Assembly (NCBI GenBank): GCA_002311645.1 | Contig: DBYW01000003.1 | Coordinates: forward strand, 166,567 to 230,566 | Source of the DNA: Bacteroidales bacterium UBA1176 | Lineage (GTDB): Bacteria > Bacteroidota > Bacteroidia > Bacteroidales > WCHB1-69 | DNA length: 64,000 bases | Direction of reading: 5' to 3' | Part shown: one piece after another, positions 1 through 64,000 of the stretch | Layout: each line of letters starts with the position of its first letter | Numbering within the stretch: the stretch's first letter is position 1 | Position numbers and translations under genes: made by a program | The notes under the pieces: generated by a model | The model's database searches: none | The model's input: the letters and a program-made list of their open reading frames with translations, nothing else | What the model was told of the DNA's origin: nothing

Positions 1-1
1 G

Positions 2-1183
2 ATGGATATTGTGGGCAACCCCGAGCGAAGACTGAAAGCGGTGCACATTGCGGGCACCAACGGCAAAGGCTCTGTCGCGCACCTGATGGCCTCCTACTGT
101 CAGGAACGCGGTCTCAAAACCGGCCTGTTCACCTCGCCGCACTTAGTGGACTTTCGCGAACGCATCCGCATCGATGGACAGATGATTCCCGAAGAGGATG
201 TGGTGGACTTCTTCCGCCTGTTCAAGCCACGCTTCGACACGTTAGAGCCCTCATTCTTCGAAATGACCACAGCCTTGGCCTTCTACTATTTCGCCCAACA
301 GGATGTGGATGTCGCCATCATCGAAGTGGGCTTGGGAGGGCGTCTGGACTGCACGAATGTTTTGCACCCGCTGCTTTCCATCATCACCAACATCACATTG
401 GAACACACCAAATTATTGGGCGACACCATCGCCAAGATCGCCTTTGAGAAAGCGGGCATCATCAAGGCCGACACGCCTGTGGTCGTCGGGGAGTTCCATC
501 CCGAAAGTTTTCCCGTCTTCACCGACATCGCCAACCAGCGGAACGCCCCGCTCTTCTTAGCGGAAGAGAACTACACTGTGGCGGGTGACCTTGCCGACTG
601 CACGATTCTCGACTTTGAGGGAAAGGTGTTGTACGAGCACCTGCATTTGCCCGTCATGGGTGAATACCAACGCAAGAATCTGGCCACTTTTCTGCAAGCG
701 GTCGAGGTGTTCGAGCAACTGTGGCCTACCGACAAGGACGTATTGCGCCCCGCCATGGAAAATATGGTGAAGAATACCGGACTATGCGGCCGATGGCAGG
801 TGTTGCGCCGCGACCCACTGACGCTGTGCGATGTAGGGCACAACCCTGGTGGACTCTCGCTCACCATGCGCCAGTTAGAAGCCATGCCATGCCGCCAACT
901 GCGCATGGTTTTCGGCATGGTCAACGACAAAGACGTGGATCACGTCATCCCCCTGTTGCCCAAGAAAGCCATCTACTATGTGTGCCGTTCCAACAACGAG
1001 CGCGCCATCCCCTCCGCACAGTTGGCCGAAATGCTGTCGGCACACGGCCTGAACTGCCGCACCCTCGGCACCGTCGCCGACGCATTCGCCGCCGCCGAGC
1101 GCGACTGCTCCCCCGACGATATCCTCTTCGTCGGCGGAAGTTGCTTCGTAGTGGGAGACCTTTTGGAAAGATTAGACCATTAA
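2..1183 (+). CDS. folC: Folylpolyglutamate synthase/dihydrofolate synthase (5' end outside window)
   Basis: The ORF is open to the window edge. It has the Mur-ligase P-loop HIAGTNGKGS and a FolC-like C-terminal domain. Confidence 0.85.
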   Translation: MDIVGNPERRLKAVHIAGTNGKGSVAHLMASYCQERGLKTGLFTSPHLVDFRERIRIDGQMIPEEDVVDFFRLFKPRFDTLEPSFFEMTTALAFYYFAQQDVDVAIIEVGLGGRLDCTNVLHPLLSIITNITLEHTKLLGDTIAKIAFEKAGIIKADTPVVVGEFHPESFPVFTDIANQRNAPLFLAEENYTVAGDLADCTILDFEGKVLYEHLHLPVMGEYQRKNLATFLQAVEVFEQLWPTDKDVLRPAMENMVKNTGLCGRWQVLRRDPLTLCDVGHNPGGLSLTMRQLEAMPCRQLRMVFGMVNDKDVDHVIPLLPKKAIYYVCRSNNERAIPSAQLAEMLSAHGLNCRTLGTVADAFAAAERDCSPDDILFVGGSCFVVGDLLERLDH

Positions 1184-1211
1184 ACGAGCGGGCGGCCTAT
1201 GCCCGCGTTGG

Positions 1212-2249
1212 CTATATGGTAGTGTGCACGTACCCGCGCCATTTGGCGAGCACAGCCTGGAAATCGTCGGGAAGTTCCGAATCAAACAGGATGAACTTGC
1301 CGGTAGTGGGGTGTACAAAACCAAGCGACTTGGCATGAAGCGCCTGCCGGGGCATGAGGGCGAAACAATTGCGAATAAACTGCTGATATTTGGAGAACGT
1401 CGTGCCTTTCAGGATATGACTTCCACCATACGACTCGTCGTTGAAGAGCGGATGACCGATGGATTGCAGATGGACGCGGATCTGGTGCGTGCGCCCCGTT
1501 TCCAGCTGGCACTCCAAGAGCGTCACATAGCCAAAACGCTCGACCACTTTCCAATGGGTTACGGCATGCTTTCCACGCTCGTCGCCCTCGGGGAAGACAG
1601 TCATCACCATACGGTCCCTCGGATTACGCCCCACATTGCCCACGATGGTGCCGGAGTCTTCGGGAAAATCGCCCCACGCGATGGCGTAATATTTGCGCTC
1701 AAGGTCGTGGTTGAAGAAAACCTTGGCCAAGCGCATTTGGGACAGTTCGTTTTTAGCGACGACCAGCAAGCCGGAGGTGTTTTTGTCGATGCGATGCACT
1801 AACAGCGGACGAACAGGCGAGCCATCGGGCAACTGCTGCTTGCCCAGATAGTGATAGAGGGCATTGACCATAGTACCCGTATAGTTGCCATATGCAGGGT
1901 GCACCACCATGCCCGCCGCCTTGTTGACAATCAGCAGGTCATCGTCTTCGTATGGAATATCGAGCGGAATGTCTTCCGGCAAGATTTCCGTGTCACGCGG
2001 AGGGTTGGGCATGAGCACGGAGATGATATCGTTAGGATGGACCTTGTAGTTCTGCTTCTCCGCCTTGCCGTTCACAAGTATGCAGCCAGCCTTGGCCGCT
2101 TGCTGAATCTTGCTGCGGGAGGTATGGCGCATGATATTAAACAGGTATTTGTCGATGCGCAACAACTCCGTGCCGGGGTCAACGACAAAGCGAAAATGTT
2201 CGTATAGTTCGTTGGCTTCCTGCTGGGGCGTTTCTTCGATCTCTTGCAT
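1212..2249 (-). CDS. rluD: RluA/RluD-family 23S rRNA pseudouridine synthase
   Basis: 345-aa ORF with an S4-like N-terminus and the catalytic motif HRIDKNTSGLL. Confidence 0.85.
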   Translation of the reverse strand: MQEIEETPQQEANELYEHFRFVVDPGTELLRIDKYLFNIMRHTSRSKIQQAAKAGCILVNGKAEKQNYKVHPNDIISVLMPNPPRDTEILPEDIPLDIPYEDDDLLIVNKAAGMVVHPAYGNYTGTMVNALYHYLGKQQLPDGSPVRPLLVHRIDKNTSGLLVVAKNELSQMRLAKVFFNHDLERKYYAIAWGDFPEDSGTIVGNVGRNPRDRMVMTVFPEGDERGKHAVTHWKVVERFGYVTLLECQLETGRTHQIRVHLQSIGHPLFNDESYGGSHILKGTTFSKYQQFIRNCFALMPRQALHAKSLGFVHPTTGKFILFDSELPDDFQAVLAKWRGYVHTTI

Positions 2250-2255
2250 AGTGCG

Positions 2256-4709
2256 CTAACGGTTACAAGCACGACACATGATGGTCTTCGCTTCCTCGTT
2301 TTCCAATACCACTACAGGCAATTTGTCAAAAAGGCCGCAAAGACGCGTGGGGTTTTTATCGGCAGCCACCTTGACAGCCTTTGTGAAAAAAGGACTGAGA
2401 TAGGTCTGCTCACGATGCGCGGCCATGGAAATGTAGGAGAAAATGAAGTCGTCGGAGACAGTGGCATCGTCCAAGAATGGCTCCATCAAGGAGAGCGCAT
2501 ACATATAGTCGCGTTGCATGGCAAAGCGGGAGGCCAACTTGTAGGCATTTTGCCAGCTATCCATCACTGGATTACGGATTTCCTTGATCTTCTGGAACGT
2601 AGAGGCCAACAATGCGGTGGTTTCCGTTGTGGCAGGAACGGAAGAGAGATAGTCCACAATCTTCATCTGATACTCCATATTGATGGCGTTCACACGGTCC
2701 TTGGGGATGCCGGGCGTGGAGTAAAGTTTGTCGATATTGGCCTGCGTCTTGGTGATATCTGCCGTGGAAGTGATGTTTTTCTGGAAGACATCGCAAACGA
2801 CAATGTTATACAACAGCTGCGCATTTGCGGTGTTGAGATTATAGATGGTGTTCATCTCTGCCGACATGGCTTCAGTCAGCTTGGACGACAGGTAGTACTG
2901 CATATACAGGCGGTTGTTGAGCAGGGCCTGGTTCTCCTTGTTCTTCGGGATGACCATATCCTTGAGTGGCCCGGTGGTGTAGTTGCCGGCCTCGACCTGA
3001 CCTATGATATAATTCTCGATGGCCATGGCCAACGGACGGTTCTTTTCGGAGAGCACCTTGTTGAATTTCCAGACGGCGAAGGCCTGTTCACGCTGTTTGG
3101 TGTCAACCAGATAGTTGATGTGATATTTGATTTCATAGTAGCGGCACGGTGCAAGAAATGCGCTGTCCAGAGATTTGACGGCCCATGTGTCGCTCTTGAG
3201 CTGGCGTGCGCATTCGTCCAATGTAAGGAAACTCAAGTCGTAATAGGTTTCATCGTTGACGATCTTTTTCTTGAAATCTTCCCAACAATAGTCGTACGTA
3301 ACCGTCACCTGCGTGCCCGGATGCTTGGCCAAAATACTCTTTTTAAGGAAATCGACGCGTTTTTCCTGAATCTTCTGATAAGCGGCGTCCTTGTAATAAT
3401 TGGGGGAGTTGTGGGCGATGATCTCAATACTGTTAAGTTGGTAATCCGGCACATCAGAAGTGCCCAGTTTATCCTCGTATGCTGCGGTTGTATAATCCGT
3501 CTTCTTCAGCTCATACGGGAAGGTGACGCTAAAATCACCCTCCTCGGGGGCGACGGTCCATTCGCCTTTGGGTTTAATACTGGTGAGATCTTTGATAAAG
3601 TTGACCTTCTCAGAGTAAGAGGCATTCTTTGTCTCGATGGCCTTCGGTATAATCGTGCGGCAGACGCGGTTGCCCTCCTTGAGCACAAGGATATGGATGT
3701 CAAAATCATTGTCCTCGATGGTTTCCGGCACGTCGCAGATCTTGGCGATAAGTTTGCCCGACTTGAGGTTGGAATTCTCGTTGAGTTCCATGAGAGACTC
3801 GAAAGTAATGGGCTTGGTGACGGTGCCGCGATGGGAGAGGTCATAGTCGACCGTGGCATCGTCGCATTGATATTGTGAGTGCTGCACAAAGTCGAGAGCA
3901 ATGGCATCACCCTCCTTGCCTATGAGTTTCTTCAGTCCTTTATAGTCGTCGCAGTTGAGATACACCTCGCCGTTTTTGTTCGCAGAGACCATCTCGGAGA
4001 GAGACTCCAGCCCTGGTTCGGCGGCGCATTTCTTGCACACTTTGTCGTCATAAGACTTCAATCCCGCCTGGCCCTTGGTATAGGGCACATTTCTGGCGCT
4101 GTAGGGGGGACGGTGTATGTTAAAGGTCCTGTCGTTGCCAAGCACGAACGAGAAATACATGTTTTTCATCATGTCGTCGGTGCGGAATCCTATGCCGAGG
4201 TAGGAATATTGCTTGTCAAGCAGCACCTCTGCGGTCTTGACGTTCTTGAGGATGGTCTGCAGGGCGGCGAGACACAGATCGTAGTAAGAATACTCCGTTT
4301 CACCGAGATAGGCCTTCACCTTGGTCACCAGTTCATCGCCATTGCCGGACATGCCATATTTGCGCAGGCGATAGTAGGTGGTCTTGTAGGGTGCGTAGTT
4401 GTCAAGGGTTTTCTCGTCTTTCGAGCCTTGGAAGTCTGCCTGAAACGACGCGCACGAGTCCAAGCGAATATCCGTTTTGAATGCGGGCAGGAAGCAAAAC
4501 TGCGCCCGTGCGGCGTTGATCATGTCGGACATGCAACTGTACAGGATCCTCTCGTCATAGTTGTTCGGCGCGAAATTGCGGGAATACTTGACATTTTCCT
4601 GCAGCGGCTTCGGATCGAATCCAGCATAGGGACTTTCGGTCTGGGAAAACGACATATTGCTGATAAAGAGCAATATAGATATTAGCAGGAGGGTGATTTT
4701 TCTACTCAT
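2256..4709 (-). CDS. Secreted hypothetical protein, 817 aa
   Basis: Long ORF with signal peptide MSRKITLLLISILLFISNMSFSQ and no motif I recognise. Its stop lies 6 nt from the rluD start on the same strand. Confidence 0.7.
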   Translation of the reverse strand: MSRKITLLLISILLFISNMSFSQTESPYAGFDPKPLQENVKYSRNFAPNNYDERILYSCMSDMINAARAQFCFLPAFKTDIRLDSCASFQADFQGSKDEKTLDNYAPYKTTYYRLRKYGMSGNGDELVTKVKAYLGETEYSYYDLCLAALQTILKNVKTAEVLLDKQYSYLGIGFRTDDMMKNMYFSFVLGNDRTFNIHRPPYSARNVPYTKGQAGLKSYDDKVCKKCAAEPGLESLSEMVSANKNGEVYLNCDDYKGLKKLIGKEGDAIALDFVQHSQYQCDDATVDYDLSHRGTVTKPITFESLMELNENSNLKSGKLIAKICDVPETIEDNDFDIHILVLKEGNRVCRTIIPKAIETKNASYSEKVNFIKDLTSIKPKGEWTVAPEEGDFSVTFPYELKKTDYTTAAYEDKLGTSDVPDYQLNSIEIIAHNSPNYYKDAAYQKIQEKRVDFLKKSILAKHPGTQVTVTYDYCWEDFKKKIVNDETYYDLSFLTLDECARQLKSDTWAVKSLDSAFLAPCRYYEIKYHINYLVDTKQREQAFAVWKFNKVLSEKNRPLAMAIENYIIGQVEAGNYTTGPLKDMVIPKNKENQALLNNRLYMQYYLSSKLTEAMSAEMNTIYNLNTANAQLLYNIVVCDVFQKNITSTADITKTQANIDKLYSTPGIPKDRVNAINMEYQMKIVDYLSSVPATTETTALLASTFQKIKEIRNPVMDSWQNAYKLASRFAMQRDYMYALSLMEPFLDDATVSDDFIFSYISMAAHREQTYLSPFFTKAVKVAADKNPTRLCGLFDKLPVVVLENEEAKTIMCRACNR

Positions 4710-4846
4710 GGCACATTGTTTTTTTGCATTGTTTTTTGAGAAAGCAATAATAATAAAAATTTGTCACACTCGCCACCCCGTTTCGGTGTGTTTTTACTGT
4801 TTATAACTTTTTTATAATTAATGGTTGAATGATATAAAAAAAAGTG

Positions 4847-4854
4847 TACTTTTG
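4847..4854 (+). promoter_or_regulatory. Bacteroidetes-type -7 box TACTTTTG upstream of rpmH
   Basis: Matches the TAnnTTTG consensus 40 nt before the rpmH ATG. It lies within a 19-nt string identical to one upstream of rpmB. Confidence 0.5.
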
Positions 4855-4894
4855 CGCCCTCAAAAAATGCAAGTAAAATAAACGTAATAGAAAG

Positions 4895-5053
4895 ATGAAA
4901 AGAACATTTCAACCCTCCAACGAGAGACGCAGAAACAAGCATGGTTTCAGAGAGAGAATGTCCACCGCCAACGGACGCCGCGTATTGGCTGCTCGCAGAG
5001 CGAAAGGACGCAAGAAGCTGACCGTTTCCGACGAGAGTCTGGGCAGAAAATAA
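4895..5053 (+). CDS. rpmH: 50S ribosomal protein L34
   Basis: 52-aa ORF, too short for the ORF track: [52 protein letters not shown]. This is the classic L34 sequence. Confidence 0.92.
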
Positions 5054-5078
5054 TTCAGCCCATAGCGTTTTCAACAAT

Positions 5079-5108
5079 AAAAAGAAGGCTGACCGTCTTC
5101 TTTTTTTT
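5079..5108 (+). terminator. Rho-independent terminator after rpmH
   Basis: AAGAAG/CTTCTT stem followed by a T-run of 8 or more. Confidence 0.6.
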
Positions 5109-5165
5109 GTATTTTCGCCGCCCCTTTTTGACAAAAGGCAACAGACTTAACCAACAACCTGTTCT

Positions 5166-6515
5166 ATGAAGAAGTTCGTCACTGTGTTCCTGCTTGCCAC
5201 GTGCTGCCTCATAGCCTGCGCGCAAGGTGGCGGTGTGCCCGTCGACGGCATCGTCGCCGTCATCGGGAAGGACATCATCATGCAGTCTGACCTCGAGAAG
5301 CACTATCTCGACTACACCTCCCAGTTCAAGACTGTGGAAGACCCCTTCGAGACCAAGTGCTACGTCTTGGAGACACTCGTCTTCAACAAGCTCATGGTCA
5401 ACCAAGCCGACCTTGACAGCATAGAGGTTTCCGACGAGGAGGTGGACTACCGCATCAACTCCCGCATCGCCTATTTCCTCCAGCAGGTGGGTGGCGACGA
5501 GAAGTTCATCGAGAACTATTTCCACAAGTCCATGGCTCAAATCAAGAAGGAGATGCGCGAGATGATGTACGAGCAGGCGCTCATCGAGCAGGTGCAGTAC
5601 AAAATCACCGGCAACATCACCATCACCCCGTCCGAAGTCAAGAAATTCGCCGCCGGCATTTCCACCGACAGCATGCCGATGGTGCCCACCTCCTACCAGT
5701 TCGGCGAGATTGTCAAGATTCCGCCCGTGAGCGACGAGGAGGTGGAAGCTGTCAAGAAGCGTCTCAACGAATACCGCGAGCGTATTCTGCGGGGCGAGAA
5801 AATCTCCATGTTGGCACGTCTCTACTCCGATGACCCAGGCAGCGCCTCCAAGGGCGGTGACCTCGGCTTCGTGGAACGCGGCACCCTCTACCCCGAGTTC
5901 GAGGCGGCCGCCTTCAACCTCAAATCAGGCGAAGTTTCCCAAATCGTCAAGACCCAAGCCGGCTACCACATCATCCAGATGATTGAGCGCAGGGGCGAGT
6001 CCATCCACGTGGCCCACATCCTCATCCAACCCAAGCCCTCCACCGACGAGCAGGTCCGCGCCATCACATACCTCGACAGCGTACGCGCCATCATCGTCAA
6101 CGAAAAACTCGACATCGACCAGGCCGCCAAACGTTTCTCCGAAGGATCCTCCCGGGAAAACGGCGGACTTGCAGTCAACCCCTACACCAACTCCAACAGT
6201 TTTGACAAGCAATCCCTCGACGAAACGACCTTCATGACACTCAACAAGCTCATCCCCGGCGAGTATTCCGAATGCGTGCCCTTCGTCAACGACGACGGTG
6301 TCATGGCCTATCGCCTTCTCTACCTCAAGGAGAAAGTGGCCGAACACAAGGCCAACATCGTGGAGGACTACGACATGATCAAGAACGCCGCCCTTGAAGA
6401 GAAGAAGTACAACGCCCTCCAAAAATGGGTCGTCGACAAAGTGAAAGTCACCAGCATTAAATTAAGTGAACAATATAAGGACTGCGATTTCGTTACCAAA
6501 TGGCAGATTCCGTAA
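5166..6515 (+). CDS. SurA-like peptidyl-prolyl cis-trans isomerase (parvulin type)
   Basis: Signal peptide plus a parvulin core: GGDLGFVERGTLYPEFEAAAFNLKSGEVSQIVKTQAGYHIIQMIERRG. Confidence 0.8.
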   Translation: MKKFVTVFLLATCCLIACAQGGGVPVDGIVAVIGKDIIMQSDLEKHYLDYTSQFKTVEDPFETKCYVLETLVFNKLMVNQADLDSIEVSDEEVDYRINSRIAYFLQQVGGDEKFIENYFHKSMAQIKKEMREMMYEQALIEQVQYKITGNITITPSEVKKFAAGISTDSMPMVPTSYQFGEIVKIPPVSDEEVEAVKKRLNEYRERILRGEKISMLARLYSDDPGSASKGGDLGFVERGTLYPEFEAAAFNLKSGEVSQIVKTQAGYHIIQMIERRGESIHVAHILIQPKPSTDEQVRAITYLDSVRAIIVNEKLDIDQAAKRFSEGSSRENGGLAVNPYTNSNSFDKQSLDETTFMTLNKLIPGEYSECVPFVNDDGVMAYRLLYLKEKVAEHKANIVEDYDMIKNAALEEKKYNALQKWVVDKVKVTSIKLSEQYKDCDFVTKWQIP

Positions 6516-6531
6516 AAACCAGTAACAAACT

Positions 6532-7512
6532 ATGGATTTGAACACAAAAAACGACGTGGAAGCCATTGAGGCTTTCGTTGACAAATACAAACAGTTGCGC
6601 CGCGAGATTGCCAAGGTCATCGTGGGACAGGACGAAGTGGTGAAGAACATTCTCATGGCCATGTTCAGCCGCAGCCATGCCCTCCTGATCGGCGTGCCCG
6701 GCCTGGCCAAGACGTTGATGATCACCACCATCGCCAAGGCCGTGGACATGAGCTACAACCGTATCCAGTTCACGCCCGACCTGATGCCATCCGACATCAT
6801 GGGCGCGGAGATCCTGGATGACAGCCGCAACTTCAAATTCGTCAAAGGCCCCATTTTCGCCAACATCGTTCTGGCCGACGAGATCAACCGTACGCCGCCC
6901 AAAACGCAATCCGCACTGCTGGAAGCCATGCAGGAACGTTCCGTCAGTATGAACGGCACCACCTACGCCTTGCCCGACCCGTTCTTCGTGTTGGCCACCC
7001 AGAACCCCATCGAGCAAGAGGGCACCTACCCGCTGCCGGAAGCCCAGCAGGACCGTTTCATGTTCAACATCATGCTCGACTACCCTTCCATGGAGGAGGA
7101 GCAGCAAATCGTGAAGAGCACCATCCATGGTGCCATGCAGGAGCCTGACCGCGTGCTCACCGTGGAAGACATCATCTTCTATCAAAAGCTGTTGCAGAAG
7201 ATCCCCGTTCCGGAGAACGTCTACCGTTACGCCGTGAAGCTCTCCACGCTCACCCGTCCCGGCACAGCCCTTGCCCACCCTTGGGCCAACGACTACCTTT
7301 CCTGGGGCGCCGGCCCGCGCGCATCCCAGTTCCTGATCATCGGCGCCCGCACCCACGCCGTGCTCGACGGCAAGTACTCGCCCGATATCGAAGACGTAAA
7401 AGCTGTGGCATACAACATCTTACGTCACCGTATCATCAAAAACTACAAGGCCGAAGCCGAAGGCATCACCGTCGAGCAGGTCATCGACAAGCTTCTCGCG
7501 GCCGCTGAATAG
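6532..7512 (+). CDS. MoxR-family AAA+ ATPase
   Basis: Walker A GVPGLAKT, Walker B LADEINR, and the typical MoxR length of 326 aa. Confidence 0.85.
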   Translation: MDLNTKNDVEAIEAFVDKYKQLRREIAKVIVGQDEVVKNILMAMFSRSHALLIGVPGLAKTLMITTIAKAVDMSYNRIQFTPDLMPSDIMGAEILDDSRNFKFVKGPIFANIVLADEINRTPPKTQSALLEAMQERSVSMNGTTYALPDPFFVLATQNPIEQEGTYPLPEAQQDRFMFNIMLDYPSMEEEQQIVKSTIHGAMQEPDRVLTVEDIIFYQKLLQKIPVPENVYRYAVKLSTLTRPGTALAHPWANDYLSWGAGPRASQFLIIGARTHAVLDGKYSPDIEDVKAVAYNILRHRIIKNYKAEAEGITVEQVIDKLLAAAE

Positions 7513-7518
7513 CACCTC

Positions 7519-9018
7519 ATGAAAGACAATCTCCATGCCACCCGTTGGAAATGGCTGCTTTTTATCACGGCGGCCATCGTCTTTGTCTTCATACTTTTCT
7601 ATTCCAACCGACTTATCGGCAACATCGCCCAAGAAGAACGCAAGCGTATCGAGATCTGGGCTGGCGCCATCTCCTATAAAGCCCAGTTCGTCAACGAGAC
7701 CGACCGGTTCTTCCGTTCCATCAAGGTTGACGTGGGCAACAACGCCCGCATTGTAGCCGGTGCCATCAAGAAGGTCACGGAGGCCTCCCTCGACGAGGAC
7801 CTCACCTTCTACCAAGACATCATCTCCTCCAACACCTCCATCCCGATCATCGTCGCCAACCGCCGCGGGACAATCGACGCTGCCGTCAACCTGCCCGACT
7901 CCATCCAGGAAAAACACAACATCAGCGAACTCGGCGAAGCGCTCCAGGGGTTCGACAGCATCCGTCTTGCCTACTACGGACGCGACTACGTGACCGTCTA
8001 TTACCGGGAATCTCCCGCCGTGGTCGACCTCCACATTGTCATCGACACCCTCATCCAATCCTTCTTCCAAGAGACAGTCATCAATTCCGCCTCCGTACCC
8101 GTCATCATCACCGACAGCACCCAGCACAACGTGCTCAACGCCGGCAACATCGACACAGCCACATTGCAGGATCATGCAAAGCTGCAACAACGGCTGCAAA
8201 ACATGAAGGCACAAACACCCCCCATCGAGCTGGATCTTGTTGATCATGGCAGATGTTATGTTTTTTACGAGGAATCTTCAGTGTTGAAACAGCTCCGCTA
8301 TTTCCCGTTCATCCAATTTGGATTCATCCTTATCTTTCTCATCATTGGATATTTACTGTTCAGCACCACCCGTCGCTCCGAGCAGAACCGCGTCTGGGTG
8401 GGCATGAGCAAGGAAACCGCCCACCAGTTGGGCACCCCCATCTCATCTTTGATGGCCTGGACCGAATTGCTCAAGGAGATGCCCGTCGACCAATCCATTC
8501 CCACTGAAATCGAGAAGGATGTCCATCGCTTAGAGACCATTGCACAACGATTCTCCAAGATCGGCTCCGCGCCCGTGTTGGAGCCCAATGACTTGGTGAC
8601 AATCATCGACGAATTCTCCCAATACTTGCAATCGCGCATCTCGTCGATGGTCACCATCACGTTCCACAAGCCCGATCACGAAATAGTGCTGCCGCTGAAC
8701 CGCTATCTCTTCGAATGGGTCATCGAGAATCTCTGCAAGAACTCGGTCGACGCCATGGACGGCAAAGGCTTCATCAACATTGACATCACTGAGGAGAAGA
8801 AAAAAGTCTACATAGACATCGAAGACACCGGCAAGGGCATGCCTGCCAAGGTGCAGAAGCGCATCTTCTCCCCCGGCTTCACCTCCAAGAGCCGTGGCTG
8901 GGGCCTGGGCCTGACATTGGCACGCCGCATCATCAACGAATACCACAAAGGCAAGCTGTTCGTAAAGTCCTCCATCATTGACAAAGGAACGGTGATGCGG
9001 ATACAATTAAACAAATAG
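7519..9018 (+). CDS. Membrane sensor histidine kinase (no adjacent response regulator)
   Basis: Two predicted TM segments, H-box ETAHQLGTPIS, and HATPase G-boxes DTGKGM and GWGLGL. Confidence 0.8.
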   Translation: MKDNLHATRWKWLLFITAAIVFVFILFYSNRLIGNIAQEERKRIEIWAGAISYKAQFVNETDRFFRSIKVDVGNNARIVAGAIKKVTEASLDEDLTFYQDIISSNTSIPIIVANRRGTIDAAVNLPDSIQEKHNISELGEALQGFDSIRLAYYGRDYVTVYYRESPAVVDLHIVIDTLIQSFFQETVINSASVPVIITDSTQHNVLNAGNIDTATLQDHAKLQQRLQNMKAQTPPIELDLVDHGRCYVFYEESSVLKQLRYFPFIQFGFILIFLIIGYLLFSTTRRSEQNRVWVGMSKETAHQLGTPISSLMAWTELLKEMPVDQSIPTEIEKDVHRLETIAQRFSKIGSAPVLEPNDLVTIIDEFSQYLQSRISSMVTITFHKPDHEIVLPLNRYLFEWVIENLCKNSVDAMDGKGFINIDITEEKKKVYIDIEDTGKGMPAKVQKRIFSPGFTSKSRGWGLGLTLARRIINEYHKGKLFVKSSIIDKGTVMRIQLNK

Positions 9019-9108
9019 TCCGAATTCCCGGCACACCCAAATCCTCTCTTTTTCAAGAGAGACAACTACGGATAATCGCGATAGCGGCTAAGCTCCTGCC
9101 ATTTCCAT

Positions 9109-10953
9109 TTACTCGACAGTCACTGATTTCGCGAGATTTCTTGGCTGGTCCACGTCGCGTCCCTTGGCGATGGCGATATGATAGGCCAACAACTGCAAAG
9201 GGATGACAGAGAGCAGCGGGACAAAGCACTCTTCCGTATCGGGAATCTCGAAATAGTAGTCGGAAAGGGCTTTCACATCGGTGTCGCCTTCCGTCACGAC
9301 ACTGATGATGCGCCCTTTTCGGGCCTTTATTTCCTGAATATTGCTGAGAATTTTCTCATAATGTCCACGTTTGGGCGCGATGACCACCACGGGCATCTCG
9401 TCATCGATGAGGGCTATGGGGCCGTGTTTCATTTCCGCAGCCGGATAACCTTCGGCGTGGATATAAGAGATTTCCTTGAGCTTGAGGGCGCCTTCGAGGG
9501 CCACCGGATAGTTGTATCCACGCCCGAGGTAGATGAAATTGCGAGCGTATGTGAACACCTTGGCGATGTCGGAGATAGTCTTGTCTTGTTCCAAGATTTT
9601 TGCAATTTTTCCCGGAATATGCTGCAATTCCTGGACCAGGACGCGCTCTCTTTCAGCCGAAAGAGTCCCTTTTTCACGAGCGATGCTGAGGGCCAGCAAG
9701 AAGAGCGTGGAGACTTGGGCCGTGAACGCCTTGGTGGAAGCCACGCCGATTTCAGGTCCGGCGTGTGTATAGCATCCTGTGTCGGTAGCGCGCGGGATGG
9801 ACGACCCCACCACATTGCAGATACCGAAGAGCAGTGCGCCGGATGACTTGGAAAGCTGGATGGCCGCAAGCGTGTCGGCGGTCTCGCCCGACTGGGAGAT
9901 CGGGATAACCACATCATCAGGATAGAGCACGGGGTTGCGATAGCGGAACTCGGAGGAGTACTCGACCTCGACGGGCACGCGCGCCAATTCCTCAATGATG
10001 TACTTGCCGATGAGGCCGGCATGCCAGGACGTGCCGCACGCACAGATGATGATCCGGCGCGCATTGAGCAGCCGTTTCCGGAAGTCAATGACGCCGGAGA
10101 GCTTCACCTCACCCGTCTCGACATTAAGACGGCCTTGCATGGAGGTTCGCAGCGTGTCGGGCTGCTCGAATATCTCCTTGAGCATGAAATGCGGGAACCC
10201 GCCCTTCTCAATCTGGCTCAAGTCCAACTGCAGGCGCTGGATGACGGGCGTTTGTTCCACGTTGCGCAGGTCAACAATCCTCAGATCCTTTCCTCTTTCC
10301 ATGAAGGCTATTTGTTCCTCATCAAGATAGACCACCCTGTCGGTATACTCGATGATGGGGGTGGCATCGGAGCCTAAGAGGTATTCGTCGTCGCCGACGC
10401 CGATGATGAGCGGGCTGCCCTTGCGGGCTGCGATCATCCTGTCAGGGTGTTCCTTGTCGATGATGACGATGGCATACGCGCCCGTGAGCGTGTTGAGTGC
10501 CAAGGGCACCGCCTCCTCCAACGACATCTTGTGGGAATCCATAACATATTGTACAAGCTGCACAATAACCTCCGTGTCCGTATCGCTCTGAAAATGGTAG
10601 CCCATGGCAAGCAACTGCGTTTTGAGGGACTGGTAGTTCTCGATGATGCCGTTGTGGATGAGCGCGAGGTTCTTGGATTCCGACCAATGGGGATGTGCAT
10701 TGCGGTCGCTGGGCTCGCCGTGCGTGGCCCAACGGGTGTGCGCGATGCCCACGGTGCCGGTAGTGTCCTTGTCGGCCACAAGCGCCTCCAAGTCCTTAAC
10801 CTTGCCTTTGGTTTTGTACACGGAAAGTTGTCCGTTGTCGTTCACGAGGGCAAGTCCCGCGCTGTCATAGCCGCGGTATTCAAGACGAGTGAGCCCTTTG
10901 ATGAGTATCGGGGAAGCCTGCCGATGGCCGATGTATCCTACAATTCCACACAT
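9109..10953 (-). CDS. glmS: Glutamine--fructose-6-phosphate aminotransferase
   Basis: Ntn start MCGIVGYIG, two SIS domains and C-terminal KSVTVE. The start is trimmed to the internal Met because the -7 box at 10993 lies downstream of the longer ORF's ATG. Confidence 0.93.
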   Translation of the reverse strand: MCGIVGYIGHRQASPILIKGLTRLEYRGYDSAGLALVNDNGQLSVYKTKGKVKDLEALVADKDTTGTVGIAHTRWATHGEPSDRNAHPHWSESKNLALIHNGIIENYQSLKTQLLAMGYHFQSDTDTEVIVQLVQYVMDSHKMSLEEAVPLALNTLTGAYAIVIIDKEHPDRMIAARKGSPLIIGVGDDEYLLGSDATPIIEYTDRVVYLDEEQIAFMERGKDLRIVDLRNVEQTPVIQRLQLDLSQIEKGGFPHFMLKEIFEQPDTLRTSMQGRLNVETGEVKLSGVIDFRKRLLNARRIIICACGTSWHAGLIGKYIIEELARVPVEVEYSSEFRYRNPVLYPDDVVIPISQSGETADTLAAIQLSKSSGALLFGICNVVGSSIPRATDTGCYTHAGPEIGVASTKAFTAQVSTLFLLALSIAREKGTLSAERERVLVQELQHIPGKIAKILEQDKTISDIAKVFTYARNFIYLGRGYNYPVALEGALKLKEISYIHAEGYPAAEMKHGPIALIDDEMPVVVIAPKRGHYEKILSNIQEIKARKGRIISVVTEGDTDVKALSDYYFEIPDTEECFVPLLSVIPLQLLAYHIAIAKGRDVDQPRNLAKSVTVE

Positions 10954-10992
10954 AATGAGTTTGTTTTGTTTGGCTTTGAGTTTTAAAAATTG

Positions 10993-11000
10993 CAAAAATA
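10993..11000 (-). promoter_or_regulatory. -7 box TATTTTTG for glmS
   Basis: Reverse complement of CAAAAATA, 40 nt upstream of the MCGIVG start. Confidence 0.45.
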
Positions 11001-11141
11001 CTGTTTTTTTTCTTAAACAAATCAACCCAATTCCAAAATCAAAAAATCAAGTGTCTGGCATACAATATTGGTCCTCCTTTTATTAAAATTCCACTGTTTA
11101 CAAATAAAGAGCAGAATAAAAATAAACGCACACTTTTTTTC

Positions 11142-11149
11142 TATTTTTG
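11142..11149 (+). promoter_or_regulatory. -7 box TATTTTTG for the TPR gene
   Basis: TAnnTTTG match 38 nt before the ATG at 11187. Confidence 0.45.
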
Positions 11150-11186
11150 TCCGTTTATTGTAATCTCGAACAAAACGACCATTTAT

Positions 11187-14100
11187 ATGAAGATATTGAA
11201 ATCCAGCCTGCTCACGATTGTGTTTCTGACGGGCTTTCTGACATGGACGACAGCGCAACGCACCGAGAACTTCAAGACCCCGCAATACGAGTTCAAGACG
11301 GCCATGGATCTCTTTTCCAACGAAAAATTCGGCTCGGCCCAGCAGTATTTCAAGCAGGTGTACGAAAAGACCACAGACATGCAGCAAGACCTGCACACCA
11401 ACTCCTACTTTTACATGGGCGTGTGTGCGGAAAAGCTCGACAATCCCGACGCCGCCTATCTGCTGCAAGGCTTCATCGACCGCTACCCCGTGCACTCGTA
11501 CGTCCCCGAGGCACGCTACTACTTGGGCCGCCACTATTTCAGCCGCAAACAGTGGAAAAAGGTCATCGCACAGTACGAGCTCATCTACGAAAACGAGATC
11601 CAGCCCGAAAATGTGGCGGAATATCAGTTCAAGAAGGGCTACTCCTATTTCATGACCAGCGATTATGAGCGCGCCAAGTCGCTCTTCAAACAGGCCCGCG
11701 AATCGTCCGGTCCCTACAAGCTACGCTCCATCTACTATTTGGGATACATGGCCTATCAAGACGGCCAATACGAGGCCGCCTTGGAGGATTTCCTCATCCT
11801 GAAGGACGAGCCTGAATACAACAAGGATGTGCCCGCATTCCTCACCCAGATCTATTTCAAGCAAGGCGAGTATGAAAAAGTGCTGGATGTGGCTCCGAAA
11901 ATCACATCCTTCAACGACCCGACCCAACTGCAGTCGCTGCGTTGTGTAGCCATCTCGCAATATGCCCTCAACCAATACGAAGACGCCGCCAACAATTTCG
12001 ACCGCCTGCTCTCCTCCGACAAAATCATCCTCGACCGCAACGACAACTTCGCCGCCGGCTTCACCTACTACCGCACCGGGCGTTATGCCGACGCCGTCAA
12101 CTGCTTCTCCAAGAGCATCAACGACAAGAACCCCGACATGATGACCCAGAACAGCTACTACCTCATCGGGGACTGCTACCGCCGCAGCAAGCAGGAGAAC
12201 CTGGCCATCCAGGCCTTCAAGGAGGCATCGAAGCTCGACTTCAACGCCGACATCAAGGAGGATGCACTGTACAACTACGCCAAGTTGCAGTGCCAGACAT
12301 CCACGAGCCCCTTCAACAACGGCATCGAGGCCCTGCAGGAGTATAGCAACCGCTACCCGCACTCCTCCCGCAGCGAAGAGGTCTCCTCCTATCTTTCCAA
12401 ACTCTACCTCTCCACCAAAAATTACCAGGCAGCCATCAACTCGATAGAAAAGCTCAGCAGCAAGTCGCCCGAAATTTTGCGCGCCTACCAGCGTTGCACC
12501 TACTTCCGCGCACTTGAGCTCATCAACAACCGCAACTACAACGATGCCCTCAAGTGCTTGGATAAATCCCTGAGCGCGCCCATCGACAAGGACATCAACC
12601 TCAACGCCCTCTACTGGAAAGGCGAAGCCCAATACCGCAACGAGAAATACCAGGATGCATACTACACTCTGCAAACCTATCAGAAGAGCTCCGGAGCATC
12701 CTTCAACGAGAACTACGTCAACTCCAACTACACCCTCGGCTATGCCGCGCTCAAGATCAAGCGCTATCGCGACGCCATCACCTTCTTCAAGAGCTACCTC
12801 TCCAAATATGGCAACGCCGACGACAGAGCCATGCAGGCCGACGCCACCGCCCGTGTCGCCGACTGCTATTTCATGCAACAAGACCTTTCCAATGCCATCA
12901 AATACTACGACCAGTGCGAACGCATGGGCGAGGCCAACGCCGACTATGCCGTCTACCAATTAGCCAAATGCTACGGCTACCAGAAGAACAACACCAAGAA
13001 AATCGCCGCCCTGGAACGCCTCACCAGCAGCTACCCGCGTTCGGCTTACCGCGATGACGCCGAATACGACCTGGCCGTCACCTACCACACACAGAACGAC
13101 TATGGACAAGCCATCGTGGCATACAAGAACTTCATCCAACAACATCCCAAGAGCCAGCATGTCCGCCAGGCCCACACGCGCCTCGCGCAGGCCTACATGA
13201 ACAGCGGGAACACCTCCATGGCCATCTCCACCTACAAGTACGTGGTAGAGACCTATCCGGGTTCTCAGGAGGCCAGGGACGCACTTGCCAACTTGGAGAC
13301 CATCTACACGGAGGAAGGCAACACCAGCGAGTTCTTCGACTACATCCGCAACAAGAACATGAACATCTCCGCCGACCGCCAAGACTCCATCGCGTTCCGC
13401 GCCGCCGAGACCAAGTACAACCGCAACGACTGCGACGGGGCGGTGCGTGCCTGCCAAGAATACCTGCGCCAGTTCCCCAACGGCACCTTCGCCGTCAAGG
13501 CCCACTTCTTCAAGGCCGAATGCCAATACGGTGAGCGCCAATACGACGAAGCTCTCGCAGACTATGAGGCTGTCATCAAGGGACACCGTTCCGATTATGA
13601 GGTCACCGCGCTCCACAAGGCATCCTCCATCCTCTACAACAAGAAACAATACTCTAAAGCGCTCTCCTACTTCAACAAGCTGACCGAAAGCACCACCGAT
13701 CCCGACGAAGTGCTCTATGCCAACAACGGGGCGATGCGCAGTGCATACTTCTTGAAAGATTACCGCAACGCCCTGACCGCCGCCGTCAACGTGGTCAACG
13801 CCAACCAACCCGACGACGTGCTGCTGCAGGAGGCCCTGCTGGTCGCCGGCAACTCCGCCAAGGAACTCGGCCAGTACAATGATGCCAAACAACATTACGC
13901 CCGTCTGGTCAAGAAGGGGACCAACGACCTTTGTGCAGAAGCCGCCTACCATCTCGCCGACATCGCCCTCAACCAAGACAAGGATCTTGCCGACTGCGAA
14001 AGCCGCATCCAGAACATCCTCGGCAGCAACTACACCTCCGAATATTGGTACGCACGCACCTTCATCCTCTATGGAGACCTCTACAAAGCCAAAGGCAACT

Positions 14101-14228
14101 ATTTCCAGGCCCGCCACACCTACCAGAGCATCGTCGACAACTACGACGGCGATGACCTTGTGACCATGGCACGCGAAAAGATTGCCGAGATAGAAGCCCT
14201 TGAAGCCAAAGAAAACAAGAACGAATAA
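11187..14228 (+). CDS. Large tetratricopeptide-repeat protein, 1013 aa, secreted
   Basis: Signal peptide followed by many TPR-like A/Y-rich 34-aa units along the whole length. Confidence 0.75.
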   Translation: MKILKSSLLTIVFLTGFLTWTTAQRTENFKTPQYEFKTAMDLFSNEKFGSAQQYFKQVYEKTTDMQQDLHTNSYFYMGVCAEKLDNPDAAYLLQGFIDRYPVHSYVPEARYYLGRHYFSRKQWKKVIAQYELIYENEIQPENVAEYQFKKGYSYFMTSDYERAKSLFKQARESSGPYKLRSIYYLGYMAYQDGQYEAALEDFLILKDEPEYNKDVPAFLTQIYFKQGEYEKVLDVAPKITSFNDPTQLQSLRCVAISQYALNQYEDAANNFDRLLSSDKIILDRNDNFAAGFTYYRTGRYADAVNCFSKSINDKNPDMMTQNSYYLIGDCYRRSKQENLAIQAFKEASKLDFNADIKEDALYNYAKLQCQTSTSPFNNGIEALQEYSNRYPHSSRSEEVSSYLSKLYLSTKNYQAAINSIEKLSSKSPEILRAYQRCTYFRALELINNRNYNDALKCLDKSLSAPIDKDINLNALYWKGEAQYRNEKYQDAYYTLQTYQKSSGASFNENYVNSNYTLGYAALKIKRYRDAITFFKSYLSKYGNADDRAMQADATARVADCYFMQQDLSNAIKYYDQCERMGEANADYAVYQLAKCYGYQKNNTKKIAALERLTSSYPRSAYRDDAEYDLAVTYHTQNDYGQAIVAYKNFIQQHPKSQHVRQAHTRLAQAYMNSGNTSMAISTYKYVVETYPGSQEARDALANLETIYTEEGNTSEFFDYIRNKNMNISADRQDSIAFRAAETKYNRNDCDGAVRACQEYLRQFPNGTFAVKAHFFKAECQYGERQYDEALADYEAVIKGHRSDYEVTALHKASSILYNKKQYSKALSYFNKLTESTTDPDEVLYANNGAMRSAYFLKDYRNALTAAVNVVNANQPDDVLLQEALLVAGNSAKELGQYNDAKQHYARLVKKGTNDLCAEAAYHLADIALNQDKDLADCESRIQNILGSNYTSEYWYARTFILYGDLYKAKGNYFQARHTYQSIVDNYDGDDLVTMAREKIAEIEALEAKENKNE

Positions 14229-14240
14229 CACTTGACCGCT

Positions 14241-16145
14241 ATGAATACCATCACTCCCATGCATAGAATCAGAATCACCGTTTTAGTCGTCTTCGCACTG
14301 CTGTGCTCGCCATCCCTGCATGCACAGGTGGTCGACTCCGCGCATCTGCTCATCCATTACGTGCCCAAGCTCGGCACGGCCACCAAAATGAACGAACAAG
14401 CGGCCATCAACGACACACTCAAGGAGAACGTCACCTACACCTACGAGATCAGCCCGCAGAAACCGGAGCTCAACTTCAACCCCTCCGACATCAAGGTCAG
14501 CAAGCTCGACCCCGAGGTGAAGGAGGTGCTCTACCGCAACTACATCAAGCTGGGCTTCGGCTATCCCATCACCCCCTTGGCGGAGTTGTCGATGCACAAC
14601 TGCCAGAATGCCAAATACTCCTACGGCCTCAATTTCCACCACTTCTCCTCCTGGGCACCGCCCATCGGCAAAATACAGAAGCAGTATGCCTATGCTCCCA
14701 CCAGCGACACCCGGCTGCACCTCTTCTTCAACCGTTTCTTCCAAAACCAGACCTTGTACTCATCCGTCGGCTACAACCATGAGTTAGCCAACCTCTACGG
14801 CTACAACCGCAACTGGGGCATCCCTGAGCAATACTACGCCAAAGAGTACCGCGACAGCATCCACAACAACTTCAACCACGTGCGCGCCGAGATTGGCATC
14901 CGCTCCAACTACACCACCGAGGACAAGAAGTTCAAGGAGGACGTGAAACTCAAATACGACTTCATACACACTTACTGGAAGGACATGGAACACGATGCCG
15001 GACTGCGTGCCATCTTAGCCTATGATGCAAGATTCCTGAAAATTTCCGGCTACCAGCACTATCAATTCGACATCGACTTCGACTTCTACCACAACCATTG
15101 GGGCGACTCCGTGAACATTGGGGCGCATGAGATCCGTCGTGTACCACGGCTCACCAACAGTTTCAAGGTCGAGTTCCGCCCGACGATGAACTTCACCATC
15201 AAAGAGTACCACCTTCTGGTGGGCGTGGGCGTGCCTATTGTCATGGCCAACAACAAGTCCCACGTGCCGGTCTACCCTATCGCCGAGTTGCAAATGGGGC
15301 TCGTCCGCGGCCTGCTCAGCCTGTATGTGGGCGTGGACGGCAAGTCGGAGTACAATTCGCTGCAAAGCCTGCTGTACGAGAACCCTTACGTCAAACCGCA
15401 ACTTGACAGCCTGAAGTTCACCCGTTCGCAAATCAGCATCTATGGCGGCGTGAAAGGCAATATCGTCAAAAAACTCAACTATCACATCTCGGCCCGCTAC
15501 GCCTACGTGAAGGACTATCCGTTCTTCGTTTTGGACACGCGCAGCCAACTGAAGAACCAATTCGACCTCATGTACGCCGACAAGGGGAGCACGCTCAACG
15601 TCTGCGCCAACCTCAGCTGGGAAGCCATCAACCACCTCTACCTCAACCTGACGGCCAACTATTGGGACTACTTCTTCCTGCACCTTGACGTTCCCGGCAT
15701 CGGACACCTTGAAAAACCGCTGTACAAGCCGCGCTGGGGCATCGGCTTCGAAGGCAAGTACATTCTCCGTGACAAATTCATCTTGGATCTGAATGCGAGC
15801 ATCGCGTTCGGCCGCAGCGCCATTTCGCCCGTCACGGCCACCGACTCGCTCGGCAATACCTATATCAGCCACTATGAAGTCATCAACGACTTGCAGAAAA
15901 ACAACGAAGGCAAAAAGTTGATGAAACCGATCCTCAACTTTGGCGTGGGCGTCGAGTACCTCATCAACAAGCAACTGACCGCCTTTGCGATGGTGAACAA
16001 CATCGGCTGCCAATACGCCTCCACCTACTACAACTTCAACAATTTCGGCATCAATGTGTTAGTGGGTGTCAGCTACTCCTTCGGCAACGAACCGCTGAAG
16101 AATGTCAGAAAAAAGAAGAGCACAACAACCCAACCAGTCCAATAA
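14241..16145 (+). CDS. Putative outer-membrane beta-barrel (porin-like) protein
   Basis: Signal peptide ...VFALLCSPSLHAQ and alternating aromatic/Gly beta-strand pattern throughout. Starts 3-12 nt after the TPR gene. The start codon is uncertain (TTG 14232, ATG 14241 or ATG 14259). Confidence 0.6.
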   Translation: MNTITPMHRIRITVLVVFALLCSPSLHAQVVDSAHLLIHYVPKLGTATKMNEQAAINDTLKENVTYTYEISPQKPELNFNPSDIKVSKLDPEVKEVLYRNYIKLGFGYPITPLAELSMHNCQNAKYSYGLNFHHFSSWAPPIGKIQKQYAYAPTSDTRLHLFFNRFFQNQTLYSSVGYNHELANLYGYNRNWGIPEQYYAKEYRDSIHNNFNHVRAEIGIRSNYTTEDKKFKEDVKLKYDFIHTYWKDMEHDAGLRAILAYDARFLKISGYQHYQFDIDFDFYHNHWGDSVNIGAHEIRRVPRLTNSFKVEFRPTMNFTIKEYHLLVGVGVPIVMANNKSHVPVYPIAELQMGLVRGLLSLYVGVDGKSEYNSLQSLLYENPYVKPQLDSLKFTRSQISIYGGVKGNIVKKLNYHISARYAYVKDYPFFVLDTRSQLKNQFDLMYADKGSTLNVCANLSWEAINHLYLNLTANYWDYFFLHLDVPGIGHLEKPLYKPRWGIGFEGKYILRDKFILDLNASIAFGRSAISPVTATDSLGNTYISHYEVINDLQKNNEGKKLMKPILNFGVGVEYLINKQLTAFAMVNNIGCQYASTYYNFNNFGINVLVGVSYSFGNEPLKNVRKKKSTTTQPVQ

Positions 16146-16170
16146 ACCTTGGACGTTTGCAAAAAAATCG

Positions 16171-16178
16171 TATTTTTG
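16171..16178 (+). promoter_or_regulatory. -7 box TATTTTTG for the tRNA gene
   Basis: TAnnTTTG match 28 nt before the tRNA 5' end. Confidence 0.45.
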
Positions 16179-16205
16179 CAGCCTCAAAAGATTGCACGGC
16201 AATCG

Positions 16206-16279
16206 GGTCCCATAGCTCAGTTGGTTAGAGCAGCTGACTCATAATCAGCGGGTCCTTGGTTCGAGCCCAAGTGGGACCA
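16206..16279 (+). tRNA. tRNA with CAU anticodon (elongator Met or lysidine-modified Ile2)
   Basis: Hand-folded cloverleaf: acceptor GGTCCCA/TGGGACC, D arm GCTC..GAGC, anticodon arm GCTGA-CTCATAA-TCAGC, T arm CTTGG-TTCGAGC-CCAAG. CCA is not encoded. Confidence 0.88.
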
Positions 16280-16289
16280 CCCTGGAACG

Positions 16290-16327
16290 CAACCTTCCCA
16301 TTTTAAACACGGGAGGGTTGTTTTTTT
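16290..16327 (+). terminator. Rho-independent terminator after the tRNA
   Basis: CAACCTTCCC/GGGAGGGTTG stem with one G-T pair, followed by T7. Confidence 0.65.
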
Positions 16328-16350
16328 ATGCCATGAAAAAAGGGGAATTA

Positions 16351-16800
16351 TATACTTTATGGCACAAATCAGGGCATCTGCATCATTTTTATTTGGGCGT
16401 GCCGGCGCGGCGGCGGAAAATCACATTCGTTCCGTAGAGACGCAATGCATTGCGTCTCTATAATCACGCATATAACCAGATGTTTCCACCGCCGCGCCGT
16501 CGGGCTTTTCACTACAATGATTTTGGCTTAGATTCCGCCACCATTCCGCGAGACGCGAAGCGTCAAGCGAAACCTCCGTCTCGCCAGGGAACCCATTCTC
16601 GCCAAAATCATTTCCGTTTCAATCCCTCACGCAGGCTCGTCGGGCACTACTCCTGTTCCGCGGCGAACAAAGCTCAATCTCGTATCAATGTTCTCCCGCG
16701 CCGCGATTTTCCCGCGCACCATCCCCCTCCCAGGGGTTAAAGCGCTCGTTCCTCACGCTTTAACCCCTGGCTACCGAGCCCTTGCCCCTAACGGGGCTGC
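16351..16800. repeat. Palindrome-rich repeat, copy R1 (left end only; right end missing or degenerate)
   Basis: Collinear with 55352-55760, including an identical 37-mer CATTCGTTCCGTAGAGACGCAATGCATTGCGTCTCTA. Contains a 26-nt perfect palindrome at 16435-16460. Confidence 0.8.
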
Positions 16801-16812
16801 TTAAAGAAGAAT

Positions 16813-16966
16813 CCAATGTCCAACATCTAATGACCAATATCCAACCACCAACAGCCAACATCCATATTTTCTACTAATGGTTGTTAGACGTTGGATGTCG
16901 GCTGTCGAAATTAATTTCTTAATTATCAACGCCAAACACCAACCACCAATAACCAATATCCAAGCA
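16813..16966. repeat. Heptad-periodic CCAAYNN arrays (8 units, an inverted block, 5 units)
   Basis: Units CCAATGT CCAACAT CTAATGA CCAATAT CCAACCA CCAACAG CCAACAT CCATATT at 16813-16868. Inverted units at 16879-16907. Five more units at 16932-16966. Confidence 0.75.
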
Positions 16967-17052
16967 TCACGGGTACTTTTCTGAAACACAGCCATATCCC
17001 TTGAATCCTTGTAAAAAAAAGGCATATTCCATCCGATATCGTATTTTTTTCC

Positions 17053-17060
17053 TATTTTTG
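17053..17060 (+). promoter_or_regulatory. -7 box TATTTTTG, candidate promoter of the giant-protein operon
   Basis: This is the only exact TAnnTTTG match I found between the repeats and the ATG at 17272. It implies a leader of about 200 nt. Confidence 0.4.
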
Positions 17061-17271
17061 CGCGACAAATAATGCGTATTTTTTCTGCATCCGCTCAGCC
17101 TGTCACTCCCAGATACAGCATCGCTCAAAAATCTCATTGACAGGACTTTATTTAAAAAAAAGAACATTTTGGCTCTGACCGGCCAAATTTGTTCAACAAT
17201 ATAATCGTCCCGATTATAACGGGACACTGTTGACTTGAATAATAACAAAAGTATAAAACATATTTCGGTTT

Positions 17272-20200
17272 ATGAAAAAACTATACTTCTTGACCTTTGC
17301 GCTTCTCCTTTTCTCCTCGGCTCTTCGGGGACAAACTGTTTTGTCGGAAAATTTCGAAGGCGGCACGGATGTGAGCTGGCTCCCTGCAGGGTGGTCCGTC
17401 ATCGATGCAAACAACGACAACCGAAATTGGCGGTTCCACACCTATTCGGGGTATGGTGCTCAAGTCCATTCCGGTAACGGATGCATGATCTCCGACTCCT
17501 GGTACAGCGGCCAGGGTGCCTGCACTCCGGACAACTGGCTGGTGACTCCGGCCGTAACCTTACCGGCCAACGCCGTGCTTTATTACTGGGTGGTGGCACA
17601 GAACCATTATTATACAGGCGAGAATTATGGCGTTTACATATCCACCAACGGGGGCAACACCCCCAACGACTTCGTCTCACTGTTTGAGGAGAGTTCTGTC
17701 CCGTCAACATACGAGCAGAGGGCCATCAGCCTGGCAGCATACGCAGGCCAGACTGTGCGCCTCGCTTTCAGGCATTACAATTGCTACGACGAATATTGGA
17801 TGAACATCGACGACGTGGTCATAACAAACGACCCATCGGCCGGCGGTGGCACAACGCCCATTGTGCCCGGTCCCGGCGACCAGTGTTCCTTGCAAATACA
17901 TTTGGAGAGAACCCTTGGCGCCTCTTCTGCCACATACAGTGTCTATTATATGGTGAATAACAACTATTCCAGCAGGACGCTGTTGGAGTTGGATCCGTCA
18001 ACCGCCTCGTTTGACACAACACTACTGCTGCCCCCCTCCACACTTTTCGAATTGTGGGGATGGGACGGCGGAAGCGACTTTCGCTGCCGGATTATCGACG
18101 GGTCGGGGAACGTCTTCGAAGACAGCTATTATCCGAATTATAGGACTCTTGATGCCTGCTCCGCGGCCTGCAACCTGTACGTAACCTACGGTGCCAACGA
18201 CACCCTGCGCAACATCAGCGACCCCAATTGGATAAAGGTCTACGCTGGGGACAACAGCTCCACCTGGTGGAATTTGTATAATTCGACTTGGACATCGGTC
18301 GGGCACACCTGGGGCGAATATATCCCCGTGTCGGCAGGCGTCCCGTTCCACTTTGTCTGGACTGAACCCGATGTGGTAAACCACTCCTCCTACTTTGTCA
18401 TACGCGACAATTCGACCAACCAGGAAATCTTTAGGAAAAACGCCGGCGAGGTGCTGCCCGACGGCGAGTTCCTCATCTATACACCGACCTGCGGCTCCTG
18501 CGCGGCTTCCGACAAATGTCCCTTGACCATACACCTGTCGAGAAACGCGAACGACCCCGACCATCCCGGCGACTATATCGTAGTCTATTTTGTGGGTGGC
18601 GACTATTCAAACCAACATGAATTACGTCTCGGGCCCTCGGAAAGCAGCCTGGATACCACGCTGATGCTGTGCCCGGATATCCCCTTCGAATTAAACACGA
18701 AATGGGAAAGTGGCGTTGGCGGCTATTGCGGTCCAGACTTTCAGGCGCGTTTCGTGAACGCTTACGGGAATATAACCAATTCCGGATACTATCCCTCCTA
18801 TTCCACCTCGAACCCCTGCGCCAGAACTTGCGACTACGCGGTCCGAATTGGAGCAGCGACCGCCTTGTCCGGTGTCAATAGCACTTGGATTGAAATTTAT
18901 GAGGGCAATGCCACTACTCCGTTCAAAACCATTGGACAGTCCAATTATACAAGCGGCACCTATTATTATCCTTTTTCCGTGACGGCGGGAAAACAGTACC
19001 GCTTTGTATGGCATGAACCGGACCAGGCCAACCATGCGACCTATTTCTACATTATGGACCAGGATGATGAGACGATATTTACGAAAAACCAATACACCAC
19101 GTTAGCAGACGGGGAGTTCTTCGTCGTCACCCCCACCTGCCAGGCCGTGCTGGTCACCACAGACCAGCCGACAAACATACAGACCTACTCGGCAAGATGC
19201 GGCGGCACCGTCCATACCGATGCCATTGACAACTACAACTCGAGTTATGGCATCGACTACGGCGTTTGCTATGGCACCACCCCCAACCCGACGGTGAACG
19301 GCACTCATACCACCACTCACTCCTACTCGGGAGGAACTTTCTCGTTCACCCATTATCTGTCGAATCTCCAAGACAACACCACCTATTATGTGCGGGCGTA
19401 TGTGTCGTACATGGGGAATGTGACCTACGGCGAACAAGTGCAGTTCACTACCCCGCAGGCCTATTTCTGCCAAACCCCATCCTCGGTGAACGGATACGGG
19501 CTCACGGGCAGCTCCGAGCTGATCACCTGGCAGGTCAACAACGTGACCATGCCCATCGGATCCTACACCTTGCAATACAAGAAGGCCACCGATTCGGACT
19601 GGTCTGCCGAAATCAGTGTCACCGACACGCAATACGTGCTCAACGGCTTGCTGGCCAACACCCAATACAACGTCCGTGTGCGCTCTGTATGCGCCTCGGA
19701 GAACAGCTCTTGGAAGACGGCCTCTTTCACCACACCGGTGGCGATGATGAATCATTTGTATGTGACCGTTACCGGCAGCGGCAACGGCAGCAGCTGGACA
19801 AACTCTATGGGCAGTTTCTCGGACGCTTTGAGACTGGCAGCGGAAATCCGGCGCATATATGACACCACGGTGACCATCTGGGTGGCCGCGGGCACCTACT
19901 ACGGTGACGTCGATTCTCTCCAGGCTTTCAAGATGTATGAGGGCGTGAACGTGTATGGCGGCTTCGCCGGCAATGAGCCAGACAATTACGACCTTTCATC
20001 ACGCGATTTTGATGCCAACGCCACCATTCTCGACGGCCAGAACAGCCACCGCGTGCTGTATCAGGACGGCTCCCCCACCCAAACTGTAGTCTGGGACGGT
20101 TTCACCATCCAGAATGGCGCTGCGAATTACACTTCCGGAAACACTTGGAGCAGGTTTGGAGGCGGCGCCATCTTGGCGCAGGCCTTTGAAATGCGCAACT

Positions 20201-23200
20201 GCCGCTTCCTGCACAATTATTCTTATTCTGACGGCGGAGCCGTGCTGTTGAGGCCGAACGTGTCCAATCCGGCATTCAAATTCCAAAATTGTGTATTCAG
20301 CTACAATAAGTCGGATGATGAGGGCGGTGCTGTGGCTTCCAACATTTATATGATGAATGTCAATCCGGATACGTTGGATTTGAATCTGATATTCGATCAT
20401 TGTGATTTTACGTACAACTCAGCGAATGAAAAAAGTGCGCTTGTGGACTTTTATGGTATACTTAAATTTTATAATTGTAAATTCAAATATAATTCGGCTG
20501 TGTCTCCAAGTAGTGGAGCTACTTATTCTGGTACTGTTGAGGGTGGCCGACTCTTTGTTAACTGTGAGATTAGTCACAATAAGGCTAATGAGTATGCGGG
20601 CCTTTCTAATTCTACGGCCTCTCTTTTGAACTGTATCATCGTGAATAATGAGGATGTGAATTCTTATCACGCATTTTCATCAGGTCTTTATAATTTCAGA
20701 GGTGTAATGACCAATTGTGTGGTATGGGGAAACAAGGTGGATGGAGTACCTGTTAATATTTATTCCACTATTTATGGATATGATGAAATGTTAATTCAGA
20801 ACTGCGCCATCGAGGGCGGCTTTGACTTTGACGGCAATCCCAATAACACTTTCATCACCCTGGAAAGCGAAAACTACGGAGATGCTGCGGGACGGAACTA
20901 TCCCTTCTTTGCCTGCCCCGAGAACGGCGACTACCGCTTGCGTGGACAGTCAGCCTTGGTGAATGCGGGTGTGAACAATCCAGACATGCCAGCGCAAGAC
21001 CTCGCAGGTGAAGCTCGTGTGTATGGCGGCACTGTTGACATCGGCTGTTTCGAATACCAGGGCGAGGACCTTTGCATCGCACCTATCACGATGGCAGCAC
21101 AGGATGTCTATGGCACTTCCGCCACCATCACCTGGCAGAACGCCAATCCCAATGAGCCCCTGTACTATGAGCTCTCGTACAAGCAGGAGAACGAAACCAC
21201 CTGGACCGTGTATCCCGGGCAGCTTCACACCACATGGGCCATGCTGAGCGGCTTGCAGCCGCAAACCAACTATGTGGTCCGTCTGCGTACTTTCTGCGAC
21301 GCCGGACACACCTCCGAATATTCCCCTGAACTGAACTTCACGACCTCTTGTGCCAATGGTTATATCCATACCACCCTCGTGAATGGAACAACTGATTACT
21401 ACTGGACATTTGGAGGCCTCCCCTTTGACGACGGCTATTCCTATTCACAGCAGATTTTCAGGGCGGACGAAATGGGCTCCGCAGGTACTATTGATACGAT
21501 ATATCTGCAACATGACCAGACCTCCCAGGCGGCTGTGCGCAATGTGGACATCTATATGGCGCATACCCTGAGAACCAACTTTGAGACAGGCGACGACTGG
21601 ATTCCATTCGAGCAACTCACTTTGGTGTATTCGGGAAATATCACCGTTGACTGCGCCGCCGACGGAACTTGGATTCCCGTTCCTTTGCAGGTCCCCTTCG
21701 ATTACAATGGGGAAAACAACCTAGCCTTGGTTTTTGATGACAACACGTATGACTGGATCAACTATTATGAGGGCTTCAGGAGTCATAAAACGACCGAAAA
21801 GACCAGCATGTCTGTGTCTCGGAGGATGTTGGACTTTGATTTCACGAATCTTCCCACCTCCTATAGCTTGGAGACAGAGTGTATGAACATTATTTTTGCG
21901 GGAAGTTGTGCCACCGGAGGCTGCGACAGGGCCAACCTCTCTGTGATGGATGTAACGCCGACCTCCGCCACTTTGGCCTTTACCCAAGGCGCGAATTCGA
22001 CAGCCAACGACTTGCAATACAGGAAAGTTGGCGATGAAACTTACATCGTGCTGCCAACCAGCAGCAGTCCATACACTTTACAGGGCCTGACACAGAACAC
22101 GGAATATGAGGTGCGCATGCGCTCCAGATGCGGATTTGAATACGGTGCCTGGAGAACCGTGCGGTTCCGCACCGGCTTGAAAAACTTGTCCAGATTGTAT
22201 GTCACCACGACAGGAAATGGCGACGGCTCCAGTTGGGCCAACGCGACCCACGACTTCCTGTGGGCATTGGAAACAGCCGAGATGATGAAGCAGACATTCG
22301 GCACGGCTCCCGACATCTGGGTGGCCGAGGGCACCTATTACGGCGACACCCTACACCGCGACGCATTCTTCATGAAGGAAGGCGTGAACGTGTATGGCGG
22401 TTTCGTCGGCAACGAACCCGACAATTACGACCTCTCCCAACGTGACTTTGCCCACCATGCCTCCATTTTGGATGGCAACAACCGACGTCGTGTGCTGAAC
22501 CAGAGAGAGAAGTTTGCAGAGCACACCACGTGGGACGGCTTCACCATCCAGCACGGTTATTTGGAGCAATATATAGGAAATGCCGCGGGCGCTTACCTCC
22601 GCGGAAGTGTAAGCCTCTACAATTGTGTGATAACCGACAACGATGGCAGCAATGGAGGCGTGGGTGGCCTGCAATGTATAGGAGATGAGCACAGCATATA
22701 CGTACATGGAGCATACCAAACGATATACGACAGCATCTTCATCCGCAATTGTGTGATAAGCCATAACACAAACGGCGGTGCGATTTTCGACCAGCATGTG
22801 CTGGCGGAAAACTGTGTGATTGAATACAACACTTCCGAATATGATGGTGGCGGTGTAACGCTAACGAATGGTGCGAAACTCAGGAACAGTATTGTACGGC
22901 ATAACACTGCACTCCGCGAATACTATTCTTATTATGAACTTTACCATGACGGTTACGGCGGCGGCGTTTACGCCGGGGGCCGAACAGTCGTCGAGAACTG
23001 TGAGATCACACACAATGTGGCTGCCAACGGCGGTGGTGTATGTGATGCCACGGGTGGTAATGATTCCTATAGGGATTACAAGTCCGGTATATTCAACTGC
23101 TTGATAGCCAACAATACAGCCTACAAAGGCGGCGGTGTGTATTGCAACATCGAATCTCGTGTTGTGGGTTCCACTATTGTCAATAACATGATTGAAAGCG

Positions 23201-26200
23201 AAGATGACGAGGATTTGGGCGCGGGCGTTATAGGTGACCATAACACGTTATTGCTCAATTGTATTATCTGGGGCAACAAGAGAAACGGCACCCCGGAAGG
23301 TTATGTGCACCAACAAAGGAATACTATTGTTTTCGAGGCCAACCACGTGGCTTCAGACGTGGCCATTGAAGGGGAACACAACATCCTGCTGTTGTCAGAC
23401 AGCTATGCCCATGGCATCTTCAGCCCACGCTTCGCCCATCCCGCCGAGACCGCGGGCGCCAATGATACCACCCGAAATGTCGACTGGCATTTGCTGCCAG
23501 GTTCCGCCTGCATCAACAAGGGCGACACCCTCGTGTTTGGCACCACCGACTTGGACGGTCTTGTACGCGTGCAGCAGGACACCGTTGACCTCGGTTGCTA
23601 CGAGACCCCGTACAACGGCGTGGTTCTGCCCTCTTTGCCCGACAGCATTGTCTATGTGAAGGAAGGCGGGGCCGGGACTGGAATGGGCGACAGCTGGGAG
23701 AACGCCACTGCCTCCCTCACAGACGCCCTCAATATCGCCAGTTTGAGCCGGGGCCAAGTATGGGTGGCCGCAGGCACCTATTATGGCGAAAACGCAAGTG
23801 CGGCGAATGCTTTCGAAATGAAAGCGGGAGTCAACGTGTATGGCGGCTTCGAGGGCAACGAGCCCCCGGCTTTCAACTTGGAGGAACGCGACCTTGAACA
23901 CAATGTCTCCATCCTGGATGGCCAACAGCAACAGCGTGTGCTGTACCAGGCCCAAGATTTCGTGGCGGAAGATTCCGTGGCATGGGACGGCTTCACGATC
24001 CAGAACGGACGGACCACAGGCAATGGCGCCGGAGTCTTTATGCGCCAATACAGCCGGCTGAAGAACTGTATTGTGCAGAACAATATGGTAGAAGGCTTTG
24101 GAGAGAAAAGAGGAAACGGCATTTATGTGTATAATACAAAAAATTATTCACAGGGTTATTTCCACGATAGTGGATATACAATAATAAGCCATTGCAAGAT
24201 CATCAACAATGGAGCAGAGATGACCTCCGCAACAGTATATGGTGGCGGACTCTATGCCTGGGTTGCGGAAATTGACCATACTGAGTTTGCACACAACGCT
24301 GCCTCGTATGGCGGTGGAGCATACCTGTACGAAAATGTGTCTTTGTCTAATTGCTTGATACATAACAATAAAGCATCTATGTATGGCGGCGGTGTGTATA
24401 TGGAGGATAATGATATGCAAATGGTAAGTTGTGATATTGTGAAAAACACAGTCGCACGCAGCAATGGCGGTGGTGGACTGTACAACAAGTATGAAAGATG
24501 GGGAACTTGGGGCGAGTGGGACACCTTGCTCATGAGGAACTGTATTGTCTGGGGCAACAGGTTTGAGGGTATGGACAACGATTGGCATTCCCCCACCTAT
24601 CAGGAGGAAGTGTCCATACCTGACAATATTGTGCAAGTCCGGGACATTAACACCAGCATGAAATATTGCGCAGTGGAAGGCGGCTACGTGGGCACCGGAA
24701 ACATGATGTTAGCCCCCGAAAACGACAAGTTCAACGGGGAGCAGTTCTATGTGCGTTTCATGAATCCCGATCAAGAGAACTTCCGCCTGCACCCCTTGTC
24801 CGCCTGTGTCAACAAGGGCAGCAACGGCTTTGTGGATGCCGCTTTCGATTTCTATGGCAACATACGTATCAACGACACACTTGTGGATATAGGCTGTGCG
24901 GAAGCGGGTGAGTTGGAGTGCCTGCCGGTGACCAGCGTGACCGTGACCGTGGACTGCGATTCCGTGCAGCTGATGTGGAACCGCGTGTTCATGGAAAACC
25001 AATGGCAGCTGTCGTATGGCGAAGTGGGTGCGGATCCTACTGTCATTCTCTTGAATGACACTGTTTATACAATATATGATTTGCCTAAAGGAAGGAACTA
25101 TACCGCGTTCGTGCGCTCAATCTGCAGCGCGGACAAGCAAAGCGAGCCCTCTTCCTCCGCAAACTTCCGCACGCCTTTGTGCCTGCCGGAGGCCTGTACG
25201 CCGGTACCGGGCATAACGGCCGATGTGCAGTGCGACTCGGTCATATTGACATGGAACCGGGGCGGAAACGAGGCGCAGTGGCTCTTGTCGTATGGCGAGT
25301 CGAATGCCGCACCTGTTGAATTGTTGGTGAACGACACGGTATATACTTTAAAGAATCTGACATACGACCACAGCTATACGGCATACGTGTTTGCAATCTG
25401 CGACGACACCGTCAGGAGCGACACCTCCGTGTGGGTGAATTTCGTGGCTCAGACTTGCAATGTATCCGTATGCCCCGCCGTGACTGGCTTGACCGCTGAT
25501 GTAACCTGTGATTCGGTGAAATTGAGATGGAACCACAACAATGATGCAGACCATTGGGTGGTATCGTGGGGTCAGGCCGGTGAAGAACATGTGTTGGATA
25601 CTGTAGAAAACAATGTATACGTATTAAGGAACCTGCCCTTGGATCAGCTGTATACAGTTTCAGTGTTTGCCTTGTGCAATGGCAACACTTTGGCTGGTGA
25701 AACCTCGCCCTTAGTGACCTTCAGAACCCAATGCCTGCAACCGGCACTGTTGCCGGACTTGCACGTGACAGAAGTACACTACTCCAATCCGGTGATCGGG
25801 CAAACCATGAGGGTGCAATGGACCGTGAAAAATGACGGGGATGGCGACACGCCTCCCGGCACCACATGGCCGGATTATATCTGGTTGGTGCGTGATGCCG
25901 ATGTCAGATTACATGATCCTAACGACATGAATTTGGCACAAGTGACGAATTTACAGGCTCTACAGTCTGGAGAATCATACACCAACACTGCGGATGTGGT
26001 AATACCCAACGATCTCGAACCCGGAAACTATTATCTTTTTGTTTTTGCCGACCAAACGGACGCTTACGCTATTGATTTCACTCCTGCTGGAAATGGTAAT
26101 TTGGCTCCCAACCCCTACACGCCCAGCGTGACAGGTAACCCCTATCCCTATCTGAAAGGCCTTTCGCACCAAACTGGTTGGAACGCAAATCTTCCTGGAG

Positions 26201-29200
26201 AGGTAGTTGAAGTAGAGAATCTTGACAATTTCTTCTATGTGGTGGTGGAAATCCTGCCGACCACCTATCCGGATTTGGTGGTGACTTCCGTCACCCATCC
26301 TTTGGATGTGTATTCCGGCAATGAAATTTCAGTGACATGGACGGTGAAAAACCAGGGCACCAATAAGGCAGAGGGCCAGTGGGTGGACAAAGTCTATCTG
26401 TCGAAAGATTCCTCATGGACCTCGGAAGGCTTTTTGCTTGGAACATACCAGTGTGTTGACACCTTGCTGCCCGACAGCAGCTGTCAGCATACCATCACAG
26501 CGCGTGTTCCCATATCGTATAAGGACGATTACAACATCTTTGTATATACAGACCAGACCAACAACATCTATGAATCTTTGCAAGAGGCAAACAACGTCAC
26601 CATGTCGTCCCAACCGTTGTACGTGTACTTGTCGCCCTATCCTGACCTGATGGTCACGAATATTGACATGCCGGCAGTTGTGGTCAACAACGGAAGCTAC
26701 ACCTGCCACTATACCGTGACCAATATGGGATATGGCCCGACATTCGCCGCCTTCTGGCGGGATCTCTTCAAAATTGGACAGGAAACGGTCCTCGACTCTG
26801 TGGGTGATCACAATTGGAATTATGGTTTTCATAACCACTCTGGTGTGCTGAATCCCGGCGAATCCTATCAGGGAGAAATAACAGTAACCATTCCAGTAGA
26901 TATTTATGGTGAATGGAATCTGTTTATTCAAGCGGACGCTGACAATGCGGTCTTTGAATATGATGCGGACACCAACAATGTGGCCATGTTCACCATGCGT
27001 GTGAATCCGCCCGATTTGACAGTCACCAACGTTACCGTTTCCGCTGACACGGCATGGAGCGGTACGGAAATAGCGGTTTCCTATACCGTGGTGAACACAG
27101 ACGGAGGTGCCGCATACTATCAGGAATATACGAATCCTAAGGTGAAAGACAGGATCTATTATGGAACCTCCCCCAACAGTTATGCAGATGGGACCGCGAC
27201 GCTGATAAGGACGTATGAATATGATGATGGTTTCAGCTTAGGTGCAGGTGCACAGCGCACCTACACACGCACCGTCACCATTCCCGACGGGGCACAGGGG
27301 CCGGGCTATATTTTTGTGGAGTGCAACAGTGGCGAGACCCTGTTTGAGAACGGGCGCACAAACAACAACATGGGGGCAAGTGATGAGATGTTTGCGCTGC
27401 TCTCGCCCTGGCCGGACATCCATGTCACGAGACTTGCTGTTCCGGAGCTGACCACCCTCGGCAGCCGCTTCACCGTTGAATATACCGTCCGCAACGATGG
27501 TATTACCGATTTGAACAACGAACCCGTATACCAGGTTTTCTTCAGCTCGAATTCCCCCGCCGTCTATAATCCCATGGATGCACCCATTGCCGTAGTGCGG
27601 GATGTCTTGACCTTGGCCGTCGGCGAGGAGAAAACGATAACCGCTGATATGCAGATGAGCGCGGGCGACCTGCCAGGCTTCTATTACCTCCACATGTTGG
27701 TGGATGCCGACAGGGATGTGTATGAGCACACCGGCGAAAACAACAACTATTTGATCAGCAACCAATTTGAAGCCCAGAGGTATCCTCTGGACCTGGCAAT
27801 CGTGGCATTGGATGTTCCTGATACTGTGGAGTGGGGACAAAATGTGGCTATCCGTATAAATGTGAAAAACCTGTCGGAGGTCTATACTACAGATTCGTTG
27901 TGGTGCCAATTGTATTTATCAGATAATGGATCCATTTATAGGCTTGATCCAATACTGAATAGACCTTTTGCAGGACTTAGTCCTGGAGCCGATATATGGG
28001 TTGAACTGGAATATGTGATTCCTTTGGGTTCACCGTCAAGAGCCTATCTGATCGCTAACCTCGAAAGGCGACACAACCCGGATATAGACATATCTAATGA
28101 TATACTTGAAAAAATCCTGACAATCAATTCCATACCGGTTCCAGACCTGTCCATTATCGATGTGAATGTTTTGGATGAGGTATATAGTGGACAACCTGCC
28201 CGCTTAGTCTATAAAGTGAGGAACATCAGCGAGGTGCCTGTGGAGAATCAGAATTGGGTTGACAAACTGAGATGTGCTGCTAATAGAGATTTTATGTCCT
28301 TGTCCTATGCCAAAACAAATATGACATTGAACCAAAATGAATTCTATTTGGACACGGTGGAATTCACCATACCCCAGCCACATACAGGCTATATAACATT
28401 AGTGTTGACGGTCAACGACGATCAGAACATGTACGAGTTTTATCGGAACAACAATACAGTATCCATTCCGATAACAGTCTATGAACAGGCACCCGGCGAT
28501 CTGATTGTGACCCATGTGGCCAGCGACGACACCGTTGTATCGGGGAATCAGCTTCATGTGCAGTGGGATGTTGAGAATGTGGGCACGAACCCGATGCAGG
28601 GCAGGAACCTCCGCTCCTTGGTATATGTCTCCGTGGACACCATCTTCGATGCGGGTGACCGCCTCTTGGGCAGTGTGACTTCCGAACTCGACTTGGCCGT
28701 GGGCGCCTCCGTGCAACAGACTTTGAGTGCCCGTGTGAGCGGACTGTCCATGGGCGAGTATCATCTCATTGTCAAAACGGATGTGAGCAATGCCTTCCAC
28801 GAGGACAACGAAAACAACAACTCCGGCTTCTCTGCCGAGCCCTTTGTGGTGGGAGTCCGCCAGCTTCCGTTCAACACCGACATGCCCGACACCCTGGTCA
28901 ACAACGAGGCGTCCGATTACATGCTGACCGTGGGCGATCAGACGCGCCAGACGGTACGCATTCACCTGCATTCGGAAGACTCGCTTTTAGGAGCCTACAA
29001 CCAGATATATGCCACCCATAACCGGATGGGCGACAACCTGAATTACTCCTACTCCACCATTGGCCAATACACGGCCAACCCGGAGCTGTATATCCCCTAT
29101 ACCATGCAGGGTTATTATGGAGTCAACCTCTATGGCTCAACTCCCGTGAGCAACGAGCAGAACACCATCTTGCGCGCCGACATACTGCCCTTTGTCATCG

Positions 29201-29787
29201 TGTCGGTCAATGCCGACCATGGCGGCAACACGGGTGAGGTAACGCTTGAGCTGACGGGCTCGCGTTTCCGTCCCGACATGAAAGTGTACCTGCGGAATGG
29301 CAACGACACGATATGTGCCGACACGGTGGTCTGGGAGAACTATTACCAGGCATTCGCACGTTTCAACCTGGCAGGCAAGGCGACTGGCGTCTATGATGTG
29401 ACAGCCCTGAACTTCTGCGAAGGGGAGGCTGTGCTGCCCAATGCTTTCACCATTGAGGAAGAGTCCCCATACGGCTTGAGCTACAACCTGGAATTTCCCG
29501 CTTCTCCCCGATTGCACCGCAATGTGGTGATGATGCTGGAGTTCGGCAACATCGGCAACGTGGACTTGCACGACCAGGTGCTGGAAATCACCAGCAACGG
29601 CGGTTGCCCCATTGCGCTGACTCCGGAAGATGTGAGCCTGGGCCAAACGGTATTGCGCATACCTCTGTCCATTGAGGGAGAGCCCGAAGGCCTGCTTCGT
29701 CCCGGAAGTTATGGTACCATCAGAATCTATACCTACACCGATCACGCACTCGTTTTCTCCATAATTCCCGTCAAATCCGTTGAATAA
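17272..29787 (+). CDS. Giant secreted modular surface protein, 4171 aa (choice-of-anchor-J-like head, FN3, three beta-helix modules, eight CARDB domains)
   Basis: Uninterrupted 12.5-kb ORF with signal peptide MKKLYFLTFALLLFSSALRGQ. Cleaved-adhesin-like ENFEGG..LPAGWSVIDANNDNRNW. Three modules of the form LYVT..G.GDGSSW..WVA.GTYYG..GVNVYGGF.GNEP...DIGC.E. Eight P-D-L-x-V CARDB units. Confidence 0.9.
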   Translation: MKKLYFLTFALLLFSSALRGQTVLSENFEGGTDVSWLPAGWSVIDANNDNRNWRFHTYSGYGAQVHSGNGCMISDSWYSGQGACTPDNWLVTPAVTLPANAVLYYWVVAQNHYYTGENYGVYISTNGGNTPNDFVSLFEESSVPSTYEQRAISLAAYAGQTVRLAFRHYNCYDEYWMNIDDVVITNDPSAGGGTTPIVPGPGDQCSLQIHLERTLGASSATYSVYYMVNNNYSSRTLLELDPSTASFDTTLLLPPSTLFELWGWDGGSDFRCRIIDGSGNVFEDSYYPNYRTLDACSAACNLYVTYGANDTLRNISDPNWIKVYAGDNSSTWWNLYNSTWTSVGHTWGEYIPVSAGVPFHFVWTEPDVVNHSSYFVIRDNSTNQEIFRKNAGEVLPDGEFLIYTPTCGSCAASDKCPLTIHLSRNANDPDHPGDYIVVYFVGGDYSNQHELRLGPSESSLDTTLMLCPDIPFELNTKWESGVGGYCGPDFQARFVNAYGNITNSGYYPSYSTSNPCARTCDYAVRIGAATALSGVNSTWIEIYEGNATTPFKTIGQSNYTSGTYYYPFSVTAGKQYRFVWHEPDQANHATYFYIMDQDDETIFTKNQYTTLADGEFFVVTPTCQAVLVTTDQPTNIQTYSARCGGTVHTDAIDNYNSSYGIDYGVCYGTTPNPTVNGTHTTTHSYSGGTFSFTHYLSNLQDNTTYYVRAYVSYMGNVTYGEQVQFTTPQAYFCQTPSSVNGYGLTGSSELITWQVNNVTMPIGSYTLQYKKATDSDWSAEISVTDTQYVLNGLLANTQYNVRVRSVCASENSSWKTASFTTPVAMMNHLYVTVTGSGNGSSWTNSMGSFSDALRLAAEIRRIYDTTVTIWVAAGTYYGDVDSLQAFKMYEGVNVYGGFAGNEPDNYDLSSRDFDANATILDGQNSHRVLYQDGSPTQTVVWDGFTIQNGAANYTSGNTWSRFGGGAILAQAFEMRNCRFLHNYSYSDGGAVLLRPNVSNPAFKFQNCVFSYNKSDDEGGAVASNIYMMNVNPDTLDLNLIFDHCDFTYNSANEKSALVDFYGILKFYNCKFKYNSAVSPSSGATYSGTVEGGRLFVNCEISHNKANEYAGLSNSTASLLNCIIVNNEDVNSYHAFSSGLYNFRGVMTNCVVWGNKVDGVPVNIYSTIYGYDEMLIQNCAIEGGFDFDGNPNNTFITLESENYGDAAGRNYPFFACPENGDYRLRGQSALVNAGVNNPDMPAQDLAGEARVYGGTVDIGCFEYQGEDLCIAPITMAAQDVYGTSATITWQNANPNEPLYYELSYKQENETTWTVYPGQLHTTWAMLSGLQPQTNYVVRLRTFCDAGHTSEYSPELNFTTSCANGYIHTTLVNGTTDYYWTFGGLPFDDGYSYSQQIFRADEMGSAGTIDTIYLQHDQTSQAAVRNVDIYMAHTLRTNFETGDDWIPFEQLTLVYSGNITVDCAADGTWIPVPLQVPFDYNGENNLALVFDDNTYDWINYYEGFRSHKTTEKTSMSVSRRMLDFDFTNLPTSYSLETECMNIIFAGSCATGGCDRANLSVMDVTPTSATLAFTQGANSTANDLQYRKVGDETYIVLPTSSSPYTLQGLTQNTEYEVRMRSRCGFEYGAWRTVRFRTGLKNLSRLYVTTTGNGDGSSWANATHDFLWALETAEMMKQTFGTAPDIWVAEGTYYGDTLHRDAFFMKEGVNVYGGFVGNEPDNYDLSQRDFAHHASILDGNNRRRVLNQREKFAEHTTWDGFTIQHGYLEQYIGNAAGAYLRGSVSLYNCVITDNDGSNGGVGGLQCIGDEHSIYVHGAYQTIYDSIFIRNCVISHNTNGGAIFDQHVLAENCVIEYNTSEYDGGGVTLTNGAKLRNSIVRHNTALREYYSYYELYHDGYGGGVYAGGRTVVENCEITHNVAANGGGVCDATGGNDSYRDYKSGIFNCLIANNTAYKGGGVYCNIESRVVGSTIVNNMIESEDDEDLGAGVIGDHNTLLLNCIIWGNKRNGTPEGYVHQQRNTIVFEANHVASDVAIEGEHNILLLSDSYAHGIFSPRFAHPAETAGANDTTRNVDWHLLPGSACINKGDTLVFGTTDLDGLVRVQQDTVDLGCYETPYNGVVLPSLPDSIVYVKEGGAGTGMGDSWENATASLTDALNIASLSRGQVWVAAGTYYGENASAANAFEMKAGVNVYGGFEGNEPPAFNLEERDLEHNVSILDGQQQQRVLYQAQDFVAEDSVAWDGFTIQNGRTTGNGAGVFMRQYSRLKNCIVQNNMVEGFGEKRGNGIYVYNTKNYSQGYFHDSGYTIISHCKIINNGAEMTSATVYGGGLYAWVAEIDHTEFAHNAASYGGGAYLYENVSLSNCLIHNNKASMYGGGVYMEDNDMQMVSCDIVKNTVARSNGGGGLYNKYERWGTWGEWDTLLMRNCIVWGNRFEGMDNDWHSPTYQEEVSIPDNIVQVRDINTSMKYCAVEGGYVGTGNMMLAPENDKFNGEQFYVRFMNPDQENFRLHPLSACVNKGSNGFVDAAFDFYGNIRINDTLVDIGCAEAGELECLPVTSVTVTVDCDSVQLMWNRVFMENQWQLSYGEVGADPTVILLNDTVYTIYDLPKGRNYTAFVRSICSADKQSEPSSSANFRTPLCLPEACTPVPGITADVQCDSVILTWNRGGNEAQWLLSYGESNAAPVELLVNDTVYTLKNLTYDHSYTAYVFAICDDTVRSDTSVWVNFVAQTCNVSVCPAVTGLTADVTCDSVKLRWNHNNDADHWVVSWGQAGEEHVLDTVENNVYVLRNLPLDQLYTVSVFALCNGNTLAGETSPLVTFRTQCLQPALLPDLHVTEVHYSNPVIGQTMRVQWTVKNDGDGDTPPGTTWPDYIWLVRDADVRLHDPNDMNLAQVTNLQALQSGESYTNTADVVIPNDLEPGNYYLFVFADQTDAYAIDFTPAGNGNLAPNPYTPSVTGNPYPYLKGLSHQTGWNANLPGEVVEVENLDNFFYVVVEILPTTYPDLVVTSVTHPLDVYSGNEISVTWTVKNQGTNKAEGQWVDKVYLSKDSSWTSEGFLLGTYQCVDTLLPDSSCQHTITARVPISYKDDYNIFVYTDQTNNIYESLQEANNVTMSSQPLYVYLSPYPDLMVTNIDMPAVVVNNGSYTCHYTVTNMGYGPTFAAFWRDLFKIGQETVLDSVGDHNWNYGFHNHSGVLNPGESYQGEITVTIPVDIYGEWNLFIQADADNAVFEYDADTNNVAMFTMRVNPPDLTVTNVTVSADTAWSGTEIAVSYTVVNTDGGAAYYQEYTNPKVKDRIYYGTSPNSYADGTATLIRTYEYDDGFSLGAGAQRTYTRTVTIPDGAQGPGYIFVECNSGETLFENGRTNNNMGASDEMFALLSPWPDIHVTRLAVPELTTLGSRFTVEYTVRNDGITDLNNEPVYQVFFSSNSPAVYNPMDAPIAVVRDVLTLAVGEEKTITADMQMSAGDLPGFYYLHMLVDADRDVYEHTGENNNYLISNQFEAQRYPLDLAIVALDVPDTVEWGQNVAIRINVKNLSEVYTTDSLWCQLYLSDNGSIYRLDPILNRPFAGLSPGADIWVELEYVIPLGSPSRAYLIANLERRHNPDIDISNDILEKILTINSIPVPDLSIIDVNVLDEVYSGQPARLVYKVRNISEVPVENQNWVDKLRCAANRDFMSLSYAKTNMTLNQNEFYLDTVEFTIPQPHTGYITLVLTVNDDQNMYEFYRNNNTVSIPITVYEQAPGDLIVTHVASDDTVVSGNQLHVQWDVENVGTNPMQGRNLRSLVYVSVDTIFDAGDRLLGSVTSELDLAVGASVQQTLSARVSGLSMGEYHLIVKTDVSNAFHEDNENNNSGFSAEPFVVGVRQLPFNTDMPDTLVNNEASDYMLTVGDQTRQTVRIHLHSEDSLLGAYNQIYATHNRMGDNLNYSYSTIGQYTANPELYIPYTMQGYYGVNLYGSTPVSNEQNTILRADILPFVIVSVNADHGGNTGEVTLELTGSRFRPDMKVYLRNGNDTICADTVVWENYYQAFARFNLAGKATGVYDVTALNFCEGEAVLPNAFTIEEESPYGLSYNLEFPASPRLHRNVVMMLEFGNIGNVDLHDQVLEITSNGGCPIALTPEDVSLGQTVLRIPLSIEGEPEGLLRPGSYGTIRIYTYTDHALVFSIIPVKSVE

Positions 29788-29801
29788 AAATAAAACACAA
29801 T

Positions 29802-31007
29802 ATGAAACCTGTTAAATCATTATTTGTAACCGCATTTATACTCTCGGCCTGCCTTTCGCTTCATGCGCAGTCCAACGCACATTTTGCCGGAGAGGATAAG
29901 AAGGTTGTGCATCTGAATGACAATTCGCAGCAAGTGGAAATCGGCCTGCCGGATTCCGACCCGACCCACTGCTATGAATGGTCCGGACCCAATATTCTGA
30001 CGGATCCCCACCAGCCTGTCATCACAGTGAATCCGCCGGATCCGACGAATGTCTACACCGTTGTCCGGCATTCCACCTGCGGCCCGGAGACCGACGAGGT
30101 GGTGGTCTCCTCGGTTGACACTATCAGCCTCGTCAGTGTGACCCCGCTTAGAGAATGTTACAACGATGGCGATTCCGTACATTTGTCGGATTTTGACATC
30201 GTGACCGACCCGCCCGGATATGGCTCGTTGGTTACAGTGTCACCCCAAGTTGTTTACAATGTCTTGTGGACCGATCTTTTGCCAGAAAAACCGATAGAGC
30301 TAACATTCAGCTTGCGCTATGGCGGTCACACATCCACCAAGAAAGCGACGGTGGATGTGTATAATGAGGGCTTTACTGTGTCGGCAGGATCAAGTGTCCA
30401 TCTCCGCAATATACAAAAAGCCTTGGAAAATTTGGCAAAGCTGGTGGAGAAAGGCAAAGACATAACCAAAGTTCTCAGCAAGAATAAAGCTTCCCCATGT
30501 ACTCCCGGATTCGATGCCGCATTGAATTTGCCAAGTGTGAGATTCTTCAGGGCCTGCTGTAATGGAAACGCCGTGCAGGGTTTTACTCTGTCTGGTATAT
30601 CATTCGCACCCACTATTTCTATGGATTGCTATTTCCCATTGCCTGGCTGTAGCGTTCGTGGATTAGGGGGGTTTAATGTACATTTTGGACTCGCGGCAGG
30701 TGCGACTGTGGGGCCTATCTCCTATACCTATAAAGGGGATTGCTCGAATTTGACAGCAGCACTCATTGGCGCTTTTGTTCAGGTTTCGGGAGGTGTCGAG
30801 TTCGAATTTCTCGACAGGGACATCCTTTCAGCACAACTTGATCTTGTGGGAACAGGGTCCACCAGTGTCAACTGGACTGTTGGGGAAGGTATAAACTGGG
30901 GGGGACTGACAGTAGACCTTTCAGTAGCCGGCAGCGTGACCTTCTTGAGTCTGTTTACGAAAAGTGTAAGCGCTCCACTTGGCCAACACGTATTTTTTAA
31001 AGACTAA
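29802..31007 (+). CDS. Secreted protein of unknown family, 401 aa
   Basis: Signal peptide MKPVKSLFVTAFILSACLSLHAQ. Starts 14 nt after the giant gene. The N-terminus has one Ig-like unit resembling those in the 2267-aa protein. The C-terminal half is Gly/Val/Ser-rich. Confidence 0.7.
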   Translation: MKPVKSLFVTAFILSACLSLHAQSNAHFAGEDKKVVHLNDNSQQVEIGLPDSDPTHCYEWSGPNILTDPHQPVITVNPPDPTNVYTVVRHSTCGPETDEVVVSSVDTISLVSVTPLRECYNDGDSVHLSDFDIVTDPPGYGSLVTVSPQVVYNVLWTDLLPEKPIELTFSLRYGGHTSTKKATVDVYNEGFTVSAGSSVHLRNIQKALENLAKLVEKGKDITKVLSKNKASPCTPGFDAALNLPSVRFFRACCNGNAVQGFTLSGISFAPTISMDCYFPLPGCSVRGLGGFNVHFGLAAGATVGPISYTYKGDCSNLTAALIGAFVQVSGGVEFEFLDRDILSAQLDLVGTGSTSVNWTVGEGINWGGLTVDLSVAGSVTFLSLFTKSVSAPLGQHVFFKD

Positions 31008-31013
31008 AGTTGT

Positions 31014-32441
31014 TTGAAGATGAAAAAAATATATACATTTTTTGCTTTTGCAGTTTGCACCTTGTCTTTTATGTGTGCGCAAGCCCAGAATTGTCGTTTC
31101 CCGGCATATACCACTGGCCATTACGTCCTGTCCATGAATTTGGAGTTGGACAGTAATAGCGTGTATATGCCCGATAGCAGCCATCGTGTCTGCGGGCTTG
31201 TTTTCTCCTACGAATTGAATGGCATGATGCCTTCGGAAGATGATAGCCGTATCATATCCATTACGGGCGGCACCCAAAACCCTTCGGGCTCGAACACTCC
31301 GCCTGCCCTCCTGTGCCGTCTGTTACAGGCATACCGGAGCAATTCCTTGGAGAACATCAAACAACAGTACCGGCCGGCAGACAGAACCACGTTCGACGTG
31401 GTCCTGTCGCAACCCGCTTTGGCCAGCCGGTATCTTGCAGCGATCTCACTCGTGGAGGAAATGAAGCTGACACTGACCTACGAGACAGACGACTACACCA
31501 TAGCCTTGGTGACCTGCTATAACCACGACACCGTGATGGCCATCACTCCGTTCTGTCTGCAACAGGTTGGTGGCCAATGGTTCGCTGCCATAGTCAATGA
31601 CAGCAGCACCACTGCAACGATAGTCAACATTTTGGCTTTCTTCGAGAATTTTGGAGTCAATGACTTTATCCCTGCCGAGGACATCGTGGATGTTGACAAC
31701 GACGGTGTTCCCAACACCTCTGACAACTGTCCTTGCAAATACAATCCTGACCAGAATGACAGGGATGGCGATGGCCTCGGGGATGTGTGCGACAACTGCC
31801 CCGAAAAGGCGAATCCCGACCAGAAAGACAGCGATCTCGACGGCATCGGCGATGTGTGCGACAACTGCCCCTTCCGATATAACCCTGACCAATACGACGG
31901 TGATGGTGACGGGGTTGGAGACAGCTGCGACAATTGCAAGAACCATCCCAACCCGAACCAGTTAGACTTAGACTTGGACGGCATAGGCGACGATTGTGAC
32001 GATGATATTGACGGGGATGACATCCTCAATGAGAACGAGACGGATGGGGACATGGATGCCGACGGCATACCGGACAGCATGGACAACTGTCCCATGAACT
32101 ATAACCCCGACCAGTTGGACAGCGACGGCGACGGCATCGGCGACGTGTGCGACAACTGCCCCGCAATTGCCAACCCGGGCCAGGAGGACGCGGACAACGA
32201 CGGTTTTGGAGACGTTTGCGACCCCGACCGTGACGGCGACGGCATTCCGAATACGAACGACAACTGCCCCGACAATTCCAACGAAGACCAACTCGACATA
32301 GACTGCGACGGTGTGGGCGATGTGTGCGACCCCGACCTTGACGGCGACGGCGTGCCCAACGAAAGCGACAACTGTCCCAACACCTTTAACCCCGACCAGC
32401 AAGACGCCAACCATAACGGCATTGGCGATGTTTGTGAATAA
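31014..32441 (+). CDS. Secreted thrombospondin type-3 repeat (Ca-binding) protein, 475 aa
   Basis: Signal peptide, a unique domain of about 210 aa, then about a dozen DxDxDGxGDxCDNCP..NPDQ.D units. Confidence 0.85.
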   Translation: MKMKKIYTFFAFAVCTLSFMCAQAQNCRFPAYTTGHYVLSMNLELDSNSVYMPDSSHRVCGLVFSYELNGMMPSEDDSRIISITGGTQNPSGSNTPPALLCRLLQAYRSNSLENIKQQYRPADRTTFDVVLSQPALASRYLAAISLVEEMKLTLTYETDDYTIALVTCYNHDTVMAITPFCLQQVGGQWFAAIVNDSSTTATIVNILAFFENFGVNDFIPAEDIVDVDNDGVPNTSDNCPCKYNPDQNDRDGDGLGDVCDNCPEKANPDQKDSDLDGIGDVCDNCPFRYNPDQYDGDGDGVGDSCDNCKNHPNPNQLDLDLDGIGDDCDDDIDGDDILNENETDGDMDADGIPDSMDNCPMNYNPDQLDSDGDGIGDVCDNCPAIANPGQEDADNDGFGDVCDPDRDGDGIPNTNDNCPDNSNEDQLDIDCDGVGDVCDPDLDGDGVPNESDNCPNTFNPDQQDANHNGIGDVCE

Positions 32442-32459
32442 AAACAGAAAGGAACGTTT

Positions 32460-35400
32460 ATGAAAAAACATAGCTCCATTTTCTTCAAAACAACAGCACT
32501 TGCTGTTTTGTTGACCATCCTGACAGGCGGCGCGTTTGCGCAGGCCCCTGGCGAGGGCACCCATAATGTGACCGTGGCCACGGGCTGCGGCAGCTATACC
32601 TGGAGTGCCAATGGCGTAAGCTATCAGGCCAGCGGTATATACACCTACGCCTACGAGAACACCTCGGGCGAGGCCAGTGTCGACACCTTGAAACTGACCA
32701 TTTATCCTGTGCCGAATGTAAAGATAAAGGGCAATGACACCGTCTGTTTTGGCGTGATTTCAGGATTGAAAGCCACCGGTGCAACCACCTACTGGTGGTG
32801 GCATACCGCTGACAATATGGCGGCAACCATCAACACTGTGCCCCGGGATTCCATCACGGTCACACTTACAGAAATAGACACCTTTATTGTGGTGGGAACC
32901 AACAGTTATGGCTGTCAGGCAACGGACACCTTGCCAGTATTGGTGCTGCCTTTGCCGAGTGTGGTTGCACATGCCCATACTTCCAGAATCTGCAAAGGGC
33001 AAAGTGTGGTGCTCACCGCCGAGGGAGCAAGCGCGTACAGCTGGAGTCCCGGAGGACTTTTAGGTCAACCCGTCGAGGTCAGTCCCAAGAGGACCACCAC
33101 CTATTGGGTTACGGGTGTCGATGACTTTGGCTGCCGCGCCAAGGCCTCTATCACGGTTGAGGTCGAAGCTGTGAAAATCATGGCTTCCCCCTCGCTGACG
33201 GTTTGTGAAGGGGAGAGCGTCACCCTGACCGCTTCGGGAGCGTTTTCGTATAGCTGGAACTACGGGGTACCCGGTGCCACCACCCCATCCATAGAGGTGG
33301 TTGAGTCCGGTGTCTATATCGTTACCGGACACCACAATGGTTGTAACACTTCGGACACTGCTATTGTCACAGTCCATCCGAAACCAAATGTCACAATCAG
33401 CGGAAACGATGTGGTTTGCCCGGATGAAAGTTCCACGCTTACAGCGTCAGGAGCGGATGAATACTCATGGAGCAACGGACAGACCACGGCAAGCATAGAA
33501 GTGAATGCGGCCGGTGTCTACACTGTTACGGGCACAGACAGCCACGGATGCTCTGTCACCGTCCCCAAATTGTTGACGAATGGCACACATCCGATAATCA
33601 ACGTTACCGGTGCAGGCGAAGTTTGCAGCGGATCGACCCTGCTTTTAAGTGCGGAAAATGTGAGCACCTGTGTGTGGAAAGACACTTTGGGGAATATTTT
33701 AGGCAACACGCCACAACTCCAGGTCGCGCCGACTGAAAACATGTTGTATAAAGTCTATGGAGAAGTGAACGGGAACAACTGTTCAGGTATGGGTGTAAAG
33801 TATATAAGAGTTTACCCCTTACCCGAAATCAGTATCATATCGGATTCTCTCGTGTGTGAGGGAGGTGAAGTGGTACTTGCAGCCTCGTCGCATTATCCGG
33901 GGACAATCTCATACATTTGGCCCGGATACGGAAATGGCTCTTCCATTACGGTAACACAGAACGAATCCCAAAAAACATACACATTGGTAGGAGTAACCGG
34001 ACATGATTGCCGTGCATCCGTGTCGAAAACCATCAGAACCCGCATGGGTGTGGGACAGAGAGAAAGGATCAGTGTCTGTGGTGAGAACCGCAGCTGGCAT
34101 GGACAGGTCTACTTCACTTCCGGCACCTATATTTCTTCGTATGCAACATTCGACGAACACAATTGCCCATGCTATGACACCCTGGACCTGATACTGAACT
34201 ATAACACAGGTCAAACGGAAAGATGGTCCGAAAGTGAATATTACTACTGGGACAAAACCGGCCAGACCTACTATTATAGCGGAACTTATACCACCGATGA
34301 ATACCCCAACAGCAATGGATGCATGACAGCGGACACCTTGCACCTGACCATCATCAATGAAGATGTGTTCCAAAACGACTGTATGATCTATGGCTTTATG
34401 GTAAAGGAGGAGTCTTGTGACCCAGGGCATGACGGGATTATCAAGTTAAGTGTCGACGAAGATGCAGCGTCCGATTTTGACATCGAATGGAATTTAGGCA
34501 ATGGACAGACATCCTCAAGTTTGGTGGTGAACGGCGTTCGGAAAGGCTCATATCCCGTAAAGGTCAAGTCTCTCACTTGTCCCGATGTGATCTATTATGA
34601 GGATGTGATCGAGGTCACGAGAGAAGATGGCTGCCGTGATGATGATGACGACGACGACGATGGAGGGTCTGGCCCAACCGTATCTATTAGTGGCCCGACC
34701 TCGGTAACTGCCAGTTGTGAGGACCTTCCGTCGTGCACCTATACTGTCGTTGTTTCGGGAGGTACGCCTCCTTACAGTACGCCTCCCGTTTATACCTTTA
34801 CTTGTACTCCAAGCGGACATACCCGACTCTCACGTAGCGTCACGGATTCCAAAGGCCGAACAGGACACGGATACTTGGATGTATATGGGAAAAAAGAGGA
34901 TTGTCCCCATGACCCGAATCTGATCACGGGTCCGGAAGGCTACACGGAGGAGAAACGTTTTGTGAATGCCACGGACAAGATGGAATATCGGATTGATTTC
35001 GAGAACGATCCTAATTTTGCCACGGCGCCGGCCACCCGTGTAAAAATCACCTACGATGTGCCGGCGGAGCAGAACTTGGGGTCCTTCCGCTTGGGCGAAT
35101 TCGGCTTCGGCAGCTTCATCTATTCCGTGCCTTCCAATGTAAATTCCTACTACCAGCGTATCGATGTGTCCGACTCATTGGGCGTTTGGGTGGATGTGAC
35201 CGCCGGCTTGGACATCATGAACCACCAGCTGTTCTGGATTTTCCAGAGCATTGACCCGGCCACGGGTGCCGAACCGGTAAGCTCACAAATAGGCTTCCTC
35301 CCCATCAATGATTCCCTGAGCCATGGTGAAGGCTATGTCACCTACTACATTTCGCCTAACAGTACCGTGGCGACAGGAGACACAGTGGCAGCCCAGGCAA

Positions 35401-38400
35401 CTATTGTTTTCGATGACAACGAATCTATTGAAACCAATGTGTATGTCAACACCTTTGATGCGGTTGCACCCACCTCCACCCTCATCGCCGATATAAACGA
35501 GCAGGATTCCTTGTACTGCACCTTCACCTTCGACGCACAGGATGACGCCAACGGCTCAGGCGTGAAGGAGGTCGAGGTGCTCGTGTCCAAGAACAACGGT
35601 CCCTACCGCTCCATGGGCACCTCCACTCCTGACAGCAGCGTGACATTCGCCCTCGAAAGCGGCATGCACTACCAGTTCATGTCCATTGCCACGGACAATG
35701 TGAACAACAAGGAGGCTTCCAAGATCCAGCCCGACACTGTCATCAACTACAACACCGCCCCCATCGAACTCATGCTGAGTGGCAACACTTTCTATGAATA
35801 TGACCCGAAGAACACCCTCGTCGGCACCTTGTCCACCGTGGACGATGACATGAGCCAACCCTTCGTCTATACCTTAGTGAGCGGCGTAGGCGATGATGAC
35901 AACGCCCTCTTCACGATAGAAGGCAACATGCTCAAAACCGACACAACGTTTGTATGCAGCCGGGATTTGGACTATTATGTACGCGTGAGAACCACGGATT
36001 TCGGCGGCCTCTACTGCGAGAGGAGCTTCAGACTGAAGGAGATCCGCCAACACGTCACCCCAACCGTCACGGTGCCCAAAGCGATATGCGAGGGTGAGAG
36101 CATCGATTTCTATGGAACCGTGCTCTCAACGGCAGGTTCCTACTCCAAGACCCTGCAGACCCCCGAAGGCTGCGACAGTATTGTTGTCTGGGTCCTGACG
36201 GTGAACCCGATCTATAATGTAACACGCGACACCATCGTCTGCAACAAGTTCGTCTGGAACGACAGCTCCTATATGGTCAGCGACACCATCAGCCACACCT
36301 ACATCCTGGCCACCGGCTGCGACAGCACTGTGACCTACAACCTGACGGTGAATCACAGCTCAGCAGGCATTGACACGCAAATCGCCTGCGACAGCCTCAC
36401 CTGGATAGATGGCATAACGTATTATGCCAGCACGAACACCCCAACCTTCACGCTGACGAACGCCGTCGGCTGCGACTCTTTGGTCACCCTGAACCTCACA
36501 GTGAACTACAGCACAGAAAGCTTTGACAAGTTAGTCGCCTGCGACAGTCTCACCTGGATAGACGGCATAACCTATACCGAAAGCACATCCACCCCGACCT
36601 TCACACTGACGAACGCCGCCGGCTGTGACTCTGTGGTCACCCTAATGCTGACAGTACTCCACAGCACGCACAACTCGTTCGACACGGTTGTCTGCGAAAG
36701 CTACACATGGAATGGTGTCACCTATACCCAAACGGGCACCTACACCCACGAGTACACCAACGGTGATGGCTGCGCCAGTGCCGACACCCTGCACCTGACG
36801 GTATACCATGGCACGCACGATGTCCTTGACATAGTTGCATGCGACAGTTATGCTTGGCATGGTGTCACCTACACCCACGAGTACACCAACAGCAACGGTT
36901 GCGCAAGCGCCGACACCCTGCACCTCACGGTCCACCATGGCACGCACAACTCCTTCGAAACGGTTGTCTGCGAAAGCTATGTTTGGCATGGTGTCACCTA
37001 CACCCACGAGTACACCAACAGCGAAGGCTGTGTGAGCGTCGACACCCTGCACCTGACAGTACATTATGGCACACACAATGTATTTGACACAGTTGTCTGC
37101 GAAAGCTACGTGTGGCATGGCGTCACCTACACCCAAACGGGCACTTACACCTACACATACGACAATGCCAGTGCCAACGGCTGCGCCAGCATCGACACGC
37201 TGCACCTGACAGTACTCCACGGCACGCACAACTCCTTCGAAACGGTGGCCTGCGAAAGCTATGTGTGGAACGGTGTCACCTACACCCAAACCGGCACCTA
37301 CACCCACGAGTACACCAATAGCGAAGGCTGCGCGAGCGTCGACACGCTGCATCTGACAGTACACTACGGCACGCACAACTCGTTCGAAACGGTGGCCTGC
37401 GACAGTTATGCTTGGAATGGCGTCACCTACACCCAAACCGGCACCTACATCCACGAGTACACCAACAGCGACGGTTGTGCGAGCGCCGACACGCTGCACC
37501 TGACGGTACATTATGGCACACACAACTCGTTTGAGACGGTTGCCTGCGAAAGCTATGTGTGGAACGGTGTCACCTACACCCAAACCGGCACCTACACTCA
37601 CGAGTACACCAACAGCGACGGCTGCGCGAGCGTCGACACGCTGCACTTGACAGTACATTACGGCACGCACAATGTCCTCGACACCGTTGTTTGCGAAAGC
37701 TACGTGTGGAATGGCGTCACCTACACCCAAACCGGCACTTACACTCATGAGTACACCAACAACGACGGCTGCTCCAGTGCCGACACGCTGCATTTGACGG
37801 TATACCATGGCACGCACAACTCGTTCGAAACGGTCGTCTGCGAAAGCTATGTTTGGAATGGCGTCACCTACACCCAAACGGGCACCTACACCCACGAGTA
37901 CACCAACAACGACGGTTGCGCGAGCGTTGACACGCTGCACCTGACGGTACATTACGGCACACACAATGTCCTCGACACGATTGTTTGCGAAAGCTACGTG
38001 TGGAATGGTGTCACCTACACCCAAACCGGCACTTACACCCATGAGTACACCAACGGCGACGGCTGCGGCAGTGCCGACACGCTGCACTTGACAGTATACC
38101 ACGGCACGCACAACTCGTTCGAAACGGTTGCATGCGACAGCTACGTGTGGAATGGTGTCACCTACACCCAAACGGGCACCTACACCCACGAGTACACCAA
38201 CAGCGACGGCTGCTCCAGTGCCGACACGCTGCACCTGACGGTACTCCACGGCACAAATAATTCGTTTGAGGCTGTTGCTTGCGAAAGTTATGCATGGAAT
38301 TACGTGACCTACACCGAATCCGGCACCTACACGTATAGTTATACCAACGCAAATGGTTGTGTCTGTGTCGACACCTTGCATTTGACGATATACTATGGCA

Positions 38401-39263
38401 GCCACGATGCGACAACCGTCTCCGACTGCGAGTCTTACGTGTGGCACGGCTCCACCTACACCGAATCCGGCACCTATACGGATAATTACACCACTGCAAA
38501 TGGATGCGCCAGTTCCGACACGCTGTACCTGACCATCAACCACGGCACGCACAACTCATTCGACACGGTCGTCTGCGGAAGCTATGTATGGAATAACGTG
38601 ACCTACACCACATCAGGCTCACATACATACAATTACACCAACGCAAATGGATGTGCCTCTGTCGACACCTTGCACCTGACCGTCTATCATACCACCACAA
38701 GCATCGACGTGCAGGAAGCTTGCGACAGCTACGCATGGATTGACGGCTCAGTCTACACCGAAAGCGTCACAACCCCGTCCATCACGCTGACCAGTGCCGC
38801 CGGCTGCGACTCGATTGTGACACTGCACCTGACCATCTATGAGTCAACCTCTTCTGAATTCTCCATTGTCACCCATGACTCTTGCTACAACTGGAACGGT
38901 ATCGACTACTGTCAGTCTGGCGATTACGTGCAGACTTTGCAGACCGAGGACGGCTGCGACTCTGTTGTAACCCTGCATCTGACCATTGAAACTGGAATTG
39001 ACGACCACCAGATGAGAGCGTCCATGAATGTGTATCCGAATCCTACCAACGACAACGTCACTGTACAATTGATAACAAACAACAACCAATTTGAAGATGT
39101 GGACATTCAATTGTACGACATGTACGGCAAATGGTTGGGGACTTGGAAGATGACGGGAGAAACGACCGAAATCGACCTTTCGACTTACGCTGCCGGCATC
39201 TATTTCATCAAGGCTGTTGACGGGCAACGTATGATCGATGTCCGCAAAGTCGTGAAAGAGTAA
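32460..39263 (+). CDS. T9SS-sorted giant surface protein, 2267 aa (Ig-like units, poly-Asp, cadherin-like domain, about 20 Cys-repeats, type-A CTD)
   Basis: Signal peptide. The cadherin-like segment reads NTAPIELMLSGNTF..VGTLSTVDDD..YTLVSGVGDDDNALFTIEGNML. The C-terminal sorting domain reads NVYPNPTNDNVTVQ...AAGIYFIKAVDGQRMIDVRKVVKE. Confidence 0.9.
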   Translation: MKKHSSIFFKTTALAVLLTILTGGAFAQAPGEGTHNVTVATGCGSYTWSANGVSYQASGIYTYAYENTSGEASVDTLKLTIYPVPNVKIKGNDTVCFGVISGLKATGATTYWWWHTADNMAATINTVPRDSITVTLTEIDTFIVVGTNSYGCQATDTLPVLVLPLPSVVAHAHTSRICKGQSVVLTAEGASAYSWSPGGLLGQPVEVSPKRTTTYWVTGVDDFGCRAKASITVEVEAVKIMASPSLTVCEGESVTLTASGAFSYSWNYGVPGATTPSIEVVESGVYIVTGHHNGCNTSDTAIVTVHPKPNVTISGNDVVCPDESSTLTASGADEYSWSNGQTTASIEVNAAGVYTVTGTDSHGCSVTVPKLLTNGTHPIINVTGAGEVCSGSTLLLSAENVSTCVWKDTLGNILGNTPQLQVAPTENMLYKVYGEVNGNNCSGMGVKYIRVYPLPEISIISDSLVCEGGEVVLAASSHYPGTISYIWPGYGNGSSITVTQNESQKTYTLVGVTGHDCRASVSKTIRTRMGVGQRERISVCGENRSWHGQVYFTSGTYISSYATFDEHNCPCYDTLDLILNYNTGQTERWSESEYYYWDKTGQTYYYSGTYTTDEYPNSNGCMTADTLHLTIINEDVFQNDCMIYGFMVKEESCDPGHDGIIKLSVDEDAASDFDIEWNLGNGQTSSSLVVNGVRKGSYPVKVKSLTCPDVIYYEDVIEVTREDGCRDDDDDDDDGGSGPTVSISGPTSVTASCEDLPSCTYTVVVSGGTPPYSTPPVYTFTCTPSGHTRLSRSVTDSKGRTGHGYLDVYGKKEDCPHDPNLITGPEGYTEEKRFVNATDKMEYRIDFENDPNFATAPATRVKITYDVPAEQNLGSFRLGEFGFGSFIYSVPSNVNSYYQRIDVSDSLGVWVDVTAGLDIMNHQLFWIFQSIDPATGAEPVSSQIGFLPINDSLSHGEGYVTYYISPNSTVATGDTVAAQATIVFDDNESIETNVYVNTFDAVAPTSTLIADINEQDSLYCTFTFDAQDDANGSGVKEVEVLVSKNNGPYRSMGTSTPDSSVTFALESGMHYQFMSIATDNVNNKEASKIQPDTVINYNTAPIELMLSGNTFYEYDPKNTLVGTLSTVDDDMSQPFVYTLVSGVGDDDNALFTIEGNMLKTDTTFVCSRDLDYYVRVRTTDFGGLYCERSFRLKEIRQHVTPTVTVPKAICEGESIDFYGTVLSTAGSYSKTLQTPEGCDSIVVWVLTVNPIYNVTRDTIVCNKFVWNDSSYMVSDTISHTYILATGCDSTVTYNLTVNHSSAGIDTQIACDSLTWIDGITYYASTNTPTFTLTNAVGCDSLVTLNLTVNYSTESFDKLVACDSLTWIDGITYTESTSTPTFTLTNAAGCDSVVTLMLTVLHSTHNSFDTVVCESYTWNGVTYTQTGTYTHEYTNGDGCASADTLHLTVYHGTHDVLDIVACDSYAWHGVTYTHEYTNSNGCASADTLHLTVHHGTHNSFETVVCESYVWHGVTYTHEYTNSEGCVSVDTLHLTVHYGTHNVFDTVVCESYVWHGVTYTQTGTYTYTYDNASANGCASIDTLHLTVLHGTHNSFETVACESYVWNGVTYTQTGTYTHEYTNSEGCASVDTLHLTVHYGTHNSFETVACDSYAWNGVTYTQTGTYIHEYTNSDGCASADTLHLTVHYGTHNSFETVACESYVWNGVTYTQTGTYTHEYTNSDGCASVDTLHLTVHYGTHNVLDTVVCESYVWNGVTYTQTGTYTHEYTNNDGCSSADTLHLTVYHGTHNSFETVVCESYVWNGVTYTQTGTYTHEYTNNDGCASVDTLHLTVHYGTHNVLDTIVCESYVWNGVTYTQTGTYTHEYTNGDGCGSADTLHLTVYHGTHNSFETVACDSYVWNGVTYTQTGTYTHEYTNSDGCSSADTLHLTVLHGTNNSFEAVACESYAWNYVTYTESGTYTYSYTNANGCVCVDTLHLTIYYGSHDATTVSDCESYVWHGSTYTESGTYTDNYTTANGCASSDTLYLTINHGTHNSFDTVVCGSYVWNNVTYTTSGSHTYNYTNANGCASVDTLHLTVYHTTTSIDVQEACDSYAWIDGSVYTESVTTPSITLTSAAGCDSIVTLHLTIYESTSSEFSIVTHDSCYNWNGIDYCQSGDYVQTLQTEDGCDSVVTLHLTIETGIDDHQMRASMNVYPNPTNDNVTVQLITNNNQFEDVDIQLYDMYGKWLGTWKMTGETTEIDLSTYAAGIYFIKAVDGQRMIDVRKVVKE
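36087..38990 (+). repeat. In-frame tandem coding repeats (126/144-bp units, about 20 copies; high-identity core 36693-38279)
   Basis: Repeated unit: C(E/D)SY(V/A)W(N/H)GVTYTQTGTYTHEYTN.DGC.S.DTLHLTV.(Y/H)GTHN.F.TV. Confidence 0.9.
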
Positions 39264-39287
39264 GGGAAGCGGATTTATGAGTTTTGC

Positions 39288-39322
39288 AAGAGGGCGCGCC
39301 AAATTGGCGCGCCCTCTTTTTT
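39288..39322 (+). terminator. Strong rho-independent terminator closing the giant operon
   Basis: Perfect 13-bp stem AAGAGGGCGCGCC/GGCGCGCCCTCTT with loop AAATT, followed by a T-run. Confidence 0.8.
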
Positions 39323-39353
39323 GGGGGGAGCATGATATAGGTGATGACCTGCG

Positions 39354-39374
39354 GTTTTGGATATTGGATATTGG
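39354..39374. repeat. Three heptad units (CCAATAT CCAATAT CCAAAAC) in minus orientation
   Basis: Plus strand reads GTTTTGGATATTGGATATTGG. This is the same 11-mer CCAATATCCAA found at 16834 and 16953, but inverted. Confidence 0.7.
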
Positions 39375-39544
39375 CCATTTGCCGTTAGCATTATTTATAT
39401 GACATTCTAACACGCAAGCATCTTCGTCACGCTGGTGTACTGTGTATTTTCCACGATTTCTCTGTTTGCACAGCCGTGTCACGGGTATAATAAACGATAG
39501 GACATGGGTGCCGAATAGGAATTGCGGGAATAGGAAAAATATTG

Positions 39545-39552
39545 TATCTTTG
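39545..39552 (+). promoter_or_regulatory. -7 box TATCTTTG for bamD
   Basis: TAnnTTTG match 17 nt before the ATG at 39569. It argues against the upstream ATG at 39542. Confidence 0.5.
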
Positions 39553-39568
39553 CACGTTTATAACCATC

Positions 39569-40507
39569 ATGGTGAAGTATATAGTTAACATATTGATACT
39601 GACGCTATTGGCTTCATCCTCGGCATATTGTGCCGCGGACTTTGCCCTATTGCGCGCTCCATTCACGCCCGTACAGGCCCCAACGACGTGCGTGCTTGAC
39701 ACGTCCAAGCCCGGCACGAAACCCGGGAAACAGCCCAAACAGAAGAAAGAACGCGTGGGCAACTCGCGCAAGATAACCTTCGAGAACTTCGACCAGAGCT
39801 ACGAAAGAGCCCTGAAGTTCTACGAAAACCACCAATATCTCTCCGCTGCCGGCATGTTTGAAGAGCTCTACCCGCTCTCCCTCGGCACCCCGCGCGCCGA
39901 CACCATCCTCTTCCTCTTCGCCGAATGCTACTACAAGAACAAAGACTACAACATGGCCGCCTTCCACTTCCGCGACTACGTGCGGCGCTTCCCCAACACC
40001 GAGAAGACTGAGGATGCCTTCTATTACTGCATCTCCGCCATCTACAACTCCTCACCCGACTATAGCCTCGACCAATCCAACACCGAATACGCCATCGAGG
40101 AGATCAAAGCCTTCCTCCAGGCCTACCCCAACAACAGCCATATCGAGGAGTGCAACCTGATGCTCGACAACCTCCGCGTCAAGCTGGCGCGCAAAGACCT
40201 CGAGATACTCAAACTCTACTACAACACCGACAATTACGAGGCTTGCCAAATCGCCGCCAAAAATTTCTTCAACGACTACTCCTACTCGCCACTCATGCCC
40301 GAAGCCATCTACTATCTTGTCCTCAACAACTACGAATACGCCCGCAAGAGCGTCGAGAAGAAGAAAGAAGAACGCTACAAGGCCTGCCTCGACGCATGCG
40401 AGCGCATGGAACGCAACTACCCCGACTCCAAATACGCCAAGGAAACGAACCGCATCAGCGCCGATGTGAAGAAAAATCTCGAAAAAATACAGAAAAAAAC
40501 TAATTAA
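39569..40507 (+). CDS. bamD: Outer membrane protein assembly factor BamD (TPR lipoprotein)
   Basis: Lipobox-like LLASSSAYC and YfiO-type TPR body (YYKNKDYNMAAFHFRDYVRRFPN...). Lies in the conserved position before rpoZ-coaBC. Confidence 0.8.
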   Translation: MVKYIVNILILTLLASSSAYCAADFALLRAPFTPVQAPTTCVLDTSKPGTKPGKQPKQKKERVGNSRKITFENFDQSYERALKFYENHQYLSAAGMFEELYPLSLGTPRADTILFLFAECYYKNKDYNMAAFHFRDYVRRFPNTEKTEDAFYYCISAIYNSSPDYSLDQSNTEYAIEEIKAFLQAYPNNSHIEECNLMLDNLRVKLARKDLEILKLYYNTDNYEACQIAAKNFFNDYSYSPLMPEAIYYLVLNNYEYARKSVEKKKEERYKACLDACERMERNYPDSKYAKETNRISADVKKNLEKIQKKTN

Positions 40508-40521
40508 ACATATATCATTTT

Positions 40522-40851
40522 ATGAAAGCTGCAGACTATAAGAAACTGAAAATCGACCCCTTCGCCAAGACCAAGGACATCAGCAAATACGACCACGAGA
40601 CGGGCAACTTCTACAAGAGTATCGTCATCATGTCGAAACGTGCCGACCAAATTGCCAGCGACCTCAAGCAGGAGTTCATCGAGAATTCCCAACAATACGC
40701 CAACACTTCCGAGACGTTAGAGGAGGTTTTCGAGAACCGCGAGCAAATCGAGCTCTCCAAGTTCTACGAGCAACTGCCCAAGCCCACCCAGTTGGCAATG
40801 TATGAGTTCGAGCACGGCCAGATCCATTTCAAGGACGAAGACGAAGACTAA
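40522..40851 (+). CDS. rpoZ: RNA polymerase omega/Rpb6-like subunit (Bacteroidota form)
   Basis: 109-aa acidic ORF in the conserved slot between bamD and coaBC. Contains an SIVIMSKRADQI-type helix. Confidence 0.6.
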   Translation: MKAADYKKLKIDPFAKTKDISKYDHETGNFYKSIVIMSKRADQIASDLKQEFIENSQQYANTSETLEEVFENREQIELSKFYEQLPKPTQLAMYEFEHGQIHFKDEDED

Positions 40852-40860
40852 CCCCACACC

Positions 40861-42075
40861 ATGGACGGCAACAGCAAACATATCGTCCTCGGCATCACGG
40901 GAGGCATCGCGGCTTACAAGTCGATGCTGCTCATCCGGCTGTTCAAACGGCACGGCTATGAGGTGCGCGTGACCGCCACGCGCCATGCACTCGAGTTTGT
41001 CACTCCGCTGACCATCGAGACGCTGTCGCAGAACAAGCTCTACACCGAGCTTTTCGACCCCACGGAACACCGCGACGTGCAACACATCAGCATGGCGGAC
41101 TGGGCCGACTGCGTGGTGGTGGCACCCGCCACGGCCAACATCATCGGCAAGTACGCACACGGCATCGCCGACGACGCGCTCTCCACCCTGCTATTGGCGG
41201 CCAAAGGGCCTGTGTTTGTCGCCCCGGCCATGAACGACCGCATGTTCGCCGAGCCGACCGTACAACACAACATTGAACTGCTGCGCCAAAAAGGGTGCCA
41301 TATCATAGAGCCTCAAAGCGGCTTCCTGGCGTGCGGCACGGAAGGCACCGGCCGCATGGAGGAACCAGAGCGCATCTTCGACATCGTAAACCAGTATTTC
41401 CAAGGTGAACAAATCCTCGCCGGCAGACGTGTCATGGTCACCGCAGGGCCCACCTACGAGCCCATCGATCCCGTGCGCTTCATCGGGAACCACTCTTCCG
41501 GCCTGATGGGCTTCTCCATCGCGGAGGCCGCAGCCGAATGGGGCGCTGAAGTCACCCTCGTCACCGGCCCCACCAACCTCAGCACCCGCCATCCCGGCAT
41601 CAAGCGCATCGACGTGACCACCGCCGCCCAGATGTTCGAGGCTTGCATGGCTGTCGCCGAACAGCAAGACATCATGATCATGTCCGCCGCCGTCGCCGAC
41701 TTCACCCCTGAGAACACCGCGTCCGAGAAGATCAAGAAAACCGCCGACACCCTCGACCTGCACTTGGTCAAGACCCGCGACATCCTCGCCACCATCGGCC
41801 AACAGAAACGTGACGACCAGTTCCTCGTGGGCTTCGCACTCGAGACCCAAAACGAAAAAGTCAACGCCCTCAAGAAACTGCACACTAAAAACGCCGACAT
41901 GATCGTTCTCAACTCATTGCGCACCGAGGGTGCGGGATTCCGCACCCCCACCAACAAGGTGCTCATGATCACCCGCGACGAGCAGACGTTCGAGAGCGAA
42001 CTCAAGGACAAGAAAGACATCGCCCGCGACATCCTGCGACTCGTACACGACCTCACGAACCCAAAAGCCCAATAA
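40861..42075 (+). CDS. coaBC: Bifunctional phosphopantothenoylcysteine decarboxylase/phosphopantothenate--cysteine ligase
   Basis: Flavoprotein N-terminus GITGGIAAYK, CoaB C-terminal half, 404 aa. Confidence 0.9.
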   Translation: MDGNSKHIVLGITGGIAAYKSMLLIRLFKRHGYEVRVTATRHALEFVTPLTIETLSQNKLYTELFDPTEHRDVQHISMADWADCVVVAPATANIIGKYAHGIADDALSTLLLAAKGPVFVAPAMNDRMFAEPTVQHNIELLRQKGCHIIEPQSGFLACGTEGTGRMEEPERIFDIVNQYFQGEQILAGRRVMVTAGPTYEPIDPVRFIGNHSSGLMGFSIAEAAAEWGAEVTLVTGPTNLSTRHPGIKRIDVTTAAQMFEACMAVAEQQDIMIMSAAVADFTPENTASEKIKKTADTLDLHLVKTRDILATIGQQKRDDQFLVGFALETQNEKVNALKKLHTKNADMIVLNSLRTEGAGFRTPTNKVLMITRDEQTFESELKDKKDIARDILRLVHDLTNPKAQ

Positions 42076-42084
42076 ACGAACACT

Positions 42085-42993
42085 ATGATGAAAAGAATCC
42101 TGACCCTGACCCTCGCTCTTCTCTTGGGCTGCATGCTGCACGCCCAAGACTTCCAATGCCAGGTCTCGGTCAACGCCCACCAAGTGACAGGCGGATCCAA
42201 CACACAGAAATACAATGATTTGCAGCAAAAGTTATACCAATTCGTTCATGACCGCAAATGGTGCCAGTACAACCTCAAGATGAACGAACGCATCGAGTGC
42301 GCCCTGCAAATCAACCTCACCAAGGTCTCCGGTGACGTCTTTGAAGGCACCATGACCATCCTGCTGCAACGCCCCGTCTACAAAGCCAGCTACAAGACCA
42401 CGCTGATCAACTTCCAGGACAAGAACATCCAGTTCACCTACGCCGAGGGCGACCCTTTGGAGTATGCCGACGGCCAAAACCTCTCCCAGTTCACATCGCT
42501 CATAGCCTATTACCTCAACCTTTTCCTCGCTGTGGAATTCGACAGTTTCTCCATGAACGGAGGCGCACCCTATTTCACCAAGATGCAATCCATCGTCAAC
42601 TTCAACCAATCAGCGCGGGAAAAGGGTTGGAGCGTGGCTGACGGAGGTCAAAACAACCGTTATTGGATCATGGAGAATTTCACCAATGGCACCTACAGCA
42701 AGCTGCATGATTTCTACTATCAGTACCATCGCTTAGGATTGGATGTCATGAGCGAGTCACCCGATGCCGGTCGCGCCGTCATTCTTGAAAGCCTGAAGCT
42801 GTTGCAGCAAGTGAGCCAGCAGCGCTCCAACTTGGCCATTGTCAAGGTCATTGCCGCCACCAAATGCGACGAAATCGTCAACATCTTCAAGGAGGGCATG
42901 CCCAGCGAGAAGACGCAGGTCATCAACATCATGAAACAAATCGACCCCACCAACTCCTCCCGATACGACGCCATTAACACAGCCACTAAATAG
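42085..42993 (+). CDS. DUF4835-like secreted protein
   Basis: Signal peptide MMKRILTLTLALLLGCMLHAQ. Occupies the conserved position between coaBC and recN seen in Bacteroidota. Confidence 0.55.
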   Translation: MMKRILTLTLALLLGCMLHAQDFQCQVSVNAHQVTGGSNTQKYNDLQQKLYQFVHDRKWCQYNLKMNERIECALQINLTKVSGDVFEGTMTILLQRPVYKASYKTTLINFQDKNIQFTYAEGDPLEYADGQNLSQFTSLIAYYLNLFLAVEFDSFSMNGGAPYFTKMQSIVNFNQSAREKGWSVADGGQNNRYWIMENFTNGTYSKLHDFYYQYHRLGLDVMSESPDAGRAVILESLKLLQQVSQQRSNLAIVKVIAATKCDEIVNIFKEGMPSEKTQVINIMKQIDPTNSSRYDAINTATK

Positions 42994-42999
42994 CTTGTC

Positions 43000-44664
43000 A
43001 TGCTCCGTGCCCTGCAGATAGAGAACTACGCGCTCATCCGCTCACTGGAGATGGCGTTCAACCAGGGCCTGACGGTCATCACTGGCGAGACAGGTGCGGG
43101 TAAGTCCATCCTGATGGGCGCCCTGTCCCTCATCCTTGGAACCCGTGCCGAAACCGACGTATTGCACGACAAGACAAGAAAATGCATTGTGGAGGGACTC
43201 TTTGACATCGAGGGGTTACCCTTGCAAGATTTCTTCAAGCAAAACGACCTCGACTACCAACCCGCCACCACATTGCGCCGGGAAATCAACGAGCACGGGA
43301 AGTCGCGTGCTTTCATCAACGACACCCCCGTGACCTTAGCCACGCTCCGGGCTCTCGCCTCCACCCTCATAGACATCCACTCGCAACACCAGAACCTGAT
43401 GCTGCGCGACTCCACATTCCGCCTGCGCATCCTTGACCAATACGCCTGCAATGGCGAACTGCAGGACCAATATCGGCAAAAGCTCTCCAAGCTCCGTCAA
43501 TTAGAACGAGAATACCAAGAACTCAAACAACAATGTGCAGACGCCGCCCTGCGGCAGGAGTTTCTCCAATTCACCGTCGACGAGCTTGACAAAGCGCAGT
43601 TGCAGCCCGATGAACAAGAGCACACCGAGCAGATGATTCGCGTGCTCAGCCATGCAGAGGAAATCAAGGGGCACCTCTACGCCGCCGCACAACAACTTTC
43701 CGAGCAGGAAGATGGCACCGTGTTGCAGAAACTCAAATCCGTACAATCGGAATGCGACGCACTTCGCGACATGGGGCCGGATTTCGAGACAATACGCAAA
43801 CGTCTTGAAGAGGTATTTGTCGAACTCACCGACATCTCCTACGAAATTGCCCGCAAGGAGAGCGATGTCACCATAGACCCGCAAGAGCTGGAACGTCTCA
43901 ACGAGCGTATCGATCTCATCTACACACTACAACACAAATACCAGGTGGACAGTGTCCCCGCGCTGTTGGAATTGTCCGAGCGACTGCGGCACGAGTTGTC
44001 GCAGCAGGATGACAATCGCGAGCAACTTGAAACGTTGGGGGCAGCGTGCGAAAAGCTCCGCAAAGAGACCTTGGCGTCTGCGAGACAGCTGACACAAAGC
44101 CGGCAGAAGGTCATCCAGCCGCTCTGCAAGGAGATAGAATGCAACTTGCGGGAGTTGGGCATGCCTGACAGCCGCATGGAGATTGTTCTGGAGACTCTGG
44201 ATGAGATGCAGGATTCGGGCATGGATCGTGCCGACATGCTCTTCACTGCCAACCGGGGTGTGGCGCCTGCCGATTTGAGCAAAGTCGCCTCTGGCGGTGA
44301 GATGTCCCGCATCATGCTGGCGATCAAGTCGGTAATCACAGACTCTGCACTATTGCCGACGGTGATTTTCGATGAAATAGACACAGGCATCTCCGGGGAG
44401 AGCGCCCACAAGGTAGGGGCCATGATGCAACAATTATCGCACCGCCACCAAGTGATTGCCATCACCCATCTGCCGCAGATCGCCGCTCGCGGCGACCAGC
44501 ACTACCTCGTGTACAAGGAGAATCGCGAGGGCACAACGGTCACCGACTTGCGTCATCTTGAGGGCGAGGAGCGCGTGGATGCCGTTGCCACCATGCTCGG
44601 TGGCGCGCACATCACCGAAGCCGCCCGTAATACCGCCCGCGAACTTTTGGAGAAAAAAAATTGA
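43000..44664 (+). CDS. recN: DNA repair protein RecN
   Basis: Walker A GETGAGKS, long coiled-coil middle, signature SGGE and Walker B IFDEIDTG. Confidence 0.92.
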   Translation: MLRALQIENYALIRSLEMAFNQGLTVITGETGAGKSILMGALSLILGTRAETDVLHDKTRKCIVEGLFDIEGLPLQDFFKQNDLDYQPATTLRREINEHGKSRAFINDTPVTLATLRALASTLIDIHSQHQNLMLRDSTFRLRILDQYACNGELQDQYRQKLSKLRQLEREYQELKQQCADAALRQEFLQFTVDELDKAQLQPDEQEHTEQMIRVLSHAEEIKGHLYAAAQQLSEQEDGTVLQKLKSVQSECDALRDMGPDFETIRKRLEEVFVELTDISYEIARKESDVTIDPQELERLNERIDLIYTLQHKYQVDSVPALLELSERLRHELSQQDDNREQLETLGAACEKLRKETLASARQLTQSRQKVIQPLCKEIECNLRELGMPDSRMEIVLETLDEMQDSGMDRADMLFTANRGVAPADLSKVASGGEMSRIMLAIKSVITDSALLPTVIFDEIDTGISGESAHKVGAMMQQLSHRHQVIAITHLPQIAARGDQHYLVYKENREGTTVTDLRHLEGEERVDAVATMLGGAHITEAARNTARELLEKKN

Positions 44665-44707
44665 ACTATACCTATTTATATATTATAACAACCGAAACTC
44701 TACTGAA

Positions 44708-45391
44708 ATGAAAAATACGACCACTCTCCTTCTGATTGCCGCCACGTTGCTTGTCAGCACCACGTCCCTGTCTGCGCAGCGCAACAAAATCCAACAAGAA
44801 AAGAAGTTCATTTTCCTCTCCTCGTTAGGGTATGCCGGCGGCGTAGGCGACATCCGACTGGCCAACTATGACTGCCACGACCTCATCCTGCCTCCAAAGG
44901 TCGAGGACGAAGACGTGCTAAAAACCGTTCGCAACAAGAACTTCAACATCCAAGTCAGCCAACTCTTCGCCTATCAGTTCAACAATTTCTTCTACATGGG
45001 CGTAGGAACGGGTATTGATTTCTGGAACAAGACCGCATTTGTGCCCTTGTACCTTAATCTCAGTGTGAACATGATGCAGACGCGTGTGGCACCGATGGCC
45101 TACATCAACCTTGGATGGGGATTCAAGTGGTACATCTCATCACATCCCGACAACAACCGCGTGATACACGGCAGCAACTGGGGACCCATGGGCGAAGGCG
45201 GCATCGGCATGCGCATACAACTCACCGACAAGGTGGCCTTGGTGCTGGCCGGCACCTACAAGGCGCAGTATTCCAAGATCCGCTATACCATCCCTGTGGA
45301 AAACGAGACCGACTATTCCGCCGACTTCACCAACAGCATACAACCCGTCATCTATCATTTCGCCGGATTCAAAGTGGGCGTCCTGTACTAA
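44708..45391 (+). CDS. Small outer-membrane beta-barrel protein (hypothetical)
   Basis: Signal peptide MKNTTTLLLIAATLLVSTTSLSAQ, alternating strand pattern and C-terminal ...FKVGVLY. The start is trimmed from the longer ORF that overlaps recN. Confidence 0.6.
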   Translation: MKNTTTLLLIAATLLVSTTSLSAQRNKIQQEKKFIFLSSLGYAGGVGDIRLANYDCHDLILPPKVEDEDVLKTVRNKNFNIQVSQLFAYQFNNFFYMGVGTGIDFWNKTAFVPLYLNLSVNMMQTRVAPMAYINLGWGFKWYISSHPDNNRVIHGSNWGPMGEGGIGMRIQLTDKVALVLAGTYKAQYSKIRYTIPVENETDYSADFTNSIQPVIYHFAGFKVGVLY

Positions 45392-45402
45392 TTCGAACCT
45401 CC

Positions 45403-45597
45403 ATGAAAGAGAACCTTACCTACACCGAAGCATTTGAACAATTACAACAAATTGTAAAGCAAATGGAAAACGCCGACATTTCCGTGGATGACTTGGCGGA
45501 GAACATCAAGACGGCCACCAAACTCATCAAAGTCTGCAAAGACAAACTCACGAAGACGGAAGAGGAAATCAACAAGACCATCTCCGAACTTTCCTAA
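45403..45597 (+). CDS. xseB: Exodeoxyribonuclease VII small subunit
   Basis: 64-aa helical protein MKENLTYTEAFEQLQQIVKQMENADISVDDL..., typical of XseB. Confidence 0.8.
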   Translation: MKENLTYTEAFEQLQQIVKQMENADISVDDLAENIKTATKLIKVCKDKLTKTEEEINKTISELS

Positions 45598-45598
45598 A

Positions 45599-46252
45599 AT
45601 GTCCACGTTCGACCTGATCGACCACGAAATCGAAGGCTACTGCGAAGAGCACAGCACTCCGGAAAGCGAGTTGCTTTATCGGCTCAACCGGCAGACGCAT
45701 CTGGAGACCATCAATCCAAGGATGCTCTCCGGCCAGCTGCAAGGGCTGTTCCTGACGATGGTGTCCCGCATGATGCGCCCCCGATTCGTCGTGGAAGTCG
45801 GCACGTTCACCGGCTACTCGGCACTCTGCCTTGCCGACGGGCTGGCTCCTGACGGCAAGCTGCACACCATCGAGCGCAACATCGAGTACGAAGACCGCAT
45901 CCGCGACTATTTCGCACAATCTTCGCTGAATGAGCGCATCGAACTGCACATCGGTGACGCGCGCGAGGTCATCCCCACCCTTGACATCACTTGGGATCTC
46001 TGCTTCATCGATGCCGAGAAGGAAGACTACGAGGAATACTACGACCTGTTGTTGCCCCGCACGCGCACAGGAGGTTTCCTGTTGGTGGACAACGCCCTAT
46101 GGAACGGCAAGGTCGCCGGGGAAGTGGCCACCAACGACCGCGACACGCACGCCATCCTCGCCTTCAACGACAAGGTGCAACGGGACCCGCGTGTCCGCAA
46201 CCTGCTCCTGCCCTTCCGCGACGGCATCATGATGATCGAAAAAACAATGTAA
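45599..46252 (+). CDS. Class I SAM-dependent O-methyltransferase (family 3, caffeoyl-CoA OMT-like)
   Basis: SAM motif [16 protein letters not shown] plus DGKLHTIE and FIDAEKEDY. Confidence 0.8.
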
Positions 46253-46254
46253 CC

Positions 46255-46938
46255 ATGCGCATAGACATCCTCACTTTATTCCCCGACATGTTCGAAGGCG
46301 TCTTCGGCGACTCCATCTTGAAACGCGCTGTCAACAAGCAACTGGTGGAGCTGCACACGCACGACATCCGGGCGTACACGACCGACAAGCACCACAAGGC
46401 TGACGACTATCCCTTCGGGGGTGAAGCCGGCATGGTGATGATGGTGGAGCCCATTGCCCGCTGTATTGAGCAATTGCAGAGCGAGCGCACCTACGACGGC
46501 ATCTACCTGATGGCACCTGACGGCGCCGTCTTCAACCAGCGCAAGGCCAACGAACTGTCAATGCTGAACAACATCATCCTGCTTTGCGGCCATTACAAAG
46601 GTGTGGACGAGCGCGTGCGCGAACTGTTCGTCACCGAGGACATCAGCATTGGCGACTACGTGCTCTCCGGCGGCGAGATTGCAGCCATGGCCATCACCGA
46701 CGCCGTGGTGCGCGTCATCCCCGGTGTCATCGGCGACAGCACATCTGCCCTCTCCGACTCCTTCCAGGACGGATTGCTCTCCGCCCCGGTTTACACGCGC
46801 CCCGCCGACTTCCGCGGGCATCGCGTGCCCGACGTACTTCTCTCCGGCAACGAAAAACTCATCAACGAGTGGAAACTTGAGCAACAGCTCATCCGCACCC
46901 GCGAACGCCGTCCCGACCTCCTTCAAGACCCTCAATGA
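46255..46938 (+). CDS. trmD: tRNA (guanine37-N1)-methyltransferase
   Basis: [13 protein letters not shown]..., [16 protein letters not shown] motif [12 protein letters not shown], and [11 protein letters not shown]. Confidence 0.92.
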
Positions 46939-48215
46939 TGCTCAATCCCAAAGAACTGCTTTCCGACAATCCACACTTCAACATGCTCTGCATGTTGCTA
47001 CTGCTCACATTGGCGACGTTGCCATTCACCAACTGGCTGCTGCTGCCCATAACCGTGGCCATGATCGTGAACTGGGTGTGGGAATGGAATTGGAAAGAAA
47101 AAATCAACAACCTGCGCAATCGCGCCACTTGGCCTGCAGCACTCATCTTTTCATCCCTCTACCTGCTCACCATCCTCGGTTTTTTCATCTCCTCCAACAA
47201 GGATGTCGCCCTGACGGAATTCGATTGCGATCTCCTTTTCTTGGTGGCCCCTATCGTCATTCTTTCATACAAACCCGAACTGTTCACACCGGCCCGGATG
47301 CGACTCCTTTTCGGCATCTTTGTGGTCAGCTGCATATTGCAATGCCTCATCATCGTGCCGTTAGGAATATATAGAGTGGCCGTCAGCGGTAACAACAAAT
47401 ACCTCTACTACATCTTTCTGTCCATCTTCAAACATCCCACCTACGTGGCCATGTATATGACCTTTGCATTGTTCCTATTGCTAAAAGACAGCTTTGACCA
47501 CTGGCCAACGACAACAAAAGCATATCGCATTGCAGCCATAGCAGCTTCAGTCCTGTTGTTTTTGACGACCATTCTCCTTCAATCCAAAGCCGGCCTCATC
47601 TGCATCGCATTGCTCTCCATAATCTGGATCTTTTACTATTTTGCCATCCGACTCCGCAAAACCATCTTAAGCCTGTTGGTCTTGGCCGCGGTCGCAGGTT
47701 GCACCTTCCTCGTATACCAATCAGGCATCATCGGGAACAACCGCGCCCAAGACACCATTGAGCAACTGAAGACCCACCACAAGAACGATTCCTCCGGCAA
47801 AGGAAGCAGCGAAGTAAGACTCACCATCTGGAAATGCGCCTTGGAAGTGTCGCAAAAGAACCTGCCTTGGGGCACCGGCACCGGTGACGCCATCGAGGAG
47901 ATGAAACTCAACGCCCTTGAGAAAAACTACACAAACCTCTTGGACCGCAACTACAACGCACATTGCCAATATATCCAAGAACTCATGGAAACCGGCATCA
48001 TCGGCCTTGTGATCACCCTTGTTTATTGCCTCTTTCCAATGATTGAAAGCATTCGGAGAAGAAACATCCTCCTCTTCACATTCGCCCTGCTCGTCCTGCT
48101 CAACATTTCTGTGGAATGCATGTTCGAAGTGCGTTCAGGCGTTGCCTTCATCGCTATCACCAACGTACTGCTATGGAGGATGGACGACACCGAAAAATTA
48201 ACAATTAACACTTAA
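46935..48215 (+). CDS. O-antigen ligase (Wzy_C)-like polytopic membrane protein
   Basis: About 10-12 hydrophobic segments and a loop with LLQSKAGLI. Its ATG overlaps the trmD stop (ATGA). Confidence 0.6.
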
Positions 48216-48273
48216 AATTTAACATATTTCAAATATTTATTTGATTTATTGTTAATCGTATTGATATTTTTTA

Positions 48274-48281
48274 TATTTTTG
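48274..48281 (+). promoter_or_regulatory. -7 box TATTTTTG for the 1336-aa gene
   Basis: TAnnTTTG match in an AT-rich spacer 79 nt before the ATG. Confidence 0.45.
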
Positions 48282-48359
48282 CTGCGAGAATACAATGACA
48301 TGAAACATGCTCGAACAAAAACATACCAACCTTAATATCAAACGATTAATAAAATCAAA

Positions 48360-51300
48360 ATGAGAAAAAAGCCATTATTCAAACCCAATTCAACCCCATG
48401 CAAAGGAGCCTCAAGGCTCCTTTTTTTATGGACATTATTTTTAACAATTAATTTTTTATTTTTCATCAAACCACACACAACTCATGCACAATCAACATGT
48501 TACATCACCTTAACGGCAACCTCGGAACCGTCGGCTTGTCAGGCAGACGGAAAGATCCATTGCGCATTGTCCGACACGGCGGGCTCCTCGTTGGAGCAGA
48601 TCCGTTACTCCTACATTCCGCTCGACGGCGGCACTGATTCCATCATGGAGACCTCCGAACCGCATGTTGACCATCTGCGGCCAGGAGACTACAAGGTCAG
48701 AGTGGCCGCCTTGTGCGCCACAGGACTGTCCGGACCCGATGCTTACATCATCGTAAAGGACTCTTTGGTTATAAACGTAGGCAGCTCCTACCTCATTCCC
48801 ACGGCAGGTGTCCTGTACAACTTGTTCACATTCAATGCCCCATACGGCATTGTGCCTTCCATGGAATGTCTGCCGACCGGACAAGTGCAAATCCGCCTTG
48901 AGCAAGGCACATTCCCCTACACCATAGAGGTATGGCGATGCACCAGCACCGACACACAGTTGATGCGCACCGTGCAATTTGACGCTCCCCAGCATACAGG
49001 CGACGACCCATTGCAATACAACTATCGCCACTACTACACCATAGACAGCCTGGAAATCGGCGACTACCGGCTGCTTTGTCACGACGGCTGCGGATATTAT
49101 ACGCCTATGCTGTACGTCTCCGTACCCAAAGTAAAACATGACACAGACCCCAGGCACCACTTGCTCCGAAACAGTTCCGGCATCTTGGACAGCCGCAACA
49201 TTGTGGTCTTCCGCGAAGACTTCCGGCTTATACATGCAGGGGCGCACAACGATGACTACTATTATTATATAAGCGGTACAGAACCCATGTATGAATACCG
49301 TTTTATCAACCCGACGCCAGGCACCGAACGCGACACCATGCCATGGCGCGTCATGCCGCCATCCATTGATGATGAACTGTTCCTGTACGACACCATGGCT
49401 AACATCGGCAGTTACTGCGAGGCATGGCTGAAGACCATCCAGTTGCAGGTGAGGCATATACCTTGTCCCGACACGATCTTAACCTACGACTTCACCCTTT
49501 ATCCACAAGGCAACAACCAATACAACACATCCCGGACCACCCACTATCTTTATCAGGAGGAAAGCTATTACGACCTTTGCAAATATCACACGGGTGGCGA
49601 CGCAAAGATCTCAAAATCAGACCAGCACATTTTCAGACACGAAATATACGGATGTCCAGACCCTTCAGATCCGATCTCCTGCTATTATCCCAATTATTAC
49701 ACACAAAGCGGCGGCATCCACTCCATCACAGACGGCATGAACAGGCACGCTTACCTCACACAACCCGTGCATTGCCTTGTGACAGACCTCACAACGGGCA
49801 GCCGCATTGACACTCTTTCCGACATCTGGGATGACTATTCCTGGAGTTTCACCATCAACACCAGTCCCATGCCGGATGGTGACAGCATCGGCGTCGAAAT
49901 AACAGACGACCTTGGTTGTCCTCTCTTCACAAAAGTATTTGTCGTCAACAATCAGACCGACACTTTTGTGAACCCCAGCAGGGACTCATATCCTTCATGG
50001 AGAAGCACCATCGCCGATGAAAACCCTTGCCCTGACAGGCCGCGGGGCGTGGGGGTTTTCCAGATGTCCAAGACCCCAATTCCCACCCTATACGAAGGAA
50101 GAACCATACGGCCTTATTACGGCGACACCATTTATTTAGTGAAGAGTCCCGAAAGCAATCTCTACAATTTGCGAGCCTACGCGGATTCCTTGGGCCAATA
50201 CATCGTGGAGATGGATCATCCGGAAAACGGAGCCTCGTTTCACTATGAGGAAACCTTCTATGCCTCCGTCTATTGGCCCTCAGGCATCCTTCGCAAAGTC
50301 AATTTGCCTGCAGGAACCTATGTTTGGGTCATCAAACACAGTTGCGAACGTGCCAACGACACCATCGTACAGGGCGCCACTTTCCGGGAGCCCTTGGAAG
50401 TCGCAGCGCCGCCGCATTACGAATTCACACGACGTTGTACGCAGTTAGAGATCACGCCGACATCGGGGCAATTCAGCTATGACGGCGACACATTGGCCAC
50501 CTTCTTCCAGATTCACATGGAAGACACCTTGATACACTCATACAATTCCGTACGGAAAGGCGAGCCAATGTACATCGGGACACCGGGCAACTACATTCTC
50601 AGCATGTATGCCCTGCCCTTCAACAACAATGACTTGCTGACAGATCATCCCTGTTTCAGGAAAGACACCCTTGTGGTTTGGGATGGCGAGACCATCCAGT
50701 TCGACTATCTTTACTCTTATGTTTGCAACGAAACCGACTCTACCGGCTTCGTGCGGGCAAGAGGGAAAAACGGGACACTTCCTTACACCTATACACTTTA
50801 CGATGCTCCCAACGGCAGTGGCAACATCATCGGGCAAAACGGGACCGGTGAATTCGACAACCTGCCCATTCATTATCGGCAAGCGCTTTCCATTGAGATG
50901 ACCGACGGTTGTCATGCCCATTTCCTCACCAATTTTACAGTCAGCGACCTGAACAAGATCCGCAAGGGGTGGGCCGAGAACGAACTCAACCTGATCACGC
51001 TTTGCGAAGAGACCATTTGTCACTTCTACGGCATCGCATTGGGCGATGTCACTTATCATTGGAGCGGGCCCGGCGGATTCGAGTCCTTCATCAAAGATCC
51101 CGTGGTACACATTGCATACGCGGACTCGTGTGCGGGCATTTACCATATTGAGATCCTTGGCAGCGGGTGCGGCATCCTACGCGACAGTATCAAATTAGAA
51201 GTCATCCCCTACTCCTGGATGGGGCTTGCGCGCGACACGGTCGTCTGCCCAGGCACGACCATCCCCATCGTCATCGAGCCCCACGGGGCAGGTCCGTTCA

Positions 51301-52370
51301 CCTACACCATCACGCGCAGCACACCGAGTGACACCAGCACTTACAGTTTCAGCAACCGTCCCGGCGGGATCATCGACACCATTTGGGAAACCGTCGTGGA
51401 GGACAACGTGCGGTATTTCGTCACAGAGATGGTCGACACACGTTGCGCGTCACGATTGTTGGAGGACACGGTCACCATCACAATGATGCCGCTTCACGGG
51501 GCGGACACGACTTTACGGGACACGGTCCATACGGAAGATTTGCCCTACGTTTGGGACGGCATAACATTCACAAAAGCGGACAGTGTCGTATACACTTTCA
51601 CCGGCACGAGTGTCTGCGACAGCACCGTCACCTGGGTGTTGAGCGTCATTGACACCACCGCGCCCGTGACGCCGCCAGACATACCGGTAGACACCATCAC
51701 GCCAACAGACACCATCACGCCGCCTGTCATTCCGCCGGACCCGCCCACGCCGCCCACGCCACCAACACCTGTGGACACTGTTTGTCCCGAAGCCGTAGAC
51801 TACGATGGCAACCACTACGCTGCCATCCGTATCGACCACTACTGCTGGACGCAAACCAACCTGAAGTCCTTGCATTACAGCGACGGCCGCCCCATTGACG
51901 AGCCCATGACGTACACCTCCGATTTCTATCCTGACAGCACCCACAATGTCAGCGTTTTCGGCATGTTGTACACTTGGTATGCGGCCGTGGACACGTCGAC
52001 GGCGGGCACGCTCACGCCCAAGGGCCATGTGCAGGGCATCTGTCCCGCGGGCTGGTTCCTGCCCGACAAGGAGCACTATCTATTGCTCCAGACGCATGGT
52101 GCGCCCGCATTGCGCTCACCGCTCTATTGGCTTGACGACCGCGGCGGGGACAACAGCACCGGCTTCACCGCGCTACCCGCCGGCTTCTACAACGGCCTGA
52201 AAAAACGGTTCGAGAACATGATGACAGAGGCGCGCTTCTGGTGCACAGAAAAGAGCTTCTCCAACCCCGAATCCATCTTTTTCCAGCTCACCAACACCTG
52301 CGACGAACTCAAAATTTCAGAATCCCGGAAGATTGACGCATACTCTATCCGCTGTATTTTAGAGGAATAA
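48360..52370 (+). CDS. Large secreted protein with C-terminal FISUMP (Fibrobacter succinogenes major paralogous) domain, 1336 aa
   Basis: Signal peptide, about 1100 aa of Cys-rich unknown repeats, a Pro-rich linker TPPDIPVDTITPTDTITPPVIPPDPPTPPTPPTP, then DGNHYAAIRIDHYCWTQTNL...ICPAGWFLPDKEHY...ARFWCTE...YSIRCI. Confidence 0.8.
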   Translation: MRKKPLFKPNSTPCKGASRLLFLWTLFLTINFLFFIKPHTTHAQSTCYITLTATSEPSACQADGKIHCALSDTAGSSLEQIRYSYIPLDGGTDSIMETSEPHVDHLRPGDYKVRVAALCATGLSGPDAYIIVKDSLVINVGSSYLIPTAGVLYNLFTFNAPYGIVPSMECLPTGQVQIRLEQGTFPYTIEVWRCTSTDTQLMRTVQFDAPQHTGDDPLQYNYRHYYTIDSLEIGDYRLLCHDGCGYYTPMLYVSVPKVKHDTDPRHHLLRNSSGILDSRNIVVFREDFRLIHAGAHNDDYYYYISGTEPMYEYRFINPTPGTERDTMPWRVMPPSIDDELFLYDTMANIGSYCEAWLKTIQLQVRHIPCPDTILTYDFTLYPQGNNQYNTSRTTHYLYQEESYYDLCKYHTGGDAKISKSDQHIFRHEIYGCPDPSDPISCYYPNYYTQSGGIHSITDGMNRHAYLTQPVHCLVTDLTTGSRIDTLSDIWDDYSWSFTINTSPMPDGDSIGVEITDDLGCPLFTKVFVVNNQTDTFVNPSRDSYPSWRSTIADENPCPDRPRGVGVFQMSKTPIPTLYEGRTIRPYYGDTIYLVKSPESNLYNLRAYADSLGQYIVEMDHPENGASFHYEETFYASVYWPSGILRKVNLPAGTYVWVIKHSCERANDTIVQGATFREPLEVAAPPHYEFTRRCTQLEITPTSGQFSYDGDTLATFFQIHMEDTLIHSYNSVRKGEPMYIGTPGNYILSMYALPFNNNDLLTDHPCFRKDTLVVWDGETIQFDYLYSYVCNETDSTGFVRARGKNGTLPYTYTLYDAPNGSGNIIGQNGTGEFDNLPIHYRQALSIEMTDGCHAHFLTNFTVSDLNKIRKGWAENELNLITLCEETICHFYGIALGDVTYHWSGPGGFESFIKDPVVHIAYADSCAGIYHIEILGSGCGILRDSIKLEVIPYSWMGLARDTVVCPGTTIPIVIEPHGAGPFTYTITRSTPSDTSTYSFSNRPGGIIDTIWETVVEDNVRYFVTEMVDTRCASRLLEDTVTITMMPLHGADTTLRDTVHTEDLPYVWDGITFTKADSVVYTFTGTSVCDSTVTWVLSVIDTTAPVTPPDIPVDTITPTDTITPPVIPPDPPTPPTPPTPVDTVCPEAVDYDGNHYAAIRIDHYCWTQTNLKSLHYSDGRPIDEPMTYTSDFYPDSTHNVSVFGMLYTWYAAVDTSTAGTLTPKGHVQGICPAGWFLPDKEHYLLLQTHGAPALRSPLYWLDDRGGDNSTGFTALPAGFYNGLKKRFENMMTEARFWCTEKSFSNPESIFFQLTNTCDELKISESRKIDAYSIRCILEE

Positions 52371-52422
52371 CGGCAATTCATTTTTTTTACCAACAAAGAG
52401 TTGTGTATTAAGAAAAAAAGTG

Positions 52423-52430
52423 TACTTTTG
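52423..52430 (+). promoter_or_regulatory. -7 box TACTTTTG upstream of rpmB
   Basis: TAnnTTTG match within the 19-mer shared with the rpmH promoter, 45 nt before the ATG. Confidence 0.5.
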
Positions 52431-52475
52431 CCGCCCGAAATAAAAAAGGAATATTAACATAAAAAGATAGAGAAA

Positions 52476-52709
52476 ATGTCACGAGTTTGTCAAATTACAG
52501 GAAAGAAAGCAGTGGTGGGCAACAATGTGTCCCATGCCAACAACAAGACGAAAAGAAAATTCAAGCCCAACTTACATACCAAGAAATTCTACGTTCCGGA
52601 ATTAGACGAGTGGATTTGGCTCAAGGTCTCCGCACACGGCATGCGCCATATCAACAAAAAAGGCGTCTACAGATGTCTCGTGGAAGCTTCTGAGAAGGGC
52701 ATCTTATAG
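52476..52709 (+). CDS. rpmB: 50S ribosomal protein L28
   Basis: [32 protein letters not shown]..., the canonical L28 N-terminus. Confidence 0.9.
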
Positions 52710-52731
52710 CATTACACTGCCACAAGCCATC

Positions 52732-52772
52732 AAGCTGCTGTAGTTACCAAGCATTACAGCAGCTTTTTTTTT
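52732..52772 (+). terminator. Rho-independent terminator after rpmB
   Basis: 11-bp stem AAGCTGCTGTA/TACAGCAGCTT followed by a T-run. Confidence 0.75.
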
Positions 52773-52834
52773 GATGGCACAATAAAAACACGTTTCCTTC
52801 GTATTCAACTGGTCAGACTGCAAAAAAACGAATT

Positions 52835-55321
52835 TTGAGAAAAATCATCCTCTCCATACTGTTTTTCCTTGGTCTTTTTGCCCATGATTTATATGGACAA
52901 AAAGGGGTCATCAAGGGGGTTGTGCAGGACGAGGAGGGCTATCCCATCGAAAACGCAGTCATACAGGTCTTGGACCACAACCTGCAGACCATCACCAACG
53001 ACTACGGGCATTTCATCATCAACGTGCCGGAGAATATTGAGTTAAGACTGATTTTCCGGCAAATCAGCCATCGCGACACCATTTTGACCTACAAGCTCCG
53101 GACCAAGGAGACGCGTACTGTCACGGTTGTGATGCAGACCATCGGCACCCGGCTGGAGCAGGTGGACATCCGCAGTTCAGCGGATAACGGCTATGTTCGC
53201 GTGGATCCCAAGCTCAGTTTCCAACTGCCCTCCGTCAGCGGCGGCATGGAGTCGCTCATCAAGATGCTGCCGGGCGCCTCTTCCTCCAACGAGTTGAGTT
53301 GGCAGTACAACGTGCGCGGTGGCAACTACGACGAGAATCTGCTATTTGTCAACGACATCCAAATCTACCGTCCCTTTCTGGTGCGCAGCGCGCAACAAGA
53401 AGGCATGAGTTTCATCAACACAGACCTCACCGGCAACGTGCAGTTCTCCGCCGGCGGCTTCGAGGCCAAGTATGGCGACAAGATGTCCTCCGTGCTCGAT
53501 GTGCAATACAAGACCCCCACGAAATACGGCGGGTCCATCTCCGGCAGCCTCATGGGAGCCTCCGCACATGCCGAAGGCCGCGTCGACAGCTGCTTTTCCT
53601 TCCTCGTCGGCATTCGTTTCAAAGACAACTCATTTCTGCTCAAAACCTTGGACTCCATTGTCGACTACAAGCCCCGCTTCTTTGACGCACAAATGCTCCT
53701 GAACTGGGACATCAACAAGAAGTTCAGCATCAGCCTCTTGGGCAATTTTGCCCTGAACGACTACCGCTATATCCCCACTTACCGCAGCCAACGCAGCGGA
53801 TCGGTGAACGACATCAAGTGGCTTCGCATTTACTTTGACGGGCAAGAATCCGACAAGTACCAGAACTATCTCGGCGGCCTCACCTTCAACTATCACCCAT
53901 CCGACAAAACGCAACTTCGCCTGATTCTATCTTCCTATTTCGCCAAAGAGAGCGAGACCTACGACATTCAAGGTCAGTATTTCCTGAGCGACGTGGAGGG
54001 CGACTTAGGAAGCGATCAAGTGGCACAAGAGGTCTCCGTGCGCGCATACGGCACCTATCTGGAACATGCGCGAAACCACCTCACCTCCATCGTTTCCGCC
54101 GCCAACCTGCTGGGCGAGCACCAACTGCCACACAACACTCTAAGCTGGGGCTTCAAGGTGCAGAATGAAATCATCCGAGACAAGATAGACGAGTGGACCA
54201 TGCGCGACTCGTCTGGATATACGGTGCCACAAACCTTTCTGACACCCGGGGAACCTGTGCCCTACGACGACCCCTCGCGCACTCTCAGTTTTGACGAAAA
54301 CGACATCCTTTACGCCACCAACAACCTCAACACCTTCCGCCTCACAGGATTCGTTCAGGATGTATGGAAAATCGATGACGAGACGCGCCCGCATTACATC
54401 CTCAACGGCGGTCTGCGCTTCCATTATTGGACATTCACCCCCAAGGAGTTCACGGTCTCTCCACGACTTGCCTTCACCTACAACCCGCGTTGGCAACACG
54501 ACTGGCTATTCCACATCAGAACCGGCATGTACTACCAGCCCGCCTTCTACCGCGAAATGCGCCGCCCCGACGGCACGCTCAACCACGATATCCGCTCACA
54601 ACGGTCTTTCCAGGTGGTCGCCGGCACGGAATACAATTTCCAGATGTGGCGCCGTCCCTTCAAATTTACGGCTGAAGCCTACTACAAGTACATGGACCGG
54701 CTGATCTCCTACAACGTGGACAACGTGCGCATCATCTACAGCGGAGAGAACAATGCCGTGGGCTATGCCACAGGCCTCGACATGAAACTCAGCGGAGAGT
54801 TCATCAAAGGGCTGGAATCCTGGTTCTCCGTCTCACTGCTGAAAACAGCGGAAGACATCATCGGCGACTACTACTACGACAATGAGGGCAATCGCATAGA
54901 GCCTGGCTATATCCCCCGCCCCACCGACCAGCGCGTGGCATTCAACCTTTTCTTCCAAGACCACATCCCGGGATTCCCGCAATTCCGCGTACACCTCAAC
55001 TTTGTATTCGCATCTGGTCTGCCCTTCGGACCGCCCAACGCGCCCGCCTACAAGCGGCAATTCCGCACCACATGGTATCGCCGTATCGACATGGGCTTCT
55101 CGTTCATGCTCCTTGAGCAAAGCCGCGACCGCATGCGCCACAAGTCCGCGTTCCTCCGCAGCATCAAAAACGCAGGCATCTACATCGAAGTCTTCAACGT
55201 GTTAGGCACATACAACGTCTCCTCCTATTTCTGGATCAACGACCTCAACAACGTACAGTATCCCATGCCCAACTACCTCACCGGCAGACTTATCAATGTG
55301 AAGTTCGCGGTGGAATGGTAA
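52835..55321 (+). CDS. TonB-dependent receptor with N-terminal carboxypeptidase-regulatory-like domain
   Basis: Signal peptide, a GVIKGVVQDEEGYPIENAVIQV CarbopepD_reg-like fold, a plug region (..NVRGGNYDENLLFVNDIQIY..AKYGDKMSSVLDV) and a C-terminal aromatic ..FAVEW. The apparent start codon is TTG. Confidence 0.8.
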   Translation: MRKIILSILFFLGLFAHDLYGQKGVIKGVVQDEEGYPIENAVIQVLDHNLQTITNDYGHFIINVPENIELRLIFRQISHRDTILTYKLRTKETRTVTVVMQTIGTRLEQVDIRSSADNGYVRVDPKLSFQLPSVSGGMESLIKMLPGASSSNELSWQYNVRGGNYDENLLFVNDIQIYRPFLVRSAQQEGMSFINTDLTGNVQFSAGGFEAKYGDKMSSVLDVQYKTPTKYGGSISGSLMGASAHAEGRVDSCFSFLVGIRFKDNSFLLKTLDSIVDYKPRFFDAQMLLNWDINKKFSISLLGNFALNDYRYIPTYRSQRSGSVNDIKWLRIYFDGQESDKYQNYLGGLTFNYHPSDKTQLRLILSSYFAKESETYDIQGQYFLSDVEGDLGSDQVAQEVSVRAYGTYLEHARNHLTSIVSAANLLGEHQLPHNTLSWGFKVQNEIIRDKIDEWTMRDSSGYTVPQTFLTPGEPVPYDDPSRTLSFDENDILYATNNLNTFRLTGFVQDVWKIDDETRPHYILNGGLRFHYWTFTPKEFTVSPRLAFTYNPRWQHDWLFHIRTGMYYQPAFYREMRRPDGTLNHDIRSQRSFQVVAGTEYNFQMWRRPFKFTAEAYYKYMDRLISYNVDNVRIIYSGENNAVGYATGLDMKLSGEFIKGLESWFSVSLLKTAEDIIGDYYYDNEGNRIEPGYIPRPTDQRVAFNLFFQDHIPGFPQFRVHLNFVFASGLPFGPPNAPAYKRQFRTTWYRRIDMGFSFMLLEQSRDRMRHKSAFLRSIKNAGIYIEVFNVLGTYNVSSYFWINDLNNVQYPMPNYLTGRLINVKFAVEW

Positions 55322-55351
55322 GCACCCTGTCCCCAAAAACTAAGGGGATTT

Positions 55352-56012
55352 TATACCTGATGGCACAAATCAGGACATCTGCATCTTTATTTTTATTTGG
55401 GCGTGCCGGCGTGGCGGCGGAAAATTGCATTCGTTCCGTAGAGACGCAATGCATTGCGTCTCTACAATCACGCATATAACCAGATATTCCCGCCGCCGCG
55501 CCGTCGGGCTTTTCGCTCCAATGATTTTGGCACCATTCCGCCGCCTACGATTGGAGATGGAGGAATCTCCGACAGGCAACGGCACTCCTTTTCGCCAAAA
55601 TCATTTCCGCTGCAATCCCTCACGCATGCTCGTCGGACGCCACTCCCGTTTCGCGGCGAACAACGCACTACCTCGTCTCATGGTTCTCCCGCGCCGCGAT
55701 TTTCCCACGCACCATCCCCATTCCAGGGGTTGCAGCGCTTCCCGTCATCACACTTGCTACGCTTCGTGTGGTGTTACAAAAAGGAAGGACTCTTCGAGGC
55801 CGGTTCAATTACATTGTCATTGCCCCCTTCAGACGTGTTCCGAAGGAACACCCGTCTCTGTAACCCCACACGGCCGTGTGGGGTGGAACGACGGCACAGA
55901 CACTCTCTCGCGGCGCGGGAGTCGGCATCCAAGATGCATGAAACTTGCTCGCCGCGAAAGGGAGGCATTAGAAAAATGTGTTGTTTATCCCGACCTGGTG
56001 CCATCAGGTATA
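55352..56012. repeat. Palindrome-rich repeat, copy R2: full-length, MITE-like, 15-bp terminal inverted repeats
   Basis: TATACCTGATGGCAC at 55352-55366 is the exact reverse complement of 55998-56012. Contains a 28-nt palindrome at 55438-55465 and a 20-nt palindrome at 55864-55883. Fills a convergent intergenic gap. Confidence 0.75.
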
Positions 56013-56024
56013 TAACGACCAAAA

Positions 56025-56654
56025 CTAAACACTATAGCATCGGGTGCCGCGCGTGCGGAACACGCACTCTTCACGAGCCACGCATCCCTCGCAACTCTTG
56101 CGACTCTCGCCTCCCAACTTGACAATGCCCGCCATCGATTTCATCGGCACCATCAAGCCGGAATCCAGGAACGTGATGCCAATGCGGTCGGCCCGCAATC
56201 GGGTGACAATGTCGCGACAATCCTCTAACGGGGTGCCGCCATAGCCCGGACAAAACCGAAATCCCCGGTTGGGGTACGGCAAAGCGCGTTCGTACTCGTC
56301 GGCCTTATACTCCAAATAGGCCGATGCCGCAGCATCGAAGACCAAGGCGTAAGTCATATCTATCAGTTCCAGTCGCTTGAGGTGGCGGTCAACCTGCGCT
56401 CCTAACGTAGTGGCGCACAGCAGGAAGCCCTCAGCACCCGACAGATGCTTCATATAGGCGTCATTGCGCAGCATAAATTCCAAGGGTTCTGTGAAATGGG
56501 CATAGAGGTAATGGAATGACGACAGTTGCTCCACCTCCCCGAGGGCACGGTCAACGCGCTGCCGGACATCCTCCCCTACCGGCGTCTCCGGCGGGTAGCC
56601 CAGGTAGCGCGCCACACATGCAACAAGTCCACTATTTGATGACACGCTTTTCAT
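56025..56654 (-). CDS. Stand-alone methionine-synthase activation-domain (Met_synt_B12)-like protein
   Basis: C-terminal 180 aa are alignable by eye to the MetH reactivation domain (..FRFCPGYGG.PLED...ITFLDSGLMVPMKSMAGIV). Start set at MKSVSS, inside the last codons of ruvC. Confidence 0.6.
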   Translation of the reverse strand: MKSVSSNSGLVACVARYLGYPPETPVGEDVRQRVDRALGEVEQLSSFHYLYAHFTEPLEFMLRNDAYMKHLSGAEGFLLCATTLGAQVDRHLKRLELIDMTYALVFDAAASAYLEYKADEYERALPYPNRGFRFCPGYGGTPLEDCRDIVTRLRADRIGITFLDSGLMVPMKSMAGIVKLGGESRKSCEGCVAREECVFRTRGTRCYSV

Positions 56655-57198
56655 TGTTCGCGATGAAGGATTTCCAATCGGAAAATTTGGAGCCGCCGCC
56701 CACGACGATGCGCGACTGCAGATGGTGGCACACGGCGGCAGCCAAAGCGTCTGTGGCATCCAAATAGTCGATATCCTGTGACAACGGGTACATGTGGCAC
56801 AGCATGGCAGCCACCTGCTCCTTGGCGGCATTGCCGTTGCCTGTGATGGCCTGCTTGATCTTGCGGGGCGTATACTCGAAAACCTCCATGCCCGCGTGCA
56901 GACAAGCGGCAATCACCACACCCTGCGCACGGCCCAACTTCAGCATCGACTGCACATTGCTACCGTAAAACGGGGCCTCGATGGAGAGAATGTCTGGGTG
57001 GTATTGCTCAATCAGGGCATTGGTCTTCTCATATATGTATTTCAACTTGGCATAGTGGTCAGACAGCTTCTTCATCTGTATCACACTGATCACCTCCACA
57101 TCCGACTTGCTGAGATTAGTGTGCAGCACGGCGTAGCCCATCACCGTGGTGCCCGGGTCGATGCCCAAGATACGATGTTCGGTCTTCTCATCCATCAC
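56632..57198 (-). CDS. ruvC: Crossover junction endodeoxyribonuclease RuvC
   Basis: ILGIDPGTTVMGYAV N-terminus, RNase-H-like fold, 188 aa. Confidence 0.9.
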   Translation of the reverse strand: MMDEKTEHRILGIDPGTTVMGYAVLHTNLSKSDVEVISVIQMKKLSDHYAKLKYIYEKTNALIEQYHPDILSIEAPFYGSNVQSMLKLGRAQGVVIAACLHAGMEVFEYTPRKIKQAITGNGNAAKEQVAAMLCHMYPLSQDIDYLDATDALAAAVCHHLQSRIVVGGGSKFSDWKSFIANNEKRVIK

Positions 57199-57689
57199 TT
57201 TTTCGTTTTATCCGCATTGAAATAGAGATACCCGTCCTCATAATGGATGACGGCTTTGTGTTGCACGAAGAAATCGTTACCGAGAATCATCTGGACGGGC
57301 TTCTTGTTCAACCGGACATACGCCATGTTGATATAGGAGAAATCAAGCAGCGCCATATCCTTGAAAATGGACCGTTTATAGCGGCCAATGCGAAAATCGG
57401 GAATGTCGGCCACACGCACTTGGAAATCATCGCCACCAATGCCAGCAGTGACACCCTCGTGTTCTGTGGCCTGAATTTCCGGAAAAATTTCCTTTGCAAA
57501 ACTCGCATCCATGCAACTGTGGGAGGCACCCGTGTCAAGTACGATGCGGACACGATGACACGCCACAGAGCCGTCGATCAGCGTGTGGTAGTCGCCCTTT
57601 TCGAGCTGCATAACATGGAGCCTGACCTTGTATCTCGTCGTTTTCATCCTATTATTCATTCTATAATGCTTTGCACGGAATCGCGTCAA
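57195..57689 (-). CDS. Retropepsin-like (clan AA) aspartic protease
   Basis: Active-site motif VLDTGASHSCMD. Size is about 150 aa. Overlaps the ruvC start by 4 nt. The exact start Met is uncertain. Confidence 0.65.
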   Translation of the reverse strand: MTRFRAKHYRMNNRMKTTRYKVRLHVMQLEKGDYHTLIDGSVACHRVRIVLDTGASHSCMDASFAKEIFPEIQATEHEGVTAGIGGDDFQVRVADIPDFRIGRYKRSIFKDMALLDFSYINMAYVRLNKKPVQMILGNDFFVQHKAVIHYEDGYLYFNADKTKK

Positions 57690-57707
57690 CCTTGAACGTC
57701 ACATCGT

Positions 57708-58619
57708 CTACAGCCAACGTTTCTTCATGAAGAAGATGACCAGTCCTATCAGAATTACGGCACAAAAACCGACGACAATCAAGAAAGCGTATGGCGACTC
57801 GGCAAAGGGCAGATTCACATTCATTCCATAGAGACCACTGATGAAAGTCAACGGCAGCACAATGGTGGAGATGATGGTGAGCATGCGCATAATCTCGTTG
57901 GTCTTGTTGGTCTGCAACGAGTCGAAGGTGCTGGAGAGGCCGTCCACCAACTCGCCATAGTCGTCAATCATATCCCACATCTTCTGGTAGAAGTCGAGGA
58001 TATTGCCCCAGTAGTCTTCCATATCGTCGGCGAAGCCCCTGACATCGCCCGACTCGAAGAGCTTGAACAAGCGCAACTGCGGCTTGAACATGGTGTTGAG
58101 CTGGATGATGTTTTTGCGGAATCGCGAGATTTGCTCGATGATCTTCTCCGACTTGCTGCTGAAGAGTTCGCGGTTGATGACGTCGAGTTCGGTGCCCATG
58201 CGCTCCACAAGGAGGAAGGTCTCCTTCATCATCCTATACAAGATGTGGTAAAGTATGGCATCACTGGTGCCGCTGATATCGTCCTCGTCCTCCGGTTCAG
58301 GATGGATCTTGGTGTAGTTGAAGAGATCCTGCACCACATAGTGGGAGTTGCCGACCGTGATCAAATAATCCTGCCCCCAGAAAATCTTGGTCTCCTCGGT
58401 CTTGACAAGCTGCGTGCGTTTATCCAACAAGGGGAAATGAAAGACAAGGAAGAAGTAGTCATCGTAAATGTCGATTTTCGGACGCTGCACAAAACTGGAA
58501 CAGTCGTCTATATCCAACGGGTGAAAATGGAAGTTATCCCTCAAAAAATCCAGGTCTTCGACGGTCGGATTTGTAATATGATGCCATTTAAAGGTCCCGA
58601 AATCGATGGTGTCAACCAT
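57708..58619 (-). CDS. corA: CorA-family magnesium/cobalt transporter
   Basis: YGMNV (GMN) motif between two C-terminal TM helices, 303 aa. Confidence 0.88.
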   Translation of the reverse strand: MVDTIDFGTFKWHHITNPTVEDLDFLRDNFHFHPLDIDDCSSFVQRPKIDIYDDYFFLVFHFPLLDKRTQLVKTEETKIFWGQDYLITVGNSHYVVQDLFNYTKIHPEPEDEDDISGTSDAILYHILYRMMKETFLLVERMGTELDVINRELFSSKSEKIIEQISRFRKNIIQLNTMFKPQLRLFKLFESGDVRGFADDMEDYWGNILDFYQKMWDMIDDYGELVDGLSSTFDSLQTNKTNEIMRMLTIISTIVLPLTFISGLYGMNVNLPFAESPYAFLIVVGFCAVILIGLVIFFMKKRWL

Positions 58620-58692
58620 TTATAACCTCCTTTCTTCTATTGGATTAATACTGACAAAGACTACATCTTGGTGTGGATTATTGTAAAGCGGG

Positions 58693-58700
58693 CAAAAATA
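58693..58700 (-). promoter_or_regulatory. -7 box TATTTTTG for corA
   Basis: Reverse complement of CAAAAATA, 74 nt upstream of the corA ATG. Confidence 0.4.
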
Positions 58701-58721
58701 CAAAAAAAAAAGAAAAAAAAT

Positions 58722-58729
58722 TATTTTTG
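58722..58729 (+). promoter_or_regulatory. -7 box TATTTTTG for the metallophosphoesterase gene
   Basis: TAnnTTTG match 20 nt before the ATG at 58749. It is separated from the corA box only by A10-G-A8. Confidence 0.45.
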
Positions 58730-58748
58730 CACCAATTTTAGATTTCTT

Positions 58749-59855
58749 ATGAAAAACCACCTGCTACCCCTGCTCTTGTTGGCCGTCATCATTCTGGCGG
58801 TATGGTATTTGTCGCGAAGGAGCGCCTTCATTTTCGGATGCAAACCTACTTGGTTCTACATCGGCTACGCCCTGCTCTTTGTCGGATGCGCGTTTTTCAC
58901 CTTCGCGGGCGCCCGCCCGTGGACATGCAGCCCGTTGGGGCACGTCTGTTTCTGCTTTGCCAGCGAGCTGTTGGGGGTGCTGTTGTACCTGCTGCTCATC
59001 ATGTTGGCCGTGGACATCATGCAACTGTTCGCCCACTTCCCGGCACGAACCTTCGGGCTCATCGTGGGGCTGCTGACGGCAGGCGTGTGCGCGGCGGCCA
59101 CTATCAACGCCTTCGTGCCGCGCCTCACGCCCGTGACGGTGGAGCTGCCCAACCTGCGGCAACCCGTACGCGCGGTGCTGCTCACTGACACCCACCTGGG
59201 ACATTTTCGCGGACGGAGGCATGTGCAACGGCTCGTCAACAAAATCAACCAGGCGCAACCCGACCTCATCTTCTTCACCGGCGACTGTTTTGAGAGTCCT
59301 TACAACCTCAACATCCGCACGGTAGAGCCCTTCCGGCAGCTGAACGCGCCCGTCTATTTCGTGTCGGGCAACCACGACGGCTATGTGGGCACCGATTCGG
59401 TGAAAAGCCTGTTACGGCAGGTGGGTGTGCGCGTGATGGACACGGAAGTGGCAGAAGCGTGCGGACTGCAGATTGTGGGCTTGGACTATATGCGCGCCGA
59501 CGAGCAAGATGGCAACTCGATGCACGCGCCCGTAGGCGACGCCACTATCGAATCTGTAAGCAAAGAGCTGATACGCAAGGGCGAATTGCCCATTGTGGTG
59601 TTGCATCACAACCCCTGTGGGGGCGAGTATTTGGAGAAGGCCGGTGTGGACCTCTATCTGGCGGGGCACACGCACGGCGGGCAGCTCTACCCACTCATCT
59701 GGATCAATGACCGGATTTTCCAGTTCAACCGAGGTTTGTACCGATTGGGCAATATGCAGGCCTACACCTCCTGCGGCAGCGGCACCTTCGGCCCGCCGAT
59801 GCGCCTCGGCACACGCAGCGAGATAACGGTGATGGAGATGAGGCCTGAAAAATAA
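58749..59855 (+). CDS. Membrane-anchored metallophosphoesterase
   Basis: Four N-terminal TM segments, then the motifs LTDTHLGH, TGDCF, GNHD and GHTHGG. Confidence 0.8.
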   Translation: MKNHLLPLLLLAVIILAVWYLSRRSAFIFGCKPTWFYIGYALLFVGCAFFTFAGARPWTCSPLGHVCFCFASELLGVLLYLLLIMLAVDIMQLFAHFPARTFGLIVGLLTAGVCAAATINAFVPRLTPVTVELPNLRQPVRAVLLTDTHLGHFRGRRHVQRLVNKINQAQPDLIFFTGDCFESPYNLNIRTVEPFRQLNAPVYFVSGNHDGYVGTDSVKSLLRQVGVRVMDTEVAEACGLQIVGLDYMRADEQDGNSMHAPVGDATIESVSKELIRKGELPIVVLHHNPCGGEYLEKAGVDLYLAGHTHGGQLYPLIWINDRIFQFNRGLYRLGNMQAYTSCGSGTFGPPMRLGTRSEITVMEMRPEK

Positions 59856-59927
59856 GTGCTTTTCACCCTGTTTTACTTCACGGCAAGAATATACGTTGTT
59901 ATTTTAATTTAGTGTTACATTTTTTTA

Positions 59928-59935
59928 TATTTTTG
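59928..59935 (+). promoter_or_regulatory. Consensus -7 box TATTTTTG with no downstream ORF (orphan promoter)
   Basis: Its context ATTTTTTATATTTTTGC.GCG is nearly identical to the promoter at 48265-48285. The next 300 nt of the plus strand has no ORF. Confidence 0.4.
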
Positions 59936-60058
59936 CAGCGTTGTTTTAGCACGGTTCAACCGTACAGCGTCAGAGCCCTTGGGTAGTAGATAGCACTAAA
60001 AGACAAACAGGAAACCTTATGGAGTGTAAGCGTAGCGCGTAGGCGGAAGGCACAAAGG

Positions 60059-60470
60059 TTAATACTTTAGCGGAGTTCGCTCCCGCTTCCATAAAAGTTT
60101 TCTGGATTTTACAACGGCGGTTCTTACAGGAATCGCCGTTCTTATTTCCCAGAACTGCTTCTTATAGTTATAATTTAAGGTAACTACTGCTACAAATTTT
60201 CTCCCCTCGGAATTTGTTGTAACTAAATCCAATGCGTCATTCGGAGCTTGGCGTATTTCTCCAAAAGTAGTAGCAATTATTTTTACAAAATCCATTGCCG
60301 ATATACCAAGGGCATCAAGTTCAACTTTATGTTTTTTTGTTGATGTGTTCTATATGCCTGTTATCAATCATAATGTCAGCGCACTTCACACGGGCCTTTC
60401 TCGCAATCGGCAAGGTTATTCTGCCCACTTTGATGTATCCTGATGTCGATGCTTCGGGATTAGTATTCAT
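60059..60470 (-). pseudogene. PBECR-like (Barnase/EndoU/ColicinE5-D/RelE-like) nuclease gene split by a frameshift in an A7 run
   Basis: A 47-codon ORF (60327-60470, MNTNPEAS..IMIDNRHIEHINKKT*) and a 78-codon ORF (60059-60295) join into one 136-aa frame if one A is removed from 60332-60338. Confidence 0.55.
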
Positions 60471-60783
60471 TTGATTTATCTTTACTTTTTGTAGGACTTT
60501 TCAAAATCGTGGCCAGCATATAGAGGCCTTTCTCGGTAAAAGCCTTGGACGCTTGCCTTGTCTTTTGGAATTTTGTGGTCGAAAATTTCGACCGCAATTT
60601 ATTAAATTCCTGATTGTCAAGCTTGAACACATACCCTTTCGGAAATTTTTTAGGATTATTGCTAACCGCTTCATTGATGCACTTGGTTTCCACGCCATAT
60701 AGTTCAGCGACATCGGAGTCTAAAATCACCTGTTGATTTCGGAAGGTGATGATTTTGCTTTCTACTACTAAGATGTTGGTCAT
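60460..60783 (-). CDS. ORF6N (KilA-N-like) domain protein, short form
   Basis: FRNQQVILDSDVAELYGVETK.INEAV..N..KFP..YVF.L is the typical ORF6N core. 107 aa. Confidence 0.7.
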   Translation of the reverse strand: MTNILVVESKIITFRNQQVILDSDVAELYGVETKCINEAVSNNPKKFPKGYVFKLDNQEFNKLRSKFSTTKFQKTRQASKAFTEKGLYMLATILKSPTKSKDKSNEY

Positions 60784-60811
60784 AATGATTAATTTTTTTT
60801 AAATTGCAGGA

Positions 60812-60819
60812 CAAAGATA
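60812..60819 (-). promoter_or_regulatory. -7 box TATCTTTG for the ORF6N/nuclease pair
   Basis: Reverse complement of CAAAGATA, 29 nt upstream of the ATG at 60783. Confidence 0.45.
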
Positions 60820-61174
60820 ATGCAACACAAACCGGTTGTCAAGAGCATGGCGATATTTTTTCATTGCTAAAAACCAACCACTTATAAAAACAAATTAAAT
60901 ATTAATTATTAATAGTCAACTTTTAAACACGACTTTCGGAGAAAAAGGGATGTTTCAAGGAAAAATTGATAAGTCCTTTATCTAAGTCTATCATTGAATC
61001 TAGTGTTAAAGTGCTTTTTGCAGTATGATTCAATAAAGTAAAGTTATGACTCAAAAAGCAGCGTGAGCTGGCTGGCCCGCCGAAGTGTCCAAAGACCTCG
61101 CTGACAGGATTGGGGAATGATGTTTTCTCCAAAATAAAAATGCATTTCCATCTTTCTCGTTATTAAAAAAAATG

Positions 61175-61182
61175 TATTTTTG
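61175..61182 (+). promoter_or_regulatory. -7 box TATTTTTG for the Fic gene
   Basis: TAnnTTTG match 50 nt before the ATG at 61232. Confidence 0.45.
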
Positions 61183-61231
61183 TCGGCGAAAAGGTGGCTA
61201 CATAGCCACCTTTGACAAAACATTTTAAACA

Positions 61232-62308
61232 ATGAGATACTTAACATTAGAAAAAGCCATCGCCTTATGGCAGAATATCCAACCTCTGTCAGAAGATAAT
61301 CAATCGTGGCTCAATCGCCGCTTTATGGTTGATTTCAACTACAATTCTAACCATATTGAAGGAAACACATTAACATACGGTCAAACCGAAATCCTGCTCT
61401 TGCTTGGCAAAGTTGTAGGCGAGCCTAATGTGAAAGATGTCCAAGAAATGACAGCGAGCAATGTTACTCTCAATATGATGAAAGAAGAGGCTCTTGCAAA
61501 GGAGACACCTCTCACACAAAACCTCATACGTACCTTGCACCGCACCTTGCTGCGTGAGGACTATACCGTTTACCGCAACCTGACCGGAGGCATGACAACA
61601 AGTTACACCGTCCACGCCGGACAATACAAGACCCGCCCCAACAGCATCATTACACGCTATGGTGACCGCTTCGAGTATGCCTCGCCCGAAGAGACACCGG
61701 CGTTGATGACCGACCTTGTGGACTGGTACAACCAAGCAGAGAGAGAAGGTAAACTGTCACCTGTGGAACTGGCCACACTATTCCACTATCGCTATATCCG
61801 CATCCACCCCTTCGAGGACGGTAACGGACGTATTGCACGATTACTGGTCAACTATATCCTGACCAAACACAACTATCCAATGATTGTAGTGCGCAGCCGA
61901 CTGAAGAGCAGCTACTTGGAGGCCTTACACCAAGCCGATGAGCTTGTTGGCACCTCACCTCACGATGGGGCTCACGCCACATTACAGCAAATCAGACCTT
62001 TCTTGCAGTATTTCAAAGGATTAATGGCTGAAGAGATCTATACAACCGTCTGCTTTTTGACAGAACATAGGGACAATCTTTGGTGGTATGACGGCGAACG
62101 CATTGAATTCCGTTCAGCCAATTACAACAAACTTCTGATGTTGATGATGTCAGAACCTGTGTTAACACTCTCGGAAATGCAAAAACGTATGGGTATCAAT
62201 ATGTCTGCAATCAAAAAACTAGTCGGGCAACTACTTGACAAACATTATATTGAGCGTGGTTCAACGGAAGGTTCCTGGCGCGTGTTTATCACACCGTCGG
62301 TGCGATAA
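61232..62308 (+). CDS. Fic-family protein (AMPylase-type) with C-terminal winged-helix
   Basis: Fic motif HPFEDGNGRIARLL and a C-terminal HTH-like LSEMQKRMGINMSAIKKLVGQLLDKHYIER. Confidence 0.85.
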   Translation: MRYLTLEKAIALWQNIQPLSEDNQSWLNRRFMVDFNYNSNHIEGNTLTYGQTEILLLLGKVVGEPNVKDVQEMTASNVTLNMMKEEALAKETPLTQNLIRTLHRTLLREDYTVYRNLTGGMTTSYTVHAGQYKTRPNSIITRYGDRFEYASPEETPALMTDLVDWYNQAEREGKLSPVELATLFHYRYIRIHPFEDGNGRIARLLVNYILTKHNYPMIVVRSRLKSSYLEALHQADELVGTSPHDGAHATLQQIRPFLQYFKGLMAEEIYTTVCFLTEHRDNLWWYDGERIEFRSANYNKLLMLMMSEPVLTLSEMQKRMGINMSAIKKLVGQLLDKHYIERGSTEGSWRVFITPSVR

Positions 62309-63059
62309 CCTTGTATATCTCCGCCATCTTCTCCTCCTCCGACAACGCCACATCTATCCAGTGGATATCGAAACTCAACCGCTCCATTCGGCGAAACCAG
62401 GTCATCTGGCGCTTCGAGAACTGGTGGATGGCCGTGTTGAGGGAAGAGAACATCTCCTCATAGTCCATTTTCCCTAACAGATAGAGCGTCACGTACTTGT
62501 ACTCCAGTCCGTAACGGATGAGGATTTCGGAGGGCACGCCCTCGTCGAGCAGGGTCTTCACCTCCTCGATCATCCCCTCCTCCAAGCGGGCCTTGAGCCG
62601 CTGCGTGATGCGCGTGCGGATGAGGTCGCGGTCGCCGCGCAGCCCGAAGATGACCGACGGCACCGGATCCGACAATATCTGGCTCTCTTCCTGCCACTTG
62701 AAACGATAACCCTGCAGCACGGCCTCAATGTATAGCCCGCTGCCGCCGCAAATCACCACCTGTTTGCCGCGACTTTGAATCTCGCGTATCGCCTTGAAGG
62801 CCTCCTGCTGGTAACGATAGACATTGTATTTGACGCCCGGCTCCTCGATGTCAATGAGATGGTACGGCACCGGCTGACCATTGTACTGGTACTCGGAAAT
62901 ATCCTTGCCCGTGCCGATGTCCATCCGGCGATATACCTGGCGCGAGTCGGCGCTGACAATCTCTCCACCAAGTTCGGCGGCCAGGCGCACGGCGATGTGC
63001 GTCTTGCCCGTAGCGGTGGGACCGAGAATCGTGATGATAGGCTTCTCTTCGTTCGTCAT
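62289..63059 (-). CDS. miaA: tRNA dimethylallyltransferase
   Basis: P-loop GPTATGKT plus SADSRQVYRRMDIGTGK and CGGSGLY. Short form of 256 aa. Confidence 0.85.
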   Translation of the reverse strand: MTNEEKPIITILGPTATGKTHIAVRLAAELGGEIVSADSRQVYRRMDIGTGKDISEYQYNGQPVPYHLIDIEEPGVKYNVYRYQQEAFKAIREIQSRGKQVVICGGSGLYIEAVLQGYRFKWQEESQILSDPVPSVIFGLRGDRDLIRTRITQRLKARLEEGMIEEVKTLLDEGVPSEILIRYGLEYKYVTLYLLGKMDYEEMFSSLNTAIHQFSKRQMTWFRRMERLSFDIHWIDVALSEEEKMAEIYKVIAPTV

Positions 63060-63565
63060 TTCGCAGGTTGGAGTTTGGGTTCGTCAAAAATTTCCAAATG
63101 GGAGATCTCCTGGCCGTCAATTTGCAGCCGCAGCATCGTGAGGCGGGTATGGATGCCATAGCGTCCGGCAGCCCCCGGGTTGATGAAGAGCAGGTTGTTT
63201 TTCTTGTCGAACATCACCCTGAGGATATGTGAATGGCCGGCCACGAGAATTGTCGGTTTGGCCTGGTGAATCAGCTCTAACGCTCGCGGATCGTACTTGC
63301 CGGGATAGCCCACAATGTGACGGATGGCCACAGTGTGCTGTTCGCACTGAAAGACCTGGTTCTCTGGAATCTCGCGGCGGATGTCCCAGTCGTCACAGTT
63401 GCCATACACGGCGCGCACGGTGGGCGCGATGGCGGCCAGTTCATCGAGGATGAAGTCGTCCACGATGTCGCCCGCGTGCCATATTTCATCGCACTCCTTG
63501 AAGAACTCGAAGGCGTCGGGATGCAGATAGCCGTGTGTGTCGGAAAGGATGCCTATCTTCTTCAT
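63056..63565 (-). CDS. YfcE/MJ0936-family metallophosphoesterase
   Basis: LSDTHG, WHAGD, GNCD and GHSH motifs, 169 aa. Confidence 0.8.
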   Translation of the reverse strand: MKKIGILSDTHGYLHPDAFEFFKECDEIWHAGDIVDDFILDELAAIAPTVRAVYGNCDDWDIRREIPENQVFQCEQHTVAIRHIVGYPGKYDPRALELIHQAKPTILVAGHSHILRVMFDKKNNLLFINPGAAGRYGIHTRLTMLRLQIDGQEISHLEIFDEPKLQPAK

Positions 63566-64000
63566 TCTTTCACAGGATTGCGTTGTTTCACCACCTCAAA
63601 TAGCGTGATGCCCGTGGCCACGGAGACGTTGAGTGAGCGGATGGTGCCCACCATCGGGATGGTGATGGTGTCGTTGCAATGGCGCAGGTAGTCCCACGCG
63701 ATGCCCTCGTATTCGTTGCCCATGATGAGGCAAAGCGGCCCGGTCATGTCTTTGTTGTAAAGCGCATGGTTGGCCTTCTCGGTCACACCGACCACCTCGA
63801 TGCCAGAGTCTTTGAGATACTGAATTACCTCCACGAGGTTGGAGTGGCGGCAGACGGGAATCTTGTTCAGTGCGCCGGCGGAGCTCTTCACCGCGTCCTC
63901 GTTGAGTTGGGCACCACCGTTGAGCGGGAGGATGATGGCATCCACGCCCGCGCACTCGGCCGAGCGCGCGATGGCGCCCACGTTGCGCACGTCAGTCACC
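63562..64000 (-). CDS. TrmH/SpoU-family RNA 2'-O-methyltransferase (N-terminus outside window)
   Basis: SPOUT motifs NVGAIARSA, LIMGNEYEGI and IPMVGTIRSLNVSVA. The ORF is open at the window edge. Confidence 0.8.
   Translation of the reverse strand, partial: VTDVRNVGAIARSAECAGVDAIILPLNGGAQLNEDAVKSSAGALNKIPVCRHSNLVEVIQYLKDSGIEVVGVTEKANHALYNKDMTGPLCLIMGNEYEGIAWDYLRHCNDTITIPMVGTIRSLNVSVATGITLFEVVKQRNPVKE

Follow-up and report, generated by a model that had tools for sequence, protein, structure and literature searches.

The four genes analysed here lie within a 64,000-nucleotide stretch of Bacteroidales bacterium UBA1176 (contig DBYW01000003.1, positions 166,567 to 230,566; hereafter the window) and form a block of ORFs of 4171, 401, 475 (473 is likelier) and 2267 codons, all on the + strand (genes 1 to 4; Table 1). 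The gaps between them measure 14 nt (genes 1/2), 6 or 12 nt (genes 2/3, depending on the start of gene 3) and 18 nt (genes 3/4), which bears out the initial annotation of closely spaced same-strand ORFs, here at 17272-39263. That annotation had also placed the block between tRNA(CAU) and bamD-rpoZ-coaBC-DUF4835-recN, and the flanks agree: a tRNA-Met gene lies on the 5' side and, on the 3' side, genes for YfiO/BamD, Rpb6/RpoZ, DFP plus Flavoprotein (CoaBC), DUF4835 and RecN.

Table 1. Features of the four-gene block and its 5' flank, in window coordinates.
Feature	Position	Strand	Remarks
tRNA-Met(CAT)	16206-16281		5' flank of the block
Candidate Bacteroidota -7 promoter box TATTTTTG	17053..17060	+	211 nt 5' of the gene 1 ATG
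Gene 1	17272..29787	+	4171 aa, giant fibrillar-adhesin-like protein
CARDB-rich stalk of gene 1	25759..28584	+	aa ~2830-3771; Pfam CARDB, 5 stretches, E 4e-41
C-terminal module of gene 1	28585..29784	+	last ~400 aa; cassette-defining
Gene 2	29802..31007	+	401 aa; member of an unannotated family
Twin cysteine of gene 2	30555..30560	+	C252-C253 ('CCNG'), most conserved feature of the family
Gene 3, from the likelier start	31020..32441	+	473 aa; ATG two codons on ('MKKIY...'), gap 12 nt
N-terminal domain of gene 3	31086-31694	+	~200 aa, conserved; no assigned fold
TSP3 array of gene 3	31695-32438	+	aa ~226-473
Gene 4	32460..39263	+	2267 aa, T9SS type-A cargo
Conserved core of gene 4	34347..36329	+	about aa 630-1290
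Tandem array of gene 4	36334..38609	+	~11 copies of a 147-nt (49-aa) repeat, with 153-nt relatives
T9SS type-A CTD of gene 4	39030..39257	+	aa 2191-2266 of 2267
Intrinsic terminator closing the block	39288..39322	+	14-bp G+C-rich stem, then U6

The box TATTTTTG at 17053 is the sole + strand match to TAnnTTTG in the spacer between the tRNA and gene 1. It is present as first reported, but the motif is frequent in the window (36 matches against 24.7 +/- 4.9 expected, with eight more + strand matches inside the block itself), so that the box alone proves no promoter and is at most a candidate. The single terminator was likewise found, with a stem of 14 bp (13 bp in the initial annotation) and a folding energy of -28.7 kcal/mol (z = -6.0 against shuffled sequences). 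A scan for sigma-70-type promoters and terminators returned nothing informative for this Bacteroidota genome, and a search of the 990-nt leader/spacer between tRNA and gene 1 for known RNA elements returned just a sub-threshold Flavo-1 match on the opposite strand. The ORFs, the short gaps, the upstream box and the terminator all fit a single transcription unit, and from the gaps, the single box and the single terminator we infer that the four genes are co-transcribed. Signal peptides had been claimed for all four products; read by eye, the four N-termini indeed look like Sec/SPI signals, with A or G followed by Q at their ends (...ALRG|Q, ...LHA|Q, ...AQA|Q and ...AFA|Q).

In the gene 1 product the signal peptide is followed by a Cleaved_Adhesin/choice-of-anchor J domain (aa 22-184), fn3 domains, choice-of-anchor Q (beta-helix) segments, the CARDB array and a conserved C-terminal module, which reads, by its sequence pattern, as a last CARDB, a PPC-like sandwich, an IPT/TIG-like domain and a terminal CARDB-like sandwich, and which carries one invariant Cys ('NFCEGE'). 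This module aligns end to end over eight divergent loci at 30-72% identity, whereas the lengths of the N-terminal parts bear no relation to one another. Homologues range from 855 aa (locus L017) to >8239 aa (L020) with the last ~400 aa aligning throughout, and being giant is therefore not a defining trait of the family. A word-indexed search with the module returned 21 fragments only, all of the same cassette type, and the PDB holds no sequence relative of it. Neither a type-A (TIGR04183), a type-B (TIGR04131/CHU_C) nor a type-C (NF033708) T9SS sorting domain (CTD) was found anywhere in gene 1 at E<=0.01, and the last 160 aa of seven divergent homologues gave no match to any of the three NCBIfam types even at E<=10. 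A cryptic CTD was also rejected, since alignment with the type-A CTDs of the cassette itself (hhalign) gave a probability of 0.1% and the seven C-termini were negative. A 'UpsA pilin' match on the C-terminus was disregarded (20 bits against a cut-off of 130, in one member only). The absence from gene 1 of any known export signal suggests that a partner not yet described serves in its export or anchoring.

Gene 2, which the initial annotation could assign to no known family, has no match in Pfam at E<=1 or in NCBIfam at E<=0.01, so that this claim stands for both libraries; a family profile identifies the first domain as PKD-like (E 5e-8 against the KIAA0319L PKD). An AF2 model (pLDDT 82-83 for both the full protein and the C-domain alone) predicts, after the signal peptide, this PKD-like Ig domain and a second Ig-like domain (aa ~30-190), a long amphipathic helix (199-226) and an eight-strand beta-meander (233-398), the strands of which are ~20 residues long, Gly-rich and amphipathic. 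A profile search (E<=1e-3) recovered 289 representative clusters at 50% identity, nearly all of 380-450 aa and aligned over the full length; 27 clusters are close, and the source names read for seven clusters (six close, one distant) say 'hypothetical protein' in every case. In 64 diverse members C252 is invariant and C253 at least 90% conserved. Membership of any annotated family was rejected after profile searches of Pfam, NCBIfam and the PDB, which yielded the PKD-like N-domain only; with the 64 members, too, only PKD-type matches on the N-domain recur among the best 25 of 40 Pfam families at E<=1. The PorP/SprF family (PF11751/TIGR03519) was rejected in particular, with no match in the window protein (Pfam, NCBIfam) and no PorP_SprF among the 25 most-matched of the 40 families for the 64 members at E<=1. 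With Foldseek, the whole model matched only tandem Ig or cadherin domains (TM < 0.2) and the C-domain model nothing significantly (best E 0.1, TM <= 0.42). The weak neighbours of the meander are, with few exceptions, membrane beta-barrels or pore hairpins (E >= 0.1), including the OmpA transmembrane domain (probability 0.84-0.87, E >= 0.1, TM <= 0.42). The helix bears a hydrophobic stripe that would suit a soluble half-barrel no less than a membrane domain.

Gene 3 was listed from a TTG start (31014-32441, 475 aa), two codons upstream of the likelier ATG. It had been described as almost entirely thrombospondin type-3 repeats, which holds for aa ~226-473 and does not hold for the first ~200 aa after the signal peptide, a separate conserved domain. 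The acidic, predicted Ca2+-binding array consists of tandem PF02412 (TSP_3) repeats (E 9e-55, seven stretches) with nine DxDxDG motifs, as expected of TSP type-3 repeats by both Pfam and motif count, and D or E make up 30% of the C-terminal repeat half. TSP_3 is the sole domain detected in Pfam and NCBIfam, the repeats run to the C-terminus, and there is no OmpA_C peptidoglycan-binding domain. The N-domain gave two matches in a word-indexed search, both to the same cassette type, and an empty PDB sequence search.

Gene 4 encodes a signal peptide, Ig_7-type Ig repeats, a conserved core, a stalk of 49-aa Cys repeats and a CTD at the extreme C-terminus (PF18962, E 3.8e-13, aa 2191-2260; TIGR04183, E 5e-13, aa 2191-2266), and is by its signal peptide, read by eye, and its CTD a T9SS type-A cargo. 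The sorting domain was thus correctly attributed to gene 4 only. Four of five distant gene-4 homologues also give a type-A CTD match at the extreme C-terminus; one of the four (L021) scores 20.9 bits, under the 23-bit cut-off. The core contains SprB-like Ig domains, an invariant 'C-x-x-D-P-N-x-I-x-G-P-x-G-Y' motif and a DUF7619 domain, together with what reads, from sequence pattern, as FN3-like and cadherin-like domains; it aligns over eight divergent loci at 40-71% identity, and a PDB sequence search with it was empty. DUF7619 (PF24595) scores 51-54 bits against a cut-off of 27, over profile positions 85-132 of 133 only. This domain has been grouped with the intramolecular isopeptide domains (DUF11/CLIPPER-related), the signature of which is a Lys-Asp-Asn triad (PMC12617251). 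Because only these profile positions match, the triad is not placeable in gene 4; the Lys that we placed tentatively ('DKMEY') is not conserved across loci, and divergence at the N-terminal end of the domain leaves no firm position for it. The tandem array (77-84% matches in TRF) is recently expanded, forms a Cys-containing stalk and has no Pfam family. As the core is far from the CTD, it may sit distal to the cell and not act as a basal anchor.

The block is one representative of a widespread, hitherto undescribed four-gene cassette of gut and rumen Bacteroidales. We sampled 19 loci with homologues of gene 2, down to about 20-25% identity, all from MAGs or metagenome contigs. In every one (19/19) gene 2 starts 6-75 nt 3' of a large same-strand ORF, which contains CARDB wherever Pfam data are on record; the next gene encodes a TSP3 protein in 17/17 loci where it is visible and intact; and the fourth gene is large in 16/16 loci where visible, DUF7619-positive wherever annotated, and usually ends in a type-A CTD. 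The genes are closely spaced in these loci. At one further locus (L015) the TSP3 gene is reduced to an uncalled ORF of 247 codons. The co-occurrence of the 401- and 475-aa families with CARDB giants elsewhere, which had been put forward as a check, is therefore without exception in the sample, and this strict co-occurrence and order support the initial reading of an adhesin or fibre module with two small partners. Four cores are conserved, namely the last ~400 aa of gene 1, the whole of gene 2, the ~200-aa N-domain of gene 3 and a ~500-aa core of gene 4, whereas the giant passengers and stalks vary between loci. The pairwise identities of the cores correlate across loci (r = 0.70-0.91), as expected for parts inherited and used together; mean identity is 44% for the gene-1 C-module and 31% for gene 2. 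A contig search with a subset alignment gave six loci, every one in a Bacteroidales MAG and most of them ruminant, and the cassette also occurs on contigs from metagenomes of other anaerobic environments. In relatives it is adjoined by genes for CTD-bearing C25 and C10 peptidases, a further tie to the T9SS. No model in Pfam or NCBIfam covers gene 2 or the cassette, and we found no paper joining CARDB, TSP3 and T9SS in a description of it, so that the initial statement that the gene set has no described counterpart is upheld.

On balance, and with moderate confidence, we favour the view that the product of the cassette is an adhesin, a surface fibre of several subunits that is linked to the T9SS and stabilised by Ca2+. 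All four products would reach the periplasm via Sec and signal peptidase I, and gene 4, with its type-A CTD, would cross the outer membrane via the T9SS and become fixed to the cell surface. Gene 1, very long and variable, would be the 'business' subunit, carrying a CARDB stalk and, at its N-terminus, an adhesive head; its ~400-aa C-module would serve as a docking or export handle recognised by the small proteins of the cassette. Of the latter, gene 2 (PKD-Ig-helix-beta-meander, with the invariant Cys-Cys) may be a dedicated carrier or outer-membrane anchor, comparable to the PorP/SprF-like shuttles of type-B cargo, and gene 3, with its novel N-domain and TSP3 array, a Ca2+-binding tether or spacer in the position that PorE-like proteins occupy in the Flavobacterium operons. 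The conserved core of gene 4 would be the fourth member of the complex. That the module depends on Ca2+ is predicted from a single basis, the TSP3 motifs. Several observations count against this explanation: gene 2 resembles neither PorP/SprF nor any family of outer-membrane barrels in sequence, its C-domain has no significant fold match, the stripe on its helix would fit a soluble half-barrel equally well, gene 3 lacks OmpA_C, the domain that defines PorE-like proteins, and the core of gene 4 lies far from the CTD.

The closest known layout is that of the type-B operons of F. johnsoniae, which has five operons with genes for a type-B substrate, an SprF-like shuttle and a PorE homologue in each (PMC12618676); type-B substrates each remain bound to a dedicated carrier, often from a genetically linked locus (PMC12635249; PMC12618676). 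With these operons we also compared the PG1035-PorP-PorE complex proposed for P. gingivalis (PMC12618676, PMC9143113, PMC12635249). In operons such as Fjoh_3952/3951/3950 a gene for a large surface protein is followed by a ~400-aa partner gene and by a third gene, which encodes a cell-envelope tether, and the cassette parallels this order. In both, the cargo ends in a partner-specific module and the hosts are T9SS-bearing Bacteroidota. Gene 2, like a PorP/SprF-like shuttle, is encoded next to the cargo gene, a resemblance in layout and not evidence of membership, and its conserved CC recalls the functionally important CxC of SprF by analogy only. However, gene 1 has neither a type-B CTD nor one of type A or C, gene 2 lacks the PorP/SprF signature and has the PKD-Ig-helix-eight-strand meander architecture instead, gene 3 has TSP3 repeats and no OmpA_C, TPR or WD40 domain, and the cassette adds an obligatory fourth gene, for a type-A CTD protein. 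The cassette parallels the Flavobacterium operons in gene order, but with non-homologous parts. The T9SS-dependent sprCDBF gliding-adhesin operon of F. johnsoniae likewise comprises four same-strand genes for a giant repetitive surface adhesin and small accessory proteins, and the cassette may be likened to it as T9SS-linked; in contrast, homology between the components goes no further than generic Ig or SprB-like repeats, and the cassette hosts are gut and rumen Bacteroidales MAGs. Fibrillar adhesins with isopeptide stalks (DUF11/CLIPPER, DUF7507, DUF7619; PMC12617251) share the DUF7619 domain with gene 4 and, as do genes 1 and 4, combine stalk repeats with a terminal functional domain. Those described are single polypeptides, whereas the cassette encodes two stalked proteins and two small partners as a fixed gene set.

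More tentatively, and as a possibility that we consider well short of even, genes 1 and 2 would represent a new cargo-carrier class for passage across, or anchoring at, the Bacteroidota outer membrane, with the TSP3 and type-A CTD proteins as obligatory structural partners. In one form, the gene-1 C-module could be a fourth T9SS sorting module, read by gene 2 as a carrier unrelated to PorP and bearing an invariant Cys-Cys; in the other, the long-stranded beta domain of gene 2 could form a T9SS-independent export pore. In either form the structure could be a two-stalk fibre of megadalton scale.

We regard it as unlikely that gene 2 is a self-contained outer-membrane translocator, modelled on autotransporter, two-partner or pore-forming systems, in which the meander oligomerises or closes into a barrel or pore, gene 1 exits independently of the T9SS and gene 4 uses the T9SS separately. 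The order of gene 2 (signal peptide, passenger-like Ig domains, a ~28-residue helix and a C-terminal beta domain) does mirror that of an autotransporter, and the adjacency of a giant exoprotein gene, from which every known CTD is missing, to a small beta-rich partner gene recalls two-partner secretion; the long Gly-rich, amphipathic strands fit as well, and the weak Foldseek list is made up mostly of OmpA, Ail, OpcA, FapF, NalP and MACPF/gasdermin pore forms. However, none of these matches is significant (E >= 0.1), those to NalP and FapF included, and genes 1 and 2 have no match to Autotransporter, ShlB/POTRA or TPS domains in Pfam and NCBIfam. The beta domain has only about eight strands, too few to enclose a helix or a passing polypeptide unless oligomeric, and the C-terminus of gene 2 (...FFKD, ...FFN and similar) is not the classical terminal aromatic beta-signal. 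Moreover, the type-A CTD of gene 4 is kept in almost all lineages, which argues for T9SS dependence of the cassette.

The presence of a CTD on gene 4 only would also suit an assembly of genes 1-3 on the gene 4 core in the periplasm, carried through the T9SS by this single type-A CTD, as a whole complex at once or subunit by subunit, with genes 2 and 3 as adaptors or chaperones and not membrane anchors. What is conserved in gene 4 forms a discrete core a long way from its CTD, and the four cores co-evolve, as such an assembly would have it. Nevertheless, the combined size exceeds 7000 residues and, to our knowledge, co-translocation of a >4000-aa protein through SprA/Sov has no precedent; we give this route little credence. 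We give slightly less again to a reading in which genes 2 and 3 supply extracellular matrix components, or chaperones for folding or holding in the periplasm, and the four products are merely co-regulated adhesins that form no defined complex. All domains are generic adhesin or Ig modules, and the packing of the gene 2 helix on a beta-sheet would allow a soluble fold, but the strict order and presence of the genes in 19/19 sampled loci, to about 20-25% identity, and the contrast between cassette-specific cores and freely varying passengers argue against it; nor would co-regulation keep the gene-1 C-module so well, at a mean identity above that of gene 2. Finally, a horizontally acquired island 'wedged' in at the tRNA-Met gene is highly improbable and was rejected: the tRNA adjoins the block across a repeat-rich spacer, the 11-mer CCAATATCCAA occurs upstream and again, inverted, just past the terminator, and the neighbours of the cassette differ in other lineages, but chance alone predicts ~0.6 shared 10-mers for two spacers this long, 16282-39540 contains no integrase ORF and no transposase, the tRNA 3' end has no direct repeat and no tRNA 14-mer recurs elsewhere in the window, and G+C does not shift (0.49-0.56 in the block, 0.51-0.57 in the flanks).

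Three types of T9SS cargo signal (A, B and C) are currently recognised, together with two kinds of carrier, PorV and the PorP/SprF-like proteins. The family described here comprises very large surface-type proteins (up to >8000 aa) that lack A, B and C signals and are, in our sample, always encoded with the same three partners. If the proposed role is true, the cassette would be a new route by which abundant Bacteroidales of gut and rumen export or anchor giant adhesins, four modules so far called 'hypothetical' (the C-module of gene 1, gene 2 itself, the N-domain of gene 3 and the core of gene 4) would gain a name, and the ~400-aa tail with three genes would offer a compact handle for the display of very large passengers on Bacteroidota. 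It may also be relevant to the attachment of uncultured rumen Bacteroidales to plant fibre or to other cells.

We show that the block of four plus-strand genes between tRNA-Met(CAT) and bamD-rpoZ-coaBC-DUF4835-recN is one instance of a recurrent cassette, comprising a giant CARDB protein (gene 1), a protein of about 400 aa (gene 2), a TSP_3 protein (gene 3) and a DUF7619 protein (gene 4). In a sample of 19 loci, drawn from Bacteroidales MAGs and from metagenomes of rumen, gut and other anaerobic sources, with gene-2 homologues ranging from 57% to about 20% identity, gene 2 lies 6-75 nt 3' of a large same-strand ORF in every case, and this ORF carries CARDB domains wherever Pfam data exist. Wherever the next gene is both in view and intact (17 loci), it codes for a TSP_3 protein of 314-513 aa, and in one locus, L015, it has shrunk to an uncalled 247-codon ORF; the fourth gene is large in 16/16 loci where visible and DUF7619-positive wherever annotated. 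The question raised by the initial annotation, whether the families of the 401- and 475-aa products co-occur with giant CARDB genes elsewhere, thus receives a clearly positive answer, with the order CARDB-gene 2-TSP_3-DUF7619 in the sampled loci. Across eight divergent loci, the pairwise identities of four cores, namely the last ~400 aa of gene 1 (its C-module), gene 2, the N-domain of gene 3 and the core of gene 4, are correlated (r = 0.70-0.91), with mean identities of 44%, 31%, 33% and 47%, respectively. Since these cores are conserved while the remainder varies freely, the cassette is defined by a 'base' of four parts that bears passengers and stalks specific to each lineage. The MAG Bacteroidales bacterium Tb.RUG.402 has two paralogous cassettes (L004 and L007; gene-2 identity to the window protein 55% and 43%), so that more than one fibre of this type may be displayed by a single cell.

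The ORF listing agrees exactly with the layout and the intergenic gaps of 14, 6 and 18 nt first described for the block, and folding and Pfam searches bear out the rest of that anatomy, including the terminator, the upstream box and the tRNA-Met and bamD-recN flanks (see the table). The genes 3' of the block match YfiO/BamD, Rpb6 (RpoZ), Flavoprotein and DFP (CoaBC), DUF4835 and SMC_N (RecN). Because the translation of gene 3 opens with 'LKMKKIY...', the ATG at 31020 is a likelier start than the TTG, giving 473 aa and a gap of 12 nt. The maximal bamD ORF (39542-40507) likewise opens at a TTG (39542), with the in-frame ATG at 39569 the likelier start; a -7 box, TATCTTTG, falls within this maximal ORF at 39545-39552. 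The box upstream of gene 1, TATTTTTG, is a candidate promoter and is ranked no higher because the 8-mer is common in the window (36 matches, against 24.7 +/- 4.9 in shuffles) and eight further plus-strand matches lie within the block. Co-transcription is suggested by the short gaps and by the presence of just one box upstream and one strong terminator, although promoters within the coding sequence are possible. By eye, all four N-termini read as Sec/SPI signal peptides ending in A or G followed by Q, as is typical of Bacteroidota SPI substrates.

Features of the four-gene block and its borders (window positions)
Feature	Position	Strand	Description
tRNA-Met(CAT)	16206-16281		
Candidate -7 box	17053-17060	+	TATTTTTG, Bacteroidota-type; only plus-strand match in the tRNA-gene 1 spacer
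Gene 1	17272-29787	+	4171 aa
Gene 2	29802-31007	+	401 aa
Gene 3	31014-32441	+	475 aa from TTG
Gene 4	32460-39263	+	2267 aa
Gene 4 tandem array	36334-38609		About 11 copies or more of a 147-nt/49-aa Cys-containing repeat ('...CESYVWNGVTYTQTGTYTHEYTNSDGCASVDTLHLTV...'), 77-84% DNA identity
Terminator	39288-39322		14-bp G+C stem then U6; -28.7 kcal/mol, z = -6.0 (folding)

Gene 4 consists of Ig_7-type repeats, DUF7619, the 49-aa repeats and, at aa 2191-2266, a type-A T9SS C-terminal sorting domain (CTD), in keeping with the sorting domain first noticed in this product. A type-A CTD is matched at the extreme C-terminus of gene 4 in four of five of the most distant loci, one of these four matches (L021, 20.9 bits) falling under the 23-bit cut-off. 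DUF7619 is placed, together with DUF11/CLIPPER, among the intramolecular-isopeptide domains that make up stalks in fibrillar adhesins (PMC12617251). What is kept across loci is a core of about 500 aa, with SprB-like Ig domains, DUF7619, an FN3-like and a cadherin-like domain and an invariant C-x-x-DPN-x-I-x-GP-x-GY motif, whereas all of the stretch from the core to the CTD is variable. No Pfam family matches the 49-aa repeat, which has the look of a stalk unit that expanded recently and is liable to vary in length. In gene 3 the N-domain is kept and the number of TSP3 repeats varies. The array is present (seven TSP_3 stretches, nine DxDxDG motifs), but the description of this product as almost entirely TSP3 is too strong, because the array is confined to aa ~226-473 and the signal peptide is followed by a separate domain of ~200 aa.

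Gene 1 begins with a Cleaved_Adhesin/choice-of-anchor J head (aa 22-184), followed by several fn3 domains, choice-of-anchor Q (beta-helix) segments and a CARDB array; past the last CARDB, some 400 aa have no further Pfam match. Homologues range from 855 aa (L017) to more than 8239 aa (L020), while the last ~400 aa align without large gaps in all lineages compared. From its sequence patterns, this C-module reads as a PPC-like sandwich and then an IPT/TIG-like domain, set between a last CARDB and a terminal CARDB-like sandwich; the IPT/TIG-like domain has a single invariant Cys ('NFCEGE', at 123 residues from the C-terminus). Homologues of the module are found in this family only. Gene 1 has surface-type domains, and whole-protein scans found no CTD of type A, B or C; when seven divergent homologues were searched against NCBIfam with their last 160 aa, no CTD matched even at E<=10, and hhalign against the type-A CTDs of the cassette itself returned a probability of 0.1%. 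In a distant form of the cassette (L017/L018, 5050-15428) the 'giant' is represented by two CARDB proteins, one of 855-865 aa and a preceding one of 766 aa with a weak Cohesin match, and the gene-4 homologue has a Dockerin_1 match beside DUF7619 and the type-A CTD, which may reflect cross-matching of Ca-binding loops.

The second product had been said to match no known family, and indeed no Pfam match (even at E<=1) or NCBIfam match was found; wherever a source name could be read (six close clusters, one distant), it is 'hypothetical protein'. Its close relatives form 27 clusters among 5.8 billion proteins, all of 381-418 aa and none with a Pfam domain, and a profile search of 1.84 billion representatives recovered 289 members at E<=1e-3, of which 190 reach E<=1e-10; almost all of them are 380-450 aa long and matched over their full length. 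The AF2 model built with the family alignment (mean pLDDT 83) starts with a signal helix and two Ig-like sandwiches (aa ~30-190); then come an amphipathic helix of 28 residues (199-226) with a heptad-like hydrophobic stripe, and a C-domain (233-398) forming an eight-strand antiparallel meander with short turns, six of the strands being 14-24 residues long. The strands are Gly-rich, one face hydrophobic and the other rich in Ser/Thr/Gly/Asn. By family profile the first domain resembles the PKD domains of KIAA0319L (E 5e-8), and Foldseek with the whole model returned tandem Ig or cadherin matches only. Modelled alone, aa 190-401 (pLDDT 82) had no significant neighbour in a fold search of the PDB (best E 0.1); the weak neighbours of the C-domain are mostly membrane beta structures, among them the OmpA transmembrane domain (probability 0.84-0.87, TM 0.37-0.42), Ail, OpcA, FapF, NalP, TonB-dependent barrels and the pore hairpins of MACPF proteins and gasdermins. 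Possibly, the modelled C-domain is inserted in the outer membrane, perhaps as an oligomer, or forms a soluble half-barrel around the helix. Conservation within the family is highest at a twin Cys (C252-C253; 30555-30560): in 64 members C252 is invariant, and C253, C314 and C119 are each at least 90% conserved.

Each type-B T9SS substrate has its own PorP/SprF-like carrier, in many cases encoded at a locus genetically linked to it, and remains bound to this carrier for surface anchorage (PMC12635249, PMC12618676, PMC9143113). In F. johnsoniae, five operons each code for a type-B substrate, an SprF-like shuttle and a PorE homologue, the products of which are thought to form a wall-anchored complex (PMC12618676), and a conserved Cys pair in SprF makes a disulfide link to GldK (PMC12635249). 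The cassette resembles these operons in its order: a cargo with a C-terminal module of its own comes first, then a partner of ~400 aa with conserved Cys, then a third gene. Unlike them, its third gene codes for a predicted Ca2+-binding repeat protein without an OmpA_C domain, gene 2 has no PorP_SprF signature and gene 1 no type-B CTD. By sequence, then, nothing places the cassette among the substrate/shuttle/tether operons; by analogy, it may nevertheless work like one. By the same analogy with SprF-GldK (PMC12635249), the twin Cys of gene 2 and the 'NFCEGE' Cys of gene 1 could be partners in an intermolecular disulfide.

On balance, we lean towards the cassette specifying a T9SS-linked, multi-subunit fibrillar adhesin, in which gene 4 would be exported and fixed to the surface via its type-A CTD, gene 1 would dock through its private C-module, gene 2 would be the dedicated carrier or anchor and gene 3 a Ca2+-binding spacer. 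That gene 2 is instead a T9SS-independent translocator or pore seems unlikely to us, even with pore-forming hairpins among its weak fold neighbours. It is quite unlikely that genes 1-3 simply hitch-hike on the CTD of gene 4, and we give still less credence to a set of co-regulated adhesins that form no complex, accompanied by periplasmic chaperones.

Several features lie around the block. Between tRNA-Met and gene 1, the 990-nt spacer (16282-17271) contains a sub-threshold match to Flavo-1 RNA (RF01705; 16494-16641, minus strand, 37.7 bits, gathering score 42, E 4e-6), four hairpins that are perfect or nearly so (16403-16499, 16435-16460, 16516-16612 and 16730-16770) and degenerate CCAA-rich 38-nt repeats (16813-16969). 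The 11-mer CCAATATCCAA of these repeats reappears, inverted and in tandem (TTGGATATTGGATATTGG), right after the terminator (39357-39374), so that short inverted repeats flank the block on both sides, where about 0.6 shared 10-mers are expected by chance. A tRNA-targeted island is nonetheless most improbable, as no integrase was found at the block and no tRNA-derived repeat in the window, a G+C shift is absent, and the inverted 11-mer common to both sides is near the chance expectation. Within 11187-16145 are a 1013-aa TPR protein with partial, sub-threshold similarity to PorW/SprE (96.8 bits; cut-off 250) and, directly 5' of the tRNA, a 637-aa protein without family. At 48360-52370 the window codes for another secreted-type protein, of 1336 aa, with a C-terminal FISUMP (Fib_succ_major) domain, and FISUMP proteins are also among the cassette neighbours in L017 and L019. 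In two lineages (L002, 20152-21185; L012/L014, 20065-21194), large genes for CTD-bearing peptidases, C25 gingipain-like and C10 with an Inhibitor_I69 propeptide, lie directly 3' of the cassette on the same strand.

T9SS-linked operons in which several genes serve a giant surface adhesin are already familiar from Bacteroidota; the novelty here is in the components and in the constancy with which they occur together. Gene 2, the gene-1 C-module and the gene-3 N-domain have no Pfam or NCBIfam model, PDB sequence searches with the gene-1 C-module, the gene-3 N-domain and the gene-4 core found no relative, and we found no paper that describes the cassette. Should genes 1 and 2 represent a new class of cargo and carrier or a new export route, which we regard as conceivable but doubtful, the system would be categorically new. 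The carriers of the cassette are all uncultured. In any event, the cassette is real, recurs in many lineages and has a direct bearing on how giant proteins that lack a CTD reach the surface of Bacteroidota.
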